From Candidatus Dormiibacterota bacterium (lineage in GTDB: Bacteria > Chloroflexota > Dormibacteria > Aeolococcales > Aeolococcaceae): a stretch of DNA of 64,000 nt. Shown here piece after piece: positions 1 to 64,000 of this stretch. Location of the stretch: contig CAVPXI010000007.1 in NCBI GenBank assembly GCA_963709585.1, positions 480,001 through 544,000 on the forward strand. The letters are read 5' to 3'. The position numbers and the translations under genes are program-made. The notes beneath the pieces are model-generated. The model made no database searches and was not told where the DNA came from. It worked only from the letters and a program-made list of their open reading frames with translations. Positions within the stretch are counted from its first letter, which is position 1. Each line of letters begins with the position of its first letter.

Positions 1-21
1 CGCCTTCGAGCTGGAAAGGAT

Positions 22-1110
22 TTGAGCCTCAGTGTCGGCATCGTGGGACTGCCAAACGCGGGGAAGTCGACGCTGTTCAACGCGATGACCCAGGCGGGCG
101 CGGCGGTTGGCAACTATCCGTTCACCACCATCGAGCCGAACACCGGCGTGGTGCCGGTCCCGGACACGCGTCTCGACAGGCTCGCCGCCCTGTTCCAGCC
201 GCCGAAGGTGATCCCGGCGACGGTCACGTTCACCGACATCGCGGGGCTCGTCCGTGGCGCGAGCCGCGGTGAGGGGCTCGGCAACCGCTTTCTCGGCCAC
301 ATCCGCGAAGCCGATGCGACCGCGCTCGTGGTTCGCGCATTCGAGGATCCCGACGTGACCCACGTGGAGGGCGGCGTCGACCCGGTTCGCGATATCGACG
401 TGCTCGAGCTCGAGCTGCAGCTCGCGGATCTCGAAACCATCACGAAGAGGCTGGAGCGCACCGAGAAGACGTCACGCCTGCAAAAGGAGAAGGAGCTCGA
501 GATGATCGCGCTGCTGCGTCGCGTCCAGGAGCACCTCAACCAGGGAAGACCGGTGCGGACGATGGCGCTCACTCCCGAGGAGCAGGCGACGTTGCGTGAG
601 TTCTGGTTGCTGACCGGGAAACCGCTGATGGTGGTCGTCAACGTCGCCGAGTCGGCGGCGCGGGCGCCGGTCCCCACGGAGGTCGTCGAGCGCGCGTCGC
701 TCGCGGGCGGGGAGGCCATCGCCGTCTCGGCGCGCATCGAGAACGACATCGCCGAGCTCGACCCCGCCGACCGGGCAGCCTTCCTGCACGACCTCGGTCT
801 CGAGGAGCCCGGCCTCTACCGCGTCGCACGCAGCGCCTACCGATTGCTCCGCCTGATCACGTTCTTCACCGCGGGCGATACCGAGGTTCGCGCCTGGAAC
901 CTCCGCGAGGGCGAGACCGCTCTCGACGCCGCGGCGAGCATCCACACCGACATCGCGCGCGGTTTCATCCGCGCCGAGGTGACCGGCGCCGAGGAGCTGC
1001 TCGACGCGGGTTCCTACGCGGTACTTCGCGAACGTGGCAAGCAGCGGCTCGAGGGCCGCGACTATGTGATGCGCGACGGCGACGTCATCCACGTGCGATT
1101 CAATGTCTGA
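22..1110 (+). CDS. ychF: Redox-regulated ATPase YchF (Obg family)
   Basis: GIVGLPNAGKSTLFN P-loop, NYPFTTIEPN, DIAGLV, and C-terminal TGS domain ending DGDVIHVRFNV; TTG start. Confidence 0.97.
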   Translation: MSLSVGIVGLPNAGKSTLFNAMTQAGAAVGNYPFTTIEPNTGVVPVPDTRLDRLAALFQPPKVIPATVTFTDIAGLVRGASRGEGLGNRFLGHIREADATALVVRAFEDPDVTHVEGGVDPVRDIDVLELELQLADLETITKRLERTEKTSRLQKEKELEMIALLRRVQEHLNQGRPVRTMALTPEEQATLREFWLLTGKPLMVVVNVAESAARAPVPTEVVERASLAGGEAIAVSARIENDIAELDPADRAAFLHDLGLEEPGLYRVARSAYRLLRLITFFTAGDTEVRAWNLREGETALDAAASIHTDIARGFIRAEVTGAEELLDAGSYAVLRERGKQRLEGRDYVMRDGDVIHVRFNV

Positions 1111-1849
1111 CGTGGTCATCGCCGGCGGGCAGCGCCTGCAGTTGATCATCGACGCTCCCGCGCCGGGTGCGGAGAACATGCGCCGCGATCTGTCGCTGCT
1201 CGACGCCTGCGCTCGTGGCGAGATCCCCGGGGCGGTGCGTCTCTACGGTTTCGACCCGGCGTGTCTGAGCCTCGGCCGGATGCAGCTGCTCGACGACGTG
1301 GATCTCGCGGCATGCGATCGAGACGGCGTCGACGTGGTGCGCCGTCCGAGCGGCGGCCGCGCTGTGCTCCACGACCAGGAGGTCACCTACTCGGTGGTGT
1401 GCCGATCGGACGATCCCGTCTTCGGCGGCCGGGTGCTTGAATCCTGTTCTCGGATCCATGCGGCGGTCGCGGCCGGTCTCGCGACGCTCGGCGTGCGCAC
1501 TACGCCGCGCGCGATGCCTGCCAACCTGCGACGCGACGCTCGCGAGGTCGCGGCTGTCGCGGACTGCTTCGCGCGGCCCGCAGCCCACGAGCTGCTCGAC
1601 GATCGCGGCCGCAAGCTGGTCGGCAGTGCCCAGGCGAGGCGCGCGGGCGCGTTGCTCCAGCACGGCTCGGTGTTGTTGGATTCGCCGCGCGCTGCGGTGT
1701 ATCTGAACATCGGCGACACGAACCTCGTGCCACCGGAAGCCGGCGTGCGCGACCTGCTCGGCCGCCACGTGAGTCGCGAGGAACTCGTCGACGCGCTCGC
1801 TGCCGGGTTCAGGCGGTCTCTCGAGGTGCCCTTCCCGGCGCGCGACTGA
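1103..1849 (+). CDS. Lipoate-protein ligase A / octanoyltransferase (LipM/LplA family)
   Basis: NMxxD, LSLGRMQ, VVRRPSGGRAVLH, KLVGSAQ and LQHGS motifs; overlaps the ychF stop. Confidence 0.9.
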   Translation: MSDVVIAGGQRLQLIIDAPAPGAENMRRDLSLLDACARGEIPGAVRLYGFDPACLSLGRMQLLDDVDLAACDRDGVDVVRRPSGGRAVLHDQEVTYSVVCRSDDPVFGGRVLESCSRIHAAVAAGLATLGVRTTPRAMPANLRRDAREVAAVADCFARPAAHELLDDRGRKLVGSAQARRAGALLQHGSVLLDSPRAAVYLNIGDTNLVPPEAGVRDLLGRHVSREELVDALAAGFRRSLEVPFPARD

Positions 1850-1903
1850 TTTTTCGCTCCCGGATCGGGGCTCCCGACCCTCCGGACATGGACATCGGCG
1901 CTG

Positions 1904-1922
1904 CGAACATATGTTCTATACT
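1904..1922 (+). promoter_or_regulatory. LexA (SOS/Cheo) box abutting a -10 element
   Basis: Perfect palindrome GAACATATGTTC (1905-1916) matching GAAC-N4-GTTC, immediately followed by TATACT (1917-1922). Confidence 0.8.
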
Positions 1923-1947
1923 ACAGAAATGTGTAGTGCCGAGGCGA

Positions 1948-3201
1948 TGCGTAACCCACTGGAGACGCTCATCCGGACGATCGAGCACTTTGCCGAGGTG
2001 CCAACTCTGGAGCTGACTCCGGCGGAGCTCGGGGACCACCTGGTCCGGCTCCGGCGTGGCATCGATCTCCTCGAGCTCTCCTTCGCGTCCGATGCTGCCA
2101 CGTTCGCGGCGACCGACGAGTACGACGCCCAGGGCTCTGTCACCCCGATCGACTGGATCCGCCATCACTGCCACATGTCCGGCAACGCCGCTGCCAGGGC
2201 GGTCGCGGCTGGAGCGCAGGTGAGCCGTCTCCCCGCCAGTCTCACGGCGCTCGACGCAGGGGACATCGGTTTCGCCCATTTTTCGCTGCTGGCGGGGGTC
2301 GCTCGTGCCGTCGGCGCCAGCTCCAGCGCTGACGGCACGGATGACCCCACGCGTGTCGGCGCCACCAGCTTCGATGAGGGCCCTCTGCTCGAACTGGCCC
2401 GGGAGCACTCGGTCGGCCGCTTCGGTCGTGACTGTGACCACGCTCGCCATGTACACGACGCAGCCACAGTTCTCGAGGAACATGTGACCGCCGCGGAGCG
2501 CAACCGCTGCGAGTTCATTCCCTGCGAGGGCGGCTTCATGGCGATGCGTGGTTTCTTCGACCCCATCGCGGCGGCCACGATCAAGACAGCGGTGCTCCCG
2601 CTGAGCAGACGCACGGGCGCAGGCGACGACCGGCCGCTCCCCCGCCGCCTCGCCGACGCGCTGGTCGAGGTCGCGAGCCACGCCCTTGACCTCGGAGCGA
2701 TCCCGACCACGGGCGGGGCGCGCACCCACCTCCAGCTCACCGCCTCGGTCGAGACGGTGATGGGCCTGGAGGGAGCACCTGGCGGCGAGCTGGAATTCGC
2801 CGGCGCTGTTCCAGCCGCCACCGTGCAGCGGCTCGCCTGCGATGCCCGCGTCCGCCGCGTCCTTCTCGGACCTGATTCCGCGGTGATCGACGTCGGCCGC
2901 GCGCTCCGGTTGCCAAGCCCTGCCGCCCGAGCGGCGCTTCGGGTTCGGTCCGGTGGATGCGAATGGCCCGGCTGTGATCGCCCGGTGGCGTTCACCAGTG
3001 CGCATCACGTGGTGCACTGGGGCCACGGCGGCCGGAGCGACGTGGACAATCTGGTCCTGCTCTGCTACCGCCATCACTGGATGGTCCATGAGGGTGGCTG
3101 GCAGCTGGCCCGGGTCGAGCGCCGGCAACTCCTTGCGATACCGCCTTCGCGGAACTCATCGCTCCTGGATCCGCGCCCCCGATACCGCCGTCGTCGGGTA
3201 G
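1948..3201 (+). CDS. DUF222 / HNH endonuclease domain protein (13E12-repeat-like); likely frameshift near the C-terminus
   Basis: RxADALVE, RLACDA, DVGR, CxxPGC, HHVVHW..GG..D..NL..LC..HH..VH HNH signature. As sequenced the ORF reads to 3299; removing one A at 3152-3157 gives the end ..PPSRTHRSWIRAPDTAVVG* at 3201. Start is uncertain (1911/1929/1948). Confidence 0.85.
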
Positions 3202-3256
3202 CGGCGCCCAGTCGGCCAGGGGTGGCCAATGTCACTAGTGCGGCGTGGTACACCGC

Positions 3257-3290
3257 CGTGTCCGCAAAAGTAAGGTTGGGCGCGTTGGGA
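3257..3290 (+). promoter_or_regulatory. Putative ECF-sigma autoregulatory promoter (copy 1)
   Basis: CGTGTCCGCAAAA-N12-GCGTTGGGA, conserved with identical spacing upstream of the paralogous sigma gene (42651-42684, minus strand). Confidence 0.65.
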
Positions 3291-3295
3291 ATAGC

Positions 3296-3818
3296 GTGAT
3301 CGCATCATCCGGTCTGATGACGTCGGGTGAAGGCGCGCCCGAACGCGCCTTCGAGGCGGTCGTCACGGCGGATGTGAGGCGCCTCTACTCCCTGGCGCTT
3401 TCCATCCTCGATGACGCCGGCGAAGCCGAGGACGCTGTCCAGGAGACGCTGCTCAAGGCGTGGCGAGCCTGGGAACTCGCTGTCGCACATCGATCGTCAG
3501 GCGGCGTGGTTGACGCGGGTGTGCGTCAACCACTGCATCAGCCGGCGCCGGATGCTTCGATCGCGGGGCCTGCCGCTGCCCGGACTGATCGACCGCGCCG
3601 CGCCGTCGCCCGGTGGAGGAGCTGAGGCTGAGCGCATCGACATGGATCGCGCCTACCGGCGGCTGTCCAACAAGCAGCGTGCTGCGATCACGCTCAACTA
3701 CCGACATGGGTATTCCGTGGACGAGTGCGCCGTATATATGGGGTGCCGGCCGGGAACGGTGCGAACCCATCTCGAACGCGCCCTCGCCACCCTTCGAAAG
3801 GAGCTAAAAGATGATTGA
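3296..3818 (+). CDS. ECF RNA polymerase sigma factor (copy 1), one apparent frameshift
   Basis: Region 2 AEDAVQETLLKAWR and WLTRVCVNHC; region 4 RLSNKQRAAITL..GYSVDECA..MGCRPGTVRTHL. The halves join if one A is removed at 3473-3478. Confidence 0.9.
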
Positions 3819-4767
3819 CATCGGTCCTCGACTGGACAGCAGGCTCCGGGACAAGTTTGACCGTATCGACGCCGAACCCCCGCCGCAACGTCTCATGACC
3901 TTCCAACCGACCGCGACGCGGCGTCGCCACAGGTCGGTGAATGTAGTCGTCAGTGTGGCCGCGATCGCGGTGGTCGCCGCGGGCGCTATCGCATTCGCAC
4001 TGGAACTTGGCGGTCATTCACATCCGACGCCGACAACGTCGCCGGCGCAGGAGGCCCCGCTCCCGAGGATGCCTGTCTACAGCGCACCTCCCCCTCCCCC
4101 GCACTTCTACGCCCCGACACCGATGCCCGTCTACGGCACCGGCTTCCCGGCGTCGTGGTACATCGTGATCCCGGTCACCCAGCACACCGGGTCGGCGGTG
4201 CTGCCGGCCTTTATTCCGGAGGGGTGGGAGTACATCCAGTACGCCTGCGTTGGTGGCGGACACCTCCAGATCGTGACGGCCGATGGCACGGTCAACGAGA
4301 GCCTAAAACCATGCTCGAGCTCAGTTCATCCAGTCAATGCCCAGATCTCAGGTCCCTACGGCCCGTTGAAAGGCAGACCCGTGGCCTTGAAGGTGGTGAC
4401 CAGCCCATCCGTGCACTGGGAGATCGTCGTTGCCGAGACCGCCACGCCGTTGATCCTGCCTACACTGCCGCCCTTGCCGGCGGGCGCGAAGGTGCTCGTT
4501 CCCTTGACCTACGGACAAGGAATCGCCGCACTGCCGAGTTTCACTCCCCACGGTTCGAACCAGATGCAGTGGTGGTGTTCAGGTCCTGGAGGAATCCAGG
4601 TGTTCGTTTCCAACGGAGACCAAAGCACCAGCGCGTCGACGTGCGCTGGCGGTCCGAGCGGGGGCGGCGGGACGGACGACTACGCGGGGAACCGCGAAAC
4701 GCTTGTGGTCGACGTGAGCCCCGATAACACGTGGGAGATCCGCGTCTACTGGCAGCCGAGCGGGTAG
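3811..4767 (+). CDS. Putative anti-sigma / membrane sensor with two tandem extracellular repeat domains
   Basis: 8-nt overlap with the sigma stop; short N-terminal LDSRLR segment, one TM helix, Pro-rich linker, two ~95-aa repeats each with two Cys and ending WEI. Confidence 0.7.
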   Translation: MIDIGPRLDSRLRDKFDRIDAEPPPQRLMTFQPTATRRRHRSVNVVVSVAAIAVVAAGAIAFALELGGHSHPTPTTSPAQEAPLPRMPVYSAPPPPPHFYAPTPMPVYGTGFPASWYIVIPVTQHTGSAVLPAFIPEGWEYIQYACVGGGHLQIVTADGTVNESLKPCSSSVHPVNAQISGPYGPLKGRPVALKVVTSPSVHWEIVVAETATPLILPTLPPLPAGAKVLVPLTYGQGIAALPSFTPHGSNQMQWWCSGPGGIQVFVSNGDQSTSASTCAGGPSGGGGTDDYAGNRETLVVDVSPDNTWEIRVYWQPSG

Positions 4768-4780
4768 GCCGAGACACTCC

Positions 4781-4809
4781 TTGAACACCACCGCATGATG
4801 TGCTAGCGT
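4781..4809 (+). promoter_or_regulatory. Sigma70-type promoter
   Basis: TTGAAC-N17-TAGCGT with extended -10 TG. Confidence 0.55.
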
Positions 4810-4815
4810 TCGGCA

Positions 4816-4945
4816 AAGGCCACCAGATGTAGGGCTGCACCCCTTGCATCCAAGGCTCGTCGGGCAGCGGGCGCCGGGCTCTCTCATCGCCAGGCCATGG
4901 CTCCAATCGTGGCCTCTCCCATCCGGAGGCCCGCTGCCTGCCCCG
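4816..4945 (+). ncRNA. Candidate structured small RNA of unknown family
   Basis: Downstream of the promoter at 4781-4809. Hairpin 4826-4850, then long hairpin GGCAGCGGGC (4863-4872)/GCCCGCTGCC (4929-4938) with inner stem 4892-4899/4908-4915 and CU-rich internal loops. Confidence 0.4.
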
Positions 4946-5022
4946 TCTCGACGCTCGGCGCACGGTCCGCGGTTTCGACGTCGGGTCGGGTCCGCACCCC
5001 CCTGATACGCTTCGATGAGTTC

Positions 5023-5496
5023 ATGGCCAAGAAGACCCGAAAGCAGAAGCAGCGCGCGGCGACGCGGCGCCCGGGAACACCCGCCCCGGCAGCACCCCGA
5101 AACGCCGCTCCACGACAGGCGACAGCGCCGGCGCCCGTCACCCCACGCCCGGTGCTCGCCCAGGTACTGCCCGAGACCATCCTGCCGTTGCCTGGCACCG
5201 AACTCGAGATCGAGTTCGAGGCAGACGAGGACGCGGGTGAGAACATCGCCGCGAGCACGGACGGCGCATCGCGCCGCCGCGTGCAGCGGGTCAACCCGGC
5301 AGCCCAGCCACGGCCGATCCGGGGCCAGGTGACCGCCGCCGCGCTCTTCCAGCCGCTCGACAGCGACGAGGCCGCGATCCCATTCGACCGCGTTCCGTAT
5401 GTGCCCCGCGATCTTCGTCGGGTTGCGATCATGGCGTCGCTCATGGTCGTCCTCATCCTCATCGCGGCGGTCGTGGTGACGCGCATCAATCCGTGA
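5023..5496 (+). CDS. Hypothetical tail-anchored membrane protein
   Basis: Basic, Pro-rich disordered N-terminus, no signal peptide, single C-terminal hydrophobic helix after YVPRDLRR; TG-N-TACGCT -10 at 5003-5011. Confidence 0.75.
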   Translation: MAKKTRKQKQRAATRRPGTPAPAAPRNAAPRQATAPAPVTPRPVLAQVLPETILPLPGTELEIEFEADEDAGENIAASTDGASRRRVQRVNPAAQPRPIRGQVTAAALFQPLDSDEAAIPFDRVPYVPRDLRRVAIMASLMVVLILIAAVVVTRINP

Positions 5497-5512
5497 GCAC
5501 CGAGACACGCGC

Positions 5513-6686
5513 GTGCGAGTGATCCTCTATACCGGGAAGGGTGGGGTCGGCAAGACGACCGTCGCGGCTGCAACCGCGGTCAAGTGCGCGAACCTCGGCT
5601 ACAAGACGCTGGTGATCAGCACCGACGCCGCGCACAGCCTCGGCGACAGCGTCGATCAGGAGATCGGCGACCACCCGACCGAGCTCGCCCCGAATCTGTG
5701 GGGACAGGAGGTCAACGCGCTCCACGAGCTCGAGGAACACTGGGATCGCATCCACATCTACCTGACGTCGCTGTTCGCGTCGCAGGGCGTGGACGACATC
5801 GTCGCCGAGGAGATGGCGTCGCCTCCGGGGATGGAGGAGGTCGCGAGCCTCATGTGGATCAAGAAGCACAAGCGCGAGGGCAAGTTCGACGTCCTCATCG
5901 TGGATTGCGCGCCGACCGGCGAGACACTCCAGCTGCTCGCGTTTCCAGACGTCGCCAAGTGGTATCTCGATCGCATCTTCCCGATCCACCGGATGATGAA
6001 CAAGGTGGCGCGCCCAATGATGCAGCCGTTCATCAGCATCCCCCTGCCGAGCGACGAGATCTTCAGCAATGTCAAGGACCTGCTCCTCGACCTCGAGGGG
6101 ATGAAAAAGATCCTCGGCGATCCCAAGGTGTGCACCACGCGGATCGTGCTCAACCTCGAAAAGATGGTGGTCAAGGAGGCGCAGCGAGCGTTCACGTATC
6201 TGAGCCTGTACGACTACCTCACCGACCTGGTGGTGGTGAACCGCGTCCTGCCACCCGAGGTCACGGACACCTATTTCGACTCGTGGCGCGAGGCGCAGCA
6301 GCGCTACGCCCTCATGGTCGAGACCGCGTTCTCACCGATCCCGACGTTGCAGACCAAGCTGTTCGACCACGAGATCGTCGGGCTCGAACTCGCTCGCCGA
6401 GATGGGTGAGTCCATCTACGGCGACCTCGATCCTTCGCAGATCTTCTACCACGCGGTGCCCCAGCGCATCCGCAAGGTTGGCAACAACTACGAGCTGCAG
6501 CTCCACCTCCCGTTCGTCGGCAAGGAGGACGTCGACATCAAGCATCGCGAGGGCGAGCTCTTCGTCAGCGTCGGTCCGTACAAGCGCGAGATCTCACTGC
6601 CCCGGGTGCTCAACGGCAAGCGCGTGACCAAGGGGCGTCTCGAAGAGGGCACGCTCCTGGTGACGTTCTCGGATCGCAAGCCATGA
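5513..6686 (+). CDS. ArsA/Get3 family ATPase with C-terminal HSP20-like (alpha-crystallin) domain; one apparent frameshift
   Basis: GKGGVGKTT, STDAAHSLGD, PGMEE, DCAPTGETL motifs. The C-terminal beta-rich domain is in ORF 6402-6686 and joins if one A is removed at 6386-6391 (GLDSLAEMGES). Confidence 0.9.
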
Positions 6687-6946
6687 CCGAACCGTGTCGC
6701 ATCTGCCCCACCCGCCTGGTCGACGAGGCGTCTCGGATGCTCGGGACCTCGTTTGGTGAGCTCGTGCCACCCGAGGCCCAGCGCCACCTGCTGATCGCCC
6801 AGCGCGAGCTCCTGCTGGCCCTGGCGGCGGTGATCGAGCACCACACCCAGCCGCCCGCATCCACCGAGTCTCCGTCGCGCGGCCGCAAGCGATCAGCAGG
6901 TGGAACGGGGCGCTCGCGGCGGCCGTCGCGGGTCGAGCTCGAGTAG
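6683..6946 (+). CDS. Small hypothetical protein coupled to the ArsA-family gene (DUF5304-like)
   Basis: ATGA overlap; CxxCP, helical HLLIAQRELLLAL, C-terminal RVELE. Confidence 0.65.
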   Translation: MTEPCRICPTRLVDEASRMLGTSFGELVPPEAQRHLLIAQRELLLALAAVIEHHTQPPASTESPSRGRKRSAGGTGRSRRPSRVELE

Positions 6947-6956
6947 CCGGCGCCGG

Positions 6957-7694
6957 GTGACCAGTCCCGGTACCTACCTGGCGATCGTTCTCTACACCCT
7001 GCCAGGTTTCGTGTTCGGATCGGTGATCCACGAGCTCAGCCACGCCGCGATCGCGTTGCGCTGCGGCGACCCGACCCCACGCCGGGTTGGGCGCATGACC
7101 CTCGATCCGCGTCGCAATATCGACCCGTACGGGTGCTTCGCGCTGCTCGTGGCGGGAGTCGGTTGGGGCCGGCCGGTCCCGCTCGATCCTCTGTATCTCC
7201 GCGACGGCAGGCAGCGCGCTGCGGTCGCGGCGGCAGGACCGCTCGCCCACCTCGTCGTCGCGGCCATCTTCGCGGGGGCGCTGCGCGTGGAGTTGCTCGG
7301 GTCGAGCGTCGACCTGGGAGGATTCGACACGCTCGCCCAGTTCACACTCCAGGGAGTGATCCTCGGCGTGCTGTTGCAGGGGTTCCTGGTCAACATCGCG
7401 CTCTTCGTCTTCAATGCGCTGCCGATTCCGGGCCTCGACGGGTACGCGGTGGTGCGCAGCCTCCTGTTCGGCGTCGCACCGCGCGTCTTCCTGTATCTCG
7501 AGCAGTACCGCTACGTGATCTACGCGCTCGCCGCCGTGGTGGCGCTGCTCCTTCCACCTCTGACCCACGGCGCTGTCGACGCCGTTGCCGCGATGACGGT
7601 GGGGACTGCCTCGCTCACCGTTCACCATCTGATCGTGCCCGGCGTGGATCCGATCTTCATCGGGCTGCCGAACGTGTTTCACCTGCTGTCATGA
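6957..7694 (+). CDS. Site-2 protease (peptidase M50)
   Basis: HELSH zinc motif, GDPTP..GR.TL.P, FNALPIPGLDG. Confidence 0.92.
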   Translation: MTSPGTYLAIVLYTLPGFVFGSVIHELSHAAIALRCGDPTPRRVGRMTLDPRRNIDPYGCFALLVAGVGWGRPVPLDPLYLRDGRQRAAVAAAGPLAHLVVAAIFAGALRVELLGSSVDLGGFDTLAQFTLQGVILGVLLQGFLVNIALFVFNALPIPGLDGYAVVRSLLFGVAPRVFLYLEQYRYVIYALAAVVALLLPPLTHGAVDAVAAMTVGTASLTVHHLIVPGVDPIFIGLPNVFHLLS

Positions 7695-8200
7695 GCTCTG
7701 TGGTGATCGACGGCGTCGAGTGGACGGTCGAGGGTGCGCAGCTGGCGATCGTGCAACGTGGGCGAGTGCTCCTCCAGTTCCGGCCGTGGCCGCCAGGATG
7801 GGAGCTTCCCGGTGGTCACTGCGAACCCTACGAGGACCCGGCGGCCACGGCGGCACGCGAGACCGAGGAAGAGACCGGCTACAAGGTGCGCGTCGAGGGC
7901 ATCGTCGGCGTGTATTCGTGGCGCGGACTCCGGTCCGCGGGCGACGTGGTCTTCCTCGGCCAGGTCATCGGCGGCGCGCCGCGGCGCAGCCTCGAGGCCT
8001 GGTCGCTCCGCATGGCCGCCCCTGACCTGCTGCCTCGAACCGTGTTTCCGTGGATGCGCCAGCGAGTGCGCGACGCGGTCGACGTGGCGGACGGGGCTGC
8101 TCCTGTACACCGAGAGCAGCCGGTGACGATCCGCCACGTGCTCGGCTTTGCGACCGCGTGGCTGCACACGCCGGTCGACCGCCTGCTGCGACGCCGATGA
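7691..8200 (+). CDS. NUDIX hydrolase
   Basis: Nudix box GGHCEPYEDPAATAARETEEETG. Confidence 0.88.
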   Translation: MSSVVIDGVEWTVEGAQLAIVQRGRVLLQFRPWPPGWELPGGHCEPYEDPAATAARETEEETGYKVRVEGIVGVYSWRGLRSAGDVVFLGQVIGGAPRRSLEAWSLRMAAPDLLPRTVFPWMRQRVRDAVDVADGAAPVHREQPVTIRHVLGFATAWLHTPVDRLLRRR

Positions 8201-9186
8201 TCACCGCGCTGCTCTTCGTCGCCAGCCTGATCCTCGTGGTGGTCGCGTCCGAGTTGTTCACCAACGCGATCGAATGGGCGGGCCACATGCTCAACCTCGG
8301 GAGCGGCGCGACCGGCAGCCTGCTCGCCGCGCTCGGGACGTCGCTGCCTGAGACGGTTGTCCCGATCGTCGCGCTCGCGACCCATTCGCCGGCCGCCGAT
8401 TCGGTCGCAACCGGCGCGGTGCTGGGCTCGCCGTTTCTGCTACTCACCATTGGGGCAGGCGCGACCGGGGTCGCCGTGGTACTGCGGGGCGGGGCGCGCC
8501 GGCTCGTGATCGACAAGCGTCAGGCGCGACGCGATCTCGGCGTCTTCCTCGGAGCCTTCGCCGTAGCGGTGCTCTCGAGCCTGCTGCCGAGCGGCGCCCG
8601 GATCGCGGTCGGAGCGCTGCTCCTCCTCGCCTACGCCGTGTACGTGATCGCGACGCTCCGCGGCAGTGGGGCCGCGGGGGAGGCTCCTGAGCCGCTGCAC
8701 ATCGTTCGCTGGCGGCCGGGCAAGCCGCACCCCGTCCTGGTGTCGGTGCAGCTCGTCATCTCCGTCGCCCTCCTGGTCGTCGGTTCGCAGCTCTTCGTGA
8801 GCGCGCTCGATCGGACCGCGTCGGCGTTGCAGATTCCCGCACTCGTGCTCGCGCTGGTGATCGTGCCGGTTGCCACCGAACTCCCCGAGACGCTCAACAG
8901 CGTGCTCTGGGTGCGCAGCGATGACGACATGCTTGCCTTCGGCAACGTCGCCGGGTCGGCCACCTTTCAGTCCTGCGTTCTCGCCGCCATCGGGGTCGTC
9001 TTCACGACCTGGCATCCGGGATCCGCGGGAGCCATCAGCGCCGCCCTCACCCTGCTGACGGCGGCGTTCCTGCTGGCGGTGCTCTGGCGCGGTCAGGCTC
9101 GGGGCGCCATTCTCATGCTGGCGGCGGCGCCCTGGGTTGTCTATGTCGTGGCGCAGGTGGCGACCGGGGGACGCCTGACGCTCTGA
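8197..9186 (+). CDS. Cation:Ca2+ antiporter (CaCA family)
   Basis: Two alpha repeats, GTSLPE and ATELPE...GNVAGS; about 10 TM helices. Confidence 0.85.
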   Translation: MITALLFVASLILVVVASELFTNAIEWAGHMLNLGSGATGSLLAALGTSLPETVVPIVALATHSPAADSVATGAVLGSPFLLLTIGAGATGVAVVLRGGARRLVIDKRQARRDLGVFLGAFAVAVLSSLLPSGARIAVGALLLLAYAVYVIATLRGSGAAGEAPEPLHIVRWRPGKPHPVLVSVQLVISVALLVVGSQLFVSALDRTASALQIPALVLALVIVPVATELPETLNSVLWVRSDDDMLAFGNVAGSATFQSCVLAAIGVVFTTWHPGSAGAISAALTLLTAAFLLAVLWRGQARGAILMLAAAPWVVYVVAQVATGGRLTL

Positions 9187-9205
9187 GACCGGCACAATCG
9201 GCGGC

Positions 9206-10082
9206 GTGATGCGAGTTCACGCGACCGCCGATGTCGAGGACTACGCCGCCGCGGCTGAGGGCTTCCTCAGGGCCGAACCCTGCGCCCGCAACGTGCTGCT
9301 GACAGTCATCGACCTCGTGCGCACCGCGCCCTCGACCTACAGCGCGCCGCCGAGCTTCTGGTGGATCACCGACTCCGGGTCGGTCGTCGGCGCGGCGAGC
9401 TGGACGCCTCCGCACGGCCTGCTGGTGTCCGCGATCCCGCCGGAGGCCGCGGCAGACCTGGCAACCGCGGCGCTCGAACGCGCGACCGAGCTCGGCATCC
9501 ATCCGGGCGGGGTCGTGGGACCGGTGTCATCGGCGCGCGCAGTCGCGGCGGCATGGACGGCCGCCACCGGCGACAGCATCGAGGTGGACCGGACGATTCT
9601 GCTCAACGAGCTCGAACTCGCTCACCGAGGTGGCCCGGCCGCCGGGTACGCGCCGTCCCGGGGTCGCCGGCGACGTGGCGTTGATCGCCGCGTGGCTCGA
9701 CGATTTCAGCGCGGAGATCGAGCACGTCGTTCCGCCGAACCCGAGTGCGATCGCCGATCACATGGTGCAGTCGGGGCGCGTCGACCTCTGGGAGGTCGAA
9801 GGACAGATCGTGTGCATGGTCGGCCATCGGGACGCAGCCGGCGTGGTGCAAGTCGGTCCGGTGTACACGCCGCCGGAGCATCGCAACCACGGCTACGCGA
9901 GGTGGCTGACGTACGAGGTGACCGCCCTCGCGCTCGAGCGGCCCGGCGTCGAGGGCGCCATGCTCTTCACAGATGCAGCCAACCCTGTCTCGAACTCGAT
10001 CTACCGCCAGGCCGGGTATCAGCCGCGCGGCGAACACGTGGAGATCGAGTTCGCGAAGCGGACGGTTGCGCTCGGGCACTAA
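9206..10082 (+). CDS. GNAT acetyltransferase (FR47-like); one apparent frameshift
   Basis: VGPVYTPPEHRNHGYA and LFTDAANPVSNSIY motifs; halves join if one A is removed at 9614-9619. Confidence 0.85.
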
Positions 10083-10092
10083 AGTCGGCGCG

Positions 10093-10998
10093 ATGAATCT
10101 CGAAGGAAAGGTCGCCGTGGTCACCGGAAGCGGACGGGGCATCGGCCGTGCCTACGCGATGGCGCTCGCCGAGGCAGGTTGCGCGGTGGTCGTCAACGAC
10201 GTCGACGGTGACGTCGCGGAAGCGACCGCGGACGCGATCGCCGGCGCCGGCGGCCGGGTCGTCGCCGAGGTATGCGCGGTCGGATCCGCGGTGGCCGCGG
10301 ACCAGCTCGTCTCCGGTGCCGTCAAGGCGTTCGGGCATCTCGACATCATGTGCACCAACGCCGGCATCCTTCGTGACCGCGTGCTCTGGAACATGAGCGA
10401 CGACGACTTCGACGTGGTGATCGAGACACACCTTCGCGGCACGTTCACATGCGCGCGTGCGGCCGTGCGCCAGATGCGCGAACAGGGGTCGGGGGGACGG
10501 ATCGTGGTGGTCTCGTCGATCGCCGGGCAGCGCGGCAACTTCGGGCAGACCAACTACGCCGCGGCGAAAGCAGGCATCGCCGCATATGCACGCACCTGGG
10601 CGATGGAGTGCGCCAAGCACAACATCACCGTGAACGCGATCGTCCCCAACGCGATCACCCGGATGATCGCGACGATTCCGGGCATGGCGCCACTTGTCGA
10701 CGCGGCGGAGAAGGGCGAGCCACTCCCGGCGACGGTGCGCAAGCAGATGGGCATGGGCACGCCTGACGACGTGGCTCCTCTGCTCGTGTTCCTCAGTTCC
10801 GACGAGGCCGCGGGCGTCACCGGTCAGTGCATCGGTCTCGGCGGCGACAAGCTGTCGCTGTGGGCACACCCGAAAGAGATATCGGTGGCCTTCCGCGACG
10901 GTGGCTGGACCGCCGACGCCATCGCCGAGGTCTGGTCGACCTCGGTCGGCTCCGAGCTCGAGAGCTACGGCATCCCGTTTCTCGGAGGCTCCGCCTGA
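10093..10998 (+). CDS. SDR family oxidoreductase
   Basis: TGSGRGIG, NAGILRD, NYAAAK catalytic motif. Confidence 0.93.
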   Translation: MNLEGKVAVVTGSGRGIGRAYAMALAEAGCAVVVNDVDGDVAEATADAIAGAGGRVVAEVCAVGSAVAADQLVSGAVKAFGHLDIMCTNAGILRDRVLWNMSDDDFDVVIETHLRGTFTCARAAVRQMREQGSGGRIVVVSSIAGQRGNFGQTNYAAAKAGIAAYARTWAMECAKHNITVNAIVPNAITRMIATIPGMAPLVDAAEKGEPLPATVRKQMGMGTPDDVAPLLVFLSSDEAAGVTGQCIGLGGDKLSLWAHPKEISVAFRDGGWTADAIAEVWSTSVGSELESYGIPFLGGSA

Positions 10999-11006
10999 GC
11001 CGAGCG

Positions 11007-11744
11007 CTACGGAGGCGGTGAGAGCGTGGGCGGTGGGTGCGGCGGTTCCGGGGTCAGGACGGGTTCGCTCGCCGGCGTCACGATGAGTGCCGCGAGGTTG
11101 TAGAGCACCGCGAGCGCGAGGATCGCGAGCGCCACCACCAGCCCGACGCCCGGGTTGACGCTGAAGAGCGATGTGATGCCGAGAACCCCGGGCCCGCCCG
11201 ATCCCGCGCTCGAGCTGATCTTCGCGAGAAGCACGTCGCGGACGTGGAGCTGATCGACGATGAGCAGCGCTCCGGCGGCGGCTGCGAAGCCCGCGGTGAT
11301 CAAAGCCCTGGTCCTGGCCGCCAGGAGGCCGAGCACGCCGGCACTGGCGACGACCAGCGCGAGGAAAACGCTGATCAGCCCAAGGATCGCCGGGAGTTGC
11401 GGGCCGATGTTTTCCGAGGAGGTGTCGAGGGTGGGCAGACCGCCGCTCTGCGTGCACACCGCCGGCACCGACCCGATCGCTGGATTCCCTCCGAAGGCGA
11501 GTTGCCAGCCGCTGTATGCGAGGACGTTCACCCCACCGAGCGCATCGACGCATGCGCTCGCCTGGGCCGACTCCGCCGCGCTCGCCCCCTGTGATGCCTC
11601 GACCGATCCGATCGTTGACCTGATCGTCGCCGCGTTGCACGACACCCCGGCGAACACCAGGAAGAACGAGAGGATGACCAGCAGGAAGAGGAGTGGGCTG
11701 ACCCGGCGGGCACCCGGCTCACCTGCCAGCGCGGCAGGGCTCAC
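11007..11744 (-). CDS. Hypothetical membrane protein (about 4 TM)
   Basis: Four hydrophobic segments, Cys-containing extracellular loop, Pro-rich tail. Confidence 0.65.
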   Translation of the reverse strand: MSPAALAGEPGARRVSPLLFLLVILSFFLVFAGVSCNAATIRSTIGSVEASQGASAAESAQASACVDALGGVNVLAYSGWQLAFGGNPAIGSVPAVCTQSGGLPTLDTSSENIGPQLPAILGLISVFLALVVASAGVLGLLAARTRALITAGFAAAAGALLIVDQLHVRDVLLAKISSSAGSGGPGVLGITSLFSVNPGVGLVVALAILALAVLYNLAALIVTPASEPVLTPEPPHPPPTLSPPP

Positions 11745-11884
11745 GCGGCCGCTGGACCGGCCATCTCAGCCGGCCGATCACCGGGAGCGCAGGCGCTTTC
11801 TCCACTCACGCGTGGCAGTGTATCGGCACACCTATACTCGCCCGCGGATATCTCGCGGGGTTCGGAGGGAACATCATCGCGGGC

Positions 11885-12568
11885 TTGCGCCGCCTCGCCC
11901 TGATCACGACCGCCGCGCTGCTCCTGGTCAGCGGATGCGGCGGACCGTCGATCAACGCGACGTCGTTGCTGAGGACGACCAAGAGCGTTCTCGACAGCAC
12001 GCCGTCCTTCCATTTCGTGCTCACCAGCGCCAATGTGACCGGATCCGGGGCGCAACTCACCGGCGGACACGGGGACATGAAGCGGCCGGACAGCATGGCC
12101 GGCGTGCTCCAGGTGTCGATCTTCGGGCTGGCGCTCAGCGTGCCGGCAGTGTCGGTGGGGGGCACGTTCTCGGTGAAATTACCCACCGGATCGGGGTTCT
12201 CCACCGCGAATCCCGCCGATTACGGTTTCGGGGACCCCGCCAAGCTCATCGATCCGAACACCGGCCTGTCATCGCTCCTGCTGCGCTGCCAGTCGCCGCA
12301 GGTCGAGAGCGATGATCGATACAACGGTGAAGCACTGCACGAGATCGGGTGCTCGCTCCCGGGGAGCGCGGTGGCCGCGCTGCTCACCAGTGCCGATCCG
12401 TCGAAGAGCGTCGCCGCGACCTTCGGCATCGACACGAGCACTCACGAGCTCCGCCGTGTCGTGCTCATCGGGCCGTTCATCACCAAGGGTACCGACAGCA
12501 CCTATACGCTCGTTCTTACCAACTATGGCGAGAACGTGTCAGTGACGCCGCCGCCCGCCAGCGGGTGA
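11885..12568 (+). CDS. LppX/LprAFG family lipoprotein
   Basis: Lipobox LVSGC; SFHF, GDMKRP, DPAKLIDPNTGLSSLL and C-terminal LTNYGENVSVTPP pattern; coupled to an MFS gene. Confidence 0.82.
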   Translation: MRRLALITTAALLLVSGCGGPSINATSLLRTTKSVLDSTPSFHFVLTSANVTGSGAQLTGGHGDMKRPDSMAGVLQVSIFGLALSVPAVSVGGTFSVKLPTGSGFSTANPADYGFGDPAKLIDPNTGLSSLLLRCQSPQVESDDRYNGEALHEIGCSLPGSAVAALLTSADPSKSVAATFGIDTSTHELRRVVLIGPFITKGTDSTYTLVLTNYGENVSVTPPPASG

Positions 12569-14331
12569 ACGCGCGCCGGCGCTGGATCCTCGCGATCGCG
12601 GCGGTGTCGGTGCTCGTCGCCGCGATGGACACCTACGTGATCGTGCTCGCGCTCCCGGCGATCATGGCCGACGTCGGCATCGGCGTCGACCAGCTCCAGG
12701 AGGCGACGCCGATCGTCAGCGGGTTCCTGCTTGGCTACGTCGTGGTGATGCCGCTGCTCGGCCGGCTCTCCGACCTTCACGGCCGCAGGCCGCTCCTGCT
12801 CCTCTGCCTCGCGGTCTTCGCCGCCGGCTCCCTTGTGACGGCGTCCGCGACCGACCTCGGCTCGGTGGTCGCAGGTCGGGCGCTCCAGGGCCTCGGCGGC
12901 GGTGGTCTCGTGCCCGTGACCCTGGCCCTGGTCGCGGATCTCTGGCCGCCCGACCGGCGCGGGCTGCCGCTGGGCGTCATCGGCGGCGTCCAGGAGCTGG
13001 GGAGCGTCCTCGGTCCGGTGTACGGCGGATTGATCCTCAGCATCGCGTCCTGGCAGACGATCTTCTGGCTCAACATCCCGATCGCCGCTACTCTCGCGCT
13101 CGGGTTGATTGTCGCGGGCCGCCATGGCGGGTCCGGGGTTTCGGTGCCGGCTCGCCCAGCGCGCGTCGACCGTGTCTCGGTCATGCTCGCCTGCCTCGCG
13201 GTCGTCGCCGGATGCCTGGCGGTCGCCGCGCCCGGCCCGCTCCGCGACAACGTCACCACGGGGGTGGCGTACAGCGCGCTTGGGGGCATGGTGTGGCTGA
13301 CGCCGATCGCGCTCGTCGCCGCGGGCGCGGCGGCTGCGCTGATCCTCTGGGAGCTGCGCTGCCACCGGTCCACCCGGGGACTGCTCGCCATCAGGCGCCT
13401 CCCCTCCCTGGCGACGGCGGTCGACTGGCCCGGGGCCGTGCTGCTCGGCCTCGCGCTCGCGACCATCATCGTCAGCTTCTCCGCCGAGGACCCGTCCACC
13501 GGGGCGATCTCTCCGGCGGCACTCTGGCTGCTCCCGGTTGGCGCGCTGGCCGCGGCGGGCTTCGTGGTCCGGGAGCGGCGCGCGGGGCACCCGCTCATCG
13601 CCGCTGACGAGCTCCGGTCACGAGGCGCCTATGGGGCGTTGCTGACCAACCTCGCGGTGGGAGCCGCGCTGATGGCGGCGCTGCTCGACATCCCCGTACT
13701 CGCCCGGGCCACGGTGGACCCGAATTCGCAGCTCGGCGCCGCCCTGGTCCTACTCCGTCTCCTGGTCGGGGTGCCGATCGGCGCCGTTGCCGGCGGCTGG
13801 CTCTCGCAGCGTCTCGGCAACCGACTGGTCGCCGCCGCCGGGATGGCGATCACCGCGGTGGCGTTCCTGGCGATGACGGGCTGGACGGCGACGACGCTTG
13901 CCGACCCCTTTGGCCCCGGGTGGCTGCATCCGAGCGACCCCGTGCTGGTCGCCTGCGGCCTGGGCTTCGGCCTGGCTATCGCGCCGGTCAACGCATCGAT
14001 GCTGGCGTCGGTGCAACCCCGCATGCACGGCCTGGCGTCGGCGCTGGTGGTCGTGGCGCGCATGATCGGGATGCTCGTGGGCATCTCCATCCTCACCGCC
14101 GTGAGCCTGCACATCTTCTACACGACCGCGTCGGCATTCCCGTCGCCGGCTGCGCTCTGTCCGACGTCACCGCTCAACTGCGCGGCGTACGAACGCGACG
14201 TCACCGCCGCGATCGTGACCGAGTTGCGTGCCGTCTTCCTCGGTGCCGCGCTCTGCGCCGCGCTGGCGGCAGTGCTCGCGGCGGCGCTGCTTCGAGGCCG
14301 GCCTGCACGGCTGGTGCCCGCAGTCGCATGA
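12565..14331 (+). CDS. MFS transporter (P55/Rv1410c-like)
   Basis: AMDTYV, TPIVSGFLLGYV, GRLSDLHGRR, QELGSVLGPVYG, VVVARMIGMLVG. Confidence 0.88.
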   Translation: MNARRRWILAIAAVSVLVAAMDTYVIVLALPAIMADVGIGVDQLQEATPIVSGFLLGYVVVMPLLGRLSDLHGRRPLLLLCLAVFAAGSLVTASATDLGSVVAGRALQGLGGGGLVPVTLALVADLWPPDRRGLPLGVIGGVQELGSVLGPVYGGLILSIASWQTIFWLNIPIAATLALGLIVAGRHGGSGVSVPARPARVDRVSVMLACLAVVAGCLAVAAPGPLRDNVTTGVAYSALGGMVWLTPIALVAAGAAAALILWELRCHRSTRGLLAIRRLPSLATAVDWPGAVLLGLALATIIVSFSAEDPSTGAISPAALWLLPVGALAAAGFVVRERRAGHPLIAADELRSRGAYGALLTNLAVGAALMAALLDIPVLARATVDPNSQLGAALVLLRLLVGVPIGAVAGGWLSQRLGNRLVAAAGMAITAVAFLAMTGWTATTLADPFGPGWLHPSDPVLVACGLGFGLAIAPVNASMLASVQPRMHGLASALVVVARMIGMLVGISILTAVSLHIFYTTASAFPSPAALCPTSPLNCAAYERDVTAAIVTELRAVFLGAALCAALAAVLAAALLRGRPARLVPAVA

Positions 14332-15725
14332 CCGCGACCGTCAGAGAGATCAAGCCGGAATCTCCGGAGCTCGAGGACGTCCTCGAGGCGATCGCGGGCG
14401 CCGCGAACACCCTGCAGGCGGAGGTGTACCTCGTGGGCGGCTTCGTCCGCGACCGGCTGATCGGCGGAGCGCAGGGGAAGGACATCGACCTGGTGACGGT
14501 CGGGACCGACCCGATGCCGCTGCTCGCCGCGGTCGCGTCCGAGTTCGGCTGGCACCCACCCGAACGGTTCGAGCGGTTCGGCACCGCGCAGATCCGGGGA
14601 GGCGCATGGATCGTCGAGGGTGTTCGCGCCCGGGCGGAGCGCTACGACCCCGAGTTGCGCAACCCCGACGTGCGGCCGGGCACGCTCGCCGAGGACGTGT
14701 GGCGCCGGGATTTCACCGTGAACGCGCTCTGCCAGACCCTCGGTGGCGAGGTGATCGACATCACCGGCCTGGGGATCGCCGACCTGCTCGCCGGGGTGCT
14801 GCGCACGCCGCTCGATCCAGCCGTGACCTTTGATGAGGACCCGCTCCGGATGTACCGGGCGGCTCGCTTCGTCGCCCGGCTCGGCTTCTCCCTGGCTCCC
14901 GGGACGATCGAGGCGATGCGAGCCCAGGCGGGGAGAACCTCGATCCTCTCCATCGAGCGAGTCAGCGACGAGCTCCGCCGCCTGCTGGTCGCTCCATATC
15001 CGAGCGCCGGGATCGCGGTGCTCCGCGACGGGGGACTGCTCGAGCTCGTCCTGCCCGAGCTCATCGCCGCGATCGGGATCGAACAGGGCGGGTACCACAC
15101 CGACGACGTCTACGGACACACCCTCAACACCGTCGAGGCGGCGCCGGCCGACCTGGTGACCCGAACCGCCGCGCTGCTCCACGACATCGCCAAGCCGCCG
15201 ACCCACGCGGTCGCCGCGGACGGGCGCCACACCTTCTACGACCACCCGCAGATCGGCGCGGACATGGCCCGGGCGATCCTCACCCGCTGGCGGTTCAGCA
15301 ATGACGAGATCAACGACGTGAGCGAGCTGGTGCGCCTCCACCTGCGCCCGATCCAGTACGACCGCGAGTTCTTCGGGGACGCGGCGGTGCGCAGGTTGAT
15401 CCGCGACGCCGGGCCGCTGCGTGCCAGGATGCTCGACCTCGCCCGAGCGGACACCGTGGCGTCCGCCTATCCGACCCTCGAGGAGCTCGACGAGCTCGAC
15501 GAGCGGATGGCAAGCCTCGACGCCGGCGGCGTGGTGTCCGCGATGTCCGACCCGCTGCGTGGCGAGGAGCTCATGGAGTTGGCGGGGCGCGGACCCGGAC
15601 CCTGGGTGGGACGCGCGAAGGCAGCGATCCGCGAGGCGGTGATTGAGGGAACGATTCCACCCGGAGACGCGGCGCTCGCGCGCGCATGGGTCGACGCGCA
15701 TCGTGAGATCCTGAGTGGCGACTGA
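14328..15725 (+). CDS. cca: CCA tRNA nucleotidyltransferase with HD domain
   Basis: YLVGGFVRD, DIDL, RRDFTVNA, EDPLRMYRAARF, LLHDIAKP. Confidence 0.9.
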   Translation: MTATVREIKPESPELEDVLEAIAGAANTLQAEVYLVGGFVRDRLIGGAQGKDIDLVTVGTDPMPLLAAVASEFGWHPPERFERFGTAQIRGGAWIVEGVRARAERYDPELRNPDVRPGTLAEDVWRRDFTVNALCQTLGGEVIDITGLGIADLLAGVLRTPLDPAVTFDEDPLRMYRAARFVARLGFSLAPGTIEAMRAQAGRTSILSIERVSDELRRLLVAPYPSAGIAVLRDGGLLELVLPELIAAIGIEQGGYHTDDVYGHTLNTVEAAPADLVTRTAALLHDIAKPPTHAVAADGRHTFYDHPQIGADMARAILTRWRFSNDEINDVSELVRLHLRPIQYDREFFGDAAVRRLIRDAGPLRARMLDLARADTVASAYPTLEELDELDERMASLDAGGVVSAMSDPLRGEELMELAGRGPGPWVGRAKAAIREAVIEGTIPPGDAALARAWVDAHREILSGD

Positions 15726-15803
15726 ACGCACACCCGTGCGGCGTCGGTGAATCGTCGGTCCGGATCGAGAGCAACCGCAACAAAGTAGAATGCGCGGTTC
15801 GAG

Positions 15804-16184
15804 ATGTTGAGCAAGCTCCGCGGCGCCAAACGCCTTTTCGTCGACTTGCCACGCATGCTGCGGCTTGCGTACTGCCTGATGTTCGACGCGCGTGTGCCCG
15901 GCTACATGAAACTCGCCTTCGGCGGTGGACTCGCGTTGATCGCCCTTCCGGTGGTTGACCTTCCGGAATCCCTGCCGGTCATCGGCGAACTCGACGTCCT
16001 CGCGCTCAGCCTGCTCGCAACCCGCGCATTCATCGCAGCGTGCCCTCGTCACATCGTCGCGGAGCAGGAGGAGTTGATCACCCAACGGCGCAGTCGCTTC
16101 GACGATGACGTGCGCAACGGCGAGCGTATCGCCCTGATGATCTACCGGCGCCTCCGTCCCGAAGAGCAGGAGACGGTATCGTGA
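15804..16184 (+). CDS. YkvA/DUF1232 family membrane protein
   Basis: DARVP..K and DLPESLPVIGELD pattern. Confidence 0.7.
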   Translation: MLSKLRGAKRLFVDLPRMLRLAYCLMFDARVPGYMKLAFGGGLALIALPVVDLPESLPVIGELDVLALSLLATRAFIAACPRHIVAEQEELITQRRSRFDDDVRNGERIALMIYRRLRPEEQETVS

Positions 16185-16627
16185 AGGTTCTGTTTCTGAA
16201 GGAAGTGGCAGGAACAGCCAAGCCCGGTGACGTTCGCGAGGTAACCCCGGGATATGCACGCAACTTCCTGTTTCCTCAGCACCTCGCGGTGATCGCTGAC
16301 CAGAACACCGTCGACCAGATCCGGCGGCGTGAGGAGGCGACGCGACGGCGCGTCGAGAAGGCGCTCATCGACGCCAGGGAGACCGCGCAGCGGCTGCGCA
16401 AGCTGACCGTCACCGTCTACGCCAAGGCCGGCGAGGCGGGCCGCCTCTTCGGTACCGTCACCACCGCCGACGTCGCCAAGCAGCTGAAGCGTGAAGCGGG
16501 CATCGACATCGACAAGCGGAAGATCGAGATCGATCCGCCGATCAAGTCCCTCGGGCCCCACGAGGCCACCATCGAGCTCCACCCCGAGGTCACGGAGACA
16601 CTCAAGGTCGTCGTCGCGGCCCAATGA
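16181..16627 (+). CDS. rplI: 50S ribosomal protein L9
   Basis: GYARNFLFP, GRLFGTVT, IDKRKI. Confidence 0.97.
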   Translation: MKVLFLKEVAGTAKPGDVREVTPGYARNFLFPQHLAVIADQNTVDQIRRREEATRRRVEKALIDARETAQRLRKLTVTVYAKAGEAGRLFGTVTTADVAKQLKREAGIDIDKRKIEIDPPIKSLGPHEATIELHPEVTETLKVVVAAQ

Positions 16628-17997
16628 CCTCTCTCCCGCAGGCCGAATTGCTGGGGCGCGGGGCCGCTGCGGGGTCCGCCTCGATGCGTGTCCCGCCGCA
16701 CGACAACGAGGCCGAACAGGCGGTGCTCGGTGGCATTCTCATCGACCGCGAGGCGCTGTCGATCGTGCGCGACGTGCTCGTCCCCGAGGACTTTTACGCG
16801 GAACGCCACGCGGTGCTGTACCGGGCCGCGCTCGCGCTCGACGATCGTGGCGAGGCGATCGACACGGTGACGCTGCGCGACCAGCTCGAGCGCGGTCCGG
16901 GGATCGGCCGCGCGGGCGGCATGGATTACATCGCCGAGCTCACGCTCGTCGTCCCCAGCTCCGCGAGCGTCAAGCACTACGCCGACATCATCATCGGACA
17001 TGCGCTCCGGCGCCGCCTCATCGAGGCAGGCGGCAAGGTGAGCCGCCTCGGGTTCGACAACACCACCCCGGTGAACGAGGCGATCGACCAGGCGGAGCAG
17101 GAAGTATTCAAGATCGGTCAGGAGAGTCGCGGCTCGGAGATGCGCAACATCGCGCCGGTGGTGCGCGAGTGGTGGGACGTGCTCGAGAAGCGCATCGAGC
17201 ACAAGCAGCTGGTCACCGGCGTGCCCACGAACTTCTCGAAGCTCGACATGCTCACCCAGGGCCTGCAGCCCGGTGAGCTCATCATCCTGGCGGCCCGCCC
17301 AGCCGTGGGCAAGACGTCGTTCGCGCTCAACATCGCTCGCAACGCGGCGGTGCTCGCGGGCAGGCCGGTCGTGGTCTTCTCGCTCGAGATGTCGCGTCAG
17401 TCGCTGGTGCAGCGGCTCATCTGCAGCGAGGCGCACGTCAACTCCTACATGCTCCGCACCGGCCAGGCCAACTCGATGGCATTCCAGAAGATCGCCAAGG
17501 CGATGGACACGCTCACCCATGCGGATCTCTGGATCGATGACTCGCCGGGCCTCGCCATCAACACGCTGCGAGCACGTGCGCGGCGGATGAAGTCGCAGCA
17601 CAAGATCGAGCTCATCGTCATCGACTACCTGCAGCTGATGCAGGGGGGCAGGCGCGATTCGCGGGTGCAGGAGGTGTCGGACATCTCGTCGGGGCTGAAG
17701 GCCATCGCCAAAGAGCTGAACGTCCCCGTGCTGGCGCTGTCGCAGCTCTCCCGAGCGGCCGAGCAACGCGAGAACAAGCGCCCCCAGCTCAGCGATCTCC
17801 GCGACAGCGGCTCGATCGAACAGGATGCGGACGTCGTACTCTTCCTCTATCGAGAGGGGATGCACAACCGTGAGATCGACAAGGGCAAGACCGAGCTCAT
17901 CGTCGCCAAGAACCGCAACGGGCCGGTCGACGACCTGCCCCTGGTGTTCATCGCCGAGCAGACCGCCTTTCGGGAACCGTATCTGGCGGCTGAGTAA
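16624..17997 (+). CDS. dnaB: Replicative DNA helicase DnaB
   Basis: PPHDNEAEQAVLG, AARPAVGKT, DYLQLM, SDLRDSGSIEQDAD, KNRNGP; no intein seen. Confidence 0.97.
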   Translation: MTSLPQAELLGRGAAAGSASMRVPPHDNEAEQAVLGGILIDREALSIVRDVLVPEDFYAERHAVLYRAALALDDRGEAIDTVTLRDQLERGPGIGRAGGMDYIAELTLVVPSSASVKHYADIIIGHALRRRLIEAGGKVSRLGFDNTTPVNEAIDQAEQEVFKIGQESRGSEMRNIAPVVREWWDVLEKRIEHKQLVTGVPTNFSKLDMLTQGLQPGELIILAARPAVGKTSFALNIARNAAVLAGRPVVVFSLEMSRQSLVQRLICSEAHVNSYMLRTGQANSMAFQKIAKAMDTLTHADLWIDDSPGLAINTLRARARRMKSQHKIELIVIDYLQLMQGGRRDSRVQEVSDISSGLKAIAKELNVPVLALSQLSRAAEQRENKRPQLSDLRDSGSIEQDADVVLFLYREGMHNREIDKGKTELIVAKNRNGPVDDLPLVFIAEQTAFREPYLAAE

Positions 17998-18083
17998 CGC
18001 GCCGTCTGCGCATCGCGTTGCAGGGAAGAGTCGCTTGTCACGGTACGGCCGATGGCACATGGGAGCGGTCCAACCCTGATTCA

Positions 18084-19241
18084 ATGGTGCAGATGAAACG
18101 AGCCGTTCAAACCGCCCGCGCCGTGATCGGGTCGCCGTGGACCCGGGTCAGCGGAACGGTCGTCGGGCTCGCCATCCTCGCCCACTCGATCAATGTGCCT
18201 CAGGCGGTCGCGAGCCTCGGGCACGCCGACCCGCTCTGGATCGCGGCCGCGCTCGGTCTCACCATGCTCGCGGTCGCCGCCAGCGTCGTCGAATGGGGGG
18301 TGCTCTTGCGCACCGCCAGCGCGCCCGCCGGCGCCGGACCCGGAGGGCTGCTCAGCTGGCGCCGCCTGAGCTCCACGTATCTGCAGGGTGTCTTCTTCAC
18401 CCAGATGCTTCCCGCCGGGGTCGGCGGTGATGCGATGCGCACCGTCGAGATGGGTCGTCAGATCGGCCACGGACGCGTGCTCGCCTCACTCGCCGGCAGC
18501 CGCCTCGCGGGCATGCTCGGCATGACCTGCTGGGGGATCGCCGCGGCCATCCTCCTCCGCGCGCTCCTCGGGACCGGGATGGTGATCGTGATCGCCGCCC
18601 TTGCCGTGGCGGTGGTGATCATCTGGCTCGTGGCGCTCAGCGCCGACCGCCTGATGCCGCACCGTTTGCTCGCCCGGCTCTCGGGCGCGATGAGCCGCGG
18701 CGTCAGTTCGTTCGGCGAGGCGTTCGCCGGCTACCGGAACCACCCCCACGCGGTCGTGCAGTCGCTCCTGGTCGGCGCCGCCGGCTGGGGATTCAACCTC
18801 CTCGCCCTCAGCGTCGCCGCTCGCGCCATCGGCGTGAATCTCAGCTGGACGGTGCTGGCGGTCTGCATCCCGATCACGCTCCTGGTCGCGCTCGCGCCCT
18901 TCAGCATCAACGGTCTCGGACTCCGCGAAGGTGTCCTGGTCGCGTTGCTGTCGCACAGCGGGGTGTCGGTCGCGCATGCGGGCGCGATCTCCGTCCTCAT
19001 CGACCTCCAGATGATCCCCTTTGCCGTTCTGGGCGCGGTGCTCTGGTCGCGCCACCGGCGCAGCACCCGCTCCCCGATCGAGCTCGCGGTGGTGATCGCC
19101 GCCGCCGATGACGCCGCACTCGCGGGATTGGCGCCTGGTGCGCATAGACTTCAGCGGCGTGACCCGGCAGTTCAGCGACTTTCTGGCGGCCCACGCGGCG
19201 CGGATCGCCGATCTGTGGGCGAGGCAGACCTCGCCGGCTGA
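18084..19241 (+). CDS. Lysylphosphatidylglycerol-synthase TM (flippase-like, UPF0104) protein; 3' end uncertain
   Basis: LPAGVGGDAMR and PFSINGLGLRE motifs, multiple TM helices; the tail overlaps the kinase gene. Confidence 0.8.
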   Translation: MVQMKRAVQTARAVIGSPWTRVSGTVVGLAILAHSINVPQAVASLGHADPLWIAAALGLTMLAVAASVVEWGVLLRTASAPAGAGPGGLLSWRRLSSTYLQGVFFTQMLPAGVGGDAMRTVEMGRQIGHGRVLASLAGSRLAGMLGMTCWGIAAAILLRALLGTGMVIVIAALAVAVVIIWLVALSADRLMPHRLLARLSGAMSRGVSSFGEAFAGYRNHPHAVVQSLLVGAAGWGFNLLALSVAARAIGVNLSWTVLAVCIPITLLVALAPFSINGLGLREGVLVALLSHSGVSVAHAGAISVLIDLQMIPFAVLGAVLWSRHRRSTRSPIELAVVIAAADDAALAGLAPGAHRLQRRDPAVQRLSGGPRGADRRSVGEADLAG

Positions 19242-20274
19242 CGCCGGTGAACCCAAGGACCCCGTTCGGGGACCACGCCAGTTCGTCAACGCGGTGCTGG
19301 TGGCGCTGAGCGCTGACGACTTCCGCCCGCTGATCGCCTACCACCACCTCGATGCGGGCACCAGCGTCGAGCGCCGGCTGGAGAAGGCGCTCGCCAACCT
19401 CACCGCGCTCCGCCAGGTGACCGCCGAGGCGGTCCGCGAGGAGCGGCTCGACGCCGAGGAGACCCTGGCGCTTTCGCTCACCACCGCCGACGACATCGAA
19501 GCCGTCGCCCAGCGCCTCGCCGCCTCGTGTGTCGCCACCCTCGAGGATCGCCTCTCGAGCGCCACCTCGGAGTCGTCGGCGCGCGGGACGTCGCTGTCGA
19601 TCACCATGCACGAGCTTCGCCGACCGCTCACGATTCTCAACAGCTACGGGCAACTGCTCAGCGCCGGGATGCTCGGCACCCTCCCCGGACAGCCATGGTG
19701 GCCATCGAGGGGATCACCGCAAGCACCGAGATGATGGTCCGCATGGTCAATGCGCTCGCCGAGCTGGCTCGAACTCGAGGATCCCGACGACCGCCTCGCG
19801 CTCGAGGTCATCGATGCCGAGGAGGTGGTCGGCGAGGCCATCGAGCACGTCGCGATGGAGGCGAAGCTGCGTAAGTCGACGATCACGAGCGAGAGCGAGC
19901 ACGGGCTGACCATGAAGGGCGATCGCCGCCGCCTCATCCTCGCGATGACCAATCTGCTCGGCAACGCCGTCAAGCACGGGCCGATGGGATCCCCGATCGA
20001 GGTGCTGGCTGCGCGCGACGGCGATTCGGTGCGCTTCACCGTGCGCGACCATGGCATGGGGTTCCCGATCGCGGACACGGGCCACCTCTTCGACAAGTAC
20101 TTCCGATCGGTCGCCGAGCGGCAGCGCAAGGTGCCCGGTAGCGGCCTCGGCCTGTACATCGTGCGCACGGTCGCCGAGCGGCATGGCGGAACCGTGGCGG
20201 CTCGGAGCGTCCCCGGGAGCGGCGCCGAGTTCGACATGACGATCCCGCTGCATCGTGAAGAGGCCATCGGATGA
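19159..20274 (+). CDS. Sensor histidine kinase (HisKA + HATPase); two compensating apparent frameshifts
   Basis: HELRRPLT, NLLGNAVK, DHGMG, FDKYFR, GSGLGL; frame changes at ~19686 and 19771-19776. Confidence 0.85.
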
Positions 20275-21692
20275 CCACCCGGGCGACCAGGACCGAAAAT
20301 GACTCGATGGGCGAGTTCGAGGTGCCGGCAGACGCCTACTACGGCGCCAACACGATGCGCGCGAAGGTCAACTTCCCGATCAGCGACCTTCGTCTCCCGC
20401 GCGGCTTCATCCGCGCCCTCGGCCTGATCAAGCAGCAGTCCGCGCTCGTCAATCGCGAGCTCGGCTTGCTCGACGAGGCAACCGCCGGGGCGATCATCCG
20501 CGCCGCTCAGGACGTCGTCGACGGCGCTCTCGACGCGGAGTTCATCGTCGACGTCTTTCAGACGGGCAGCGGCACCTCGACCAACATGAACGCCAACGAG
20601 GTCATCGCCAACCGGGCGATCGAACTGCTCGGCGGGGTGCGCGGATCACGCGCCCCGGTGCACCCCAACGACCACGTCAACCTCGGCCAGTCGAGCAACG
20701 ACGTGATCCCGACGGCCATCCAGGTCGCCGCCGCGGTCTCGATCCGCGAGGACACCATCCCCGGCCTGCGCACTCTCGAAGCGTCGCTGCGGCGCAAGTC
20801 GGACGAGCTGTGGCCGGTCATCAAGACCGGCCGCACCCATCTGCAGGACGCGACCCCGATCAGGCTCGGGCAGGAGTTCCTCGGTTATGCGGGCCAGGCG
20901 GAGCGCGCCATCCTCCGCTGCGAGGAGGCGATCGCGACACTCGTCGAGCTGCCGCTCGGGGGGACGGCGGTCGGGACCGGCGTCGGAACCCACCCGGACT
21001 TCCCACCCAAGGTGATCGCGCTGCTCGCTGCCGATCTGGGCATCCCCTTCCGGGAATCCGACAACCACTTCAGCGGACAGTCGACGCTCGACGCCGCCGT
21101 CGCCGCCAGCGGCGCGCTCCGCGCCGTGGCGGTCACGATGTACAAGATCGCTGCCGACATCCGATTGCTCGGCTGCGGGCCGCGCGCGGGCATCGGGGAG
21201 ATTGCGATCCCCGCGGTGCAGCCGGGCTCCTCGATCATGCCGGGCAAGGTGAATCCGGTCATCTGCGAGTCGGTGACGATGGTCGCCGCGCAGGTGATCG
21301 GCAACGACGCGACGGTCGCCTTCTGCGGCGCCGCCGGGTCGCTGCTCGAGCTCAACGTGATGATGCCGGTCGCCGCCTACGACCTCCTGCAGTCGGCGTC
21401 GCTGCTGGCCGCGTCAGCTCGCAACCTCGCGACCCAGTGCGTCGACGGCATCACCGCCACCGAGAACGGCCCGGCGATGGTCGAGCGGGGGCTCATGCTC
21501 TCGACCGCGCTCGCCCCGAGGATCGGGTACGACGCGGCGGCGGCGATCGCCAAGGAGGCCTACAACACTGGGCGGACGGTGCGCGAGGTCGCCCGTGAGC
21601 GCAGCGGCCTCGACGAGGCCGAGTTGACCCGGCTGCTCGATGCCGAGGCGATGACCCGCCCCGGACGCGACGCCGGGCCGGCCGGAGGCTGA
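20271..21692 (+). CDS. fumC: Class II fumarate hydratase
   Basis: QTGSGTSTNMN, GRTHLQDA, GSSIMPGKVNP. Confidence 0.95.
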   Translation: MTTRATRTENDSMGEFEVPADAYYGANTMRAKVNFPISDLRLPRGFIRALGLIKQQSALVNRELGLLDEATAGAIIRAAQDVVDGALDAEFIVDVFQTGSGTSTNMNANEVIANRAIELLGGVRGSRAPVHPNDHVNLGQSSNDVIPTAIQVAAAVSIREDTIPGLRTLEASLRRKSDELWPVIKTGRTHLQDATPIRLGQEFLGYAGQAERAILRCEEAIATLVELPLGGTAVGTGVGTHPDFPPKVIALLAADLGIPFRESDNHFSGQSTLDAAVAASGALRAVAVTMYKIAADIRLLGCGPRAGIGEIAIPAVQPGSSIMPGKVNPVICESVTMVAAQVIGNDATVAFCGAAGSLLELNVMMPVAAYDLLQSASLLAASARNLATQCVDGITATENGPAMVERGLMLSTALAPRIGYDAAAAIAKEAYNTGRTVREVARERSGLDEAELTRLLDAEAMTRPGRDAGPAGG

Positions 21693-21693
21693 G

Positions 21694-22557
21694 TTGGGTG
21701 CGGGGCCGACCATCGCGGTGGTGGGTGCGGGCGCGATGGGCGGTCAGATCGCCTATCAGGCTGCGCTCCACGGCTACGACGTGCGCCTGGTCAGCCGCAG
21801 CGAGGACCGGCTCCGCGACGCCAGCACGGCGTCGTCGGCGCTGCTCCGCCGGCGGGTCGAGAAGGGAACGCTCGACAGTGACGCTTGCGAAGCGGCCCTC
21901 GCGCGGGTGAGCCTGGGCTCCGGGTTCGAGGCGGTCGCCGGGGCGGAGACGATCATCGAGTCGGTCGCCGAGGACCGTGACATCAAGTGCGCGGTGTACG
22001 GGCGGATCTGCGCGCACGCTGATGATACTGCCATCATCGGCACAAACTCATCGACCCTGCCGTGCTCGCTGCTCGAGGTCGCGGTGACGCACCCGGAGCG
22101 CTTTCTCAACATCCACTTCTTCAACCCGGCGCTGCTCATGGCGCTGGTGGAGGTGGTGCCCGGACCACGCACCGCGGAGACCACGATCGTCCGCGCCATG
22201 GACTTCGCCCGCGCGATCGGCAAGACGCCGGTGCGGCTCGCCCGCGAGGAGTACGGCTTCATCGCCAACCGCATCCTCTTCATCGCCATCCAGGAGGCGA
22301 TGCGTCTCGTGGAGGCAGGCTATACCTCCGTCGAGGACTGCGATCTCGCGGTGCGCAAGGCGTTGGGCTGGCCGATGGGGCCGTTCCAGCTCTCCGATCT
22401 CGTCGGGCTCGACGTGGTCGAGGCGATCCTCGACGAGGGCCTTCGCCAGACCGGTGATCGGCGCTGGGAGCCCGTCGAGCTCCTCCGCGACCTGGTCGCG
22501 CGCGGGAAGCTCGGCAACAAGACGGGCGAGAGGTTCTTCACCACCGGGTCGGTGTGA
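21694..22557 (+). CDS. 3-hydroxyacyl-CoA dehydrogenase family protein
   Basis: GAGAMG, TNSSTL, HFFNP, GFIANR, PMGPF..D.VGLD. Confidence 0.92.
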   Translation: MGAGPTIAVVGAGAMGGQIAYQAALHGYDVRLVSRSEDRLRDASTASSALLRRRVEKGTLDSDACEAALARVSLGSGFEAVAGAETIIESVAEDRDIKCAVYGRICAHADDTAIIGTNSSTLPCSLLEVAVTHPERFLNIHFFNPALLMALVEVVPGPRTAETTIVRAMDFARAIGKTPVRLAREEYGFIANRILFIAIQEAMRLVEAGYTSVEDCDLAVRKALGWPMGPFQLSDLVGLDVVEAILDEGLRQTGDRRWEPVELLRDLVARGKLGNKTGERFFTTGSV

Positions 22558-22558
22558 T

Positions 22559-23419
22559 TCAGACCAGGCCGAGGGATTCCAGCACGTCGGCGACGCCTCC
22601 ATCCTGTGGTGGCGAACACGTTGCATCCGCCGCCGCTAGCACCTCGGGGCGGGACGTCGCGACCGCGACCGCATATCCCGCAGCGGTCAGCAGCTCGATG
22701 TCGTTGGGAGCGTCGCCGATCGCCAGCAACTCGGCAAGCGAAGAGCCAAGTCGCGCGCAGACGATCTCGCAGGCCACGGCCTTGCTCACCTCGGGGTCGA
22801 TGATCTCGACGAACTCGGGATTGGAGCGCGTGACCCGTGCGCTTCCGGCGAGCTCGTGGGTCAACAGCGCGGACGCGCGGTCCACCTCGGCGGGATCTTC
22901 GATGACGCACGCCGCCTTGGTCGTACCCCGCACCAGCAGCGGTTCGAGGTCCGGGACGAGACGGAACTGCACGCCACTGATCTGCGCGTACAGATGCGCC
23001 TCGGGGCGATCCTGCTCGCAGAGCAACTCGTCGTCCTGGTACGCCTGGAAGTGCCAGTTCTGCGCGCGAGCGATGTGCAGCGCGCGTCGCGCCGGCTCCG
23101 CGCGGAGCGGCTGCTCGAAGATCGTGCTCCCAGGCGAGCCGTCCTGCCGAGGAGTCTCGCGGACCATCGCGCCCTGGTAACAGACCAGCGGCTCGGACAC
23201 GCCAAGCTCGCTGGCCCACGGCAGCGCCGACCGGTACATACGTCCGGTGGCGACGATCACCGGCATCCGCGTCGCCATCGCTCGCACGGCGGCCCTGATC
23301 CGCGGGTGCAGTCGCTGGGCGTAGTCGATGGTGGTCCCGTCGAGGTCGAGGACCACGACGCGGGGGACGAACGCCGCGGTCAGCGGCGGCGAGTCGCCGA
23401 TGTCGGTGATCGGACTCAC
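22559..23419 (-). CDS. Cof-type HAD-IIB hydrolase
   Basis: DLDGT, ATGR, SKA, GDAPND. Confidence 0.92.
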   Translation of the reverse strand: MSPITDIGDSPPLTAAFVPRVVVLDLDGTTIDYAQRLHPRIRAAVRAMATRMPVIVATGRMYRSALPWASELGVSEPLVCYQGAMVRETPRQDGSPGSTIFEQPLRAEPARRALHIARAQNWHFQAYQDDELLCEQDRPEAHLYAQISGVQFRLVPDLEPLLVRGTTKAACVIEDPAEVDRASALLTHELAGSARVTRSNPEFVEIIDPEVSKAVACEIVCARLGSSLAELLAIGDAPNDIELLTAAGYAVAVATSRPEVLAAADATCSPPQDGGVADVLESLGLV

Positions 23420-23507
23420 CCGACCCCGAGCGTGCTGACGCGATTCAACGGCATCACGGCGATCTTACGCAGGCGTGAACGCGCCAATCCAGGGTAGACG
23501 GACCGCG

Positions 23508-24833
23508 ATGGCGCGGTCGTCTGACATCACGCGGGCGCTACAAAGGCGTGAACGCGCCGATCCGGGGTATGCTCACGTTGTCTTGCGTTCGTCTTCTCGC
23601 GCGCGGTTTGGTAGACCGCTCGCCGCAAGGCCCCGTCCCGCCGCTCCGGCGGCGGTCGATGTGGCCTTGAGTCCAATCATCCCCGAACCGGTCAGCTTCG
23701 ACGAGCTTGCCCTGAGCGTCGCCATGCAGAACACGGTGGCGGAGCTCGGGTACACGATGGCCACACCGATCCAGGCCGGCTCGCTGCCCTTCGCGATGGC
23801 GGGGCGGGATGTCATCGGGCAGGCGCAGACTGGGAGCGGCAAGACCGCCGCCTTCGGCATTCCGATCATCGAGCGGCTCGACCCGCGCGACGGTCCCGTG
23901 CAGGCGCTGGTCCTCTGCCCGACGCGCGAGCTTGCGGTGCAGGTGCACGACGAGCTGACCCGGCTCGGAAAGCGCCATGAGCTGCGCAGCGTCGCGATCT
24001 ACGGCGGCAACTCGATCGGACGCCAGATCGAGGAGTTGCGCCAGGGCGCGCACATCGTCGTGGCGACCCCGGGTCGGCTCGGCGACCACATCCAGCGCCG
24101 GTCGCTCACGCTCGCGAACGTCCGCGTCTGCGTGCTCGACGAAGCCGATCGCATGCTCGACATGGGATTTGCGCCCGACGTCGAACGGATCCTCCGTCAG
24201 TGCCCGCCGCAGCGTCAGACCCTGCTCTTCAGCGCCACCATGCCGGAGTGGGTGCGCAGGCTGGCCCTGCGTCACATGCACGATCCCGAGACCGTGGAGA
24301 TCACCGCCAGGCCGGAGATCCCTGCCGAGGTCCGTCAGCTCTACGTGCAGACGACCTGGGCGAACAAGACCGATGCGCTGGCGCAGATCCTCGACCAGCC
24401 CGACGTGGTCATGGCGCTCATCTTCGTCGAGACCAAGCGAACCGCCGATGTGCTCCAGGCTCAGCTCGGCGGACGCGGCTACCAGGTCGGCCTGCTCCAC
24501 GGCGATCTCACCCAGCGCGAGCGGGATCGCGCCATGCAGCAGTTCCGTGCCACCCACATCAAGTACCTGATCGCGACCAATGTCGCGGCGCGCGGCCTGG
24601 ACATCGACGACATCTCGCACGTCATCAACTACGACGTGCCGCTCACCCCGGACGAGTACCTGCATCGCGTGGGCAGGACCGGACGCGCCGGTCGTGCCGG
24701 AGTCGCAGTCACGTTGATCACCCCCAGCGAGATCCTCAAGCTGCGCGACGTCGAGAAGCACGCGCGCACGCACATCGAGCCCGCGACACTCGACGAGGAT
24801 TTCCCCGCGATCGTGGTCGGCGCCGAGGCCTGA
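23508..24833 (+). CDS. DEAD-box RNA helicase
   Basis: Q motif, AQTGSGKT, PTRELA, DEAD, SAT, ARGLD, HRVGRTGR; start uncertain. Confidence 0.95.
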   Translation: MARSSDITRALQRRERADPGYAHVVLRSSSRARFGRPLAARPRPAAPAAVDVALSPIIPEPVSFDELALSVAMQNTVAELGYTMATPIQAGSLPFAMAGRDVIGQAQTGSGKTAAFGIPIIERLDPRDGPVQALVLCPTRELAVQVHDELTRLGKRHELRSVAIYGGNSIGRQIEELRQGAHIVVATPGRLGDHIQRRSLTLANVRVCVLDEADRMLDMGFAPDVERILRQCPPQRQTLLFSATMPEWVRRLALRHMHDPETVEITARPEIPAEVRQLYVQTTWANKTDALAQILDQPDVVMALIFVETKRTADVLQAQLGGRGYQVGLLHGDLTQRERDRAMQQFRATHIKYLIATNVAARGLDIDDISHVINYDVPLTPDEYLHRVGRTGRAGRAGVAVTLITPSEILKLRDVEKHARTHIEPATLDEDFPAIVVGAEA

Positions 24834-24849
24834 GCCAGCGCGGACAGTG

Positions 24850-25629
24850 ATGCTGCCGGCCATCCACGACACGGGAACTGGCGAAGCGGTGCTGTTCCTG
24901 CATGCGTTCACCCTGGACGCCTCGCAATGGGATCACCAGGTCGCCGCGCTCTCGGGCGACATGCGCTGCGTTCGTGTCGACTTCTGGGGCTGCGGGACAT
25001 CGCCGCCACCTCCCGCGGGTGAGCCGAGCCTCGAGGGCTTCGCCACGTCGGTGATCGCCGTCCTCGATGCGCGACACATCGACCGCGTCGCCCTGGTCGG
25101 ACTCTCGATGGGAGGCTACCTCGCGTTCGCTCTCTGGCGGCTGGCGCCGGAACGGATTCGCGCGCTCGTGCTCTGCAACACGCGGGCGACCGCGGACGCC
25201 GACGGGCCGCGCACCGACCGCCTGGTGATGGCCGAACGCGTGGAGCGCGAGCGCTCAGTGGAGTCGATCGTCGAGCCGATGGTCGCGCGCATGCTGAGTC
25301 CCGGCGCCCAGGCTGAGGCGCATATCGTCGACCCGGTGCGCGGACGGATCCGCCGCTGCACACCCGCAGGGATTGCCTTCGCGCAGCGCGCGATGGCGGC
25401 GCGACCGGACAGCACCGGACTGCTCGCGTCCATCGCCGTGCCGGCCCTGGTCATCGCCGGAACCCAGGATGCCATCGTCTCCACCCCGGAAGTTCGTGCC
25501 ATAAGCGGCGGCATCCCGGGGGCACGGTATGTCGAGCTCGACTGCGGGCATCTCAGCAACCTCGAGCGCCCGGTCGCTTTCAACCGGCACCTCACGGAGT
25601 TCCTGGATCCGGCGAGAATGGCGTCATGA
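24850..25629 (+). CDS. Alpha/beta hydrolase
   Basis: GLSMGG nucleophile elbow, GTQD, GHLSNLE. Confidence 0.9.
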   Translation: MLPAIHDTGTGEAVLFLHAFTLDASQWDHQVAALSGDMRCVRVDFWGCGTSPPPPAGEPSLEGFATSVIAVLDARHIDRVALVGLSMGGYLAFALWRLAPERIRALVLCNTRATADADGPRTDRLVMAERVERERSVESIVEPMVARMLSPGAQAEAHIVDPVRGRIRRCTPAGIAFAQRAMAARPDSTGLLASIAVPALVIAGTQDAIVSTPEVRAISGGIPGARYVELDCGHLSNLERPVAFNRHLTEFLDPARMAS

Positions 25630-25820
25630 GCCAGCTTCCCAAGGACCTGCTCGATATCCTGGCCTGCCCGCGCTGCCGCGGACCGCTCGCGGTCGAGACG
25701 GCGTCGCTGCGTTGCGACGCGTGCCGGCTGCGCTACCGCGTCGACAACGGCATCCCGGTGATGTTGATCCACGAAGCCGAACACTTCGGCCCCGACGTCG
25801 AGGCTCCGGGCGTCAGCTGA
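25626..25820 (+). CDS. Trm112 family protein
   Basis: LLDILACPRCRGPL...C..C...Y.V.NGIPVML. Confidence 0.9.
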   Translation: MSQLPKDLLDILACPRCRGPLAVETASLRCDACRLRYRVDNGIPVMLIHEAEHFGPDVEAPGVS

Positions 25821-25826
25821 GTCGCG

Positions 25827-27017
25827 TCAGGCGAGAACGCCGACCGCCTCGGTGGCGACCGAGGCGGGGGCGGCACAGAAACCCTCGTAGTCGATGGGCT
25901 CGGTGATGGTGGGATTCTCGCCGCACACCGGGCACTGCGGATCGCGCGGCACCCGGAACTCGCGGAATTTCATCGCCAGAGCATCGAGGTGCAGGAGCCG
26001 CCCGGTGAGCAGGTCACCGGCGCCGGTGATCAGCTTGATGACCTCGGTCGCCTGGAGCACCCCGACGATCCCGGGGAGCACGCCCAGCACGCCCGCCTCG
26101 GCGCACGACGGAGCTTCCTCGGGTGGAGGCGGGGAGGGGTACCGGCAGCGGTAGCAGGGCGACTGGAACGGCACCACCGTGGTGACCTGCCCCTCGAAGC
26201 GGAAGATTCCGCCGTCGACCATCGGCTTTTTGGCAAAGATGGCCACATCATTCGCGAGGTACCGGGTCGGGAAGTTGTCGCAGCCGTTGACGATGATGTC
26301 GTACTGGTCGAAGATCTCGCGCGCATTCTCACCGCTGAGCACAACGTTGTGCTCGACGACCCGGACGTCGCTGTTGAGCGCGTTGAGCGCGATCCGAGCC
26401 GACGCGGTCTTGAGCATCCCGATGCGATCCTCGGTGTGCAGGATCTGGCGCTGCAGGTTGCTCAGGTCGACGGTGTCGAAGTCGACGAAACCGATCGTGC
26501 CCACGCCCGCGGCCGCGAGGTAGAGGGCGGCCGGGCTCCCGAGCCCGCCGGCGCCGATGAGCAGCACCCGTGCGTCGAGGAGCTTGGCCTGCCCTTCGAC
26601 GCCGATCTCGGGAATGAGCAGGTGGCGGCTGTAGCGCTGCTGCTGCTGGGCGGTCAGGACACGGGGCACGATGAAGTCGAAACCGGCCTGCTTCCACGCG
26701 CCGTAGCCGCCCGCCATCGACTGGACGTCGGTGTATCCCAGCTCCTGGAGCGCCCGCGCGGCGAGTAGCGAACGAACCCCGCCGGCGCAGTAGAGCGTGA
26801 TCGGGGTGTCGTGCTTGGGGACTGTGTCCTCGATACGGGTTTCGATGAATCCCTTGCTCAGGTGCAGCGCACCCGGGATGTACCCTTCGTCGAACTCGTT
26901 TCGCTCGCGCACATCGATGAGGGTGCGCGATCCCCCCGCGGCGCGAACCTGTTGTGGGGAAACCTCCGGGACGGTGCTGCGTGCGTCGTCGAGGAGGTCG
27001 CGAGAAGACTTGCCCAT
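25827..27017 (-). CDS. moeB: Molybdopterin-synthase adenylyltransferase MoeB with N-terminal rhodanese domain
   Basis: Rhodanese CAGGVRS; RYSRH, GAGGLGSP, SNLQRQ, CYRC, CPVC. Confidence 0.92.
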   Translation of the reverse strand: MGKSSRDLLDDARSTVPEVSPQQVRAAGGSRTLIDVRERNEFDEGYIPGALHLSKGFIETRIEDTVPKHDTPITLYCAGGVRSLLAARALQELGYTDVQSMAGGYGAWKQAGFDFIVPRVLTAQQQQRYSRHLLIPEIGVEGQAKLLDARVLLIGAGGLGSPAALYLAAAGVGTIGFVDFDTVDLSNLQRQILHTEDRIGMLKTASARIALNALNSDVRVVEHNVVLSGENAREIFDQYDIIVNGCDNFPTRYLANDVAIFAKKPMVDGGIFRFEGQVTTVVPFQSPCYRCRYPSPPPPEEAPSCAEAGVLGVLPGIVGVLQATEVIKLITGAGDLLTGRLLHLDALAMKFREFRVPRDPQCPVCGENPTITEPIDYEGFCAAPASVATEAVGVLA

Positions 27018-27073
27018 GCAGCCAGTCTACCCAAAACCGATCGAAACCCGACCTAGCGAGTCCGGATTCGGAA

Positions 27074-27363
27074 TCAGGCCTTGGCGGGCCGCCGCCAGCC
27101 GGGCGCGTCCGCGGCCTCCCGACCGGGCGCTTCGCAGGCGCGGCGGTCGCCGCCTTCGGGGGTCTCCCGACCTTTCGCTTCGCCGGCGTGCTCGACGCGG
27201 CGGCGGGCGATGGGGCGGATGCCATGGCGGCGAGGATCGTCCGCTCTGTCTCCTCGAGCCGCTCCGCCAGTGCGAGGACGCGGCTTCGTGCCCCACGTGT
27301 CGCGGTCAGCGCGTCGACGAGCGATACCGTTGCGCCGCCACGCTTCTGCTTCTTTCCAGCCAT
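27074..27363 (-). CDS. Small basic protein with a coiled coil and two AT-hook motifs; 3' end inferred
   Basis: VLALAERLEETERTIL, KRKVGRPPK, KRPVGRPRTR. A natural end PAKA* at 27074 needs one extra base near 27088; as sequenced the frame runs on into moeB. Confidence 0.6.
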
Positions 27364-27394
27364 GATCGAAGCGACCCTACCATAGACTGCGACG

Positions 27395-28921
27395 GTGCAC
27401 CCGACACGTCCCGCGCGCCCACTCGCGGCCCTGCTGGGCGCGGCCGGAATCGACGCCACGCTCCAACCTTCGGCGGCGGGGCTCGAGATCACTGCAATCG
27501 ACTCCGATTCGCGCTCGGTGGCCCCGGGGAGTCTCTTCGTGGCGATCCCCGGGCTCCGCTCCGATGGCCATCGCTTCATCGACGCCGCGGTCGAGCGCGG
27601 CTCGGCGGCGGTCGTCGCCGAACAACTCCCAGGTGCGCCGATCGACGCTTCGATACCGGTGATCATCGTCGGCGACTCGAGGCTGGCGCTCTCCGACCTC
27701 GCCGCCGCCTTCAACGATCACCCCAGCCGGGCGCTCTGCGTCGCCGGCATCACCGGGACCGACGGCAAGACCACAACGGCGACACTCCTCTGGTACGCAT
27801 GGCGCGCCGCCGGGATCGCCGCGGCGTCGATCACCACCGTCGATCGTCGAACCCTGGACGGCGTGACCGCCAATCCGTCGCGGCAGACGACCCCGGAGGC
27901 ACCCGAGCTCCAGGCAGAGCTCGCCCGCATCCGCGACGCCGGTTGCACGCACGTCGCGCTCGAGACCTCGTCGCATGCGCTCGAGATGCGCCGCGCCGAC
28001 GGCGTGGACTTCCGCGCCGCGGTGTTCACGCGGATCACCACCGAGCACCTCGAGCTGCACGGAACCCGCAACCGATACCTGGCGGCCAAGGCTCGTCTGC
28101 TCGAACTCGTATCGGCGCGGCCTGACGGCGTCGCCGTCCTCGATGCCGGCGACCCGTTCGGGTTCCCGCACCTCGCGGTGATCCCGGTCGCCACCAGGCT
28201 CACATACACCGACCTCCCCGACATCGCCGCGGATCTTCGCGCCGAGGACATCGTCGTCGAGCCTTCGGCGGTGCGCTTCATCGCGCGCACACCCTGGGGC
28301 GATGCCGGCGTGCGCCTCCGCCTGGCCGGCAGCTTCAACGTGCGCAACGCTCTCGCGGCGCTCGCAGCCGCCTGTGCCACCGGCGCCGCGCTCGGCAGTG
28401 CCGTCCGCGGTCTCGAGGCGGCCGAGGCCGTCACCGGGCGCATGGAGCGCATCGACCTCGGCCAGCCCTTCGAGGTGGTGGTCGACTACGCGCACACCAC
28501 CGACGCGCTCGAGACCGTCCTCCACGAGCTGCGCCGGACAACCGGGGGGCGGCTCTGGGCGGTGTTCGGCTCGGCGGGGGAACGCGACGTGGAGAAGCGT
28601 CCGGCGATGGGATCGGTGGCGGCGCGGCTCGCTGATATCAGCGTCATCACCGATGAGGATCCGCGTGGCGAGGACCGTCAGCTCATCCTCGAGCAGATCG
28701 CTGCTGGAGCCGCCGCTGCCGGCGGCGTGCGCGGCACCAACCTGTTTGTCATCCCCGATCGCGAAGAGGCGATCGGTTTTGCGGTGTCGAAGGCAGCGCC
28801 CGGGGATACGGTGCTCTGCGCCGGCAAGGGCCACGAGAAGACCGTCGAGACCGCGACCGGCGAGATCCCGTGGAATGAGCGAGCCGTGGCGATCGCGGCG
28901 ATCCGGCGGCGGATCAGCTGA
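27395..28921 (+). CDS. murE: UDP-MurNAc-tripeptide synthetase MurE
   Basis: GITGTDGKTTT, TTPEA, ETSSH, DYAHT, EDPR, AGKGHE. Confidence 0.95.
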   Translation: MHPTRPARPLAALLGAAGIDATLQPSAAGLEITAIDSDSRSVAPGSLFVAIPGLRSDGHRFIDAAVERGSAAVVAEQLPGAPIDASIPVIIVGDSRLALSDLAAAFNDHPSRALCVAGITGTDGKTTTATLLWYAWRAAGIAAASITTVDRRTLDGVTANPSRQTTPEAPELQAELARIRDAGCTHVALETSSHALEMRRADGVDFRAAVFTRITTEHLELHGTRNRYLAAKARLLELVSARPDGVAVLDAGDPFGFPHLAVIPVATRLTYTDLPDIAADLRAEDIVVEPSAVRFIARTPWGDAGVRLRLAGSFNVRNALAALAAACATGAALGSAVRGLEAAEAVTGRMERIDLGQPFEVVVDYAHTTDALETVLHELRRTTGGRLWAVFGSAGERDVEKRPAMGSVAARLADISVITDEDPRGEDRQLILEQIAAGAAAAGGVRGTNLFVIPDREEAIGFAVSKAAPGDTVLCAGKGHEKTVETATGEIPWNERAVAIAAIRRRIS

Positions 28922-29562
28922 TCGGGTGCCGGTTCGGCATCCCGGGTCGTCGCGGGTATTCATCGCTGGTGGGCACCAGCTTGCGCACCCGCAGCACAGC
29001 GTCGGTCGGCGCGTCGGGAGCGCTCCCACCGCAGGCGGCCGCCGCCGCGGCGCAACCGGAGAGTGCCGCCGGGGCGCCGGCGACGAGCGCGCAGAGACTG
29101 CCGCCGACACGCAACAGCGGCAGCGCGAGCTCGCAGAGCACCGGCGGCGGCGCGGTCGCTCGGGAGGTCGCGAGGTCGAAGGCCTCGCGCAGACCATCGC
29201 GGCGACCCGCGTCCTCGGCGCGGAGCGCCTCCACGACAACGCCGGACAACCCGAGCAAGCCGGCGACGTGGACGAGAAACCCGCTCTTGCGCCGGTCCGA
29301 AGTCGAGGAGGGTCACCGAGAGGTCCGGCCGCAGAATGGCGATCACCATCCCCGGCACGCCGCCACCCGATCCGATGTCGACGACGCTGCACCCCGCCGG
29401 CGGCGCAGCAACCCCGAGCAGCTCCTCGGCCTCGACGACGTTGCGCGACCACATCTGCGCTCGCGGGATCGACGTCAGGTTGAGACGCGCGGACCAGCGG
29501 TCGAGCTCGTCGAGATACGCCTCGAGAGTCGCGTTCACGTCGCCAGTCTGCAGCGGTCCCAT
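28914..29562 (-). CDS. rsmG: 16S rRNA (guanine-N7) methyltransferase RsmG; one apparent frameshift
   Basis: NLTSI, DIGSGGGVPG, RAE, SRA, YPRRPG.P; repairing 29299-29304 restores LLDSDRRKSGFL. Confidence 0.88.
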
Positions 29563-29649
29563 GGCGCCGAGCCTAGCGCTCGCCCTGGAGCGTGGCGGGT
29601 CGGTGACGGTGACTCGATTGCCTCCCCGACCGGGCCGCTCCGTGCGATC

Positions 29650-29856
29650 ATGCAAGAAGCGATGGACATGGAGCCGGAAACATCCGACCGCTGCCCGGTG
29701 TGCAAGGGCGAAATGCTCTCGGTGCTGTATTACGGCGCTGACGGCGAGTCGGTCGGCGGCCACCGGATCTGCCCGGGCTGCGGACCTCGGACCACCGTGG
29801 AGCTGGGCGCGCCTGACGAGATCCGCCGTCGCCTCCTGGAGCGCAAGGCCTCCTAG
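29650..29856 (+). CDS. Small zinc-ribbon hypothetical protein
   Basis: CPVC...CPGC pair, good codon usage, fills the intergenic gap. Confidence 0.6.
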   Translation: MQEAMDMEPETSDRCPVCKGEMLSVLYYGADGESVGGHRICPGCGPRTTVELGAPDEIRRRLLERKAS

Positions 29857-30001
29857 TCCGCCGGGCACGCCTGAGCGAACTCAATCCAAACGGCGCTCCC
29901 TCGTATGTTCCGTCTGCAGTCGTGTGACGCGGCGGTGACGGCCGGTCACGGCGCGATGACATCGGCGGGCGACTCCGGCAGTCGATGGGAGACTGGCCGC
30001 G

Positions 30002-31207
30002 ATGCGTCACCCCCGTTTTTCGTTCGCCCATCACCGCATCGTGCTTGCTCTTCCGCTCGCGCTGGCGCTCATCCTGATCGCCGCGCCGGCTGCGGCGGGG
30101 CCCACGCCCGTGCCCTCGCCGGGGGTGAGCGCGGCCCAGGCGGCGGCGGCCGCAGCCAAGGCGGACGCGCAGAACGCCAAGTCTGCCGCCAACAACGCTG
30201 ACACCGCGCTCTCGCTTGCGCGCAGCGCGCTGGCGGCGGCGAACGCGCACCTCGCGCTGATCAACACGCAGATCAGCGGGCTCAACGTGACCATCACCGC
30301 CGACACCGCGACGCTGCGTACTGTCGACGCGCAGCTTGCCGCCGATCGCGGACATCTCTCCGCCTACCTTCGCCAGTCGTACGAGAACGGCGGCTCCCAG
30401 GCGATGCTCGCGTACATCATCTCGGCGAACACCATCGCCGCCGCGATCCAGCGAGATGTGCAGGTCAACGAGATCTCATCGGCGAGCCGGCAGCTGGTTG
30501 CGCGGATCGCAGCCGAGCAGCAGAAGGCCACGACCACGCTCGCCCGCCACACCGCTGACCTCGCGCAGCTCGCCGCCGCGGAGGAGCAGGCTCGGACCGA
30601 GCAGGCGATCATCAAGGTGCAGACGCAGAACCTGCTTGCTGCGGACATCACCGCCCACGCCCACGTGTCGCAAGCGCAGAAGGCGCTCGCCGCTGCGGTG
30701 GCCGCGCTCGCCGCCGCTCGCGCGCGCGACGCCGTCTATCCGCCGGTCGCGGGTCCGCTGTTCACAGTCGACACCAACCTGACCCTGCCGAGCGGTGAGA
30801 CGGCCGCGAGCCTCAATCAATTCCTCAATGGGTCGGCACTTGCCGGACTCGGCGCCAGCTTCATGCAGGCCGAAGCGACGTATCACGTCAGCGCGCGCTA
30901 TTTCGTGGCCCACGCAATCCTCGAATCCGCCTGGGGGACGAGCGCGATCGCATTTTACAAGCACAACCTGTTCGGCTTCGGCGCCGACGACGCCAATCCG
31001 TACCTTGATGCGATGACCTTCACGAGCTTCGACGCGTGCATCCAGTACGTCGCACAGTTCATCGAGACCCACTACCTGGCCGTCGGCGGGCCGTTCTATC
31101 ACGGCCCCACGCTGCGCGGGATGAATGTCGACTACGCGAGCGATCCGAACTGGGCCGAGAAGATCGCGAGCATCGCGGACACGATTCCTCCACTCGCCGT
31201 GGCCTGA
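30002..31207 (+). CDS. Secreted coiled-coil peptidoglycan hydrolase with glucosaminidase (GH73) domain
   Basis: Signal peptide, long Ala-rich coiled coil, AHAILESAWGTS, NLFGFGA.D, YASDPNWA. Confidence 0.88.
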   Translation: MRHPRFSFAHHRIVLALPLALALILIAAPAAAGPTPVPSPGVSAAQAAAAAAKADAQNAKSAANNADTALSLARSALAAANAHLALINTQISGLNVTITADTATLRTVDAQLAADRGHLSAYLRQSYENGGSQAMLAYIISANTIAAAIQRDVQVNEISSASRQLVARIAAEQQKATTTLARHTADLAQLAAAEEQARTEQAIIKVQTQNLLAADITAHAHVSQAQKALAAAVAALAAARARDAVYPPVAGPLFTVDTNLTLPSGETAASLNQFLNGSALAGLGASFMQAEATYHVSARYFVAHAILESAWGTSAIAFYKHNLFGFGADDANPYLDAMTFTSFDACIQYVAQFIETHYLAVGGPFYHGPTLRGMNVDYASDPNWAEKIASIADTIPPLAVA

Positions 31208-31298
31208 CCCCAGTTCGCCTACTTCGATCCGCGGCGCCGCGAAGCCAGCGTCGCCGTCCCGCAGCGTTCCCGGCAAGCCCTTCGGATAGGCTGCCCGG

Positions 31299-33012
31299 AT
31301 GCAGCAGCCGATCGGTGAGCACGCGCTGCTTGCTGAACTCGAGGACCGCTGCACTCATCGATCCCGACGGCAGCGTTGCCTGGCTGTGCTGGCCGTGGAT
31401 CGATTCGACCCCGTTGCTCTTCTCGATCCTTGACGCCGACCGCGGCGGTGCCTTCTCCGTACGACCCACGCGACCGGATGCTCGCGTTGTGTCGCGCCGC
31501 TATCACCCGCGATCGCTGGTGCTCGAGACGGTCTGGGACGTTGGTGGAGCGCGGCTCATCGTGGAAGACGCGCTCGACCTCGATGTGGGGCCGCTGCTGA
31601 TTCGCAGCCTGCGCGCCGGAGGGGAAGCCGTCGAGGTCCTGGTGCATCTCACCGCACCGGCGTGGCCCGGGACTCCAGCGTCTTTGCGCGTGTTCGGTGA
31701 CTCGGTCGAGCTCGCCGGCGTGAGCCGGGTGGTCATCCACGCACCGTCGCAATGGGAGGCGACGCCCGGTGGCGCAACATGTGAATTGACGGTCCGCCCT
31801 GGGAGTCCAAAGACGGTCACGCTCGGCGCTGCGGACATGGTGCAACGCGCGGTATCCATCAACTCAACGCTCGCCGAGTGGCATCGAACAATCCCCGAAG
31901 CCATCGCCTCCATCAACGTCCGACTCCCCGAAGCCAACGATCTCCTCGCGACGACCGCGGCGGTGCTCCTCGGCCTGCGCCGCCGGGACGGAGGCATCGT
32001 CGCGGCCCCGACCACATCACTGCCGCAGTGGCCCGGATCGGCACGCACCTGGGACTACCGCTACTGCTGGCTGCGCGACTCGTCGCTGGCGGCGCTCGCG
32101 ACGCTGCGGCTCGGGCTGACCGATCCGGCGCGGTCGCTTGGGGCCTTCATCGGTGCGGTCGTGACCGAATCCGGACCGGTCCCGCTCGTTCGGGTCGACG
32201 GGACCGCGCCTCCGGACGAGGTGGAGATTCCCGAGCTCGCCGGCTACGGCGGCGCTCGTCCTGTCCGGATCGGCAACGCCGCGGCCGGCCAGGTGCAGCT
32301 CGACGTGCCCGGCGAGGTCATCGAGCTCGCGACGTCGCTCGATCGCGAATCAGCCCTGCCCGACCAGCTCCGGGCGGCGGTGCCGATCCTCGCCGGGTGG
32401 CTGGTCCAGCACTGGCGCGAGCCTGACCACGGCATCTGGGAGATCCGCGGCGCGCGGGCGCGCTACACGCATTCGTTGATCACGGCGGCCAGCGGACTCG
32501 AAGGCGCCGCTGCGCTCGTCGACAAGCGGGTCATCTCCGGCGACGCGGCCGCATGGCGGCACGCCGCGGCTGCGGCTGCGGCCGACCTCGGTACGGCGGG
32601 TGGAGCGCTGGAGCTGCGCGTCGACGGCGGCGGAGCCGACGCTGCGCTCGCCCAGGCAGCGCTCCTCGGCGGGCTCGACGTGATCGCCGGGCGGATCGAT
32701 CCCACCCTCGAACTGATCGTGGCGCGACTCGCGCGTCGCGGTCTGGTCGACCGCTACGTGGGGCAGCCCGACCCGCTCTCGGACCCCGCCGCCCCCTTCG
32801 TGTTTCCGACCTTCTGGCTGGCCGGGGCGCTCGCCGCGAGGGGGCGCGACGGCTCGCGATGGCTCGAGTCGGCGCTCGCCACCCGGGGACCGCTCGGGCT
32901 CTTCGGCGAGGTCGCCGATCCGGTCGATCATTCGCCGCTCGGCAACTATCCGCAGGTGCAGAGCCATGCGGCGTTCGTTCTTGCCGTGACTGCCCCACAG
33001 TTTCCTGCGTAG
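31299..33012 (+). CDS. Glycoside hydrolase family 15 (trehalase/glucoamylase-like); apparent frameshift near the N-terminus
   Basis: AAPTTSLP, WDYRYCWLRD, QLDVPGE, GIWEIRG, GNYPQ; repairing 31335-31340 gives MQQPIGEHALLADSRTAAL. Confidence 0.88.
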
Positions 33013-33013
33013 G

Positions 33014-33667
33014 TCACCCGCACGATGAGGCGAGCGGCGGAATGCCTGGATCGTGCACGCCGACCGCGACTCCCCCCGGCACCACCGCGACGCACTCGAT
33101 GTCCCGCCGCAGGGCGGTGAGCTGCGGGACGATCGCGAACAGGCGGTTCAGCGACAGGCCCGCGTCGATCTCCGAGACGAAGCCGGCGCCGGCGAATCCC
33201 GGGAGACCGAGCATCCCAACGTCCACCTCGGGGATCTGCGCGGTGATCACCGGGCCGGACGCTCCTGGCCGCAGCGAGAGGCCGATGTGCGCGACGGCGG
33301 TCGGCGTGAACGGGCCCGCGGAGACGGTGGCGGAGACGACCACAAGACCGGAGCGAACTCGCACCTGCAGGTCTCTGAACTCGTCGGGGTGCGGGTTGTT
33401 GGCGATGGCGAGCACCGTGAGGTCCTGCTCGCTGAGCACCACAACGCCGTGCGGTGCTTCCACGAGCTGGGCCACCATCGCCTTGCCGAGCGCCACCGCG
33501 ATCGCCGGCTCGGTGCCTCCGTGCGAGGGACCCGCGGGCGGCGCCCCGAGCGCCGGCGCGGCCAGGGCGCGATCGGCAAGAAAGACCGAGCCGCCCACCA
33601 CGACGAGGAGCACGATCAGTCCGAGGCAGCACCCGCGCACGATCCCGCGCTGGTCGGAGGTAGTCAC
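33014..33667 (-). CDS. Hypothetical membrane-anchored protein
   Basis: RGCCLG followed by an N-terminal TM helix and a beta-rich extracellular region; AGGAG RBS. Confidence 0.65.
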   Translation of the reverse strand: MTTSDQRGIVRGCCLGLIVLLVVVGGSVFLADRALAAPALGAPPAGPSHGGTEPAIAVALGKAMVAQLVEAPHGVVVLSEQDLTVLAIANNPHPDEFRDLQVRVRSGLVVVSATVSAGPFTPTAVAHIGLSLRPGASGPVITAQIPEVDVGMLGLPGFAGAGFVSEIDAGLSLNRLFAIVPQLTALRRDIECVAVVPGGVAVGVHDPGIPPLASSCG

Positions 33668-33672
33668 AACTC

Positions 33673-36114
33673 CTATGTTCGCCCGCCGGTCTCGGCGCCG
33701 TGCGATCCCGGGACGGGGTGGAGGATCAGCCGTGTGCGGGCGTGGCGGCGCACCTGCTGCGCGCTCCAGTAAAGGGGGAACTGCCGGTTGGTGCGCCAGC
33801 GGCGAGACAGGTCGCGGTAGTGAGGTGAGCCCGGCTGTCCGGACTGGCCGGGAACGTGGATTCCGCCGCTCGCGTCCCAGTTCCCCACATCGATGACCTG
33901 GCGCCAGGACGGCGCCGAGAGCCGGGTCTCGAACGCCTCGCCCGGAACCTGGGAGGTGGCCAGGACGGTGTCGGTGTTTCCGCCAACCCTGATCGACCGG
34001 GCGTTGAAGAACCAGGCCAGGCCGCGACGGCGCCCGAAGGCGTGGATGAGCTCGAGCCGGTGGACGCGCCCCCAGGTCCAGCGACGCGAATTGCGTCCGT
34101 AACGGCCGCGAAGGTCGCTCATGGCGTCGTCCAGCGATTTCGCCACCACCTCCGCCCAGGTCGTCAAGCCTTCGAACAAGCCGTCGTCCCCGAGCTCCCA
34201 GCGTTCGATCAGCGACGGGGTCAACCGGCCGACGAGGTTACCCGGGTACTGAAAGACCGGGTGCGACAGGTCGACACCAGCGAGGATCCGCCACGCATTG
34301 CCGCAGATCGGGCTCAATGAATGCTCGGCGAGCCGGGCCATGAACGCCTCGTAGATGGTCGGTTCGACCCGGCCCGGGTCCATGACTGCGTCCCACTCCG
34401 CGAGCCGGTGGCGCACCGCCTCGGCGCCCGGATGCGCGCAGTGCATCGATCCCAGCAATCGGACCACCTGGCGCGCCGGGGGGCAGACGAGGTCCATCTG
34501 CGCCCGGGCCATGTAGGCCAGATCGACCACCCGCGCGCTGAGCAGCTCGCCGATCCTCGTGGCGCGGTAGCCGGACAGGTAGTCGGTGCCGATGTAGAAC
34601 GGGAAGCTGTTGCCGGCGATGCGGTTGTTGGCCGTGATGATCTGCTGCTCGGGAGGGTCGAACAGCTGCGGAACCTCGTCCGGGGTGAGGTATCTCGTCC
34701 ACACCGCGTCCCCGGTCCAGCCCTGCATTGGAAGCCCGCTCGGCCTCGCCTGCCGGACGGGGATCCGCCCGGACAGCAGGTAGCCAATGTGGCCGTCGAC
34801 GTCCGCGTACACGACGTTCTGCGAAGGAGCGTCGAACGGCGCGAAGGCGTCCTTGAAGCTCGCCCAGTCCCCGGCACGCTGGAGGCGGAGGAGACCTTCG
34901 GCGGCGCCCCCCGGCTGCAGCGCGGTCCACTGCAGCGCGAGCCCTCGCCAGATTGCTCGGTCCGGATCCTCGATGCGCTCGACGACCGGACCATGGCGGG
35001 TCACCACCACCTCCTCGAGCACGTCGGATGAGCCCTTGACGTGGATGATCTCGCGCAGCCGCCGGGCCGGCTCGAACCCACGCTCGGTGCGGAATCGATC
35101 GGCCGCGGGGGAATCGAACTCCTCGATGACCAGGTCCTGGCAGTCGGCAAAGGAATTGGTGAATCCCCAGGCGACGCGCTTGTTGTGGCCGATGATCACG
35201 AACGGCATCCCGGGCATGGTCACGCCGGTCGACTCGAAGTCCTCCCCGGACCGAATGTGAGCCGCGTACCAGATCGAGGGCATCCCCGGGACCAGGTGCG
35301 GATCGTTGCAGAGAATCGGCCGCCCCGACGCCGTCCGCTCGCCGGAGACGACCCAGGAGTTGCTCATCCCTCCGGCGGTGGGAATCCAGCGAGCCGCTTC
35401 CCGGAACATGGTCAGCAGCTGGGTGCGGGCGTCGCTGCCGCCGGCGGCACGAACGGTGCCCGCGAGGATGGTCGGGTTGGCGTCGGGGTAGACAATGTCG
35501 AGCCGGGCGGCGTGCTCGGGGCCGATCGCCCGGAGCAGCTCCAACCGCTGCACCTCGGTATCCCAGTTCATGCTGAGCCCGAGCGCCAGCAGCTTGAGCG
35601 CGGCGAGGCTGTGCATCGGCTCCCACGGCTCCGGGGTCACGCCGAGCAGCCGGTATTCGAGGGGCAGCGCCCGGCCCGACAGGGCGATGGCGTTGACACC
35701 GGCGGCGTACGCCTTGAGCATGCGGCGCGCCTCCGGAGCTAGGCGCAGCTCCTCCTCCCGAGCCACCCGGTGCAGCCCCACCCGGCGGATGAAGCGGTCG
35801 ATGTTCACGCCCTCGCTGCCGATCACCTCGCTGATCCGGCCGGTCGCCACCCGCCGGGTCACCTCCATCTGCCAGAGCCGGTCCTGCGCGTGGACGACAC
35901 CCACCGCGAACGCGGCGTCCTCCATCGAGGTGGCGTTGAGGTGGGGCACGCCCCAGCGATCCCGAGCGACGGTGACCTCCGCGATGAGGCCGGCGAGGCC
36001 GAGCCTGCCCCTCACCCGGGGCAACGACACGCCGAAGGTGCGATGGCGCGCGACCAGCAGAGCGGTGCAGACGACGACCACCACGGCCGCCACGGCGATG
36101 AGGGCAATGATCAT
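33673..36114 (-). CDS. Penicillin acylase family (Ntn hydrolase) protein
   Basis: RDRWGVPH, HAQDRLWQM, SNSW nucleophile, NDPHL, TANN, PGQSG. Confidence 0.93.
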   Translation of the reverse strand: MIIALIAVAAVVVVVCTALLVARHRTFGVSLPRVRGRLGLAGLIAEVTVARDRWGVPHLNATSMEDAAFAVGVVHAQDRLWQMEVTRRVATGRISEVIGSEGVNIDRFIRRVGLHRVAREEELRLAPEARRMLKAYAAGVNAIALSGRALPLEYRLLGVTPEPWEPMHSLAALKLLALGLSMNWDTEVQRLELLRAIGPEHAARLDIVYPDANPTILAGTVRAAGGSDARTQLLTMFREAARWIPTAGGMSNSWVVSGERTASGRPILCNDPHLVPGMPSIWYAAHIRSGEDFESTGVTMPGMPFVIIGHNKRVAWGFTNSFADCQDLVIEEFDSPAADRFRTERGFEPARRLREIIHVKGSSDVLEEVVVTRHGPVVERIEDPDRAIWRGLALQWTALQPGGAAEGLLRLQRAGDWASFKDAFAPFDAPSQNVVYADVDGHIGYLLSGRIPVRQARPSGLPMQGWTGDAVWTRYLTPDEVPQLFDPPEQQIITANNRIAGNSFPFYIGTDYLSGYRATRIGELLSARVVDLAYMARAQMDLVCPPARQVVRLLGSMHCAHPGAEAVRHRLAEWDAVMDPGRVEPTIYEAFMARLAEHSLSPICGNAWRILAGVDLSHPVFQYPGNLVGRLTPSLIERWELGDDGLFEGLTTWAEVVAKSLDDAMSDLRGRYGRNSRRWTWGRVHRLELIHAFGRRRGLAWFFNARSIRVGGNTDTVLATSQVPGEAFETRLSAPSWRQVIDVGNWDASGGIHVPGQSGQPGSPHYRDLSRRWRTNRQFPLYWSAQQVRRHARTRLILHPVPGSHGAETGGRT

Positions 36115-36151
36115 TTGAAGCGGTCTGGGAACGTACTACACTCGCGAGCCC

Positions 36152-37237
36152 ATGGCCTTGCGAACTCCACTCCACGACCGGCACGTAGCGGCAGGGGCAC
36201 GGATGGTTGAGTTCGGCGGCTTCGACATGCCGCTGCAGTACTCGACCATCCGCGAGGAGCACATCGCGGTCCGGACCCGGTGCGGCCTCTTCGACCTCTC
36301 GCACATGGGCGAGGTGCGCTTCAGCGGCGACGGCGCGCTCGACGTCGTGCAGCGCCTGGTGACCAACGACGTCGCTCGCCTCGAGGTCGGCGGGGCCCTC
36401 TACGGTGTGATGTGCAACGAGGCCGGCGGGATCGTCGACGACGTGGTCGTCTACCGAGACCCGGGCGGCTACATGGTGGTGATCAACGCCGCCTGCCGGG
36501 CGAAGGACACCGCCTGGATGCGCGGCCACGCCGAGGCTGCATCCTTTGAGGATCTCAGCGACGCGCTGGCGCTGCTGGCCGTGCAGGGCCCTCGGGCGGT
36601 CGGTGTGGTGGCAGGACTCTGTGAGGACGACGTCACCGATGTGCGCCCCTTCCACTTCAAGGACACGCGGGTGGCGGGTGTGCACGCGGCAGTCTCGCGG
36701 ACCGGCTACACCGGCGAGGATGGCTTCGAGCTCTACGTCGACGCGCCAGATGCTCCCGGACTCTGGGACGCGCTCCTCGAAGCCGGTGCCGCGGAGGGCA
36801 TGATCCCCTGCGGTCTCGGCGCGCGCGACACGCTCCGCCTCGAGGCGGGCCTGCGCCTGTACGGCCAGGACATGGACGACAACACCGACCCATACAGCTG
36901 CGCGTTGGGCTGGACCGTCAAGCTCCAGAAGGGCGAGTTCATCGGGCGCCCGGCGCTGTCCCGGCTCGACCCGTCGCGCCCCCCGCGGCGTTTTGTCGGC
37001 ATCGAGCTCCAGGGCAGGGCGATCGCCCGCCACGGCCAGCGGGTGCTCGCCGGTGGCGAGGCTGCCGGCGAAGTCACCAGCGGGACCTACAGCTTCACGC
37101 TCGACCACTCGATCGCCACCGCATCATTGGACGGCGACGTCCCGGCGGACGCCGAGCTCGCCGTCGATATCAGAGGCACCGTCGCCGCGGCAACGGTGGT
37201 GCCGCTGCCCTTCTACCGCCGCCCCAAGGGAGCCTGA
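36152..37237 (+). CDS. gcvT: Glycine cleavage system aminomethyltransferase T
   Basis: RTPLH, FDLSHMG, SRTGYTGEDGFE, GLGARDTLRLEAG. Confidence 0.96.
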   Translation: MALRTPLHDRHVAAGARMVEFGGFDMPLQYSTIREEHIAVRTRCGLFDLSHMGEVRFSGDGALDVVQRLVTNDVARLEVGGALYGVMCNEAGGIVDDVVVYRDPGGYMVVINAACRAKDTAWMRGHAEAASFEDLSDALALLAVQGPRAVGVVAGLCEDDVTDVRPFHFKDTRVAGVHAAVSRTGYTGEDGFELYVDAPDAPGLWDALLEAGAAEGMIPCGLGARDTLRLEAGLRLYGQDMDDNTDPYSCALGWTVKLQKGEFIGRPALSRLDPSRPPRRFVGIELQGRAIARHGQRVLAGGEAAGEVTSGTYSFTLDHSIATASLDGDVPADAELAVDIRGTVAAATVVPLPFYRRPKGA

Positions 37238-37239
37238 AC

Positions 37240-37617
37240 GTGGCCGACCTCTCCAACTACCGGTTCACCCCCAGCCACGAGTGGGTCCGCGTCGAGGGCT
37301 CGAAGGCGACGGTGGGGATCAGTGATCACGCCCAGGCGCAGCTCGGTGACGTGATCTTTCTTGAGCTTCCCGCCGCGGGCACCGAGGTGAAGGCGGGCGC
37401 GAAGTTCGGGGCCATCGAGTCGGTGAAAGCGGCGTCCGACCTGTACGCACCGGTGAGCGGCACCGTGGCCGAGGTAAACGCCGCTCTGACCGACCGCCCC
37501 GAGCTCGTCAACTCCGATCCCTACGGAGAGGGCTGGATGCTCCGCATCGACAGCGCGGGTGACGACGCAGGTGACCTTCTCGACGAGGCCGGCTACACGA
37601 AGCTGGTCGGCGCCTGA
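37240..37617 (+). CDS. gcvH: Glycine cleavage system H protein
   Basis: HEW, LGDVIF, ESVKAAS lipoyl lysine, DPYGEGW. Confidence 0.96.
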   Translation: MADLSNYRFTPSHEWVRVEGSKATVGISDHAQAQLGDVIFLELPAAGTEVKAGAKFGAIESVKAASDLYAPVSGTVAEVNAALTDRPELVNSDPYGEGWMLRIDSAGDDAGDLLDEAGYTKLVGA

Positions 37618-37635
37618 CCTAGACTTTCTCGACGG

Positions 37636-37712
37636 GGTCAGCTAGCTCAGCTGGTTAGAGCGCGCGGTTCACATCCGCGAGGTCGAGGGTTCGAGTCCCC
37701 CGCTGACCACCA
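37636..37712 (+). tRNA. tRNA-Val (anticodon CAC)
   Basis: Acceptor GGTCAGC/GCTGACC-A-CCA, D arm AGCTCAGCTGGTTAGAGC, anticodon arm CGCGG-TTCACAT-CCGCG, T loop TTCGAGT. Confidence 0.95.
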
Positions 37713-37749
37713 CCAGGTGTGCGCCGGCACGCTCCCTCGCCGGTACTGT

Positions 37750-38347
37750 TCACCACACCAACGGGATCAGCCGCTTCGTCCGCTTGGTGTATGCCGCATA
37801 TCCGGGAAGGTCGCGGCGCAGGAGTGCTTCCTCGGCTGCTACGCGCTGGTGGTACGCGACCCCGAGCAGTCCCGCTACCACCGCGACCACCGGAAGACTC
37901 CGCGACGTTAGTGCAAATCCTGTCCAGATCAGCAGCGATCCCGCGTACCCCGGATGGCGCACCAATCTATATGGTCCGCGCTCCACGATGCGCTGCGCCT
38001 CCTCGACGCGCAGCGTTCGCGAATAGGATTGCCCGAGCGTGCGCATCGACCAGGCCCGAATGCCGAGCCCGCCTGCTTCGAGCCCGACGCCCACCGCACC
38101 CGCTGCTCGAGGAAGCTGCGGCCGCCACCGGAGTCGCAGCAAGGGCGCGGCTATCGCGGCCGTCGTGTACGCGGCGACGATCATCCGCGTGGTCCCGCGA
38201 TCATTTCGCGAAGCGTGGAGACTTCGACGCCGCGCCGCGCCGGCGCGTCGATACCTCGAGGGCGAAGAAACCTGCAACGCCCGCATACCCGGCCGCGAAC
38301 CATGCGATTCCCTCGGCGCGCCTGCGTCGCTCGGACACCATGGTCAT
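37750..38347 (-). CDS. Isoprenylcysteine carboxyl methyltransferase (ICMT/Ste14) family membrane protein; one apparent frameshift
   Basis: GPYRLVRHPGYAG, EEALL, Y..Y...T.RLIP; the N-terminus joins by repairing 38220-38225. Confidence 0.85.
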
Positions 38348-38384
38348 GGAGAGAGCGTGACACCTGGCTGCTACGCTCCGCCGT

Positions 38385-39534
38385 ATGAGTGACGACCGTC
38401 CCGTACTCCTCTTCGGGGAGACGTACCACCACCCCGACATCCTGTATCGCACCGGATTCCTCGCGCCCGATCCGGTGGTCGTCGTCGACCGCGGCGGCTC
38501 GGACACGGTGCTCTGGACGAGCGCGCTCGAGGAGGGCCGAGCTCGCAAGCAGGCTTCGGTGGGCGAGGTGCGCAGCACCGTGGAGCTGGACATCCCGGCC
38601 GGGCCCGCGGGAGGCAACGAATACGACGGTTGGGCGGCCCTGTTGGTGGCCGTCTGTCGCGAGCACGGTCTCAGTGCCGTCGATGTGGACAGCGACTTTC
38701 CCACCGTGCTCGCCGACCACCTCAGGCACAACGATGTCGACGTCCGGCCGCGCACGGACATCTACCAGCAGCGGCGCCGGATCAAGACACCCCAGGAGGT
38801 GGTGTGGATCACCTCCACGGAGAACGCCGGCATGGCGGGGCTCCAGAAGGCCATCGATGTGATCGCCGCGGCAGAGATCCGCGACGGCCTGCTCGTCCAC
38901 GAAGGGCGCAACCTCACCAGCAAGGACCTCATCTTCACCATCGAGAGCCACCTCCTCGAACAGGGCTGCAGCACCGAGGACTTCGATCGCCTGCGGCGGC
39001 CCTGAATCGGCGGATCCTCACCGGGCGATGAGCGACGTGATTCGCGCGGGCCTGCCGATCGTGCTCGACATCTACCCGTTCAACAAGACCACGCGGTACT
39101 GGGGCGACATGACCCGCACCGTCGTTCGCGGAACGCCGCCGCCGCAGGTGGAGCGCATGTGGGATGCCGTGCTCGAAGCCCAGCAGGCGGGCCTCGACAC
39201 CGTGAAGCCGGGAGCGAACGGACGCGACGTGCATTACGCGTGCTGCGAGGTCTTCAAGAAGCACGGCTACGCGTCGCTGGCCAGGCCGTATCGAGATATC
39301 CAGAGCGATGCGCGCTTTATTCACGGGACCGGGCACGGGCTCGGGCTCGAGATCCACGAGTTCCCCCGCGTCAACGAATCGGACGTCGTCCTCGAAGTCG
39401 GGGATGTGATCACTGTCGAGCCCGGGCTCTACGACCCGAGCCTTGGTGGCATCCGCATCGAGGACCTCGTGGTGGTCACCGCGACCGGCTGCCGAAACCT
39501 CACCACCCTGCCGAAGACCTTCCGGCTGGCCTGA
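38385..39534 (+). CDS. Xaa-Pro aminopeptidase (M24 family); one apparent frameshift
   Basis: RRIKT..E, DIYP..YWGDMTRT, HGTGHGLGLEIHE, VEPGLY, GIRIED; repairing 38979-38984 gives EDSIACGGPESADPH. Confidence 0.9.
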
Positions 39535-39637
39535 GAGCGGCTCCTGCTACACTGCGAGCGCTTCTCATCGAGGAGCGTTTCCACATAACGCTTTCCTGCG
39601 CCCGGATCGCGACTGCCTGATCACCTCGGCAGCCGCA

Positions 39638-39675
39638 GCACCCCGGGCGCCGCAAGCCCAGAGGAAAGGAGGTGC
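39638..39675 (+). promoter_or_regulatory. Putative S6:S18-binding rpsF leader RNA
   Basis: GCACC (39638-42) pairs with GGTGC (39671-75) overlapping the GGAGG SD; CCG element followed by GGGC-GCCGCAA-GCCC hairpin; TG-N-TACACT -10 near 39548. Confidence 0.6.
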
Positions 39676-39680
39676 CACGC

Positions 39681-40142
39681 ATGGTGCGTGACTACGAGCT
39701 GATGTACATCGTCCGGCCGGAGCTGGAGGATGACGCGGTGCGCGTCGCCGTGAAGTCGGTGCGCGGCCTGATCGAGTCCCAGGGCGGCGAGGTCGTCAAG
39801 ACCACGCTGTGGGGCAAGCGGCGTCTCGCCTACGAGGTCAAGCGGCTTCGCGAAGGGCACTACGTCCTGGTCGTGTTCCACCTCGACGGCGACAAGGTCG
39901 CGGAGATCGAGCGCGCGCTCCGGATCCACGACACCGTGTTCCGCCACCTCATCGTCGTCCACGAGGGTCCGATGCCGGAGCCCGAGGCCGAGATCGAGGA
40001 GGTGCAGGGACCGATCGAGCCCGCTGCTGACATCGACGGCGCAGACGCGGATACTGTCGATGCAGGGTCCGTGGGTGGGGACGACGATCTGGAAGCAGAC
40101 GACGTGCCCTCGGCAATCGACGAAGACGAAGGAGATTTGTGA
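39681..40142 (+). CDS. rpsF: 30S ribosomal protein S6 with long acidic tail
   Basis: YELMYIVRP, WGKRRLAYEV, GHY; SD AAGGAGGT. Confidence 0.96.
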   Translation: MVRDYELMYIVRPELEDDAVRVAVKSVRGLIESQGGEVVKTTLWGKRRLAYEVKRLREGHYVLVVFHLDGDKVAEIERALRIHDTVFRHLIVVHEGPMPEPEAEIEEVQGPIEPAADIDGADADTVDAGSVGGDDDLEADDVPSAIDEDEGDL

Positions 40143-40597
40143 TGGCGGGTTCCCTCAATCGCGTGATGCTCATCGGCAGGCTGACCCGCGACCCCGAGCT
40201 TCGCTACACGCCGAGCGGCACCGCCGTGTGCAACCTGGCGCTCGCGACCAATCGCTACGGGAGCGACCCGGCGACCGGGGAGCGCAAGGAGTTCACCGAC
40301 TACCACGACGTGGTCGTCTGGAACCAGGGCACCCGCAAGCTCGCCGAGACCACCGCGCAGTACCTGCAGAAGGGCCGGCTCGTCTATGTCGAGGGCAGGT
40401 TGCAGACCCGCTCCTGGGACGACGCCCAGAGCGGCCAGAAGCGCTACAAGACCGAGGTCAACGCCAACGATGTGCAGTTCCTGGACAGCGCAGGCGGCCG
40501 TCAGGAAGGTGGTGCGCCTGCCGGCGACGGCGGCGCCGCGGTGCCGGTCACGGTTCCTGCGGGTGGCGACGTCGACCCTGATGACATTCCGTTCTGA
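40142..40597 (+). CDS. ssb: Single-stranded DNA-binding protein
   Basis: [29 protein letters not shown]-terminal DDIPF. Confidence 0.97.
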
Positions 40598-40608
40598 GCT
40601 GGAGAGCC

Positions 40609-40836
40609 ATGCCTGATTTCGACCGCCGCCGCCGCAAGGTGTGCAGCTTTTGCCTGGAGCACATCGATTTCATCGACTACAAAGAGGTCACGCGCCTGCG
40701 CCGCTACCTCTCGGAACGGGGCAAGATCCTGCCGCGGCGCATGACCGGCACGTGTGCCCGGCACCAGCGGACGCTGACGGTTGCGCTGAAGCGGGCGCGG
40801 CACATCGCGCTGTTGCCATTTGCGGAGATCCGCTAA
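40609..40836 (+). CDS. rpsR: 30S ribosomal protein S18 (zinc-binding form)
   Basis: CSFC, IDYK, GKILPRR.TG.CARHQR. Confidence 0.97.
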
Positions 40837-42131
40837 GAGCTCGGTCCGGCGCACGGAGTTGGGCTCAAGGCATCGTTGAGGTACGCGGCGCAGCTGCCTG
40901 GTGCCGGACCGCCGCCTTCGAAGACTTCGACCTCCCAACCCAGCGCTGATGAAGCCACGACCGACAGGGAGACCGGTTGACCTGGGACCTGGTCAGATGG
41001 CGTGAAGAATTCGGGGAGACCCCCGCAGCGGATCGTCGCGACTTGCGGAGTGCTGGTCGCGATCTTCAACGATCCAGCCCCTGAGCAGTCGACTCCGATC
41101 GAGTAGACCGTGGCCGCGGTGAACGCCGAGATATCGCCCGATCCCCGGCCATACGCGGTGGGTGCCACTGCTCGGGCGCCGGCGGAGGGCACCAAAATCG
41201 GCGGCGGTCCATCTGTCATGAGGATCTCCCAACTGACCGCGGAGTTGGCGGTGACATATGTCGTCACTGAACCGCCATTCGGGCCACCTTGGTTCGATTC
41301 AAACCATGAGCCATGTCCCCCTGAGGGCGTGGAGCACCCGGCGATCTCCGAGCCGAAACGTTGGTTTTGCCCTATCTGCACAGTGTCCGCAGCGGTGGCC
41401 GAGTTGCAGGCGACCTGAACATAAACGTCTTCGCCTGGTGCGAGCACGAAGGCGGGGAGAGTCGCCAACCCTGTGCCGTACGTCACCGGGACGAGAACAC
41501 GCGAGTCCGGATCAATCGTGAACGGCGGCAACAATGCCCTGCTCTGGGCCACGAAGATCTCCCAGCGCATCGATGGGTCGGCGGTGACCCGCAGCGTCAG
41601 CGGCTTGTCGTCGTAGGCTTTTGGACCCTCCACCGTCATCGTGGTGACGGCAGTGTCGGCCGAGCATTGCTCGAGGACGTTGTCGATCACGTGGTTGGTT
41701 GAGGCAATCTCGAACGAACCCGGCCCCAGACAGTCGAATTGGATATAGAGCGTCCCCTGCGGCACAAACGTCCGGAGTTGCAGCGGTCCATGGCCGCTGG
41801 TCAGCGAAATCACGACGTGGGCAGCAGTGGGAACGCCACGGTCACCGAGCAGGGGCATCGCCTTGAGGGGCGATGCAGAGGGAGAGGCGGACCTGGCGGC
41901 TGGTCCGGGTGCCGGATTGTCGTGACTTCTCAGCTCGATGGCAAACACCGCGATGCCCGCCGCGACGACGGCAGCAGCGGCCAGCCCGGCAAACAGGTTG
42001 AACATCGTGCGCCGTCCGCGACCCGGCGACTCGACCTCGATGTCCGTCAGCCCCGACGGCGGGGTTGATGATTCGATGTGCTCGAAGAAGACGCGCAGCT
42101 TCGAATCGAGACGAGGGTCGATGTCAACCAT
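40833..42131 (-). CDS. Putative anti-sigma / membrane sensor with three tandem extracellular repeat domains
   Basis: Paralog of 3811-4767 ([13 protein letters not shown] vs MIDIGPRLDSRLR); one TM helix; three two-Cys repeats ending WEI/WEV. Confidence 0.7.
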
Positions 42132-42645
42132 CGCCAAGCTCCTTTCGCAACGTGACGAGGCCTCGTGCGAGGTGGGCTCGCACGGTTCCGGGCCGGCAGC
42201 CCATGAAGACGGCGCACTCTTCAACGGAGTAACCGTGCCGGTAGTTGAGCGTGATCGCGGCCCGCTGCCTGAGCGAGAGCCGGCGATACGCCCGGTCGAT
42301 GTCGACGAACTCCGCTGCCGCCCCCGGGTCGCCGCGTGACGCAGCGTCCTCGATCAGCGCCTGCGGCGGCCACCCGCGCAAGCGCAGGTGACGGCGCCGG
42401 CTGATGCAGTGGTTGACGCAGACGCGGGTCAGCCACGAGGCGGGACGCTCCATCCCCGCCACCGAGCCCCAGGACCGCCAGGCCTTGAGCAGCGTTTCCT
42501 GAACCGCATCCTCAGCCTCACCTTCGTCTCGAAGGATCGAGAGCGCGAGCGAGTAGAGCCGCCTGGCGTCCGGAACGGCAACGGCCTCGAAGGTCCGTTC
42601 GGGCAACGCCTCGCCCGCCGGAACAACGCTCGCCGGTGCAATCAC
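42124..42645 (-). CDS. ECF RNA polymerase sigma factor (copy 2)
   Basis: AEDAVQETLLKAWR, WLTRVCVNHC, GYSVEECAVFMGCRPGTVRAHL; GTG start by alignment to copy 1 (ATG at 42651 is an alternative). Confidence 0.92.
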   Translation of the reverse strand: MIAPASVVPAGEALPERTFEAVAVPDARRLYSLALSILRDEGEAEDAVQETLLKAWRSWGSVAGMERPASWLTRVCVNHCISRRRHLRLRGWPPQALIEDAASRGDPGAAAEFVDIDRAYRRLSLRQRAAITLNYRHGYSVEECAVFMGCRPGTVRAHLARGLVTLRKELGDG

Positions 42646-42650
42646 ACTCA

Positions 42651-42684
42651 TCCCAACGCTCTGCACCGCGGTTTTGCTGACACG
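42651..42684 (-). promoter_or_regulatory. Putative ECF-sigma autoregulatory promoter (copy 2)
   Basis: Minus strand CGTGTCAGCAAAA-N12-GCGTTGGGA. Confidence 0.65.
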
Positions 42685-42710
42685 CCGTACCTATACTGGG
42701 CCGCAGGCGC

Positions 42711-43724
42711 ATGCGCCACCGGGCACGTTCTCTCCACATCCTTGCCCTCGCCCCGGTCGCCGCAGTTCTCGCGGGTGTCCCCGGCCCGACGCCCCACGCC
42801 CAAGCGGCTTCGTCCAGGGCGCCGGTTCCGGTCGTGGTCACCGTCGACCCCGGCCATGGCGGCCCGTCCGACCGCGGAGCAATCGGGATGAATGGGCTGC
42901 TCGAGAAGGTCGTCGACCTCGACGTGGGCGCGAGGCTCGCGGGCCTGCTGCGCGCCGACCTCGTCGAGGTGGTGATGACCCGAAGTTCCGACGTCAGCGT
43001 GTCCGCCTCTCGGCGCGAACGGGTCTCGATCGCGCATCACGCGGCACTCGTGGTGAGCATCGCAGCCGGCGCCGCGGCCAACGCGAGGACCGCCGGCTCG
43101 CTGGTGCTCTATCCGACCAGCGCGAGCGCCGCGTTCGCGCAGACGCTGAGCGATGCGCTTACCGCCCAGATCGCGGCCGGCGGCGTGCGCGGCGGCGGCG
43201 TGGAGCTCGGCGACCCGGCGTGGGCCCACAACCCAGTGCCGGTCGCGACCGTCGAGATGGGCTATCTCAGCAACCGGACCGACGCATCGCTGATGGTCTC
43301 GGCATCCTTCCGTCAGGACGTGGCCGTCGGGCTGCGCGACGGCGTCGAGGCTTACATGCCCGCGATCATCGCCCGGCGCGATGCGATCCGAGCGTGGCGG
43401 AGCGGCCACCCTGGCACAGTCGCGCCCGGATCGCTCACTCCAGCCTCGGCCACGCTGCCGGGAACGAGTGGGTTCCAGTTCGGCCAGGTCATCGCGTGGC
43501 TCGCCGGCATCGGCATCGTTGGCGTGGTGCTGCTGTTTCGCGATGCGGTGGCACGCGTGCTGGTGGTGCTGATCGCCCTGGTCCTGCGATTGTTCGGGGG
43601 CGTGCTGTGGCTGCGCCGGGCCGCGATTCGACGCCGACGAAGGCGACGTCGTTTTTCCCCGGACTCACCGGTCGAGGATCCCGTGCCGCGCAGCGGTTCT
43701 GTGTACGACGACATCCCGCTGTGA
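42711..43724 (+). CDS. N-acetylmuramoyl-L-alanine amidase (Amidase_3)-like membrane protein with degenerate zinc site
   Basis: DPGHGG, EK, MTR, VEMGYLSN present but SIH reads SIA; C-terminal hydrophobic helices and a poly-Arg run. Confidence 0.8.
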   Translation: MRHRARSLHILALAPVAAVLAGVPGPTPHAQAASSRAPVPVVVTVDPGHGGPSDRGAIGMNGLLEKVVDLDVGARLAGLLRADLVEVVMTRSSDVSVSASRRERVSIAHHAALVVSIAAGAAANARTAGSLVLYPTSASAAFAQTLSDALTAQIAAGGVRGGGVELGDPAWAHNPVPVATVEMGYLSNRTDASLMVSASFRQDVAVGLRDGVEAYMPAIIARRDAIRAWRSGHPGTVAPGSLTPASATLPGTSGFQFGQVIAWLAGIGIVGVVLLFRDAVARVLVVLIALVLRLFGGVLWLRRAAIRRRRRRRRFSPDSPVEDPVPRSGSVYDDIPL

Positions 43725-44056
43725 TGTCGAACATCGACACGGTCCGCGCGTCGATGGACGCGTACGGCGACCAGGACCTCGAGGCCGCCACGCGCCTGCT
43801 TGCCGAGGATTTCACCTTCACCAGCCCCCAGGACGACCACATCGACAAGTCGGCGTATCTCGAGCGCTGCTTCCCCACCGCGGACCGGTTCGCCGCGTCC
43901 GAAATCGTGGCGATCGTTGCGGCCGGCGATGACAGCGTCCTTCTGCTCTACGAATACGAGTTGACGAACGGCGAGCGCTACCGGAATACCGAGTACATAA
44001 CGGTGCGCAACGGGCAGTTGGTCGAAACCCAGGTGTTCTTCGGCGGCCGCGTGTAG
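43724..44056 (+). CDS. SnoaL-like / NTF2 family protein
   Basis: LLAEDFTFTSP..D, NTE.I.V..G...E.QVFFG. Confidence 0.8.
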   Translation: MSNIDTVRASMDAYGDQDLEAATRLLAEDFTFTSPQDDHIDKSAYLERCFPTADRFAASEIVAIVAAGDDSVLLLYEYELTNGERYRNTEYITVRNGQLVETQVFFGGRV

Positions 44057-44211
44057 CCCGGACCCGGCTCGCTTGGCTCCGCCCTCAGTCGGCCGTGGCG
44101 GTTGCATACTGCGGGCGTCCGCTAGGTCGATAGCCCGGGCAATTGCGCAGTCCAGTCCCGGTCCATAAACTCAAGGTCCTTGTCATCAACTCTCGGAGAG
44201 GAGCGTGAACG

Positions 44212-44691
44212 ATGGCCCCGACGAAAGCTGCAACCACGGCCACGCCGAAGCCGGCGAAGCGCACCACTGCGAACGCCACCGCATCCAAGGGATTCAGCGC
44301 TGAAGAGAAGGCCGCAGCGCGCGAGCGCGTCCGGGAGCTGAAGGCAGAGGCGGCCAAGGCGGATGGAAAAACAGAGCTCCTCGCGGCTATCGCCAGGATG
44401 CAGGAACCGGATCGCACCATTGCCAAGAAGGTCCACGCGCTGATCACAGCCGCGGCACCGGCCCTCGCACCGAAAACCTGGTACGGGATGCCCGCTTATG
44501 CCAAGGACGGCAATGTCATCTGCTACTTCCAGAACGCCGGGAAGTTCAAGGTCCGATATCAGACGCTCGGCTTCAGCGACAAGGCGAAGGTCGACGACGG
44601 CGCCATGTGGCCGATTCAGTACGCGCTGAGCAAGTTGACTGCCACCGAAGAGGCAAAGATCACAGCCCTTGTGAAAAAAGCGGTGCGCTAA
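44212..44691 (+). CDS. DUF1801 (YdhG-like) protein
   Basis: FSAEEKAA, PKTWYGMPAY, KFKVRY.TLGF, MWP; GGAGAGGAG SD. Confidence 0.85.
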   Translation: MAPTKAATTATPKPAKRTTANATASKGFSAEEKAAARERVRELKAEAAKADGKTELLAAIARMQEPDRTIAKKVHALITAAAPALAPKTWYGMPAYAKDGNVICYFQNAGKFKVRYQTLGFSDKAKVDDGAMWPIQYALSKLTATEEAKITALVKKAVR

Positions 44692-44814
44692 GACGCGCCC
44701 CCTGACAGACATACACAAATCCGTTTAGGCTGCTGATTGTCGGGTGCTCACCCGGGAACGGGGCTCTGCCGGGCGATGGGAGCGTCGTGTGAAGCCCACA
44801 CGGAGGGCCGACTA

Positions 44815-45617
44815 TCAGGGCTGCGCGAGGATGGCCTTGTGCAGCAATGCGTTCACCGTGTCCGGCGCTTCGAGATTCACCATGTGCCCGAGTCCGGCAC
44901 GTCGATCCGCTGCGCACCGGGAATGCGCCGCGCGAGCAGATCGGCCATCGTCCGGAAACACGGCACGTCGAGCTCGCCGACGACAACGGTCGTGGGCACG
45001 CCGATCTGCTCGAGCATGGCGATCGGGTCCAAGTCCGTTCGCGCCTGGGGATCCTCATGCGTCCAGTGGAATCCCGAGTACGGTTCGACCAGCGCGGCGA
45101 GACGTCGCGCCAGCTGCGCGTCGCGGCACGCCGGGGCGAAGAGCGGATGCCGGAGCCAGGTGGCTCTCGCCGCGGACATCCCCTCGGTTGTCGCGGCACG
45201 CTCCGCATCTTTCATGCCTTGCTCGGACGCGGCGTCCCACTCCACACCATTGAGCACCGAATCCAGCAGTACCAGACCGCGGACGCGCTCAGGCGCGACG
45301 AGCGCGGTCTCGAGGACGACGCGCCCACCCATGGACAATCCGACAAACACTGCGCTGTCGATCCCAAGTCGATCGAGCAGCGCAAGCAAGTCTGCGCTGT
45401 GCGTGTAGGGGATCCCGGCGGAGGGCTCGCTCGATCGTCCGAAACCGCGCAGATCGCAGCGGACGACGGTCGCGACGTCGCGAAGGGCGGCAACCTGCTC
45501 GTCCCACATCCGGCCGTCGAGTGAGAAGCCGTGGACGAGTACGGCTGCCGGGCCCCTGCCATCGACGTCGTAGTGGAGGTCGGCTCCCGCAACCGGGAGC
45601 CGACCCTCAGTGTTCAC
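44815..45617 (-). CDS. Alpha/beta hydrolase; apparent frameshift near the C-terminus
   Basis: HGF, DLRGFGRS, GLSMGG, GELD; adding one base near 44886 restores GHMVNLEAP and a stop at 44815. Confidence 0.85.
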
Positions 45618-45716
45618 GTGCGGATTGTGGTCGAGCCTCTCCTACTCGCGGGCATCGCTCAGGCCCTGCCCCGTGTGGTCGCGGGGCGGAGGGCGGCCTT
45701 CGGTAGACTTCGGCGC

Positions 45717-46894
45717 ATGGGTGAACCACAGCTCCGCGTTCCCGGTCCGACCCCGCTCCCCGCTCGCGTGGTCCGCTCCGCGAGCCGTCCCATGATCAAC
45801 CACCGCGGCCCGGAGTTCGCCGAGGTGATGGATGACGTCATCGGCGGGCTGCGCTGGGCGCTGCGCACCGACAACGACATTCTGCTGTACCCCTGCAGTG
45901 GCACCGGTGGCCTCGAGGCCGCCGTGGTTAACCTGCTGAGCCCCGGCGAGCAGGCGCTGTTCTGCGTCATGGGATCGTTCGGGGAGCGCTGGGCAAAGAT
46001 CGGCGACACCTACAGCGCCGAGGTGGTGCGGCTGACCGTGCCTCAGGGCGAGCCCATCGATCCGGAGGACGTCGAGCGCACGCTTGCCGCGCACCCCGAC
46101 GTCACCACCGTCTTCGTCACGCACAACGAGACGTCGACCGGGGTGACCAACGACCTCGCGGGGATCGCGGGTGTTGTCAAGAGTCGCGGCAAGATGCTCG
46201 CGGTCGACAGCGTCAGCGGCGCCGGTTGCCTGCCGCTGGAGACGGACGCGCTCGGCATCGACGTCCTCGTGACCGGCTCCCAGAAGGGCTGGATGGCCCC
46301 GCCAGGCATCGCGATGATCGCAGTCAGCGCGGCGGCGTTCGCTCGTTCGGACACCGCCACGAACCCTCGCTTCTACCTCGACTTCGCCCGCGAGAAGAAG
46401 GCGCAGGACAAGAAGCAGACGGCCACGACGCCGCCAGTGTCGGTGATGTTCGCGCTCCAGGAAGGCCTGGCGATGCTTCGCGAAGAGGGACTGGACAACG
46501 TCTGGGCCCGCCACGCTCGCGTCGGCAGGATGATCCGCGCCGGTGTCCAGGCGATGGGCATGAGGCTGCTCGCCGCCGACGGTCATCGCAGCAACACCGT
46601 CACCGCGGTGCACAGCCCGGCGGATACACCGAGGCGTTGAAAAATCTGCTGACGACGTTGCGGACGGCACACAGCCTTGTGCTCGCGGGCGGCCAGGAAT
46701 CGCTGCAGGGGAAGATCTTCCGAATCGGCCACCTCGGTTTCATCGACGACGCCGACGCCTACACGATCCTCGCCCTGCTCGAGGCCGGACTGATCGACAC
46801 CGGACTGCGAACGCGCGGCGGACTCGCCATCGCGGCGGCACAGGCGGAAGCACGCGGGACGGTCGCGCAGGCAGAACCCGTCAGCGTCAGGTGA
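45717..46894 (+). CDS. Class V PLP aminotransferase (alanine/serine-glyoxylate family, possibly SerC-equivalent); one apparent frameshift
   Basis: PGPT, HRGPEF, SGTGGLEA, HNETSTGV, GSQKG, FRIGHLG; frame change near 46630. Confidence 0.9.
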
Positions 46895-48507
46895 CCGTCA
46901 CCGCGGAGCCACGCACCGCGGCCGGGACGGTGACACGCATCCTGGTGGCGGACCCGATCGCCGAGGACGGCGTGACCCGCCTGCGCGCCGCCGGCGAGGT
47001 CGACGTCATGACCGGGCTCGAGCCGAGCGCGCTCTGTGAGCGCATCGGAGACTACGACGCGCTTGTGGTTCGCAGCGAGACCAAGGTCACCGCCGACGTG
47101 TTCGCCGCCGCGCCGCGACTGCGCGTGGTCGGGCGCGCGGGGGTCGGCGTCGACAACATCGATCTCGAAGCCGCGACGCGGCATGGCGTGCTCGTGCTCA
47201 ACGCACCCACCGGCAACACCATCGCGGCGACCGAGCACGCCATCGCCATGATGCTGGCGCTCGCCCGCAACCTCCCCGCCGCCGACCGGTCCCTCCACGG
47301 CGGCCTGTGGGAGCGCTCGAAATTCATGGGTATCGAGCTGCGCGAGAAGACGCTCGGAGTCCTCGGACTTGGGAAGATCGGCTCCGAGGTCGCACGCATC
47401 GCCCGCGAGGGGCTGCGCATGCGGGTGCTCGCTCACGACCCGCTGGTCACCGCCGATCGCGCGCTCCAGGCGGGCGTGGAGCTCTGTGACTTTGAGACAT
47501 TGCTGACGGAAAGTGACTTCCTCACGGTCCACGTCCCGCTGACCGATGCCACCCGCGGCGTGATCGGCGCGGCAGAGCTCAAACGGATGCGCAAGGGCGC
47601 TCGCCTGATCAACGTTGCGCGCGGCGGCATCATCGACGAGCAGGCGCTCGCGGATGCGATCCGCGACGGCCATATCGCCGGGGCCGCCATCGACGTCTTC
47701 ACCAAGGAGCCGCCGGACGCCTCGAATCCGCTGCTCCAGCTCGAGAAGGTGGTGGTCACGCCGCACCTCGGCGCCAGCACACGCGAGGCCCAGGTGAATG
47801 TCGCTTTCGACGTGGCTGATCAGATCGTGGAATATCTGGCGGGCGGAACCCCGCGATACGCAGTCAACGCGCCCACGGTGCTGCCCGAGGAGCTGGCGAG
47901 GCTCCAGCCGTACCTCGTCCTGGCTGAGAAGATCGGCTCGCTCGCGGCGCAACTCGACGGTCGCAAGCTGCGCCGGGTGGTGTGCAGTTACTCCGGTGAG
48001 CTTGCAAGCATCGACACGTCGATCATCACCGCCCACGTGCTGCGCGGGCTCTTCGCGCATTTCACCGAGACCCGGGTCAACCCGGTCAACGCGAAGATCG
48101 TGGCCACGTCGATGGGCGTCGATGTCGACGAGCGCCACACCACACGCAGCGTCGATCCCGAGGGTTCGCTGTTCGTCGAGGTGGTCGGGGAGCAGAGGCT
48201 GACCATTGCCGGCACGCAGTTCGATGACGGCGCCCGGATCACCCGGATCAACGACTTCCGGGTCGACATGCAGCCCGCCGGCACCTTCCTCGTGGTCACC
48301 CACCAGGATCGTCCAGGTGTGATCGCCGCAATCTCAACGCTGCTCGCGCGCAATGACGTCAACATCGCCGGCATCGAGCTGGGGCGGGACCGTCCGCGCG
48401 GCCATGCGGTGATGCTGATGGAGATCGACGACCCGGTGAGCGTCGAGCTTCTCGAGGAGGTGCGCGAAACCGCCATGCTCGACCAGCTCCGCCAGGTGCG
48501 GCTCTGA
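46891..48507 (+). CDS. serA: D-3-phosphoglycerate dehydrogenase with ASB/ACT domains
   Basis: RAGVGVDNID, GLGKIG, NVARGG, TPHLGAST, DRPGVI. Confidence 0.95.
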   Translation: MTVTAEPRTAAGTVTRILVADPIAEDGVTRLRAAGEVDVMTGLEPSALCERIGDYDALVVRSETKVTADVFAAAPRLRVVGRAGVGVDNIDLEAATRHGVLVLNAPTGNTIAATEHAIAMMLALARNLPAADRSLHGGLWERSKFMGIELREKTLGVLGLGKIGSEVARIAREGLRMRVLAHDPLVTADRALQAGVELCDFETLLTESDFLTVHVPLTDATRGVIGAAELKRMRKGARLINVARGGIIDEQALADAIRDGHIAGAAIDVFTKEPPDASNPLLQLEKVVVTPHLGASTREAQVNVAFDVADQIVEYLAGGTPRYAVNAPTVLPEELARLQPYLVLAEKIGSLAAQLDGRKLRRVVCSYSGELASIDTSIITAHVLRGLFAHFTETRVNPVNAKIVATSMGVDVDERHTTRSVDPEGSLFVEVVGEQRLTIAGTQFDDGARITRINDFRVDMQPAGTFLVVTHQDRPGVIAAISTLLARNDVNIAGIELGRDRPRGHAVMLMEIDDPVSVELLEEVRETAMLDQLRQVRL

Positions 48508-48543
48508 GGGCCTGACGCTCCGTCCGCGGACGGAAGCACACGC

Positions 48544-49824
48544 ATGGCCATCGTTCTGCCCTTCGAGGGCACTCGCTACAATCCCGAGCACGTGAAACTC
48601 GGCGGCGTGCTCGCGCCGCCGTACGACGTCATCACGGACGCGCAGCGCGAGGAGCTGTACGGCCGCGATCTGCGCAACATCGTCCGCATCGACTACGGCG
48701 TGTCGTACCCGAACGACGTCGAGGGCGTCGACGACCGCTACACGCGCGCCGCATCCTTTCTGGCGTCCTGGCTGGACCTCGGCGTCCTGGTCCGCGACGT
48801 CCCCGCGAGCTTCTACGTCGTCGATCACCACTTCCAGCACCCCGATGGCACTCGGCGCATGCGCCGGGGTGTGCTCGGGACGGTGGCGGCAACACCCTGG
48901 GAAGCCTCCGACCTGCGTCCGCACGAGCGCACGCTGCGCGGCCCCAAGTTGGACCGCCTTGCGCTCCTTCGCGCCACGCGAGCCCAGACGAGCCCCGTCT
49001 TCGCGGTGTGGACCGACGCCGACGGCATCGCCGAGACACTCGACGGCGTGGCGACCGGCGACGCGCTGCTGGGCGGGCGCATCGATGGAGAGATCGCGTC
49101 GGAGAAGTTGCTGCTCTGGCGCGTCGCCGACCAGAAGCAGGTGGAGGCGATCGAACGCGCTGTGCGCGGCGCCGCGCTGTACGTGGCCGACGGCCATCAT
49201 CGCTACGAGACCGCCGCCGCATACGCAGCGGAGCGCCGTGACGCGGACGCAGACGCACCACCGGGCGCGCGCTGGGAGCGCTGCCTCGTCTACCTCGCCG
49301 CAGCGGACGATCCCGGCATCACGATCCTGCCCACGCATCGGCTCGTCCGGCCGGGACCCGGGATCGCCTTCAGCCTCGACGACCTCTGGGCACGTCTCGA
49401 TGACGTCTACGAGGCGGTGCCCGCAGCCGACGGGCGCGCGGCGCTCGCCGCGGCGGCGTCGATGCACTCGACCCACCACGCGTTCGCGGTGGTCGCGCAC
49501 GACGGCGCGGCGGTGCTCCGGCGTCCGCGACGCGGCGAGGGCTCGCCGCGTGACCGGCTCGACGTCGCCGTGCTCGAGGCCGAGGTGCTCGGGCCTGCCG
49601 GCGTGTCTCGCGACATGATCAGTGGCGGCGCGCTGGCCTACACTCGCGACCCGGGCGAGCTCGACGCCGCGGTGACACGTGGTGAGGCAATCCTCGCCTT
49701 CGGCGTCCTGCCGGTGAGCACCGACGAGGTGATCGCGGTTGCCGGCGCCGGGGAGACGATGCCGCAGAAGTCAACGTACTTCTACCCGAAGGTGCCGACC
49801 GGGCTGGCATTGTTCGAGGTCTGA
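48544..49824 (+). CDS. DUF1015 family protein
   Basis: PPYDVI, PHERT, ADGHHRYE, ILPTHR, MPQKSTYFYPK. Confidence 0.92.
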   Translation: MAIVLPFEGTRYNPEHVKLGGVLAPPYDVITDAQREELYGRDLRNIVRIDYGVSYPNDVEGVDDRYTRAASFLASWLDLGVLVRDVPASFYVVDHHFQHPDGTRRMRRGVLGTVAATPWEASDLRPHERTLRGPKLDRLALLRATRAQTSPVFAVWTDADGIAETLDGVATGDALLGGRIDGEIASEKLLLWRVADQKQVEAIERAVRGAALYVADGHHRYETAAAYAAERRDADADAPPGARWERCLVYLAAADDPGITILPTHRLVRPGPGIAFSLDDLWARLDDVYEAVPAADGRAALAAAASMHSTHHAFAVVAHDGAAVLRRPRRGEGSPRDRLDVAVLEAEVLGPAGVSRDMISGGALAYTRDPGELDAAVTRGEAILAFGVLPVSTDEVIAVAGAGETMPQKSTYFYPKVPTGLALFEV

Positions 49825-49910
49825 TCGCGTCGCTGTCACCTCGGCGTGTTTGGCTCGAGGCCGTCAACGGGTAGAGTTGAAGCGTTCAACCGCGAACAGG
49901 GAACCATTGA

Positions 49911-50292
49911 TTGCCTACCTACGGATACCGCTGCCCGACGTGCTTGACCGAGTTCGAGCTCTGGCAGTCGATGCGCGACGATCCCGGCGCTTCCTGCCCG
50001 ACGTGTGGCGCCGCCGCGACGCGCCAGTTCTTTCCCGCGGGCATCGTCTTCAAGGGCTCGGGCTTCTACAAGACCGACAGCCGCAGCGCCGCCTCGTCCT
50101 CGATCACGTCGGACGGCGGGGAACTCGAAGAGCGCGACCAACGGCACCAAGCCTGACGGCGCAAAACCCGGCGCCGCCAAGGCCGACGGCCCAAAAGCCG
50201 ACGGCGCAAAGTCCGACGCCAAGACCCCCGCATCCGGAGCTTCTTCATCGACCTCGACCCCAAAACCCGTCTCGACTGACGCCGCCAGTTGA
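49911..50292 (+). CDS. FmdB-family zinc-ribbon protein with low-complexity tail; one apparent frameshift
   Basis: MPTYGYRCPTC...CPTC, FKGSGFYKTD; repairing 50121-50126 adds the KPDGA/KADG repeat tail. Confidence 0.85.
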
Positions 50293-50333
50293 GTACGATG
50301 GATCAGCGGCTGCCCCACAACCAGGAGACCCCC

Positions 50334-50663
50334 ATGTCCCACCCCGTCACCGTTACCGACACCACCTTCAAGGAAGAGGTGCTGGACTCGGAGCTGCCCG
50401 TTTTGGTGGACTTCTGGGCCTCGTGGTGCACCCCGTGCAAGATGATCGCCCCGATCGTCGAGGAGTTCGCCACCCAGTACGACGGCCAGGTCAAGGTAGC
50501 CAAGGTTGACGTCGACGCCAACCCGATCACGCCTGGAATGTTCGGGATCATGAGCATTCCGACGCTGATGATCTTCCGCGGCGGCAAGGCCGAAGAGCGC
50601 ATCGTCGGCTACCAGCCGAAGCAGTCGCTCGAGGCGAAGCTGCTCGCCGTTCTCGCCGCCTGA
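50334..50663 (+). CDS. trxA: Thioredoxin
   Basis: VDFWASWCTPCK, SIPTL; AGGAG SD. Confidence 0.95.
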   Translation: MSHPVTVTDTTFKEEVLDSELPVLVDFWASWCTPCKMIAPIVEEFATQYDGQVKVAKVDVDANPITPGMFGIMSIPTLMIFRGGKAEERIVGYQPKQSLEAKLLAVLAA

Positions 50664-50668
50664 CCCGC

Positions 50669-51952
50669 TCAGACCCCGAGTAGCTCGATCACCTCGCCGG
50701 CGAGGTAGAGGGACCCGCACACCACGACCACGCCCGCGCGGCCAGCGCGGACGTGCGCGCGATCCAGGGCGGTCTTCACATCGGCGGCGCTTTCGGCGGG
50801 AGGATCGAAGAGTCGCGCGAGCTCGGCGGGCGGGGTCGCCCTCTCGACCGCGGGAGCCGTGACCACGACGTCGGCCGTGAGCTCGCGCAGCCCCGCGGAC
50901 ATCGATTCGACGTCCTTGTTGCGCATCGCCGCGAAGACCGCGACGCACGGGCGCCCGCCGATCAGCTCACGAGCCGCGGTGACCATCGCGGCCATTCCCG
51001 CCGGGTTGTGAGCACCGTCGATCAGGATCGGCGGCTCGCCGTCGATCCAATCCATCCGGCCCCGCCAGCGCACGTTCTCGCAACCGCGCAGGACAGCGTC
51101 CGCATCGATAGTGACGGCGATGCCGGTGGCTCTGAGCGCGTCGCAGACCGCGACCGCGGTGGCGATGTTGGCGACCTGGAATGCGCCCCGCAGCGGCGCG
51201 TGCACGGTGACCGGCTGCCCGTCGTATACGGTGTCGACCACGACCCCGCGCATCCCCGCGGAGCGTCCGGTGAATCCCACGTCGTCGCCGACCACCGTCA
51301 GAGTCGCGCCGACCTCGACGACGCGCGCCCGCACCGCGTCGAGCCCGAGCTCGGATGCGGCGGTCACGGTCCGGTTGCCGGGCTTGATGATCGCAGCCTT
51401 CTCGCGCGCGATCTCGGGGACCGTCTCGCCGAGCAGGTCCTGGTGGTCGAGCGCGACGTTGGTGATCGCGGCGACGCCCAGGTCGAGAACGTTGGTGCTG
51501 TCGAGCCGGCCGCCGAGGCCGACCTCGCACACGAGCACCTCGGCATCCGCCTCGCGTGCAGCGAGGATGCCGGCGGCGGTGAGCACCTCGAACCCGGTTG
51601 GCTGGAGTTCCTCGGGGAGGGCCTCTGCCGCCTTCCATACGCGAGCGACCAGTGCCCCGAACTCCGACTCGCCGATCGGAACGCCGTCGCGAACGATGCG
51701 CTCGCAGTACGAGACGAGGTGCGGGCTGGTCAGGAGCACCGACCGATACCCAGCGGCGCGACAGATCGAATCCACGGTCGCGCACACGGATCCCTTGCCG
51801 TTGGTGCCCGCGACGAGAGCGCCGCGGAGTCCGACATGGGGGTTGCCGAGCGCCGCGAGCAGGGCTCGCGTGCGTTCGAGCCCTGGCATGATGCCGCGCC
51901 ACGCGACCGAGTCGAGCGTCGCCACCGCGCGGTCGTATGTCGCGGTGCTCAT
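50669..51952 (-). CDS. folC: Folylpolyglutamate synthase / dihydrofolate synthase
   Basis: AGTNGKGS, TSPHL, EVGLGGRLDSTN, DGAHNP, GSLYL. Confidence 0.95.
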   Translation of the reverse strand: MSTATYDRAVATLDSVAWRGIMPGLERTRALLAALGNPHVGLRGALVAGTNGKGSVCATVDSICRAAGYRSVLLTSPHLVSYCERIVRDGVPIGESEFGALVARVWKAAEALPEELQPTGFEVLTAAGILAAREADAEVLVCEVGLGGRLDSTNVLDLGVAAITNVALDHQDLLGETVPEIAREKAAIIKPGNRTVTAASELGLDAVRARVVEVGATLTVVGDDVGFTGRSAGMRGVVVDTVYDGQPVTVHAPLRGAFQVANIATAVAVCDALRATGIAVTIDADAVLRGCENVRWRGRMDWIDGEPPILIDGAHNPAGMAAMVTAARELIGGRPCVAVFAAMRNKDVESMSAGLRELTADVVVTAPAVERATPPAELARLFDPPAESAADVKTALDRAHVRAGRAGVVVVCGSLYLAGEVIELLGV

Positions 51953-52506
51953 GCCCAGTGCCAGGCCTCGTTCATCGCCTCCCCGGGGTCGGGCAGGCTG
52001 ACCAGGCGGCGCAGCGCTCCGATCCACGCTCGCCGCCGATCGGCAGCGTCCTCGACTCCCTCGATCCCGAGGTCGCGGTAGAGGCCGCCGGTCTGGTGGG
52101 CGAGCACCGCCTGCACCTCCTGGTACTCGAGGAGACCGGAGGCGTCGACGATCGCCGCGCCGCCGCGATCGGTGTCGACCACCAGCCGGAAGACCCGACC
52201 CTGGTTGTCGTCGAACGTCGATCGCGGCGTGATCGTGATCGCCCCGATCTGCGGGAGGAGGCCGGCGATCCGATCCAGCCACGCGTGCTGCGGATCGGGT
52301 GACGCCTCCACGTCGGCGTCGACAAAGAGCTCACCCGCCAGGGAGAGCACCGCGGTCTGGAACTGCGTGTAGTACAGGAGATCTGCGCCGTTGAGGGCAA
52401 CGCTGCCGACGTCGGTGCCGTCATCGCCGCTGAACGTGACCATGAACGGGCGCGCGTACGGCTTGCGCGCCTCCGACTCGCTCCAGCGAATACGCATCGA
52501 GGGCAT
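51949..52506 (-). CDS. Hypothetical protein with internal domain duplication
   Basis: Fills the gap between folD and folC (ATGA overlap with folC); two similar halves. Confidence 0.65.
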   Translation of the reverse strand: MPSMRIRWSESEARKPYARPFMVTFSGDDGTDVGSVALNGADLLYYTQFQTAVLSLAGELFVDADVEASPDPQHAWLDRIAGLLPQIGAITITPRSTFDDNQGRVFRLVVDTDRGGAAIVDASGLLEYQEVQAVLAHQTGGLYRDLGIEGVEDAADRRRAWIGALRRLVSLPDPGEAMNEAWHWA

Positions 52507-52511
52507 CGGAC

Positions 52512-53378
52512 TCAGACCTGGACGAGCCCGCGCCGCGCCCGGGCAAGCGCCAGGGTGTTGCGAAGCAGCATGGCGATGGTCATCGGCCCGACGCCGCCGG
52601 GCACGGGGGTCAGCCACCCGGCGATCGGCTCCACGGCATCGCGGTCGACGTCGCCGACCACGACACCGTCGCGCGGGGTGGTGCCGACGTCGATCACGAA
52701 CGCGCCGGGTTTCACGTATGAGGAGCCGACCATGCGCGGTCGGCCGATCGCGGTCACGAGGATGTCCGCCTCGCGGCAGATCGACGCGAGGTCCTGGGTT
52801 CTGGAGTGGCAGATGGTCACCGTGGAGTCGGCGTTGGTCAGCATGAGCGCAAGCGGACGTCCGACGATGGCGCTGCGCCCGATGACGACGGCGCGGCTGC
52901 CGCGCAGTGAAACCCCGCTTCGGCGGAGCAGTTCCATGCACCCGAGCGGGGTGCCCGGCGCGACCACCGCGGGGTGGCCCTCGGCAAGCCGGCCGAAGTT
53001 GTACGGATGGAACCCGTCAGCGTCCTTGCCCTGGGACACGCTCTCGGTCACCGCCTGCGCATCCACGTGCCCGGGCAGGGGCAGCTGCACCAGGATCCCG
53101 TCGACGCCGGGGTCGTCGTCGAGTCGCCTTACCAGGTCGACGAGCTCGGCGGTGGTGCTCTCCGCCGGCGGCCTGTGCAGCGCGAACTCCACCCCGGCGC
53201 GCTCGGCGGCGCGACCCTTGTTGCGCACGTAGATCGCCGACGCCGGGTCGTCACCGCAGAGGACCACGGCGAGCGAGGGCGGGCGGCTGCCGGCCTCGGT
53301 CATGGCGGTTATCTCCGCGGCGATCTCCGCGCGTAGCTCGGCGGCGATCGCCTTGCCGTCGACGATGACCGCGCTCAT
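52512..53378 (-). CDS. folD: Methylenetetrahydrofolate dehydrogenase/cyclohydrolase
   Basis: YVRNK, GILVQLPLP, KDADG, GRSAIVGRP, TPVPGGVGPMT. Confidence 0.96.
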   Translation of the reverse strand: MSAVIVDGKAIAAELRAEIAAEITAMTEAGSRPPSLAVVLCGDDPASAIYVRNKGRAAERAGVEFALHRPPAESTTAELVDLVRRLDDDPGVDGILVQLPLPGHVDAQAVTESVSQGKDADGFHPYNFGRLAEGHPAVVAPGTPLGCMELLRRSGVSLRGSRAVVIGRSAIVGRPLALMLTNADSTVTICHSRTQDLASICREADILVTAIGRPRMVGSSYVKPGAFVIDVGTTPRDGVVVGDVDRDAVEPIAGWLTPVPGGVGPMTIAMLLRNTLALARARRGLVQV

Positions 53379-53770
53379 TCTTCGAGCCCTGCCTGAACTC
53401 CCGCCTGCGCGAACCGCTCGATGATCACCCAGCAGCGGTCGATCATTCCGGCGATGGGTGGCTGTTTTCCGACGCGGACCTTGACGCTGTCGATTCCCGG
53501 CTGGGCGAGGACGCTTTCGGCGATTCGCGCGGCGATCGCCTCGATCAGGCTGTACTGCTCGTCCTCGACGATCGTGCGCACCATGGCGAAGGCACGCGAG
53601 TAGTCGAGCGTATCGGCGATGTCGTCGCTACGGCCGGCGACGGACAGGTCCATGCGGATCTCGACGCCGACGTAAAAACGATTGCCGAGCGTGCGCTCCG
53701 CCTGGGTTTCGCCGTGGTAGCCGTAGAACGACATTCCCTCGAGGACGAGCAGATCCGGCGAGCCAGGCAC
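53375..53770 (-). CDS. folB: Dihydroneopterin aldolase
   Basis: FYGYHG...E...G..F, SDDIADTLDY, LIEAIA. Confidence 0.93.
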   Translation of the reverse strand: MPGSPDLLVLEGMSFYGYHGETQAERTLGNRFYVGVEIRMDLSVAGRSDDIADTLDYSRAFAMVRTIVEDEQYSLIEAIAARIAESVLAQPGIDSVKVRVGKQPPIAGMIDRCWVIIERFAQAGVQAGLEE

Positions 53771-53843
53771 GGCGCGATTGTACGGAGGCGTGCCGTCCGC
53801 GACGGCGGGCAGGCCGCGGGGGTGCGACGGGCGAGGCTGCGCC

Positions 53844-54113
53844 TCAGACTCCGCGAACGCCGCCCTCGGGTCGCAGCACCTGCTCGTGGTGGTCGACCGG
53901 GTTGACCATCACCACCTGGAAGAGATCCTCGAAATCGCACGCGAACAGCTGCATCAGCGACTGACGGAGCTTCGGCCCCGGGTTGCGTGTGCCCGCCTCG
54001 AGCGCCGGGATGTAGTTCTGGGTGACCCCGAGCCGGCGCGCCAGCTCGCGCTGGGTCAGGTGGTGCTTGTCACGCATCGCCCGCAAACCGACGGCTCTCA
54101 CCTCGACATTCAC
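53844..54113 (-). CDS. XRE-family helix-turn-helix regulator
   Basis: LTQRELARRLGVTQNYIPALEAG.RNP, EDLF. Confidence 0.88.
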   Translation of the reverse strand: MNVEVRAVGLRAMRDKHHLTQRELARRLGVTQNYIPALEAGTRNPGPKLRQSLMQLFACDFEDLFQVVMVNPVDHHEQVLRPEGGVRGV

Positions 54114-54120
54114 ACGGACA

Positions 54121-54150
54121 AATATACCCACCTGTGAGTGTGTTCGTCAA
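54121..54150 (-). promoter_or_regulatory. Sigma70 promoter of the XRE gene with candidate operator
   Basis: Minus strand TTGACG-N18-TATATT, 7 nt upstream of GTG; imperfect inverted repeat ACTCAC-AG-GTGGGT in the spacer. Confidence 0.6.
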
Positions 54151-54193
54151 CGCAACGAGACGCGGGGGCCTGTCGTCTGGTAGACCGTGGTCG

Positions 54194-54724
54194 GTGAGCA
54201 TCCCCGGTCGCGTCCCACTGCACACCGTCCGGCTCGTCCTGGAGCCGGTCTCCCACGCCCACGACGATGACCTGTTCCAGGCGGCACTCGCCTCGCGTGC
54301 CGAGCTCCTCCCCTGGATGCCGTGGGCGGTCGACCTCTCAATGGACGCCCAATCCGCCTATACGGACCGGGCGCTGGCGGAATGGGAGTCGGGGTCGCCC
54401 GCATTCGCGATCACCGAGCACGGCATCGCCGTCGGGATCATCGGCCTGATGCGCGAGACCGACGCCGAGTACGAGATCCACTACTGGCTCGCCACCGAGC
54501 GCACCGGGCGGGGCTACGTCACCGAGGCAGGGCAGGCGCTGCTCGAGTGGGCGCGAGATGCGCTCGGCGCGCAGCGCATCGTGCTCCACGCCGGCATGGA
54601 GAATCGACGCAGCCTCGGCGTCGCGGAGCGGCTCGGTTTCACCCGCGACGGTGACCTCGAGGGAGGCATGACCGGCGGGAGCGTCGCGGTGTTTCCAGCG
54701 TACAGCCACCACCTCGCCCTCTAA
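54194..54724 (+). CDS. GNAT acetyltransferase (RimJ/RimL type)
   Basis: TVRLVL, L.PWMPW, EIHYWL, GRGYVTEA, NRRS..VAERLGF. Confidence 0.88.
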   Translation: MSIPGRVPLHTVRLVLEPVSHAHDDDLFQAALASRAELLPWMPWAVDLSMDAQSAYTDRALAEWESGSPAFAITEHGIAVGIIGLMRETDAEYEIHYWLATERTGRGYVTEAGQALLEWARDALGAQRIVLHAGMENRRSLGVAERLGFTRDGDLEGGMTGGSVAVFPAYSHHLAL

Positions 54725-55584
54725 CCGTTGCGCTTGAGGAGCCCGAGCCGCTTGGCCCGGTGTTCCGCCTTGGCGAACACCAGGATCCCGCAGGGGATCA
54801 GCACGGCGCCCATGCCGAGGAGGAGCAGGATCGTGCCGAGCAGCGCTCCCGCCCCGGCGTGGTCGAGCAACGCCGAGCGGATCCCGGTGAGCGTGTAGGT
54901 GAGTGGCGATGCGTCACCCATGATCCGGAACGCCACCGGAAGCACCGTCAACGGGTAGTACACGCCCGAGACCAGGAGCAGCACTCCCTGCACGGCGACG
55001 GCCATCTGCTCGCCCTTCTCCGGGGACAGCAGCGGCAGGATCGACGTGAAGATGCCCAGGCCGAGCACCGGGAATGTCGACGCGGCCAGGACCAGGAGGG
55101 CCGAGCCGATGTCGGCGTGGGACAGGTCGAGGTGGAACGCAAGCGCGATCGCGACCAGGATGACGACGCTGCGGAGCATCGCGTACACGATCGCGAACGA
55201 GCAGATGCCGAGCAGGTGGGTGACCCGTCGCACCGGCGCCATGAACGTGTATTCGATCGTCCCTTCCCACCGCTCCCACGCGATCGCAAAGGACACGTCG
55301 AAGAACATCAGCGACAGGTAGCTCCACAGCAATGATCCGACCAGCAGGTAGAGCTGGGCCTGGGCGACGTTGACCCTGGCGTTGGCGCCGCTGAACGAGC
55401 CCAGCCCGGAGGCGAGATAGCCGATGCTCAGCGTGCTGACGATGCTGTAGACGAGCCACACGACCTCCCAGACCCAGTAACGGCGGTAGAGGTTGCGCTG
55501 GCGCTCGAAGAATCCCAGGAACGCGTTGACTTCGAGACGCATCCCGCGCGAGCGCAGATCGACGTCATGAATGCCGGCACTCAT
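54721..55584 (-). CDS. ABC-2 type exporter permease
   Basis: ERWEGTIE...APV, SGVYYP, SPLTY; six TM helices. Confidence 0.9.
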   Translation of the reverse strand: MSAGIHDVDLRSRGMRLEVNAFLGFFERQRNLYRRYWVWEVVWLVYSIVSTLSIGYLASGLGSFSGANARVNVAQAQLYLLVGSLLWSYLSLMFFDVSFAIAWERWEGTIEYTFMAPVRRVTHLLGICSFAIVYAMLRSVVILVAIALAFHLDLSHADIGSALLVLAASTFPVLGLGIFTSILPLLSPEKGEQMAVAVQGVLLLVSGVYYPLTVLPVAFRIMGDASPLTYTLTGIRSALLDHAGAGALLGTILLLLGMGAVLIPCGILVFAKAEHRAKRLGLLKRNG

Positions 55585-56438
55585 CACGATTCCTCCTCGT
55601 CTTCATCGGCTTCGCTGTCGTCGTCGAAGCTCTTCCCGGTCAGCCGGAGAAACACGTCCTCCAGCGAGGATCCGTCGCCGGACACACCGTGCTCGGCGCG
55701 CAGCGCCTCGGGCGTGCCCTCGGCCAGGATCCGGCCGCGGTCGAGAATGACCACGCGATCGCAGAGCCGCTCCGCCTCCTCCAGGTCGTGGGTGCTGAGC
55801 AGCACGGTCACGCCGGATTGCGCGCGTATGTCACGCACGAATCCCTGCACCTCACGCTTTGAGCGCGGATCGAGACCCGTCGTCGGCTCGTCCATGAGCA
55901 GCAACGACGGACTGGTCAGCAGGCTCCGGGCGATCGCGACCTTCTGCTGCTGCCCGCGCGACAGCTGCTTCATCGGTCTGTCCACCGTGTCGCGCGGCAG
56001 TCCGAGCCTGATCAGCGCGGCGACCGCTGCCTCACGGGTGCCCCGCCCGCCGCGTCCGTAGAGACGCGTGGCGTACGAGAGGTTCTCCCACGGGCTCATC
56101 TCCTTGAAGAAGCTCGCCTCGACCGAGACACGATTGACGTGGCGGCGCACCTCATGGCCGTCCGACACCACGTCGTGGCCGAAGACGCGTGCACTTCCCT
56201 CGTCCGGGATCGTGAGGGTTGCGAGCACGCGGAGCAGCGTCGACTTGCCGCTGCCGTTCAGCCCGACGATGGCGACCATCTCGCCGTCGCGCACGCGCAG
56301 ATTGACGGAATCGACGGCGCGCCTGAACGCCTGTGCCGGCGGACGGCGACGCCATGGCCGTCCGCGTCGCTCGCGCCGGAACGACTTCACAAGCTTGGTC
56401 ACTTCGACGGCAAGGCCGCCGTCACTTACCCTGGACAC
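55584..56438 (-). CDS. ABC transporter ATP-binding protein
   Basis: GLNGSGKST, LSRGQQQK, DEPTTGLD, STHDLEEAE, SLEDVFL. Confidence 0.94.
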   Translation of the reverse strand: MSRVSDGGLAVEVTKLVKSFRRERRGRPWRRRPPAQAFRRAVDSVNLRVRDGEMVAIVGLNGSGKSTLLRVLATLTIPDEGSARVFGHDVVSDGHEVRRHVNRVSVEASFFKEMSPWENLSYATRLYGRGGRGTREAAVAALIRLGLPRDTVDRPMKQLSRGQQQKVAIARSLLTSPSLLLMDEPTTGLDPRSKREVQGFVRDIRAQSGVTVLLSTHDLEEAERLCDRVVILDRGRILAEGTPEALRAEHGVSGDGSSLEDVFLRLTGKSFDDDSEADEDEEES

Positions 56439-56480
56439 CGATTTCTCCTGCTCACGTTGATGTTTCTCTTCTGGACAAAC

Positions 56481-56513
56481 AAAAAGGACCGCGCCGGCCG
56501 GGCCGCACGATCC
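56481..56513 (-). terminator. Intrinsic terminator in the 5' leader of the ABC operon
   Basis: Minus strand GGATCGTGC-loop-GCGCGGTCC 9-bp stem followed by TTTTTGTTT. Confidence 0.75.
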
Positions 56514-56543
56514 TGTGAGCAGAGCGCTGCGATGCTCAGAGAC

Positions 56544-56618
56544 TCAGGGAGCGACCCCCGACGAGCGGACTCGTCCCACCGAAGGGATCAGCCCGACTCC
56601 GATGCCGTGCAACACCAT
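56544..56618 (-). CDS. Candidate leader peptide MVLHGIGVGLIPSVGRVRSSGVAP
   Basis: Preceded by AGAGGAG SD; lies between the promoter and the leader terminator. Confidence 0.45.
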   Translation of the reverse strand: MVLHGIGVGLIPSVGRVRSSGVAP

Positions 56619-56661
56619 CACAAAAAAGGGCTCCTCTGCGCGAATCAACGAACGAGGCGTC

Positions 56662-56690
56662 ATGGTAGGTGCTGCGCACCGCGCTGTCAA
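56662..56690 (-). promoter_or_regulatory. Near-consensus sigma70 promoter of the ABC operon
   Basis: Minus strand TTGACA-N17-TACCAT. Confidence 0.8.
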
Positions 56691-56740
56691 ACCAGCTCGA
56701 GCAGCCGTGTGGTCGTGCCGGCAACGGGTATCCTCGGGAC

Positions 56741-57106
56741 ATGTGTCGCGTCTGCATGAAGCGCCCGGAGATCCCGGACGAGCGCTACGGCCGCTGCGAA
56801 CAGTGCGCCAAGGCGAGCCGCAACGCGTTCCGTTTCCGGCTGTTTCCCGCCCGCGGGGGTGCGGGCTTCACGGTCAAGGCCGGCGAGCTGTCGCCCCATG
56901 CGCTGCGCCAGAAATGGCGCACGCCGCTCGGCGCATACAAGGGTCATCTCACCACCAAGACGAGCCTCGGACTCCACGAGCTCGAGATGGTCACCGCCAA
57001 GGAGCGCGTCGAGAGCCTGCGGGTCGCGCCCGACCTCGCCGGCCACGACACCGAGGTGCTCGCCGCCCTCCACGCTGCCGCCGAGCGAACCGACACGGCG
57101 TGGTGA
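56741..57106 (+). CDS. Hypothetical protein with N-terminal CxxC...CxxC motif
   Basis: MCRVC...CEQC; TATCCT -10 six nt upstream of ATG. Confidence 0.65.
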   Translation: MCRVCMKRPEIPDERYGRCEQCAKASRNAFRFRLFPARGGAGFTVKAGELSPHALRQKWRTPLGAYKGHLTTKTSLGLHELEMVTAKERVESLRVAPDLAGHDTEVLAALHAAAERTDTAW

Positions 57107-57117
57107 GCAGCCGCCAC

Positions 57118-58389
57118 TCAGCCTGAGAACAGCTTCCACCACGGTGAGGGCGCGGCGATGGCGGTGGTGCTGACCACCTTCCAGGTTATCGAGGTCTTCG
57201 CGTTCAGGACACCGGTGACCTCTGCAACGGTCGCGCCGGTGGGGATCGGAGCGCGCAGTTCCAGGACGGACACGTGAATGCGCAGCAACGCCCCCGCGCG
57301 GATGAAGACGAGGTCGGAGGCGGCCAAGGGTGATACCACCACGGGACCGTTGATCCCCCACCGCGTGGTGATCGATCCGGACACCTGCGGTGCGACCGCC
57401 GAGAGATCGACTGCTGCGTAGGCAGCGACTGCGGCGGTGACCGCCTGTTGCGCCGAGAGAAAGGCCTGACCGAGCTCAGGATGCGCCCCGTCACCTGAGC
57501 CGTCGGGTGGCTGGCCGAGGACGGCCCCCCACACGATGACGGTGTTCCCGGTGTCGTAATGCATTTCGTCAGCGAAGAGAAGGCACCCACCGGCAGCCCC
57601 GGTCCACCCGGTCTTGATGCCCAGCCATCCCGGCTGCCGGTTGAGCAGGATGTCGAGGTTCTTGAGCACGGTGCCGTCCGGCAATGCAGCCTGCGCGGTC
57701 CCCACCAGGTCGGCGAGCCCGGGGTTGGCGATCACCGCCCTCGCGAGCGCCACAAGATCGGCGGCAGTCGAAACCGTTCTCACGCTGATGCCACTCGGGT
57801 CGGCGAAATGGGTGGCGTGCATGCCCAGAGCCGCAGCAGTTGCGTTGAGACGTGCGATGAACGCAGCACGGTTGCCGGACACCCAGACGGCCAGCGTTTC
57901 GGCGATGTTGTCGGCCGACGGCAGCAGCAGCGCGAGGAGCAGGTCGCGCTCGGTTAGGACCTCACCTGCACGAACGCGCAGATTCGACCCTCCCTCGGCG
58001 ACCGCCTGTCGATACAGGGCCACGTCCGCGCTGGTCATGGTGATCGAAGGCCCATCCCCGCCGGGGCCGATCGGATGCGCGCTGAGGACGACGAGCGCAG
58101 TCATCGCCTTGGCGACCGAACCGATCGGACGCACGGCGGCGACCTCTCGGGTCGCGATCGTCCCACCCATGCTGGTCGCGAGCGCGAAGCTGCCGCTGTC
58201 GGGCGTTGGTATCGGGGGTGGCGCGGTGCCGTCGAGCAGTACCGTGGCGGACGCCTGGACGCGCACGGTCGCAGCCGGTGGCGGAGCGGTGAGCCTAACC
58301 GCAACGAACGTGGCCGCTGTGATCACCGTCGCGGCGACCACAGCGACGAACACGATCCACACCCACGACGTCCGTCGCGACCGAGCCAT
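57118..58389 (-). CDS. D-alanyl-D-alanine carboxypeptidase (peptidase S11)
   Basis: N-terminal TM helix; SVAK, SADN and KTG catalytic motifs. Confidence 0.88.
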   Translation of the reverse strand: MARSRRTSWVWIVFVAVVAATVITAATFVAVRLTAPPPAATVRVQASATVLLDGTAPPPIPTPDSGSFALATSMGGTIATREVAAVRPIGSVAKAMTALVVLSAHPIGPGGDGPSITMTSADVALYRQAVAEGGSNLRVRAGEVLTERDLLLALLLPSADNIAETLAVWVSGNRAAFIARLNATAAALGMHATHFADPSGISVRTVSTAADLVALARAVIANPGLADLVGTAQAALPDGTVLKNLDILLNRQPGWLGIKTGWTGAAGGCLLFADEMHYDTGNTVIVWGAVLGQPPDGSGDGAHPELGQAFLSAQQAVTAAVAAYAAVDLSAVAPQVSGSITTRWGINGPVVVSPLAASDLVFIRAGALLRIHVSVLELRAPIPTGATVAEVTGVLNAKTSITWKVVSTTAIAAPSPWWKLFSG

Positions 58390-58484
58390 CCGGCCTATAT
58401 ACGCGCGTCGACCCGTAGGATGCCTGCGTGCCTATCCACGACGACATCGCGCCGGTGGCGGCGTCACATCACGCCGCCTGAGGA

Positions 58485-58799
58485 TCAGGCCTTGGCCCGG
58501 CGCGTAACCCGTGCACCCTTCACCGCGCTCGAGAGCGAGGTGCTCGCCGAGAAACGCACGACCCGACGGGCCGGCACCTTGACCGCCTCGCCGGTCCGCG
58601 GGTTGCGACCAAGCCGCGCGGCGCGCTGTGCGGTCTTGAAGTTGCCGAAACCGTGGATGCGAACCTCGTCGCCTTTTTCCAGCGACTGCGCGATGGTGTC
58701 GAAGAACCAGCGCACCTCATCGCGTGCGGCGGTGACGGTGATTTCTGCACGATCTGCGAGTTGCTTTGCGAGCACATCGCGTGTCACGACTGTAGCCAT
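58485..58799 (-). CDS. hup: HU family DNA-binding protein
   Basis: V.I.GFGNF, R.GRNPRTGE, V.FSAS; upstream TTGAGA-N18-TACACT (58866-58837). Confidence 0.93.
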   Translation of the reverse strand: MATVVTRDVLAKQLADRAEITVTAARDEVRWFFDTIAQSLEKGDEVRIHGFGNFKTAQRAARLGRNPRTGEAVKVPARRVVRFSASTSLSSAVKGARVTRRAKA

Positions 58800-58904
58800 G
58801 CGTTCTCTCCAGGAGTTTGACGGGGAAACGGGCGCCAGTGTAAGGAATACCGAGGTGCTTTCTCAACAACGATCGTGTCGGTCGCTGTGCTAGCGTCGCA
58901 ACGC

Positions 58905-59891
58905 GTGTCGTTGGCGCACGCCGGCGTCGCGGATGCGGAGTGGGATATCGCGCTGCAGCGAATGGGCGGCCACTTCCTGCAGAGCACCCTGTGGCAGCGC
59001 GTCCAGGCCGCTCTCGGCCACGACGTCATCTGGGCCCGCGACGAGCAGTGGATGTGGGCAGGCGCAATTCGTTCGGGCCACTTTCCCCGCTACGTCTACC
59101 TGCCGCACGGCCCCACGGCCGCCTCGACGGACGCGATGACCGGCGCACTTGCCGATGCTATGGGCGCAGCTCGCGAGCGTTCGCTCGACTTCGTCCGCGC
59201 CGAGCCGGCCGGAGAGGCGGTTCTGCCTGCGCTGGTTGCGTCAAGCGCACATCCAAGCAGATCAATTCAACCTCGATGGACGTGGATTCTCGATCTCACG
59301 CCTGACGAGGCCGCCCTCCGCAAGGGGCTGAGCTCGGGACATCGAGGGGCGATCAACGCCGCTCCACGTCGCGGGCTGACGTTCCGTGTGAGCGCCGATC
59401 CCGACGACATCGAGATCTTCCTCCGCCTCCAGGAGCGCACCGCAGCGGCTGGAAGGTTTCGCGGACAGGAGCAGTCATATCACCGCGCCGTCGCTCGCAC
59501 GCTGATGCCCGAACACGCGGCTGCCCTGTACATCGCCGACGCGGCAGGAGTGCCGGTTGCCGCCGCGCTCTGCTTCGACTTCTCCGCCACCCGGTACTAC
59601 GCGCACGCCGTGTCGGACCCCGAAGCAGGCCGCCGCCTCCAGGCTGCCGCTCCCCTGGTGTGGCGGATGATCCTCGATGCTCGCGCCGCAGGCGCGCGGC
59701 GATTCGACTTCTGGGGCATCAGCCCAGCCGGTCATGCCACATCCGGCGCCGCTGCGCATCCATGGGACGGGTTCTCGCAGTTCAAGCGATCCTTCGGCGG
59801 CGAGGCGGTCGAACGCGCCGGCACATGGGATCTGGGCGTTCGTTCGTTGCGCCACAGCCTGTATCGGGCCGCGGTCCGGCTGCGGCGGTGA
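58905..59891 (+). CDS. FemABX-family peptidyl transferase (copy 1)
   Basis: HFLQS..W, YLPHGP, EP, FDFWGI, FKRSFGG, GTWD. Confidence 0.85.
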   Translation: MSLAHAGVADAEWDIALQRMGGHFLQSTLWQRVQAALGHDVIWARDEQWMWAGAIRSGHFPRYVYLPHGPTAASTDAMTGALADAMGAARERSLDFVRAEPAGEAVLPALVASSAHPSRSIQPRWTWILDLTPDEAALRKGLSSGHRGAINAAPRRGLTFRVSADPDDIEIFLRLQERTAAAGRFRGQEQSYHRAVARTLMPEHAAALYIADAAGVPVAAALCFDFSATRYYAHAVSDPEAGRRLQAAAPLVWRMILDARAAGARRFDFWGISPAGHATSGAAAHPWDGFSQFKRSFGGEAVERAGTWDLGVRSLRHSLYRAAVRLRR

Positions 59892-60928
59892 GACCGGCCA
59901 GCGCGCAGGAGATCGGAGGCTGGGACGAGCTCGTCGTCCACAACCCGGATGGAGGGCAGATCCTGCAGACGCGCGCGTGGGGGGAGTTCAAGCGCGCGCA
60001 TCGGTGGGTGCCGCGCTACCTGCTGTCGGAAGATGGACCGCAGGTCGCGGTGCTCGAGCTGCGTCATTCCGTGCCCGGGCTCGGCGCGCTCGGATACGTC
60101 CCGAAAGGGCCGGGTGTGGCCGACGTCGCACCCATGGCCGCTCTCGTCGACGGACTCCGCGCCACCGCGGGCTCGGCTTTCGCGATCAAGGTGGAGCCGG
60201 AGATCGAGCAGAGCGTGGCGGCGACCGCGGCGCTGCGCGACATGGGACTCGAGAAGTCTCGTCACGACGTGCAGATCAGCCGGGCGACGATCATCGTCGA
60301 CCTCTGGCCGGACGAGGCCGCGCTGCTCGCGTCGTTCAAGCCGAAGTGCCGGTACAACATCAGGCTGGCGCAGCGCCACGGCGTGACCGTCGCGCCGGTG
60401 TCGCTCGACGCCGGAAGCATCGACGCCATGTACGCGCTCATGGCATCGACACGCGATCGAGCCGGCTTCACGCTGCGCAGCAGGGAGTACTTCTCGCAGT
60501 ACTGGCATCTCCACGCCGCAGCCGGTCAGGGCCAGCTCTTCTTCGCGTCACTCGACGGCGAGGTGCTCGCCGGGGTTTTCGCGACCTACCTCGGCCGCAA
60601 GGCCTGGTACAAGGACGGAGGCTCAACCAAGGAACACGCCGCGGTGATGGCGCCACACCTCCTGCAGTGGGAGGTGATGCGCTGGCTACGGGCCCGCGGT
60701 GTCGATGCTTACGACCTGGTGGCGGTGCCCCCGGCCGCCGAGCTCAAGCCCTCGCACCCGCTGTACGGGCTCTACCGCTTCAAGTCCGGGTTCAGCGAGC
60801 GCATCACCGAGTACGTCGGCACCTGGGATCTCCCCATCCGGCGCAGTCGCTATGCGGCGTGGAACGCTCTCGCGGAGCGGGCCGCCCACCAGTGGGCGTA
60901 CCGCGTGCGCCACGATCTGCTGTATTAG
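59888..60928 (+). CDS. FemABX-family peptidyl transferase (copy 2)
   Basis: ILQT..WG.FK, YVPKGP, KVEP, RYNIRLA, LQWE, GLYRFKSGF, YVGTWD. Confidence 0.9.
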   Translation: MRPASAQEIGGWDELVVHNPDGGQILQTRAWGEFKRAHRWVPRYLLSEDGPQVAVLELRHSVPGLGALGYVPKGPGVADVAPMAALVDGLRATAGSAFAIKVEPEIEQSVAATAALRDMGLEKSRHDVQISRATIIVDLWPDEAALLASFKPKCRYNIRLAQRHGVTVAPVSLDAGSIDAMYALMASTRDRAGFTLRSREYFSQYWHLHAAAGQGQLFFASLDGEVLAGVFATYLGRKAWYKDGGSTKEHAAVMAPHLLQWEVMRWLRARGVDAYDLVAVPPAAELKPSHPLYGLYRFKSGFSERITEYVGTWDLPIRRSRYAAWNALAERAAHQWAYRVRHDLLY

Positions 60929-62220
60929 CGCCAGATCCTCTTCATGATCACCTTGGACAGCTTTTCGGGATCGTGGTGGGTGGAGATCTGCGACGACGCG
61001 ACGTCGGCGAGGATGTAGTTGACCGGCTGGCGGACGGCCTGGTCGCGGTCGAAGCCGACCCGGGTCACACCTGCCTCAACTGCCGACGGCGGCAGCGGCA
61101 GGCCCACGTTGCTGTTGACGATCACGTAGTCGAAGAGGTTCACGCCGACGTGATCCTCGATGGTCCGCAGATGCTCGCTCACCGAGTACCCCATCGTCTC
61201 GCCGGGCTGGCCGGCGATGTTGCAGACGTAGACCTTCACCGCCGGGCTGGCACGCAGCGCCTCGACCATTCCCTCGATGAGGAGGTTGGGCAGGATCGAC
61301 GTGTAGAGCGACCCCGGTCCGACGATGATCAGCTCGGCGGCCAGGATCGCGGTCTCGGCCTCGGGGTTGATCTCGACATCCGGCGGCTCGAGGAACACGC
61401 GATCGATCTGCTCGACACCGTTGGGCACCTGCAACTCACCGACCCTGACCTCGGTGCCCGCGGTCGCGCAGAGCACGACGTCGCGGAGCGTGGCCGGGAC
61501 GATCTGGCCGCGCACCGCGAGGACCCGACCCGACTCTCGGATGGCATGCTCGAAATCGCCGGTGATCTCGGCCATGGCGGTGATGAACAGGTTGCCGAAG
61601 GAGTGACCGGCGAGCGCTCCCTCACCACCGAACCGGTACTGAAAGAGCTCGGTCATCAGCGGCTCGGTCTCGGCGAGCGCGGTGAGGCACTGGCGGATGT
61701 CTCCCGGCGGCAGGACGCGATATTCCTCGCGGAGGCGTCCGCTGGATCCTCCGTCGTCGGCCACGGTGACGATCGCGACGATGTTGCCTGTGTATTTCTT
61801 GACACCTCTGAGGAGCGAGGACAGGCCGGTACCGCCGCCGATCGCGACCAGGCGCGGGCCCTTGGCGAGCGAGCGGAACTTGTAGAGCTGTTCGGCGAGC
61901 CCGCGATCGGTGCTGCCGCGCCCGGGGAGAAACGGCCCGAGGATCGAGCGGCCGAGCTTGTAGAAGCAGAGGATGATCAGCCCGACGCCGACGAGCGCGA
62001 ACAGGAGCGCGCGGACCAGGCGGGGCAGGAACTGCAGGGTGACATCCCCGACCCACGAGGGGAAGGTGATGGACGCGCTGTACAGGTCGCGCAGGATGTA
62101 GCCCGCCGCCAGGCTGATCATCACGATCGCCAGGAACAGGAGGAGCAGCCAGCGTTTGACGTGGAGCCCTGGCGTGAACCAGCGCATCAGGTTCGCGCTC
62201 GGGCGGATTCGGACCTTCAT
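60925..62220 (-). CDS. yvcK: YvcK/GlmR (CofD-like) protein with N-terminal membrane domain
   Basis: GGGTGLS, TVADDGGSSGRLR, PPGDIR, GHSFGNL, GPGSLYTSILPNL. Confidence 0.92.
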   Translation of the reverse strand: MKVRIRPSANLMRWFTPGLHVKRWLLLLFLAIVMISLAAGYILRDLYSASITFPSWVGDVTLQFLPRLVRALLFALVGVGLIILCFYKLGRSILGPFLPGRGSTDRGLAEQLYKFRSLAKGPRLVAIGGGTGLSSLLRGVKKYTGNIVAIVTVADDGGSSGRLREEYRVLPPGDIRQCLTALAETEPLMTELFQYRFGGEGALAGHSFGNLFITAMAEITGDFEHAIRESGRVLAVRGQIVPATLRDVVLCATAGTEVRVGELQVPNGVEQIDRVFLEPPDVEINPEAETAILAAELIIVGPGSLYTSILPNLLIEGMVEALRASPAVKVYVCNIAGQPGETMGYSVSEHLRTIEDHVGVNLFDYVIVNSNVGLPLPPSAVEAGVTRVGFDRDQAVRQPVNYILADVASSQISTHHDPEKLSKVIMKRIWR

Positions 62221-62275
62221 ACCGCGCCCCGATTCTGGCACTTCGGCCAGAACCTGCCAGCAATTCGGCCCGAGG

Positions 62276-63319
62276 TCAGCCCAGAGGGGTGGGCCGCGCC
62301 TCTCCTTTTGATGCCAGCTCGACCGGGTCGCGGCGGCGGCGCAATTTCGCGAGATTGTGCTCCGCGTCGATGTAGCGCGAGGTTCCTGAATACGATCGCA
62401 TGACCAGGCTCTGGGTGTGGCAGCGGTCCTCCCCGAGGAACCGAACCCCTTCGAGGAGCTCGCCGCTGGTGATCCCGGTGGCGGCGAAGAACACGTTGTC
62501 GCCGGAGACGAGGTCGTCCAGCTCGAGGACGTCGCCCGCGTGCTTGCCCTCCTGCTCCTCGACGGCGCGCTCCGCCTCGCCGACCCAGATACGCGCCTGC
62601 ATGCCGCCACCGATGCACTTGATGGCGCAGGCGGCGAGCACCGCCTCGGGCGCGCCCCCGATGCCCATCAGCACGTCGATACCGGTGCGTTGCTCCATCG
62701 CGGCCATAAGCCCCGCCGCCACGTCGCCGTCCATGATCAGCTTCACCCTCGCGCCGGCGGATCGGATCTCCTCGAGGAGGGTCTCGTGGCGCTCGCGATC
62801 GAGCACCACCACGGTCAGGTCCTCGACCCGGCGATCCTCCGCCCGGGCGATCCGTTTGAGGTTCTGCGCCACCGGGACGGTGATGTCGATCACCCTCGCC
62901 GCGGCCGGGCCGACGATCAACTTCTCCATGTAGTGAAGATGGGTGTGGAACATCGAGCCCCGCTCCGCGAGCGCCACGGTCGCGATGCCGCCGGGGATGC
63001 CGCGCGCGACCAGGCGCGTGCCATCGATCGGATCGACGGCGACGTCGACGGCCGGAGGATTGCCGTTGCCGACCTGCTCACCGATGTAGAGCATGGGCGC
63101 CTCGTCCTTCTCACCCTCGCCGATGACCACCACGCCGTCCATGTCGACGAATCCGAGGCTCCGGCGCATCGAGTCGACGGCGGCCTGGTCGGCCTGCTCT
63201 TTCTGATTACGCCCCATGTGCCGGGCGGCGGCCATCGCCGCCCCCTCGGTGACGCGGACCAGCTCGAGCGCAAGGTTGCGGTCGATGGGCGTCCCCAGGT
63301 CGCGCGGCCGCGTTCCCAT
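62276..63319 (-). CDS. glpX: Class II fructose-1,6-bisphosphatase
   Basis: VRVTE.AA, IGEGEKDEAPML, DPIDGT, DGDV, FAATGIT. Confidence 0.95.
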   Translation of the reverse strand: MGTRPRDLGTPIDRNLALELVRVTEGAAMAAARHMGRNQKEQADQAAVDSMRRSLGFVDMDGVVVIGEGEKDEAPMLYIGEQVGNGNPPAVDVAVDPIDGTRLVARGIPGGIATVALAERGSMFHTHLHYMEKLIVGPAAARVIDITVPVAQNLKRIARAEDRRVEDLTVVVLDRERHETLLEEIRSAGARVKLIMDGDVAAGLMAAMEQRTGIDVLMGIGGAPEAVLAACAIKCIGGGMQARIWVGEAERAVEEQEGKHAGDVLELDDLVSGDNVFFAATGITSGELLEGVRFLGEDRCHTQSLVMRSYSGTSRYIDAEHNLAKLRRRRDPVELASKGEARPTPLG

Positions 63320-63329
63320 TAGCTCGCGA

Positions 63330-64000
63330 TCATACGGTGCGGGTCCCGCGCAACCCATCGGTTCCGTACGCCACGATCGCGGCGGCGGCGCAGCCGATGC
63401 CCTCCGAGAGCGCCGCCTCGAACGTGGCGTTGTCAGCGCGCTCGGCGTGAGCAACGTGCCCGAGGAATCCTCCCGCCAGAGCATCGCCGGCGCCGGTGGG
63501 ATCGACGACCTGCGCGACTGGTGCGGCGGGCGCTTCGACCATGCCCGCCGCGGTGATGCACGCGGCCCCGAGTGGGCCCCGCTTGACCACGACTGCGCGC
63601 AGCCTGCCTGTGCCGCAGAGGACGGCGGCCGCGGTGCGCCAGTCGTCGCTCCCGCTCAGCGCAGCCAGCTCGGCGGCGGTGAGGAACAGGACGTCAACCT
63701 GCTCGATCAGGGATCTGACCTCGGACGGCCGGCTGTCGATGAAGACGGTCATGGAATCGAGGCCGATCACCCTCGCGCTCGACTGATCCATCACGACTCG
63801 CTGGACGCGCGGGTCCATGCTCCCGACGAAGAGCACCTGGGCCCGGCGTGAGCTCTCCGGGAGCACCGGCTGCCACTCCGGATCGCACCCGGGCTCGGAG
63901 GACTCCTCGGATGTGACCCAGCGCTCGAAGTCGTGCACGGCGTGCCAGCGAAAGGTCGGGGACTGGCTCTCCACCAGACCCTCAAGGTCAATGTTCGGGT
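63330..64000 (-). CDS. PfkB family carbohydrate kinase (5'-truncated by the window edge)
   Basis: VVKRG..G, DPTGAGDALAGG. Confidence 0.88.
   Translation of the reverse strand, partial: PNIDLEGLVESQSPTFRWHAVHDFERWVTSEESSEPGCDPEWQPVLPESSRRAQVLFVGSMDPRVQRVVMDQSSARVIGLDSMTVFIDSRPSEVRSLIEQVDVLFLTAAELAALSGSDDWRTAAAVLCGTGRLRAVVVKRGPLGAACITAAGMVEAPAAPVAQVVDPTGAGDALAGGFLGHVAHAERADNATFEAALSEGIGCAAAAIVAYGTDGLRGTRTV

Follow-up and report, generated by a model that had tools for sequence, protein, structure and literature searches.

Frame-shifting doubled adenines at GACTC/GAGTC in a Candidatus Dormibacterota contig: very probable assembly errors with a plausible link to adenine methylation

The stretch of contig analysed here (the window; 64 kb) belongs to a member of Candidatus Dormibacterota. 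Ten of its genes change reading frame at a short word derived from GACTC or its complement GAGTC (together, GASTC). The initial annotation had traced these ten breaks to one shared lesion, a doubled A, and this description holds: all ten hexamers are present at the coordinates given below, the frame switches at every one, and each frameshift (10/10) is a single extra base at GA[A]CTC, GA[A]GTC or GACT[T]C. Every insertion can be placed within a codon, with reference either to the aligned DNA of 1-16 related Candidatus Dormibacterota loci or to proteins that are 63-98% identical. In the protein readings that follow, a slash marks a change of frame.

A DUF222/HNH endonuclease gene has GAACTC with an extra A in its tail, at 3152..3157 (+). 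Here, homologue tails locate the break; alignments to homologues stop at residues 413-416 of the query (around nt 3150-3159), and the tails of P0362, P0393 and P0361 correspond to the window's other frame, PPSR/THRSWIRAPDTAVVG. The relatives' C-termini, PPSRTHRSWIR in P0362 and PPSQTHRSWIR in P0393, match that frame past 3152. An ECF sigma factor gene carries the same hexamer and extra A at 3473..3478 (+). Its Pfam match is split, with Sigma70_r2 ending at about 3476 and Sigma70_r4_2 in the next frame, and the extra base is missing in 8/8 related loci. The ArsA/Get3-family ATPase gene (GAACTC, extra A, 6386..6391, +) is split in a similar manner: positions 2-294 of ArsA_ATPase stop at about 6389, ArsA_HSP20 lies in the next frame (both Pfam), and P0122, which is 96% identical, reads GLDSLAEM at the junction where the window has GLE/NSLAEM.

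For two further GAACTC sites with an extra A, close proteins provide the reference. The first is in a GNAT acetyltransferase gene (9614..9619, +), where P0241 (98% identical) and P0242 (95%) contain NELDSLTEV and the window has NELE/NSLTEV in two frames. An ARAGORN call of tRNA-Pro at 9755-9850 falls inside this gene and has no Rfam support, and is therefore treated as false. The second is in a histidine kinase gene (19771..19776, +); P0001 (96%, 388 aa) has ALAELARLEDPDD where the window changes frame, and the kinase reading ELARLEDPDD is found in P0001 at this junction.

The remaining five sites were placed by alignment of related loci, in part together with Pfam. In rsmG (29299..29304, - strand; GAAGTC on the + strand, GACTTC in the coding sense), the GidB match is divided between two frames (positions 3-79 and positions 80-147) with the junction at 29299-29302, and the extra base is missing in 15/15 related loci. 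Near the start of a GH15/trehalase-like gene, GAACTC with an extra A occupies 31335..31340 (+), and the Pfam match to TREH_N begins at 31330. The extra base is missing in 15 of 16 related loci; the sixteenth, L005, has GAACTC too. An ICMT/PEMT-family methyltransferase gene on the - strand has an extra base at 38220..38225 (GACTTC on the + strand) that is missing in 12/12 related loci, with the PEMT/ICMT Pfam match confined to the downstream frame. In an M24 peptidase gene (38979..38984, +), GACTTC contains an extra T, i.e. an A on the other strand; Peptidase_M24 positions 50-208 begin in the second frame, at nt 38980, and 14/14 related loci are free of the extra base. Finally, an FmdB-type zinc-ribbon gene has GAACTC with an extra A in its tail, at 50121..50126 (+), downstream of its Zn_ribbon_8 match (Pfam). 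The sole related locus reaching this site, L001, does not have the extra base (1/1).

The four lesion hexamers occur 80 times in the 64-kb window, and the probability that ten 9-nt intervals would all contain one by chance is about 3e-18. The doubled letter is always A, or T opposite A; G or C is doubled in 0/10. Seven lesions are on GACTC and three on GAGTC, in agreement with the proposal that the A is doubled on either strand. Partial penetrance, also proposed at the outset, is evident from the count of 10 lesions among the window's 97 GASTC sites. At GAWTC sites there are none (0/89 versus 10/97; Fisher p = 0.0017). When a search was made for an extended motif, lesion flanks were found to resemble those of intact sites. 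An unbiased census of window-private indels with a length that is not a multiple of three, made across the part covered by relatives, yielded the motif sites and one off-motif loss, at 46630; all its other indels were within variable intergenic stretches. Downstream of the breaks, both coding signal and Pfam matches persist in the new frames. Coding signal was scored by a codon log-odds scan; this replaced a hidden Markov segmentation based on GC by codon position, which left many regions unassigned.

Four other breaks, at about 19686, 27088, 44886 and 46630, had been put down to single-base deletions. Two of these are confirmed. In the histidine kinase gene, a base is lost off motif at 19687..19688 (+): P0001 has LPETAMV where the window gives CCCGGACA, and LGTLPETAMVAIEG where the window has CCC GG ACA. 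This loss compensates the frame of the insertion 85 nt downstream in the same gene. In a class-V aminotransferase gene, one base is missing at 46630..46631 (+; ACACC-GAGG, off motif) relative to 11/11 related loci. The third, at 44884..44887 (-) in an alpha/beta hydrolase gene, is probably also a one-base loss, as judged from the window sequence: Abhydrolase_1 positions 4-237 of 245 stop at the break (Pfam), the next frame gives GHMVNLEAPD, and the break removes an SGHMVNLE reading. An intact GAGTC at 44890 is situated 4-6 nt from this break. The fourth, 27088, is not a frameshift: it lies in a variable region where the window is shorter by 45 nt, a length divisible by three. The three one-base losses are probably ordinary residual long-read errors.

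Two odd residues had further been explained as substitutions within the same motif, and this is plausible only. GAGTTG at 14652..14657 (+), in a CCA-adding enzyme gene, is a candidate substitution of GAGTCG; the window's ELR compares with KSR (9ns4), NSR (9kma), GAY (1vfg) and AKL (3h37). AACTC on the + strand at 61433..61437 (GAGTT in the coding sense of a - strand YvcK/CofD-family gene) is a candidate substitution of GACTC, the window's GELQ comparing with GESS (2o2z, 2hzb) and GETN (2ppv). The comparison is with distant PDB homologues, and support for both cases is weak. A search for lesions of the substitution type, made at GASTC positions that are conserved among relatives, has no power because just four such positions exist; two of them differ in the window (27506 GATTC, 39004 GAATC). 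At 39004, GAATC also occurs in some relatives and looks like natural variation rather than a lesion.

The same type of lesion recurs outside the window. L005, with its doubled A at the identical GH15 site, is a long-read MAG from a different species. The census of related loci covers 19 in total, five of them long-read loci of the MFD project and 14 with short-read-style contig names. Among private indels with lengths not divisible by three, 5/12 in the MFD loci are +1 events at lesion hexamers (two in L005, one in L009 and two in L019, hence 3/5 loci); in the 14 short-read-style loci, which contain about 398 GASTC sites, the figure is 0/26. Over window and relatives together, the doubled A is on the + strand of the contig in 12/15 lesions. 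Such a skew is unexpected for a strand-symmetric process. Database proteins that are 96-97% identical to the window's ArsA show either the same lesion or another of its type at a GACTC which is unbroken in the window: P0121, from another assembly, has GLE/LAR, identical to the window's break, and P0155 has YFE/LLARGAAA, with its break at 6278, where the GACTC of the window is intact. P0121, P0124, P0155, P0201 and P0222 look like ArsA products mis-translated through lesions of this type.

In four long-read MAGs of the same project, no such lesion was seen. L007 and L014, relatives closer to the window, have none at 65 GASTC sites, which weighs against the chief reading given below; this could reflect a different methylome or, equally, a different basecaller version or sampling rate. 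The absence of lesions from two MAGs of other phyla, L055 and L026, weighs in favour of that reading. L055 has 24 hexamers and 38 GASTC sites and is flagged at none of them in an ORF-merge test, in which the doubled base is deleted and a longer ORF is looked for. The test is informative for L055 alone (48% GC); in the window, at 69% GC, it flags 29/80 hexamers and is useless. In L026, also from another phylum, the flags proved to be adjacent genes rather than lesions. Together, these four MAGs are free of the lesion at 136 GASTC sites. As described in the available sections of PMC12313526, MFD long-read MAGs derive from R10.4.1 data, Guppy sup basecalling and Flye with one round of Medaka, without short-read polishing, and basecaller version and sampling rate varied within the project.

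The ten insertions are almost certainly assembly artefacts, and the affected genes are therefore probably intact, as the initial annotation had maintained; apart from L005 at one site, no relative has the extra base. The chief reading, to which a probability of roughly 70% is assigned, combines long-read consensus errors with adenine methylation of GASTC or GANTC as their most likely cause. The window sequence would be a long-read assembly, most likely nanopore-only. The second-position A would carry an N6-methyl group on both strands of GASTC, or of the wider GANTC, and this mark would shift the signal beyond what basecaller and polisher were trained on. At some GACTC/GAGTC sites, that A may then be written twice in the consensus, on either strand, with the error persisting at about one site in ten; each doubled A would add one base and split an intact gene. 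The link from lesions to methylation is a plausible hypothesis. Lesions on both strands are consistent with modification of both strands, although they are an error footprint and not a measurement of modification. Methylation restricted to GASTC, as inferred in the initial annotation, does not follow from the lesion-free GAWTC sites: an error footprint may depart from the specificity of methylation, and a basecaller may err differently at GAATC/GATTC.

Both motif types have known enzymes: adenine methylation of GANTC is of the CcrM/HinfI type, and type IIS restriction-modification at GAGTC/GACTC is of the PleI/MlyI type. A Pfam scan of 88 ORFs in the 64-kb window gave no match to a DNA methyltransferase family. 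GANTC is not clearly under-represented in the window or the 19 related loci: in the window, the observed/expected ratio is 0.83 for GACTC as against 1.00 for GAATC/GATTC, and the corresponding ratios in the loci are 0.92 and 0.98. Under-representation of GANTC is described for Alphaproteobacteria that methylate it, in the part of PMC8919816 available.

That modified bases cause motif-bound nanopore errors, at GANTC among other motifs, is borne out by the portions available of PMC12710330, PMC12392509 and PMC10687267, where the errors are mostly substitutions rather than insertions. According to a preprint, native DNA has a higher insertion rate than amplified DNA on the CycloneSEQ nanopore platform, and R10 profiles are more variable (10.64898/2026.01.14.699587). 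The modification-mediated errors at GCAGC/GCTGG in Listeria, as presented in the accessible text of PMC10687267, resemble the window's in that they are tied to one short motif, recur at the same loci, survive Medaka-type polishing, are lineage-specific and can be corrected by comparison with close relatives. They are mismatches, indels being disregarded by the tool presented in that report, whereas the window's lesions are frame-shifting +1 events whose modification is inferred. Errors in agrobacteria and Brucella involve the same motif family and a methylated A; they cluster at GANTC and become fewer with methylation-aware models (PMC12710330, PMC12392509). Those are mostly SNP errors in Alphaproteobacteria with CcrM; the window's, unlike them, are insertions at the C/G-centred half of the motif only, in Candidatus Dormibacterota. 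Homopolymer indels of long-read assemblies likewise split genes through single-base frameshifts, and the three one-base losses in the window probably belong to this general sort, but the ten insertions lie outside homopolymers and turn a single A into AA (or TT) inside a fixed 5-mer. Supplementary tables aside (e.g. Table S5 of PMC12710330), no description of A-doubling insertions at GASTC was found in the literature searched, nor anything on methylation in Dormibacterota. The lesions are a known error class in an unusual insertion form.

An artefact of context alone, in which a particular basecaller or polisher version mis-writes GACTC/GAGTC whatever its chemical state, is unlikely, though it is the likeliest of the rival readings. 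It would fit a penetrance of just 10/97 and the 0/88 ORFs matching methyltransferase families, and the 12/15 skew towards the + strand hints at the polisher. Two samples account for the lesion-bearing relatives (L005 and L009 are from the same one) and other samples for the lesion-free ones, in a project whose samples differed in software version and sampling rate according to the sections of PMC12313526 cited above. Against this, L007, L014, L026 and L055 were produced by the same project and are free of the lesion, the error on the A of both strands mirrors the symmetry of the motif, and published errors, in the parts of those reports available, sit at methylated motifs and drop with methylation-aware models.

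The extra bases are formally present in the given sequence, and could in principle be real insertions creating true pseudogenes through motif-targeted mutation, for instance at sites of restriction-modification enzymes. This is very improbable. Ten genes, including the housekeeping rsmG and the M24 peptidase, would have been broken together without further decay; coding score and Pfam matches run on in the shifted frame, so that no pseudogene decay is apparent. Repaired readings agree with 96-98% identical proteins, an identical lesion at an identical site is present in L005, which is a different species, and in P0121, which is from a different assembly, and the short-read-style loci have none among their 26 private indels. 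Programmed +1 recoding at GAACTC, by ribosomal frameshifting or transcript slippage, has the shared hexamer in its favour and nothing else, and is already contradicted: AA is not a slippery run and there is no homopolymer, relatives encode the same proteins in a single frame without the extra base, and the sites, found on both strands, belong to unrelated genes and differ in codon phase. Its probability is close to nil.

Consensus error with adenine methylation as its probable cause remains the preferred reading. In the window, 13 single-base errors split 12 of about 60 genes, and ten of these errors share one motif. Extrapolated to a genome of several megabases, this rate would give hundreds of false pseudogenes, which would be passed on to gene catalogues based on such MAGs. 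The errors are simple to find and mask, because the word is fixed and the true reading is visible in relatives. If the link to methylation is confirmed, error footprints would allow the methylomes of uncultured lineages to be guessed at provisionally and at little cost. Tentatively, and with the odds against it, GASTC or GANTC methylation may be common to several Candidatus Dormibacterota, namely the window's organism and the sources of L005, L009, L019, P0121 and P0155. If so, conservation of the motif between species would suggest a CcrM-like methyltransferase, conserved and perhaps an orphan, beyond the Alphaproteobacteria, in place of a strain-variable restriction system, and the error footprints of public long-read MAGs would suffice to read the methylation in these Candidatus Dormibacterota, with no need of raw data.

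The ten hexamers that the initial annotation had read as a doubled A within GACTC or its complement GAGTC are all found at the positions claimed, and the reading frame switches at each, as judged by a codon log-odds scan and Pfam. The split is clearest in rsmG, with GidB profile positions 3-79 and 80-147 in two frames and the junction at 29299-29302. Split genes are also those for ArsA (ArsA_ATPase, then ArsA_HSP20), the ECF sigma factor (Sigma70 region 2, then region 4) and the M24 peptidase (Peptidase_M24 positions 50-208 begin at 38980), all by Pfam.

A GcvT query retrieved 19 closely related, syntenic loci, almost all of them carrying the label Candidatus Dormibacterota. Their GcvT identity to the window (68.6% G+C) is 59-89%; DNA identity across most of window 26-51 kb is 75-88% for 15 of the 19 and about 65-78% for the other four. 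Six sites are pinned by relatives' DNA, with exactly one extra window base at the hexamer. This base is absent in 8/8 aligned relatives for the ECF sigma factor (3473), 15/15 for rsmG (29299), 15/16 for GH15 (31335), 12/12 for the ICMT/PEMT-family methyltransferase (38220), 14/14 for the M24 peptidase (38979) and 1/1 for FmdB (50121). The fetched loci do not extend to the remaining four sites, which are pinned by close database proteins. For ArsA (6386), P0122 (96% identical) has GLDSLAEM where the window reads GLE and, in the next frame, NSLAEM; P0241 (98%) has NELDSLTEV at the GNAT lesion (9614), and P0001 (96%) has ALAELARLEDPDD at the histidine kinase lesion (19771). In the DUF222/HNH gene (3152), best-relative alignments end at query residues 413-416 (nt 3150-3159); from there on, it is the window's other frame that agrees with the C-terminal ends of P0362, P0393 and P0361. 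Relatives' DNA and close proteins thus identify all ten lesions as +1 insertions, each cured by removing one A (or the opposite T) from GAACTC, GAAGTC or GACTTC. With GAGTTC as the fourth, 80 of these single-base-doubled hexamers are present in the window, which gives P ~3e-18 for ten chance hits.

The lesions are best regarded as artefacts (probability about 0.95), and the frameshifts not as a feature of the organism. This follows from the downstream frames, from recurrence in a relative, from a census of related loci and from mis-framed ArsA proteins. As initially proposed, the genes are most probably intact; coding signal and domain matches continue in full in the downstream frames (codon log-odds scan, Pfam). 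Locus L005, from a different species, carries the identical GAACTC at the identical GH15 site. In the census, private indels of length not a multiple of three were collected for each of the 19 loci, an event needing at least 85% agreement among at least five covering loci; contig names suggest the platform. Five loci have bin names of the MFD project with Flye-style contig or chromosome labels, and five of their 12 private events are +1 at the four hexamers (L005, GAACTC and GAGTTC; L009, GAGTTC; L019, GAACTC and GAAGTC), each private against 14-18 loci. By contrast, the 14 loci with short-read-style names (k141_, k127_, k147_, NODE_, palsa) have no such insertion among 26 private events, at ~398 GACTC/GAGTC (GASTC) sites. 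The available portion of PMC12313526 describes the MFD long-read MAGs as R10.4.1 data processed with Guppy super-accurate, Flye and one Medaka round, without short-read polishing. Among database proteins, P0121, P0124, P0155, P0201 and P0222 are 96-97% identical to the window's ArsA (5513-6683), with odd lengths and frame lost at differing points. P0121 (478 aa) breaks at GLE/LAR, exactly matching the window, and continues into the next gene; P0155 breaks (YFE/LLARGAAA) at a GACTC left intact in the window (6278), and P0222 at a C run. Many mis-translated products from this clade seem to be present in public protein sets. Real mutation or recoding, in which the extra bases would be genomic, is accordingly very improbable.

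P0027 (432 aa), a relative of window 19627-20920, joins a kinase end to the neighbouring fumarase start (Pfam HATPase_c and Lyase_1), and looks like another frameshift read-through from a different assembly.

Where relatives cover the window, an unbiased census of indels private to it and of a length not divisible by three recovered the motif sites and a loss at 46630; all other hits were indels in variable intergenic DNA. Additional breaks could go unnoticed in genes lacking relatives or Pfam matches. A further GAACTC, at 29877, falls in variable intergenic DNA in which the window exceeds 8 relatives by one base; it is a possible eleventh lesion, but the alignment there is poor. Between gcvH and tRNA-Val (37636-37712), the window has GACTTTC (37617-37633) versus GACTTC in 10 relatives; this T-run difference in non-coding DNA could be error or real.

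Four single-base deletions had also been proposed. Those at 19686 (P0001 LPETAMV, window CCC GG ACA) and 46630 (window versus 11/11 relatives) are borne out. That at 44886 is probable; the loss eliminates the G-H pair expected close to the end of the alpha/beta hydrolase, the H presumably being the family's catalytic His. An intact GAGTC is 4-6 nt away, but one in three losses near the motif is not significant. At 27088 there is no frameshift: the window is shorter by 45 nt in a variable stretch. This stretch holds a small minus-strand ORF (27080-27369) for a basic protein in which AT-hook-like GRP motifs recur; the ORF differs in length among relatives by multiples of three. In the kinase gene (19687-19776), a one-base loss and the downstream GAACTC insertion offset each other 85 nt apart; the long ORF stays open through both, with ~28 intervening codons wrong, and tblastn spans the stretch in one segment. 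Substitutions in YvcK (GELQ versus GESS or GETN in PDB relatives) and the CCA enzyme (ELR versus KSR, NSR, GAY or AKL) are possible, judging from these alignments.

The artefacts are probably due to methylation. In every lesion it is the A of GASTC that is doubled, on one strand or the other (seven GACTC, three GAGTC), never G or C; a site methylated on both strands, the likely cause, has this same symmetry. Nanopore assembly errors have been linked to methylated motifs, among them GANTC in agrobacteria and Brucella (PMC12710330, PMC12392509, PMC10687267, in the portions available), and methylation-aware models reduce motif-bound errors (available portions of PMC12710330 and PMC12392509). For CycloneSEQ, insertions are commoner in native than in amplified DNA, R10 profiles being more variable (preprint 10.64898/2026.01.14.699587). 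Counting against the link, none of 88 window ORFs matches a DNA methyltransferase family in Pfam, and the motif errors in the available portions of PMC12710330, PMC12392509 and PMC10687267 are mostly substitutions. Sequence context or software alone is an unlikely but conceivable source; software versions and sampling rate differed among MFD samples (PMC12313526, available portion), so a run effect is possible. Data from this platform do not always show the error: no such lesion occurs at 65 sites in related loci L007 and L014, nor at 38 sites and 24 hexamers in L055, a long-read MAG of another phylum. Flags in L026, also of another phylum, proved to be adjacent genes. Restriction to GASTC rather than GANTC holds for the errors (10/97 GASTC versus 0/89 GAATC/GATTC sites, p = 0.0017), a pattern that is not necessarily the enzyme's specificity; penetrance is partial, as suggested, at 10 of 97 sites. 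GACTC is not clearly avoided in the window (O/E 0.83), and no longer motif was found in bases flanking the lesions. With relatives counted in, the doubled A is on the contig plus strand in 12 of 15 lesions, an excess that may come from the polisher or chance.

Several features of gene order also emerged. A block at 43.7-45.7 kb (SnoaL-like gene, DUF1801 gene, alpha/beta hydrolase) lacks a DNA match in nearly all 19 loci; those without it are otherwise syntenic on either flank. In many bacteria rplI, dnaB, rpsF, ssb and rpsR are grouped as five neighbours; here rplI-dnaB (16178-17994) and rpsF-ssb-rpsR (39666-40830) are ~22 kb apart. Since relatives share the rpsF-ssb-rpsR context, the separation looks like the normal order of the lineage. 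ECF sigma factors are encoded twice, at 3245-3815 and 42127-42690. The former gene follows the DUF222/HNH gene where coding scores are low, has 72-77% DNA identity to the relatives' sigma gene positioned as the window's 42-kb gene, and is possibly part of a duplicated or mobile segment.

That nanopore errors can be bound to motifs and linked to modification is already known. In a literature search, supplements aside, no A-doubling, frame-shifting form at GASTC was found described, nor anything on Dormibacterota methylation. The practical interest of the lesions is that about one-fifth of the window's genes are falsely broken.
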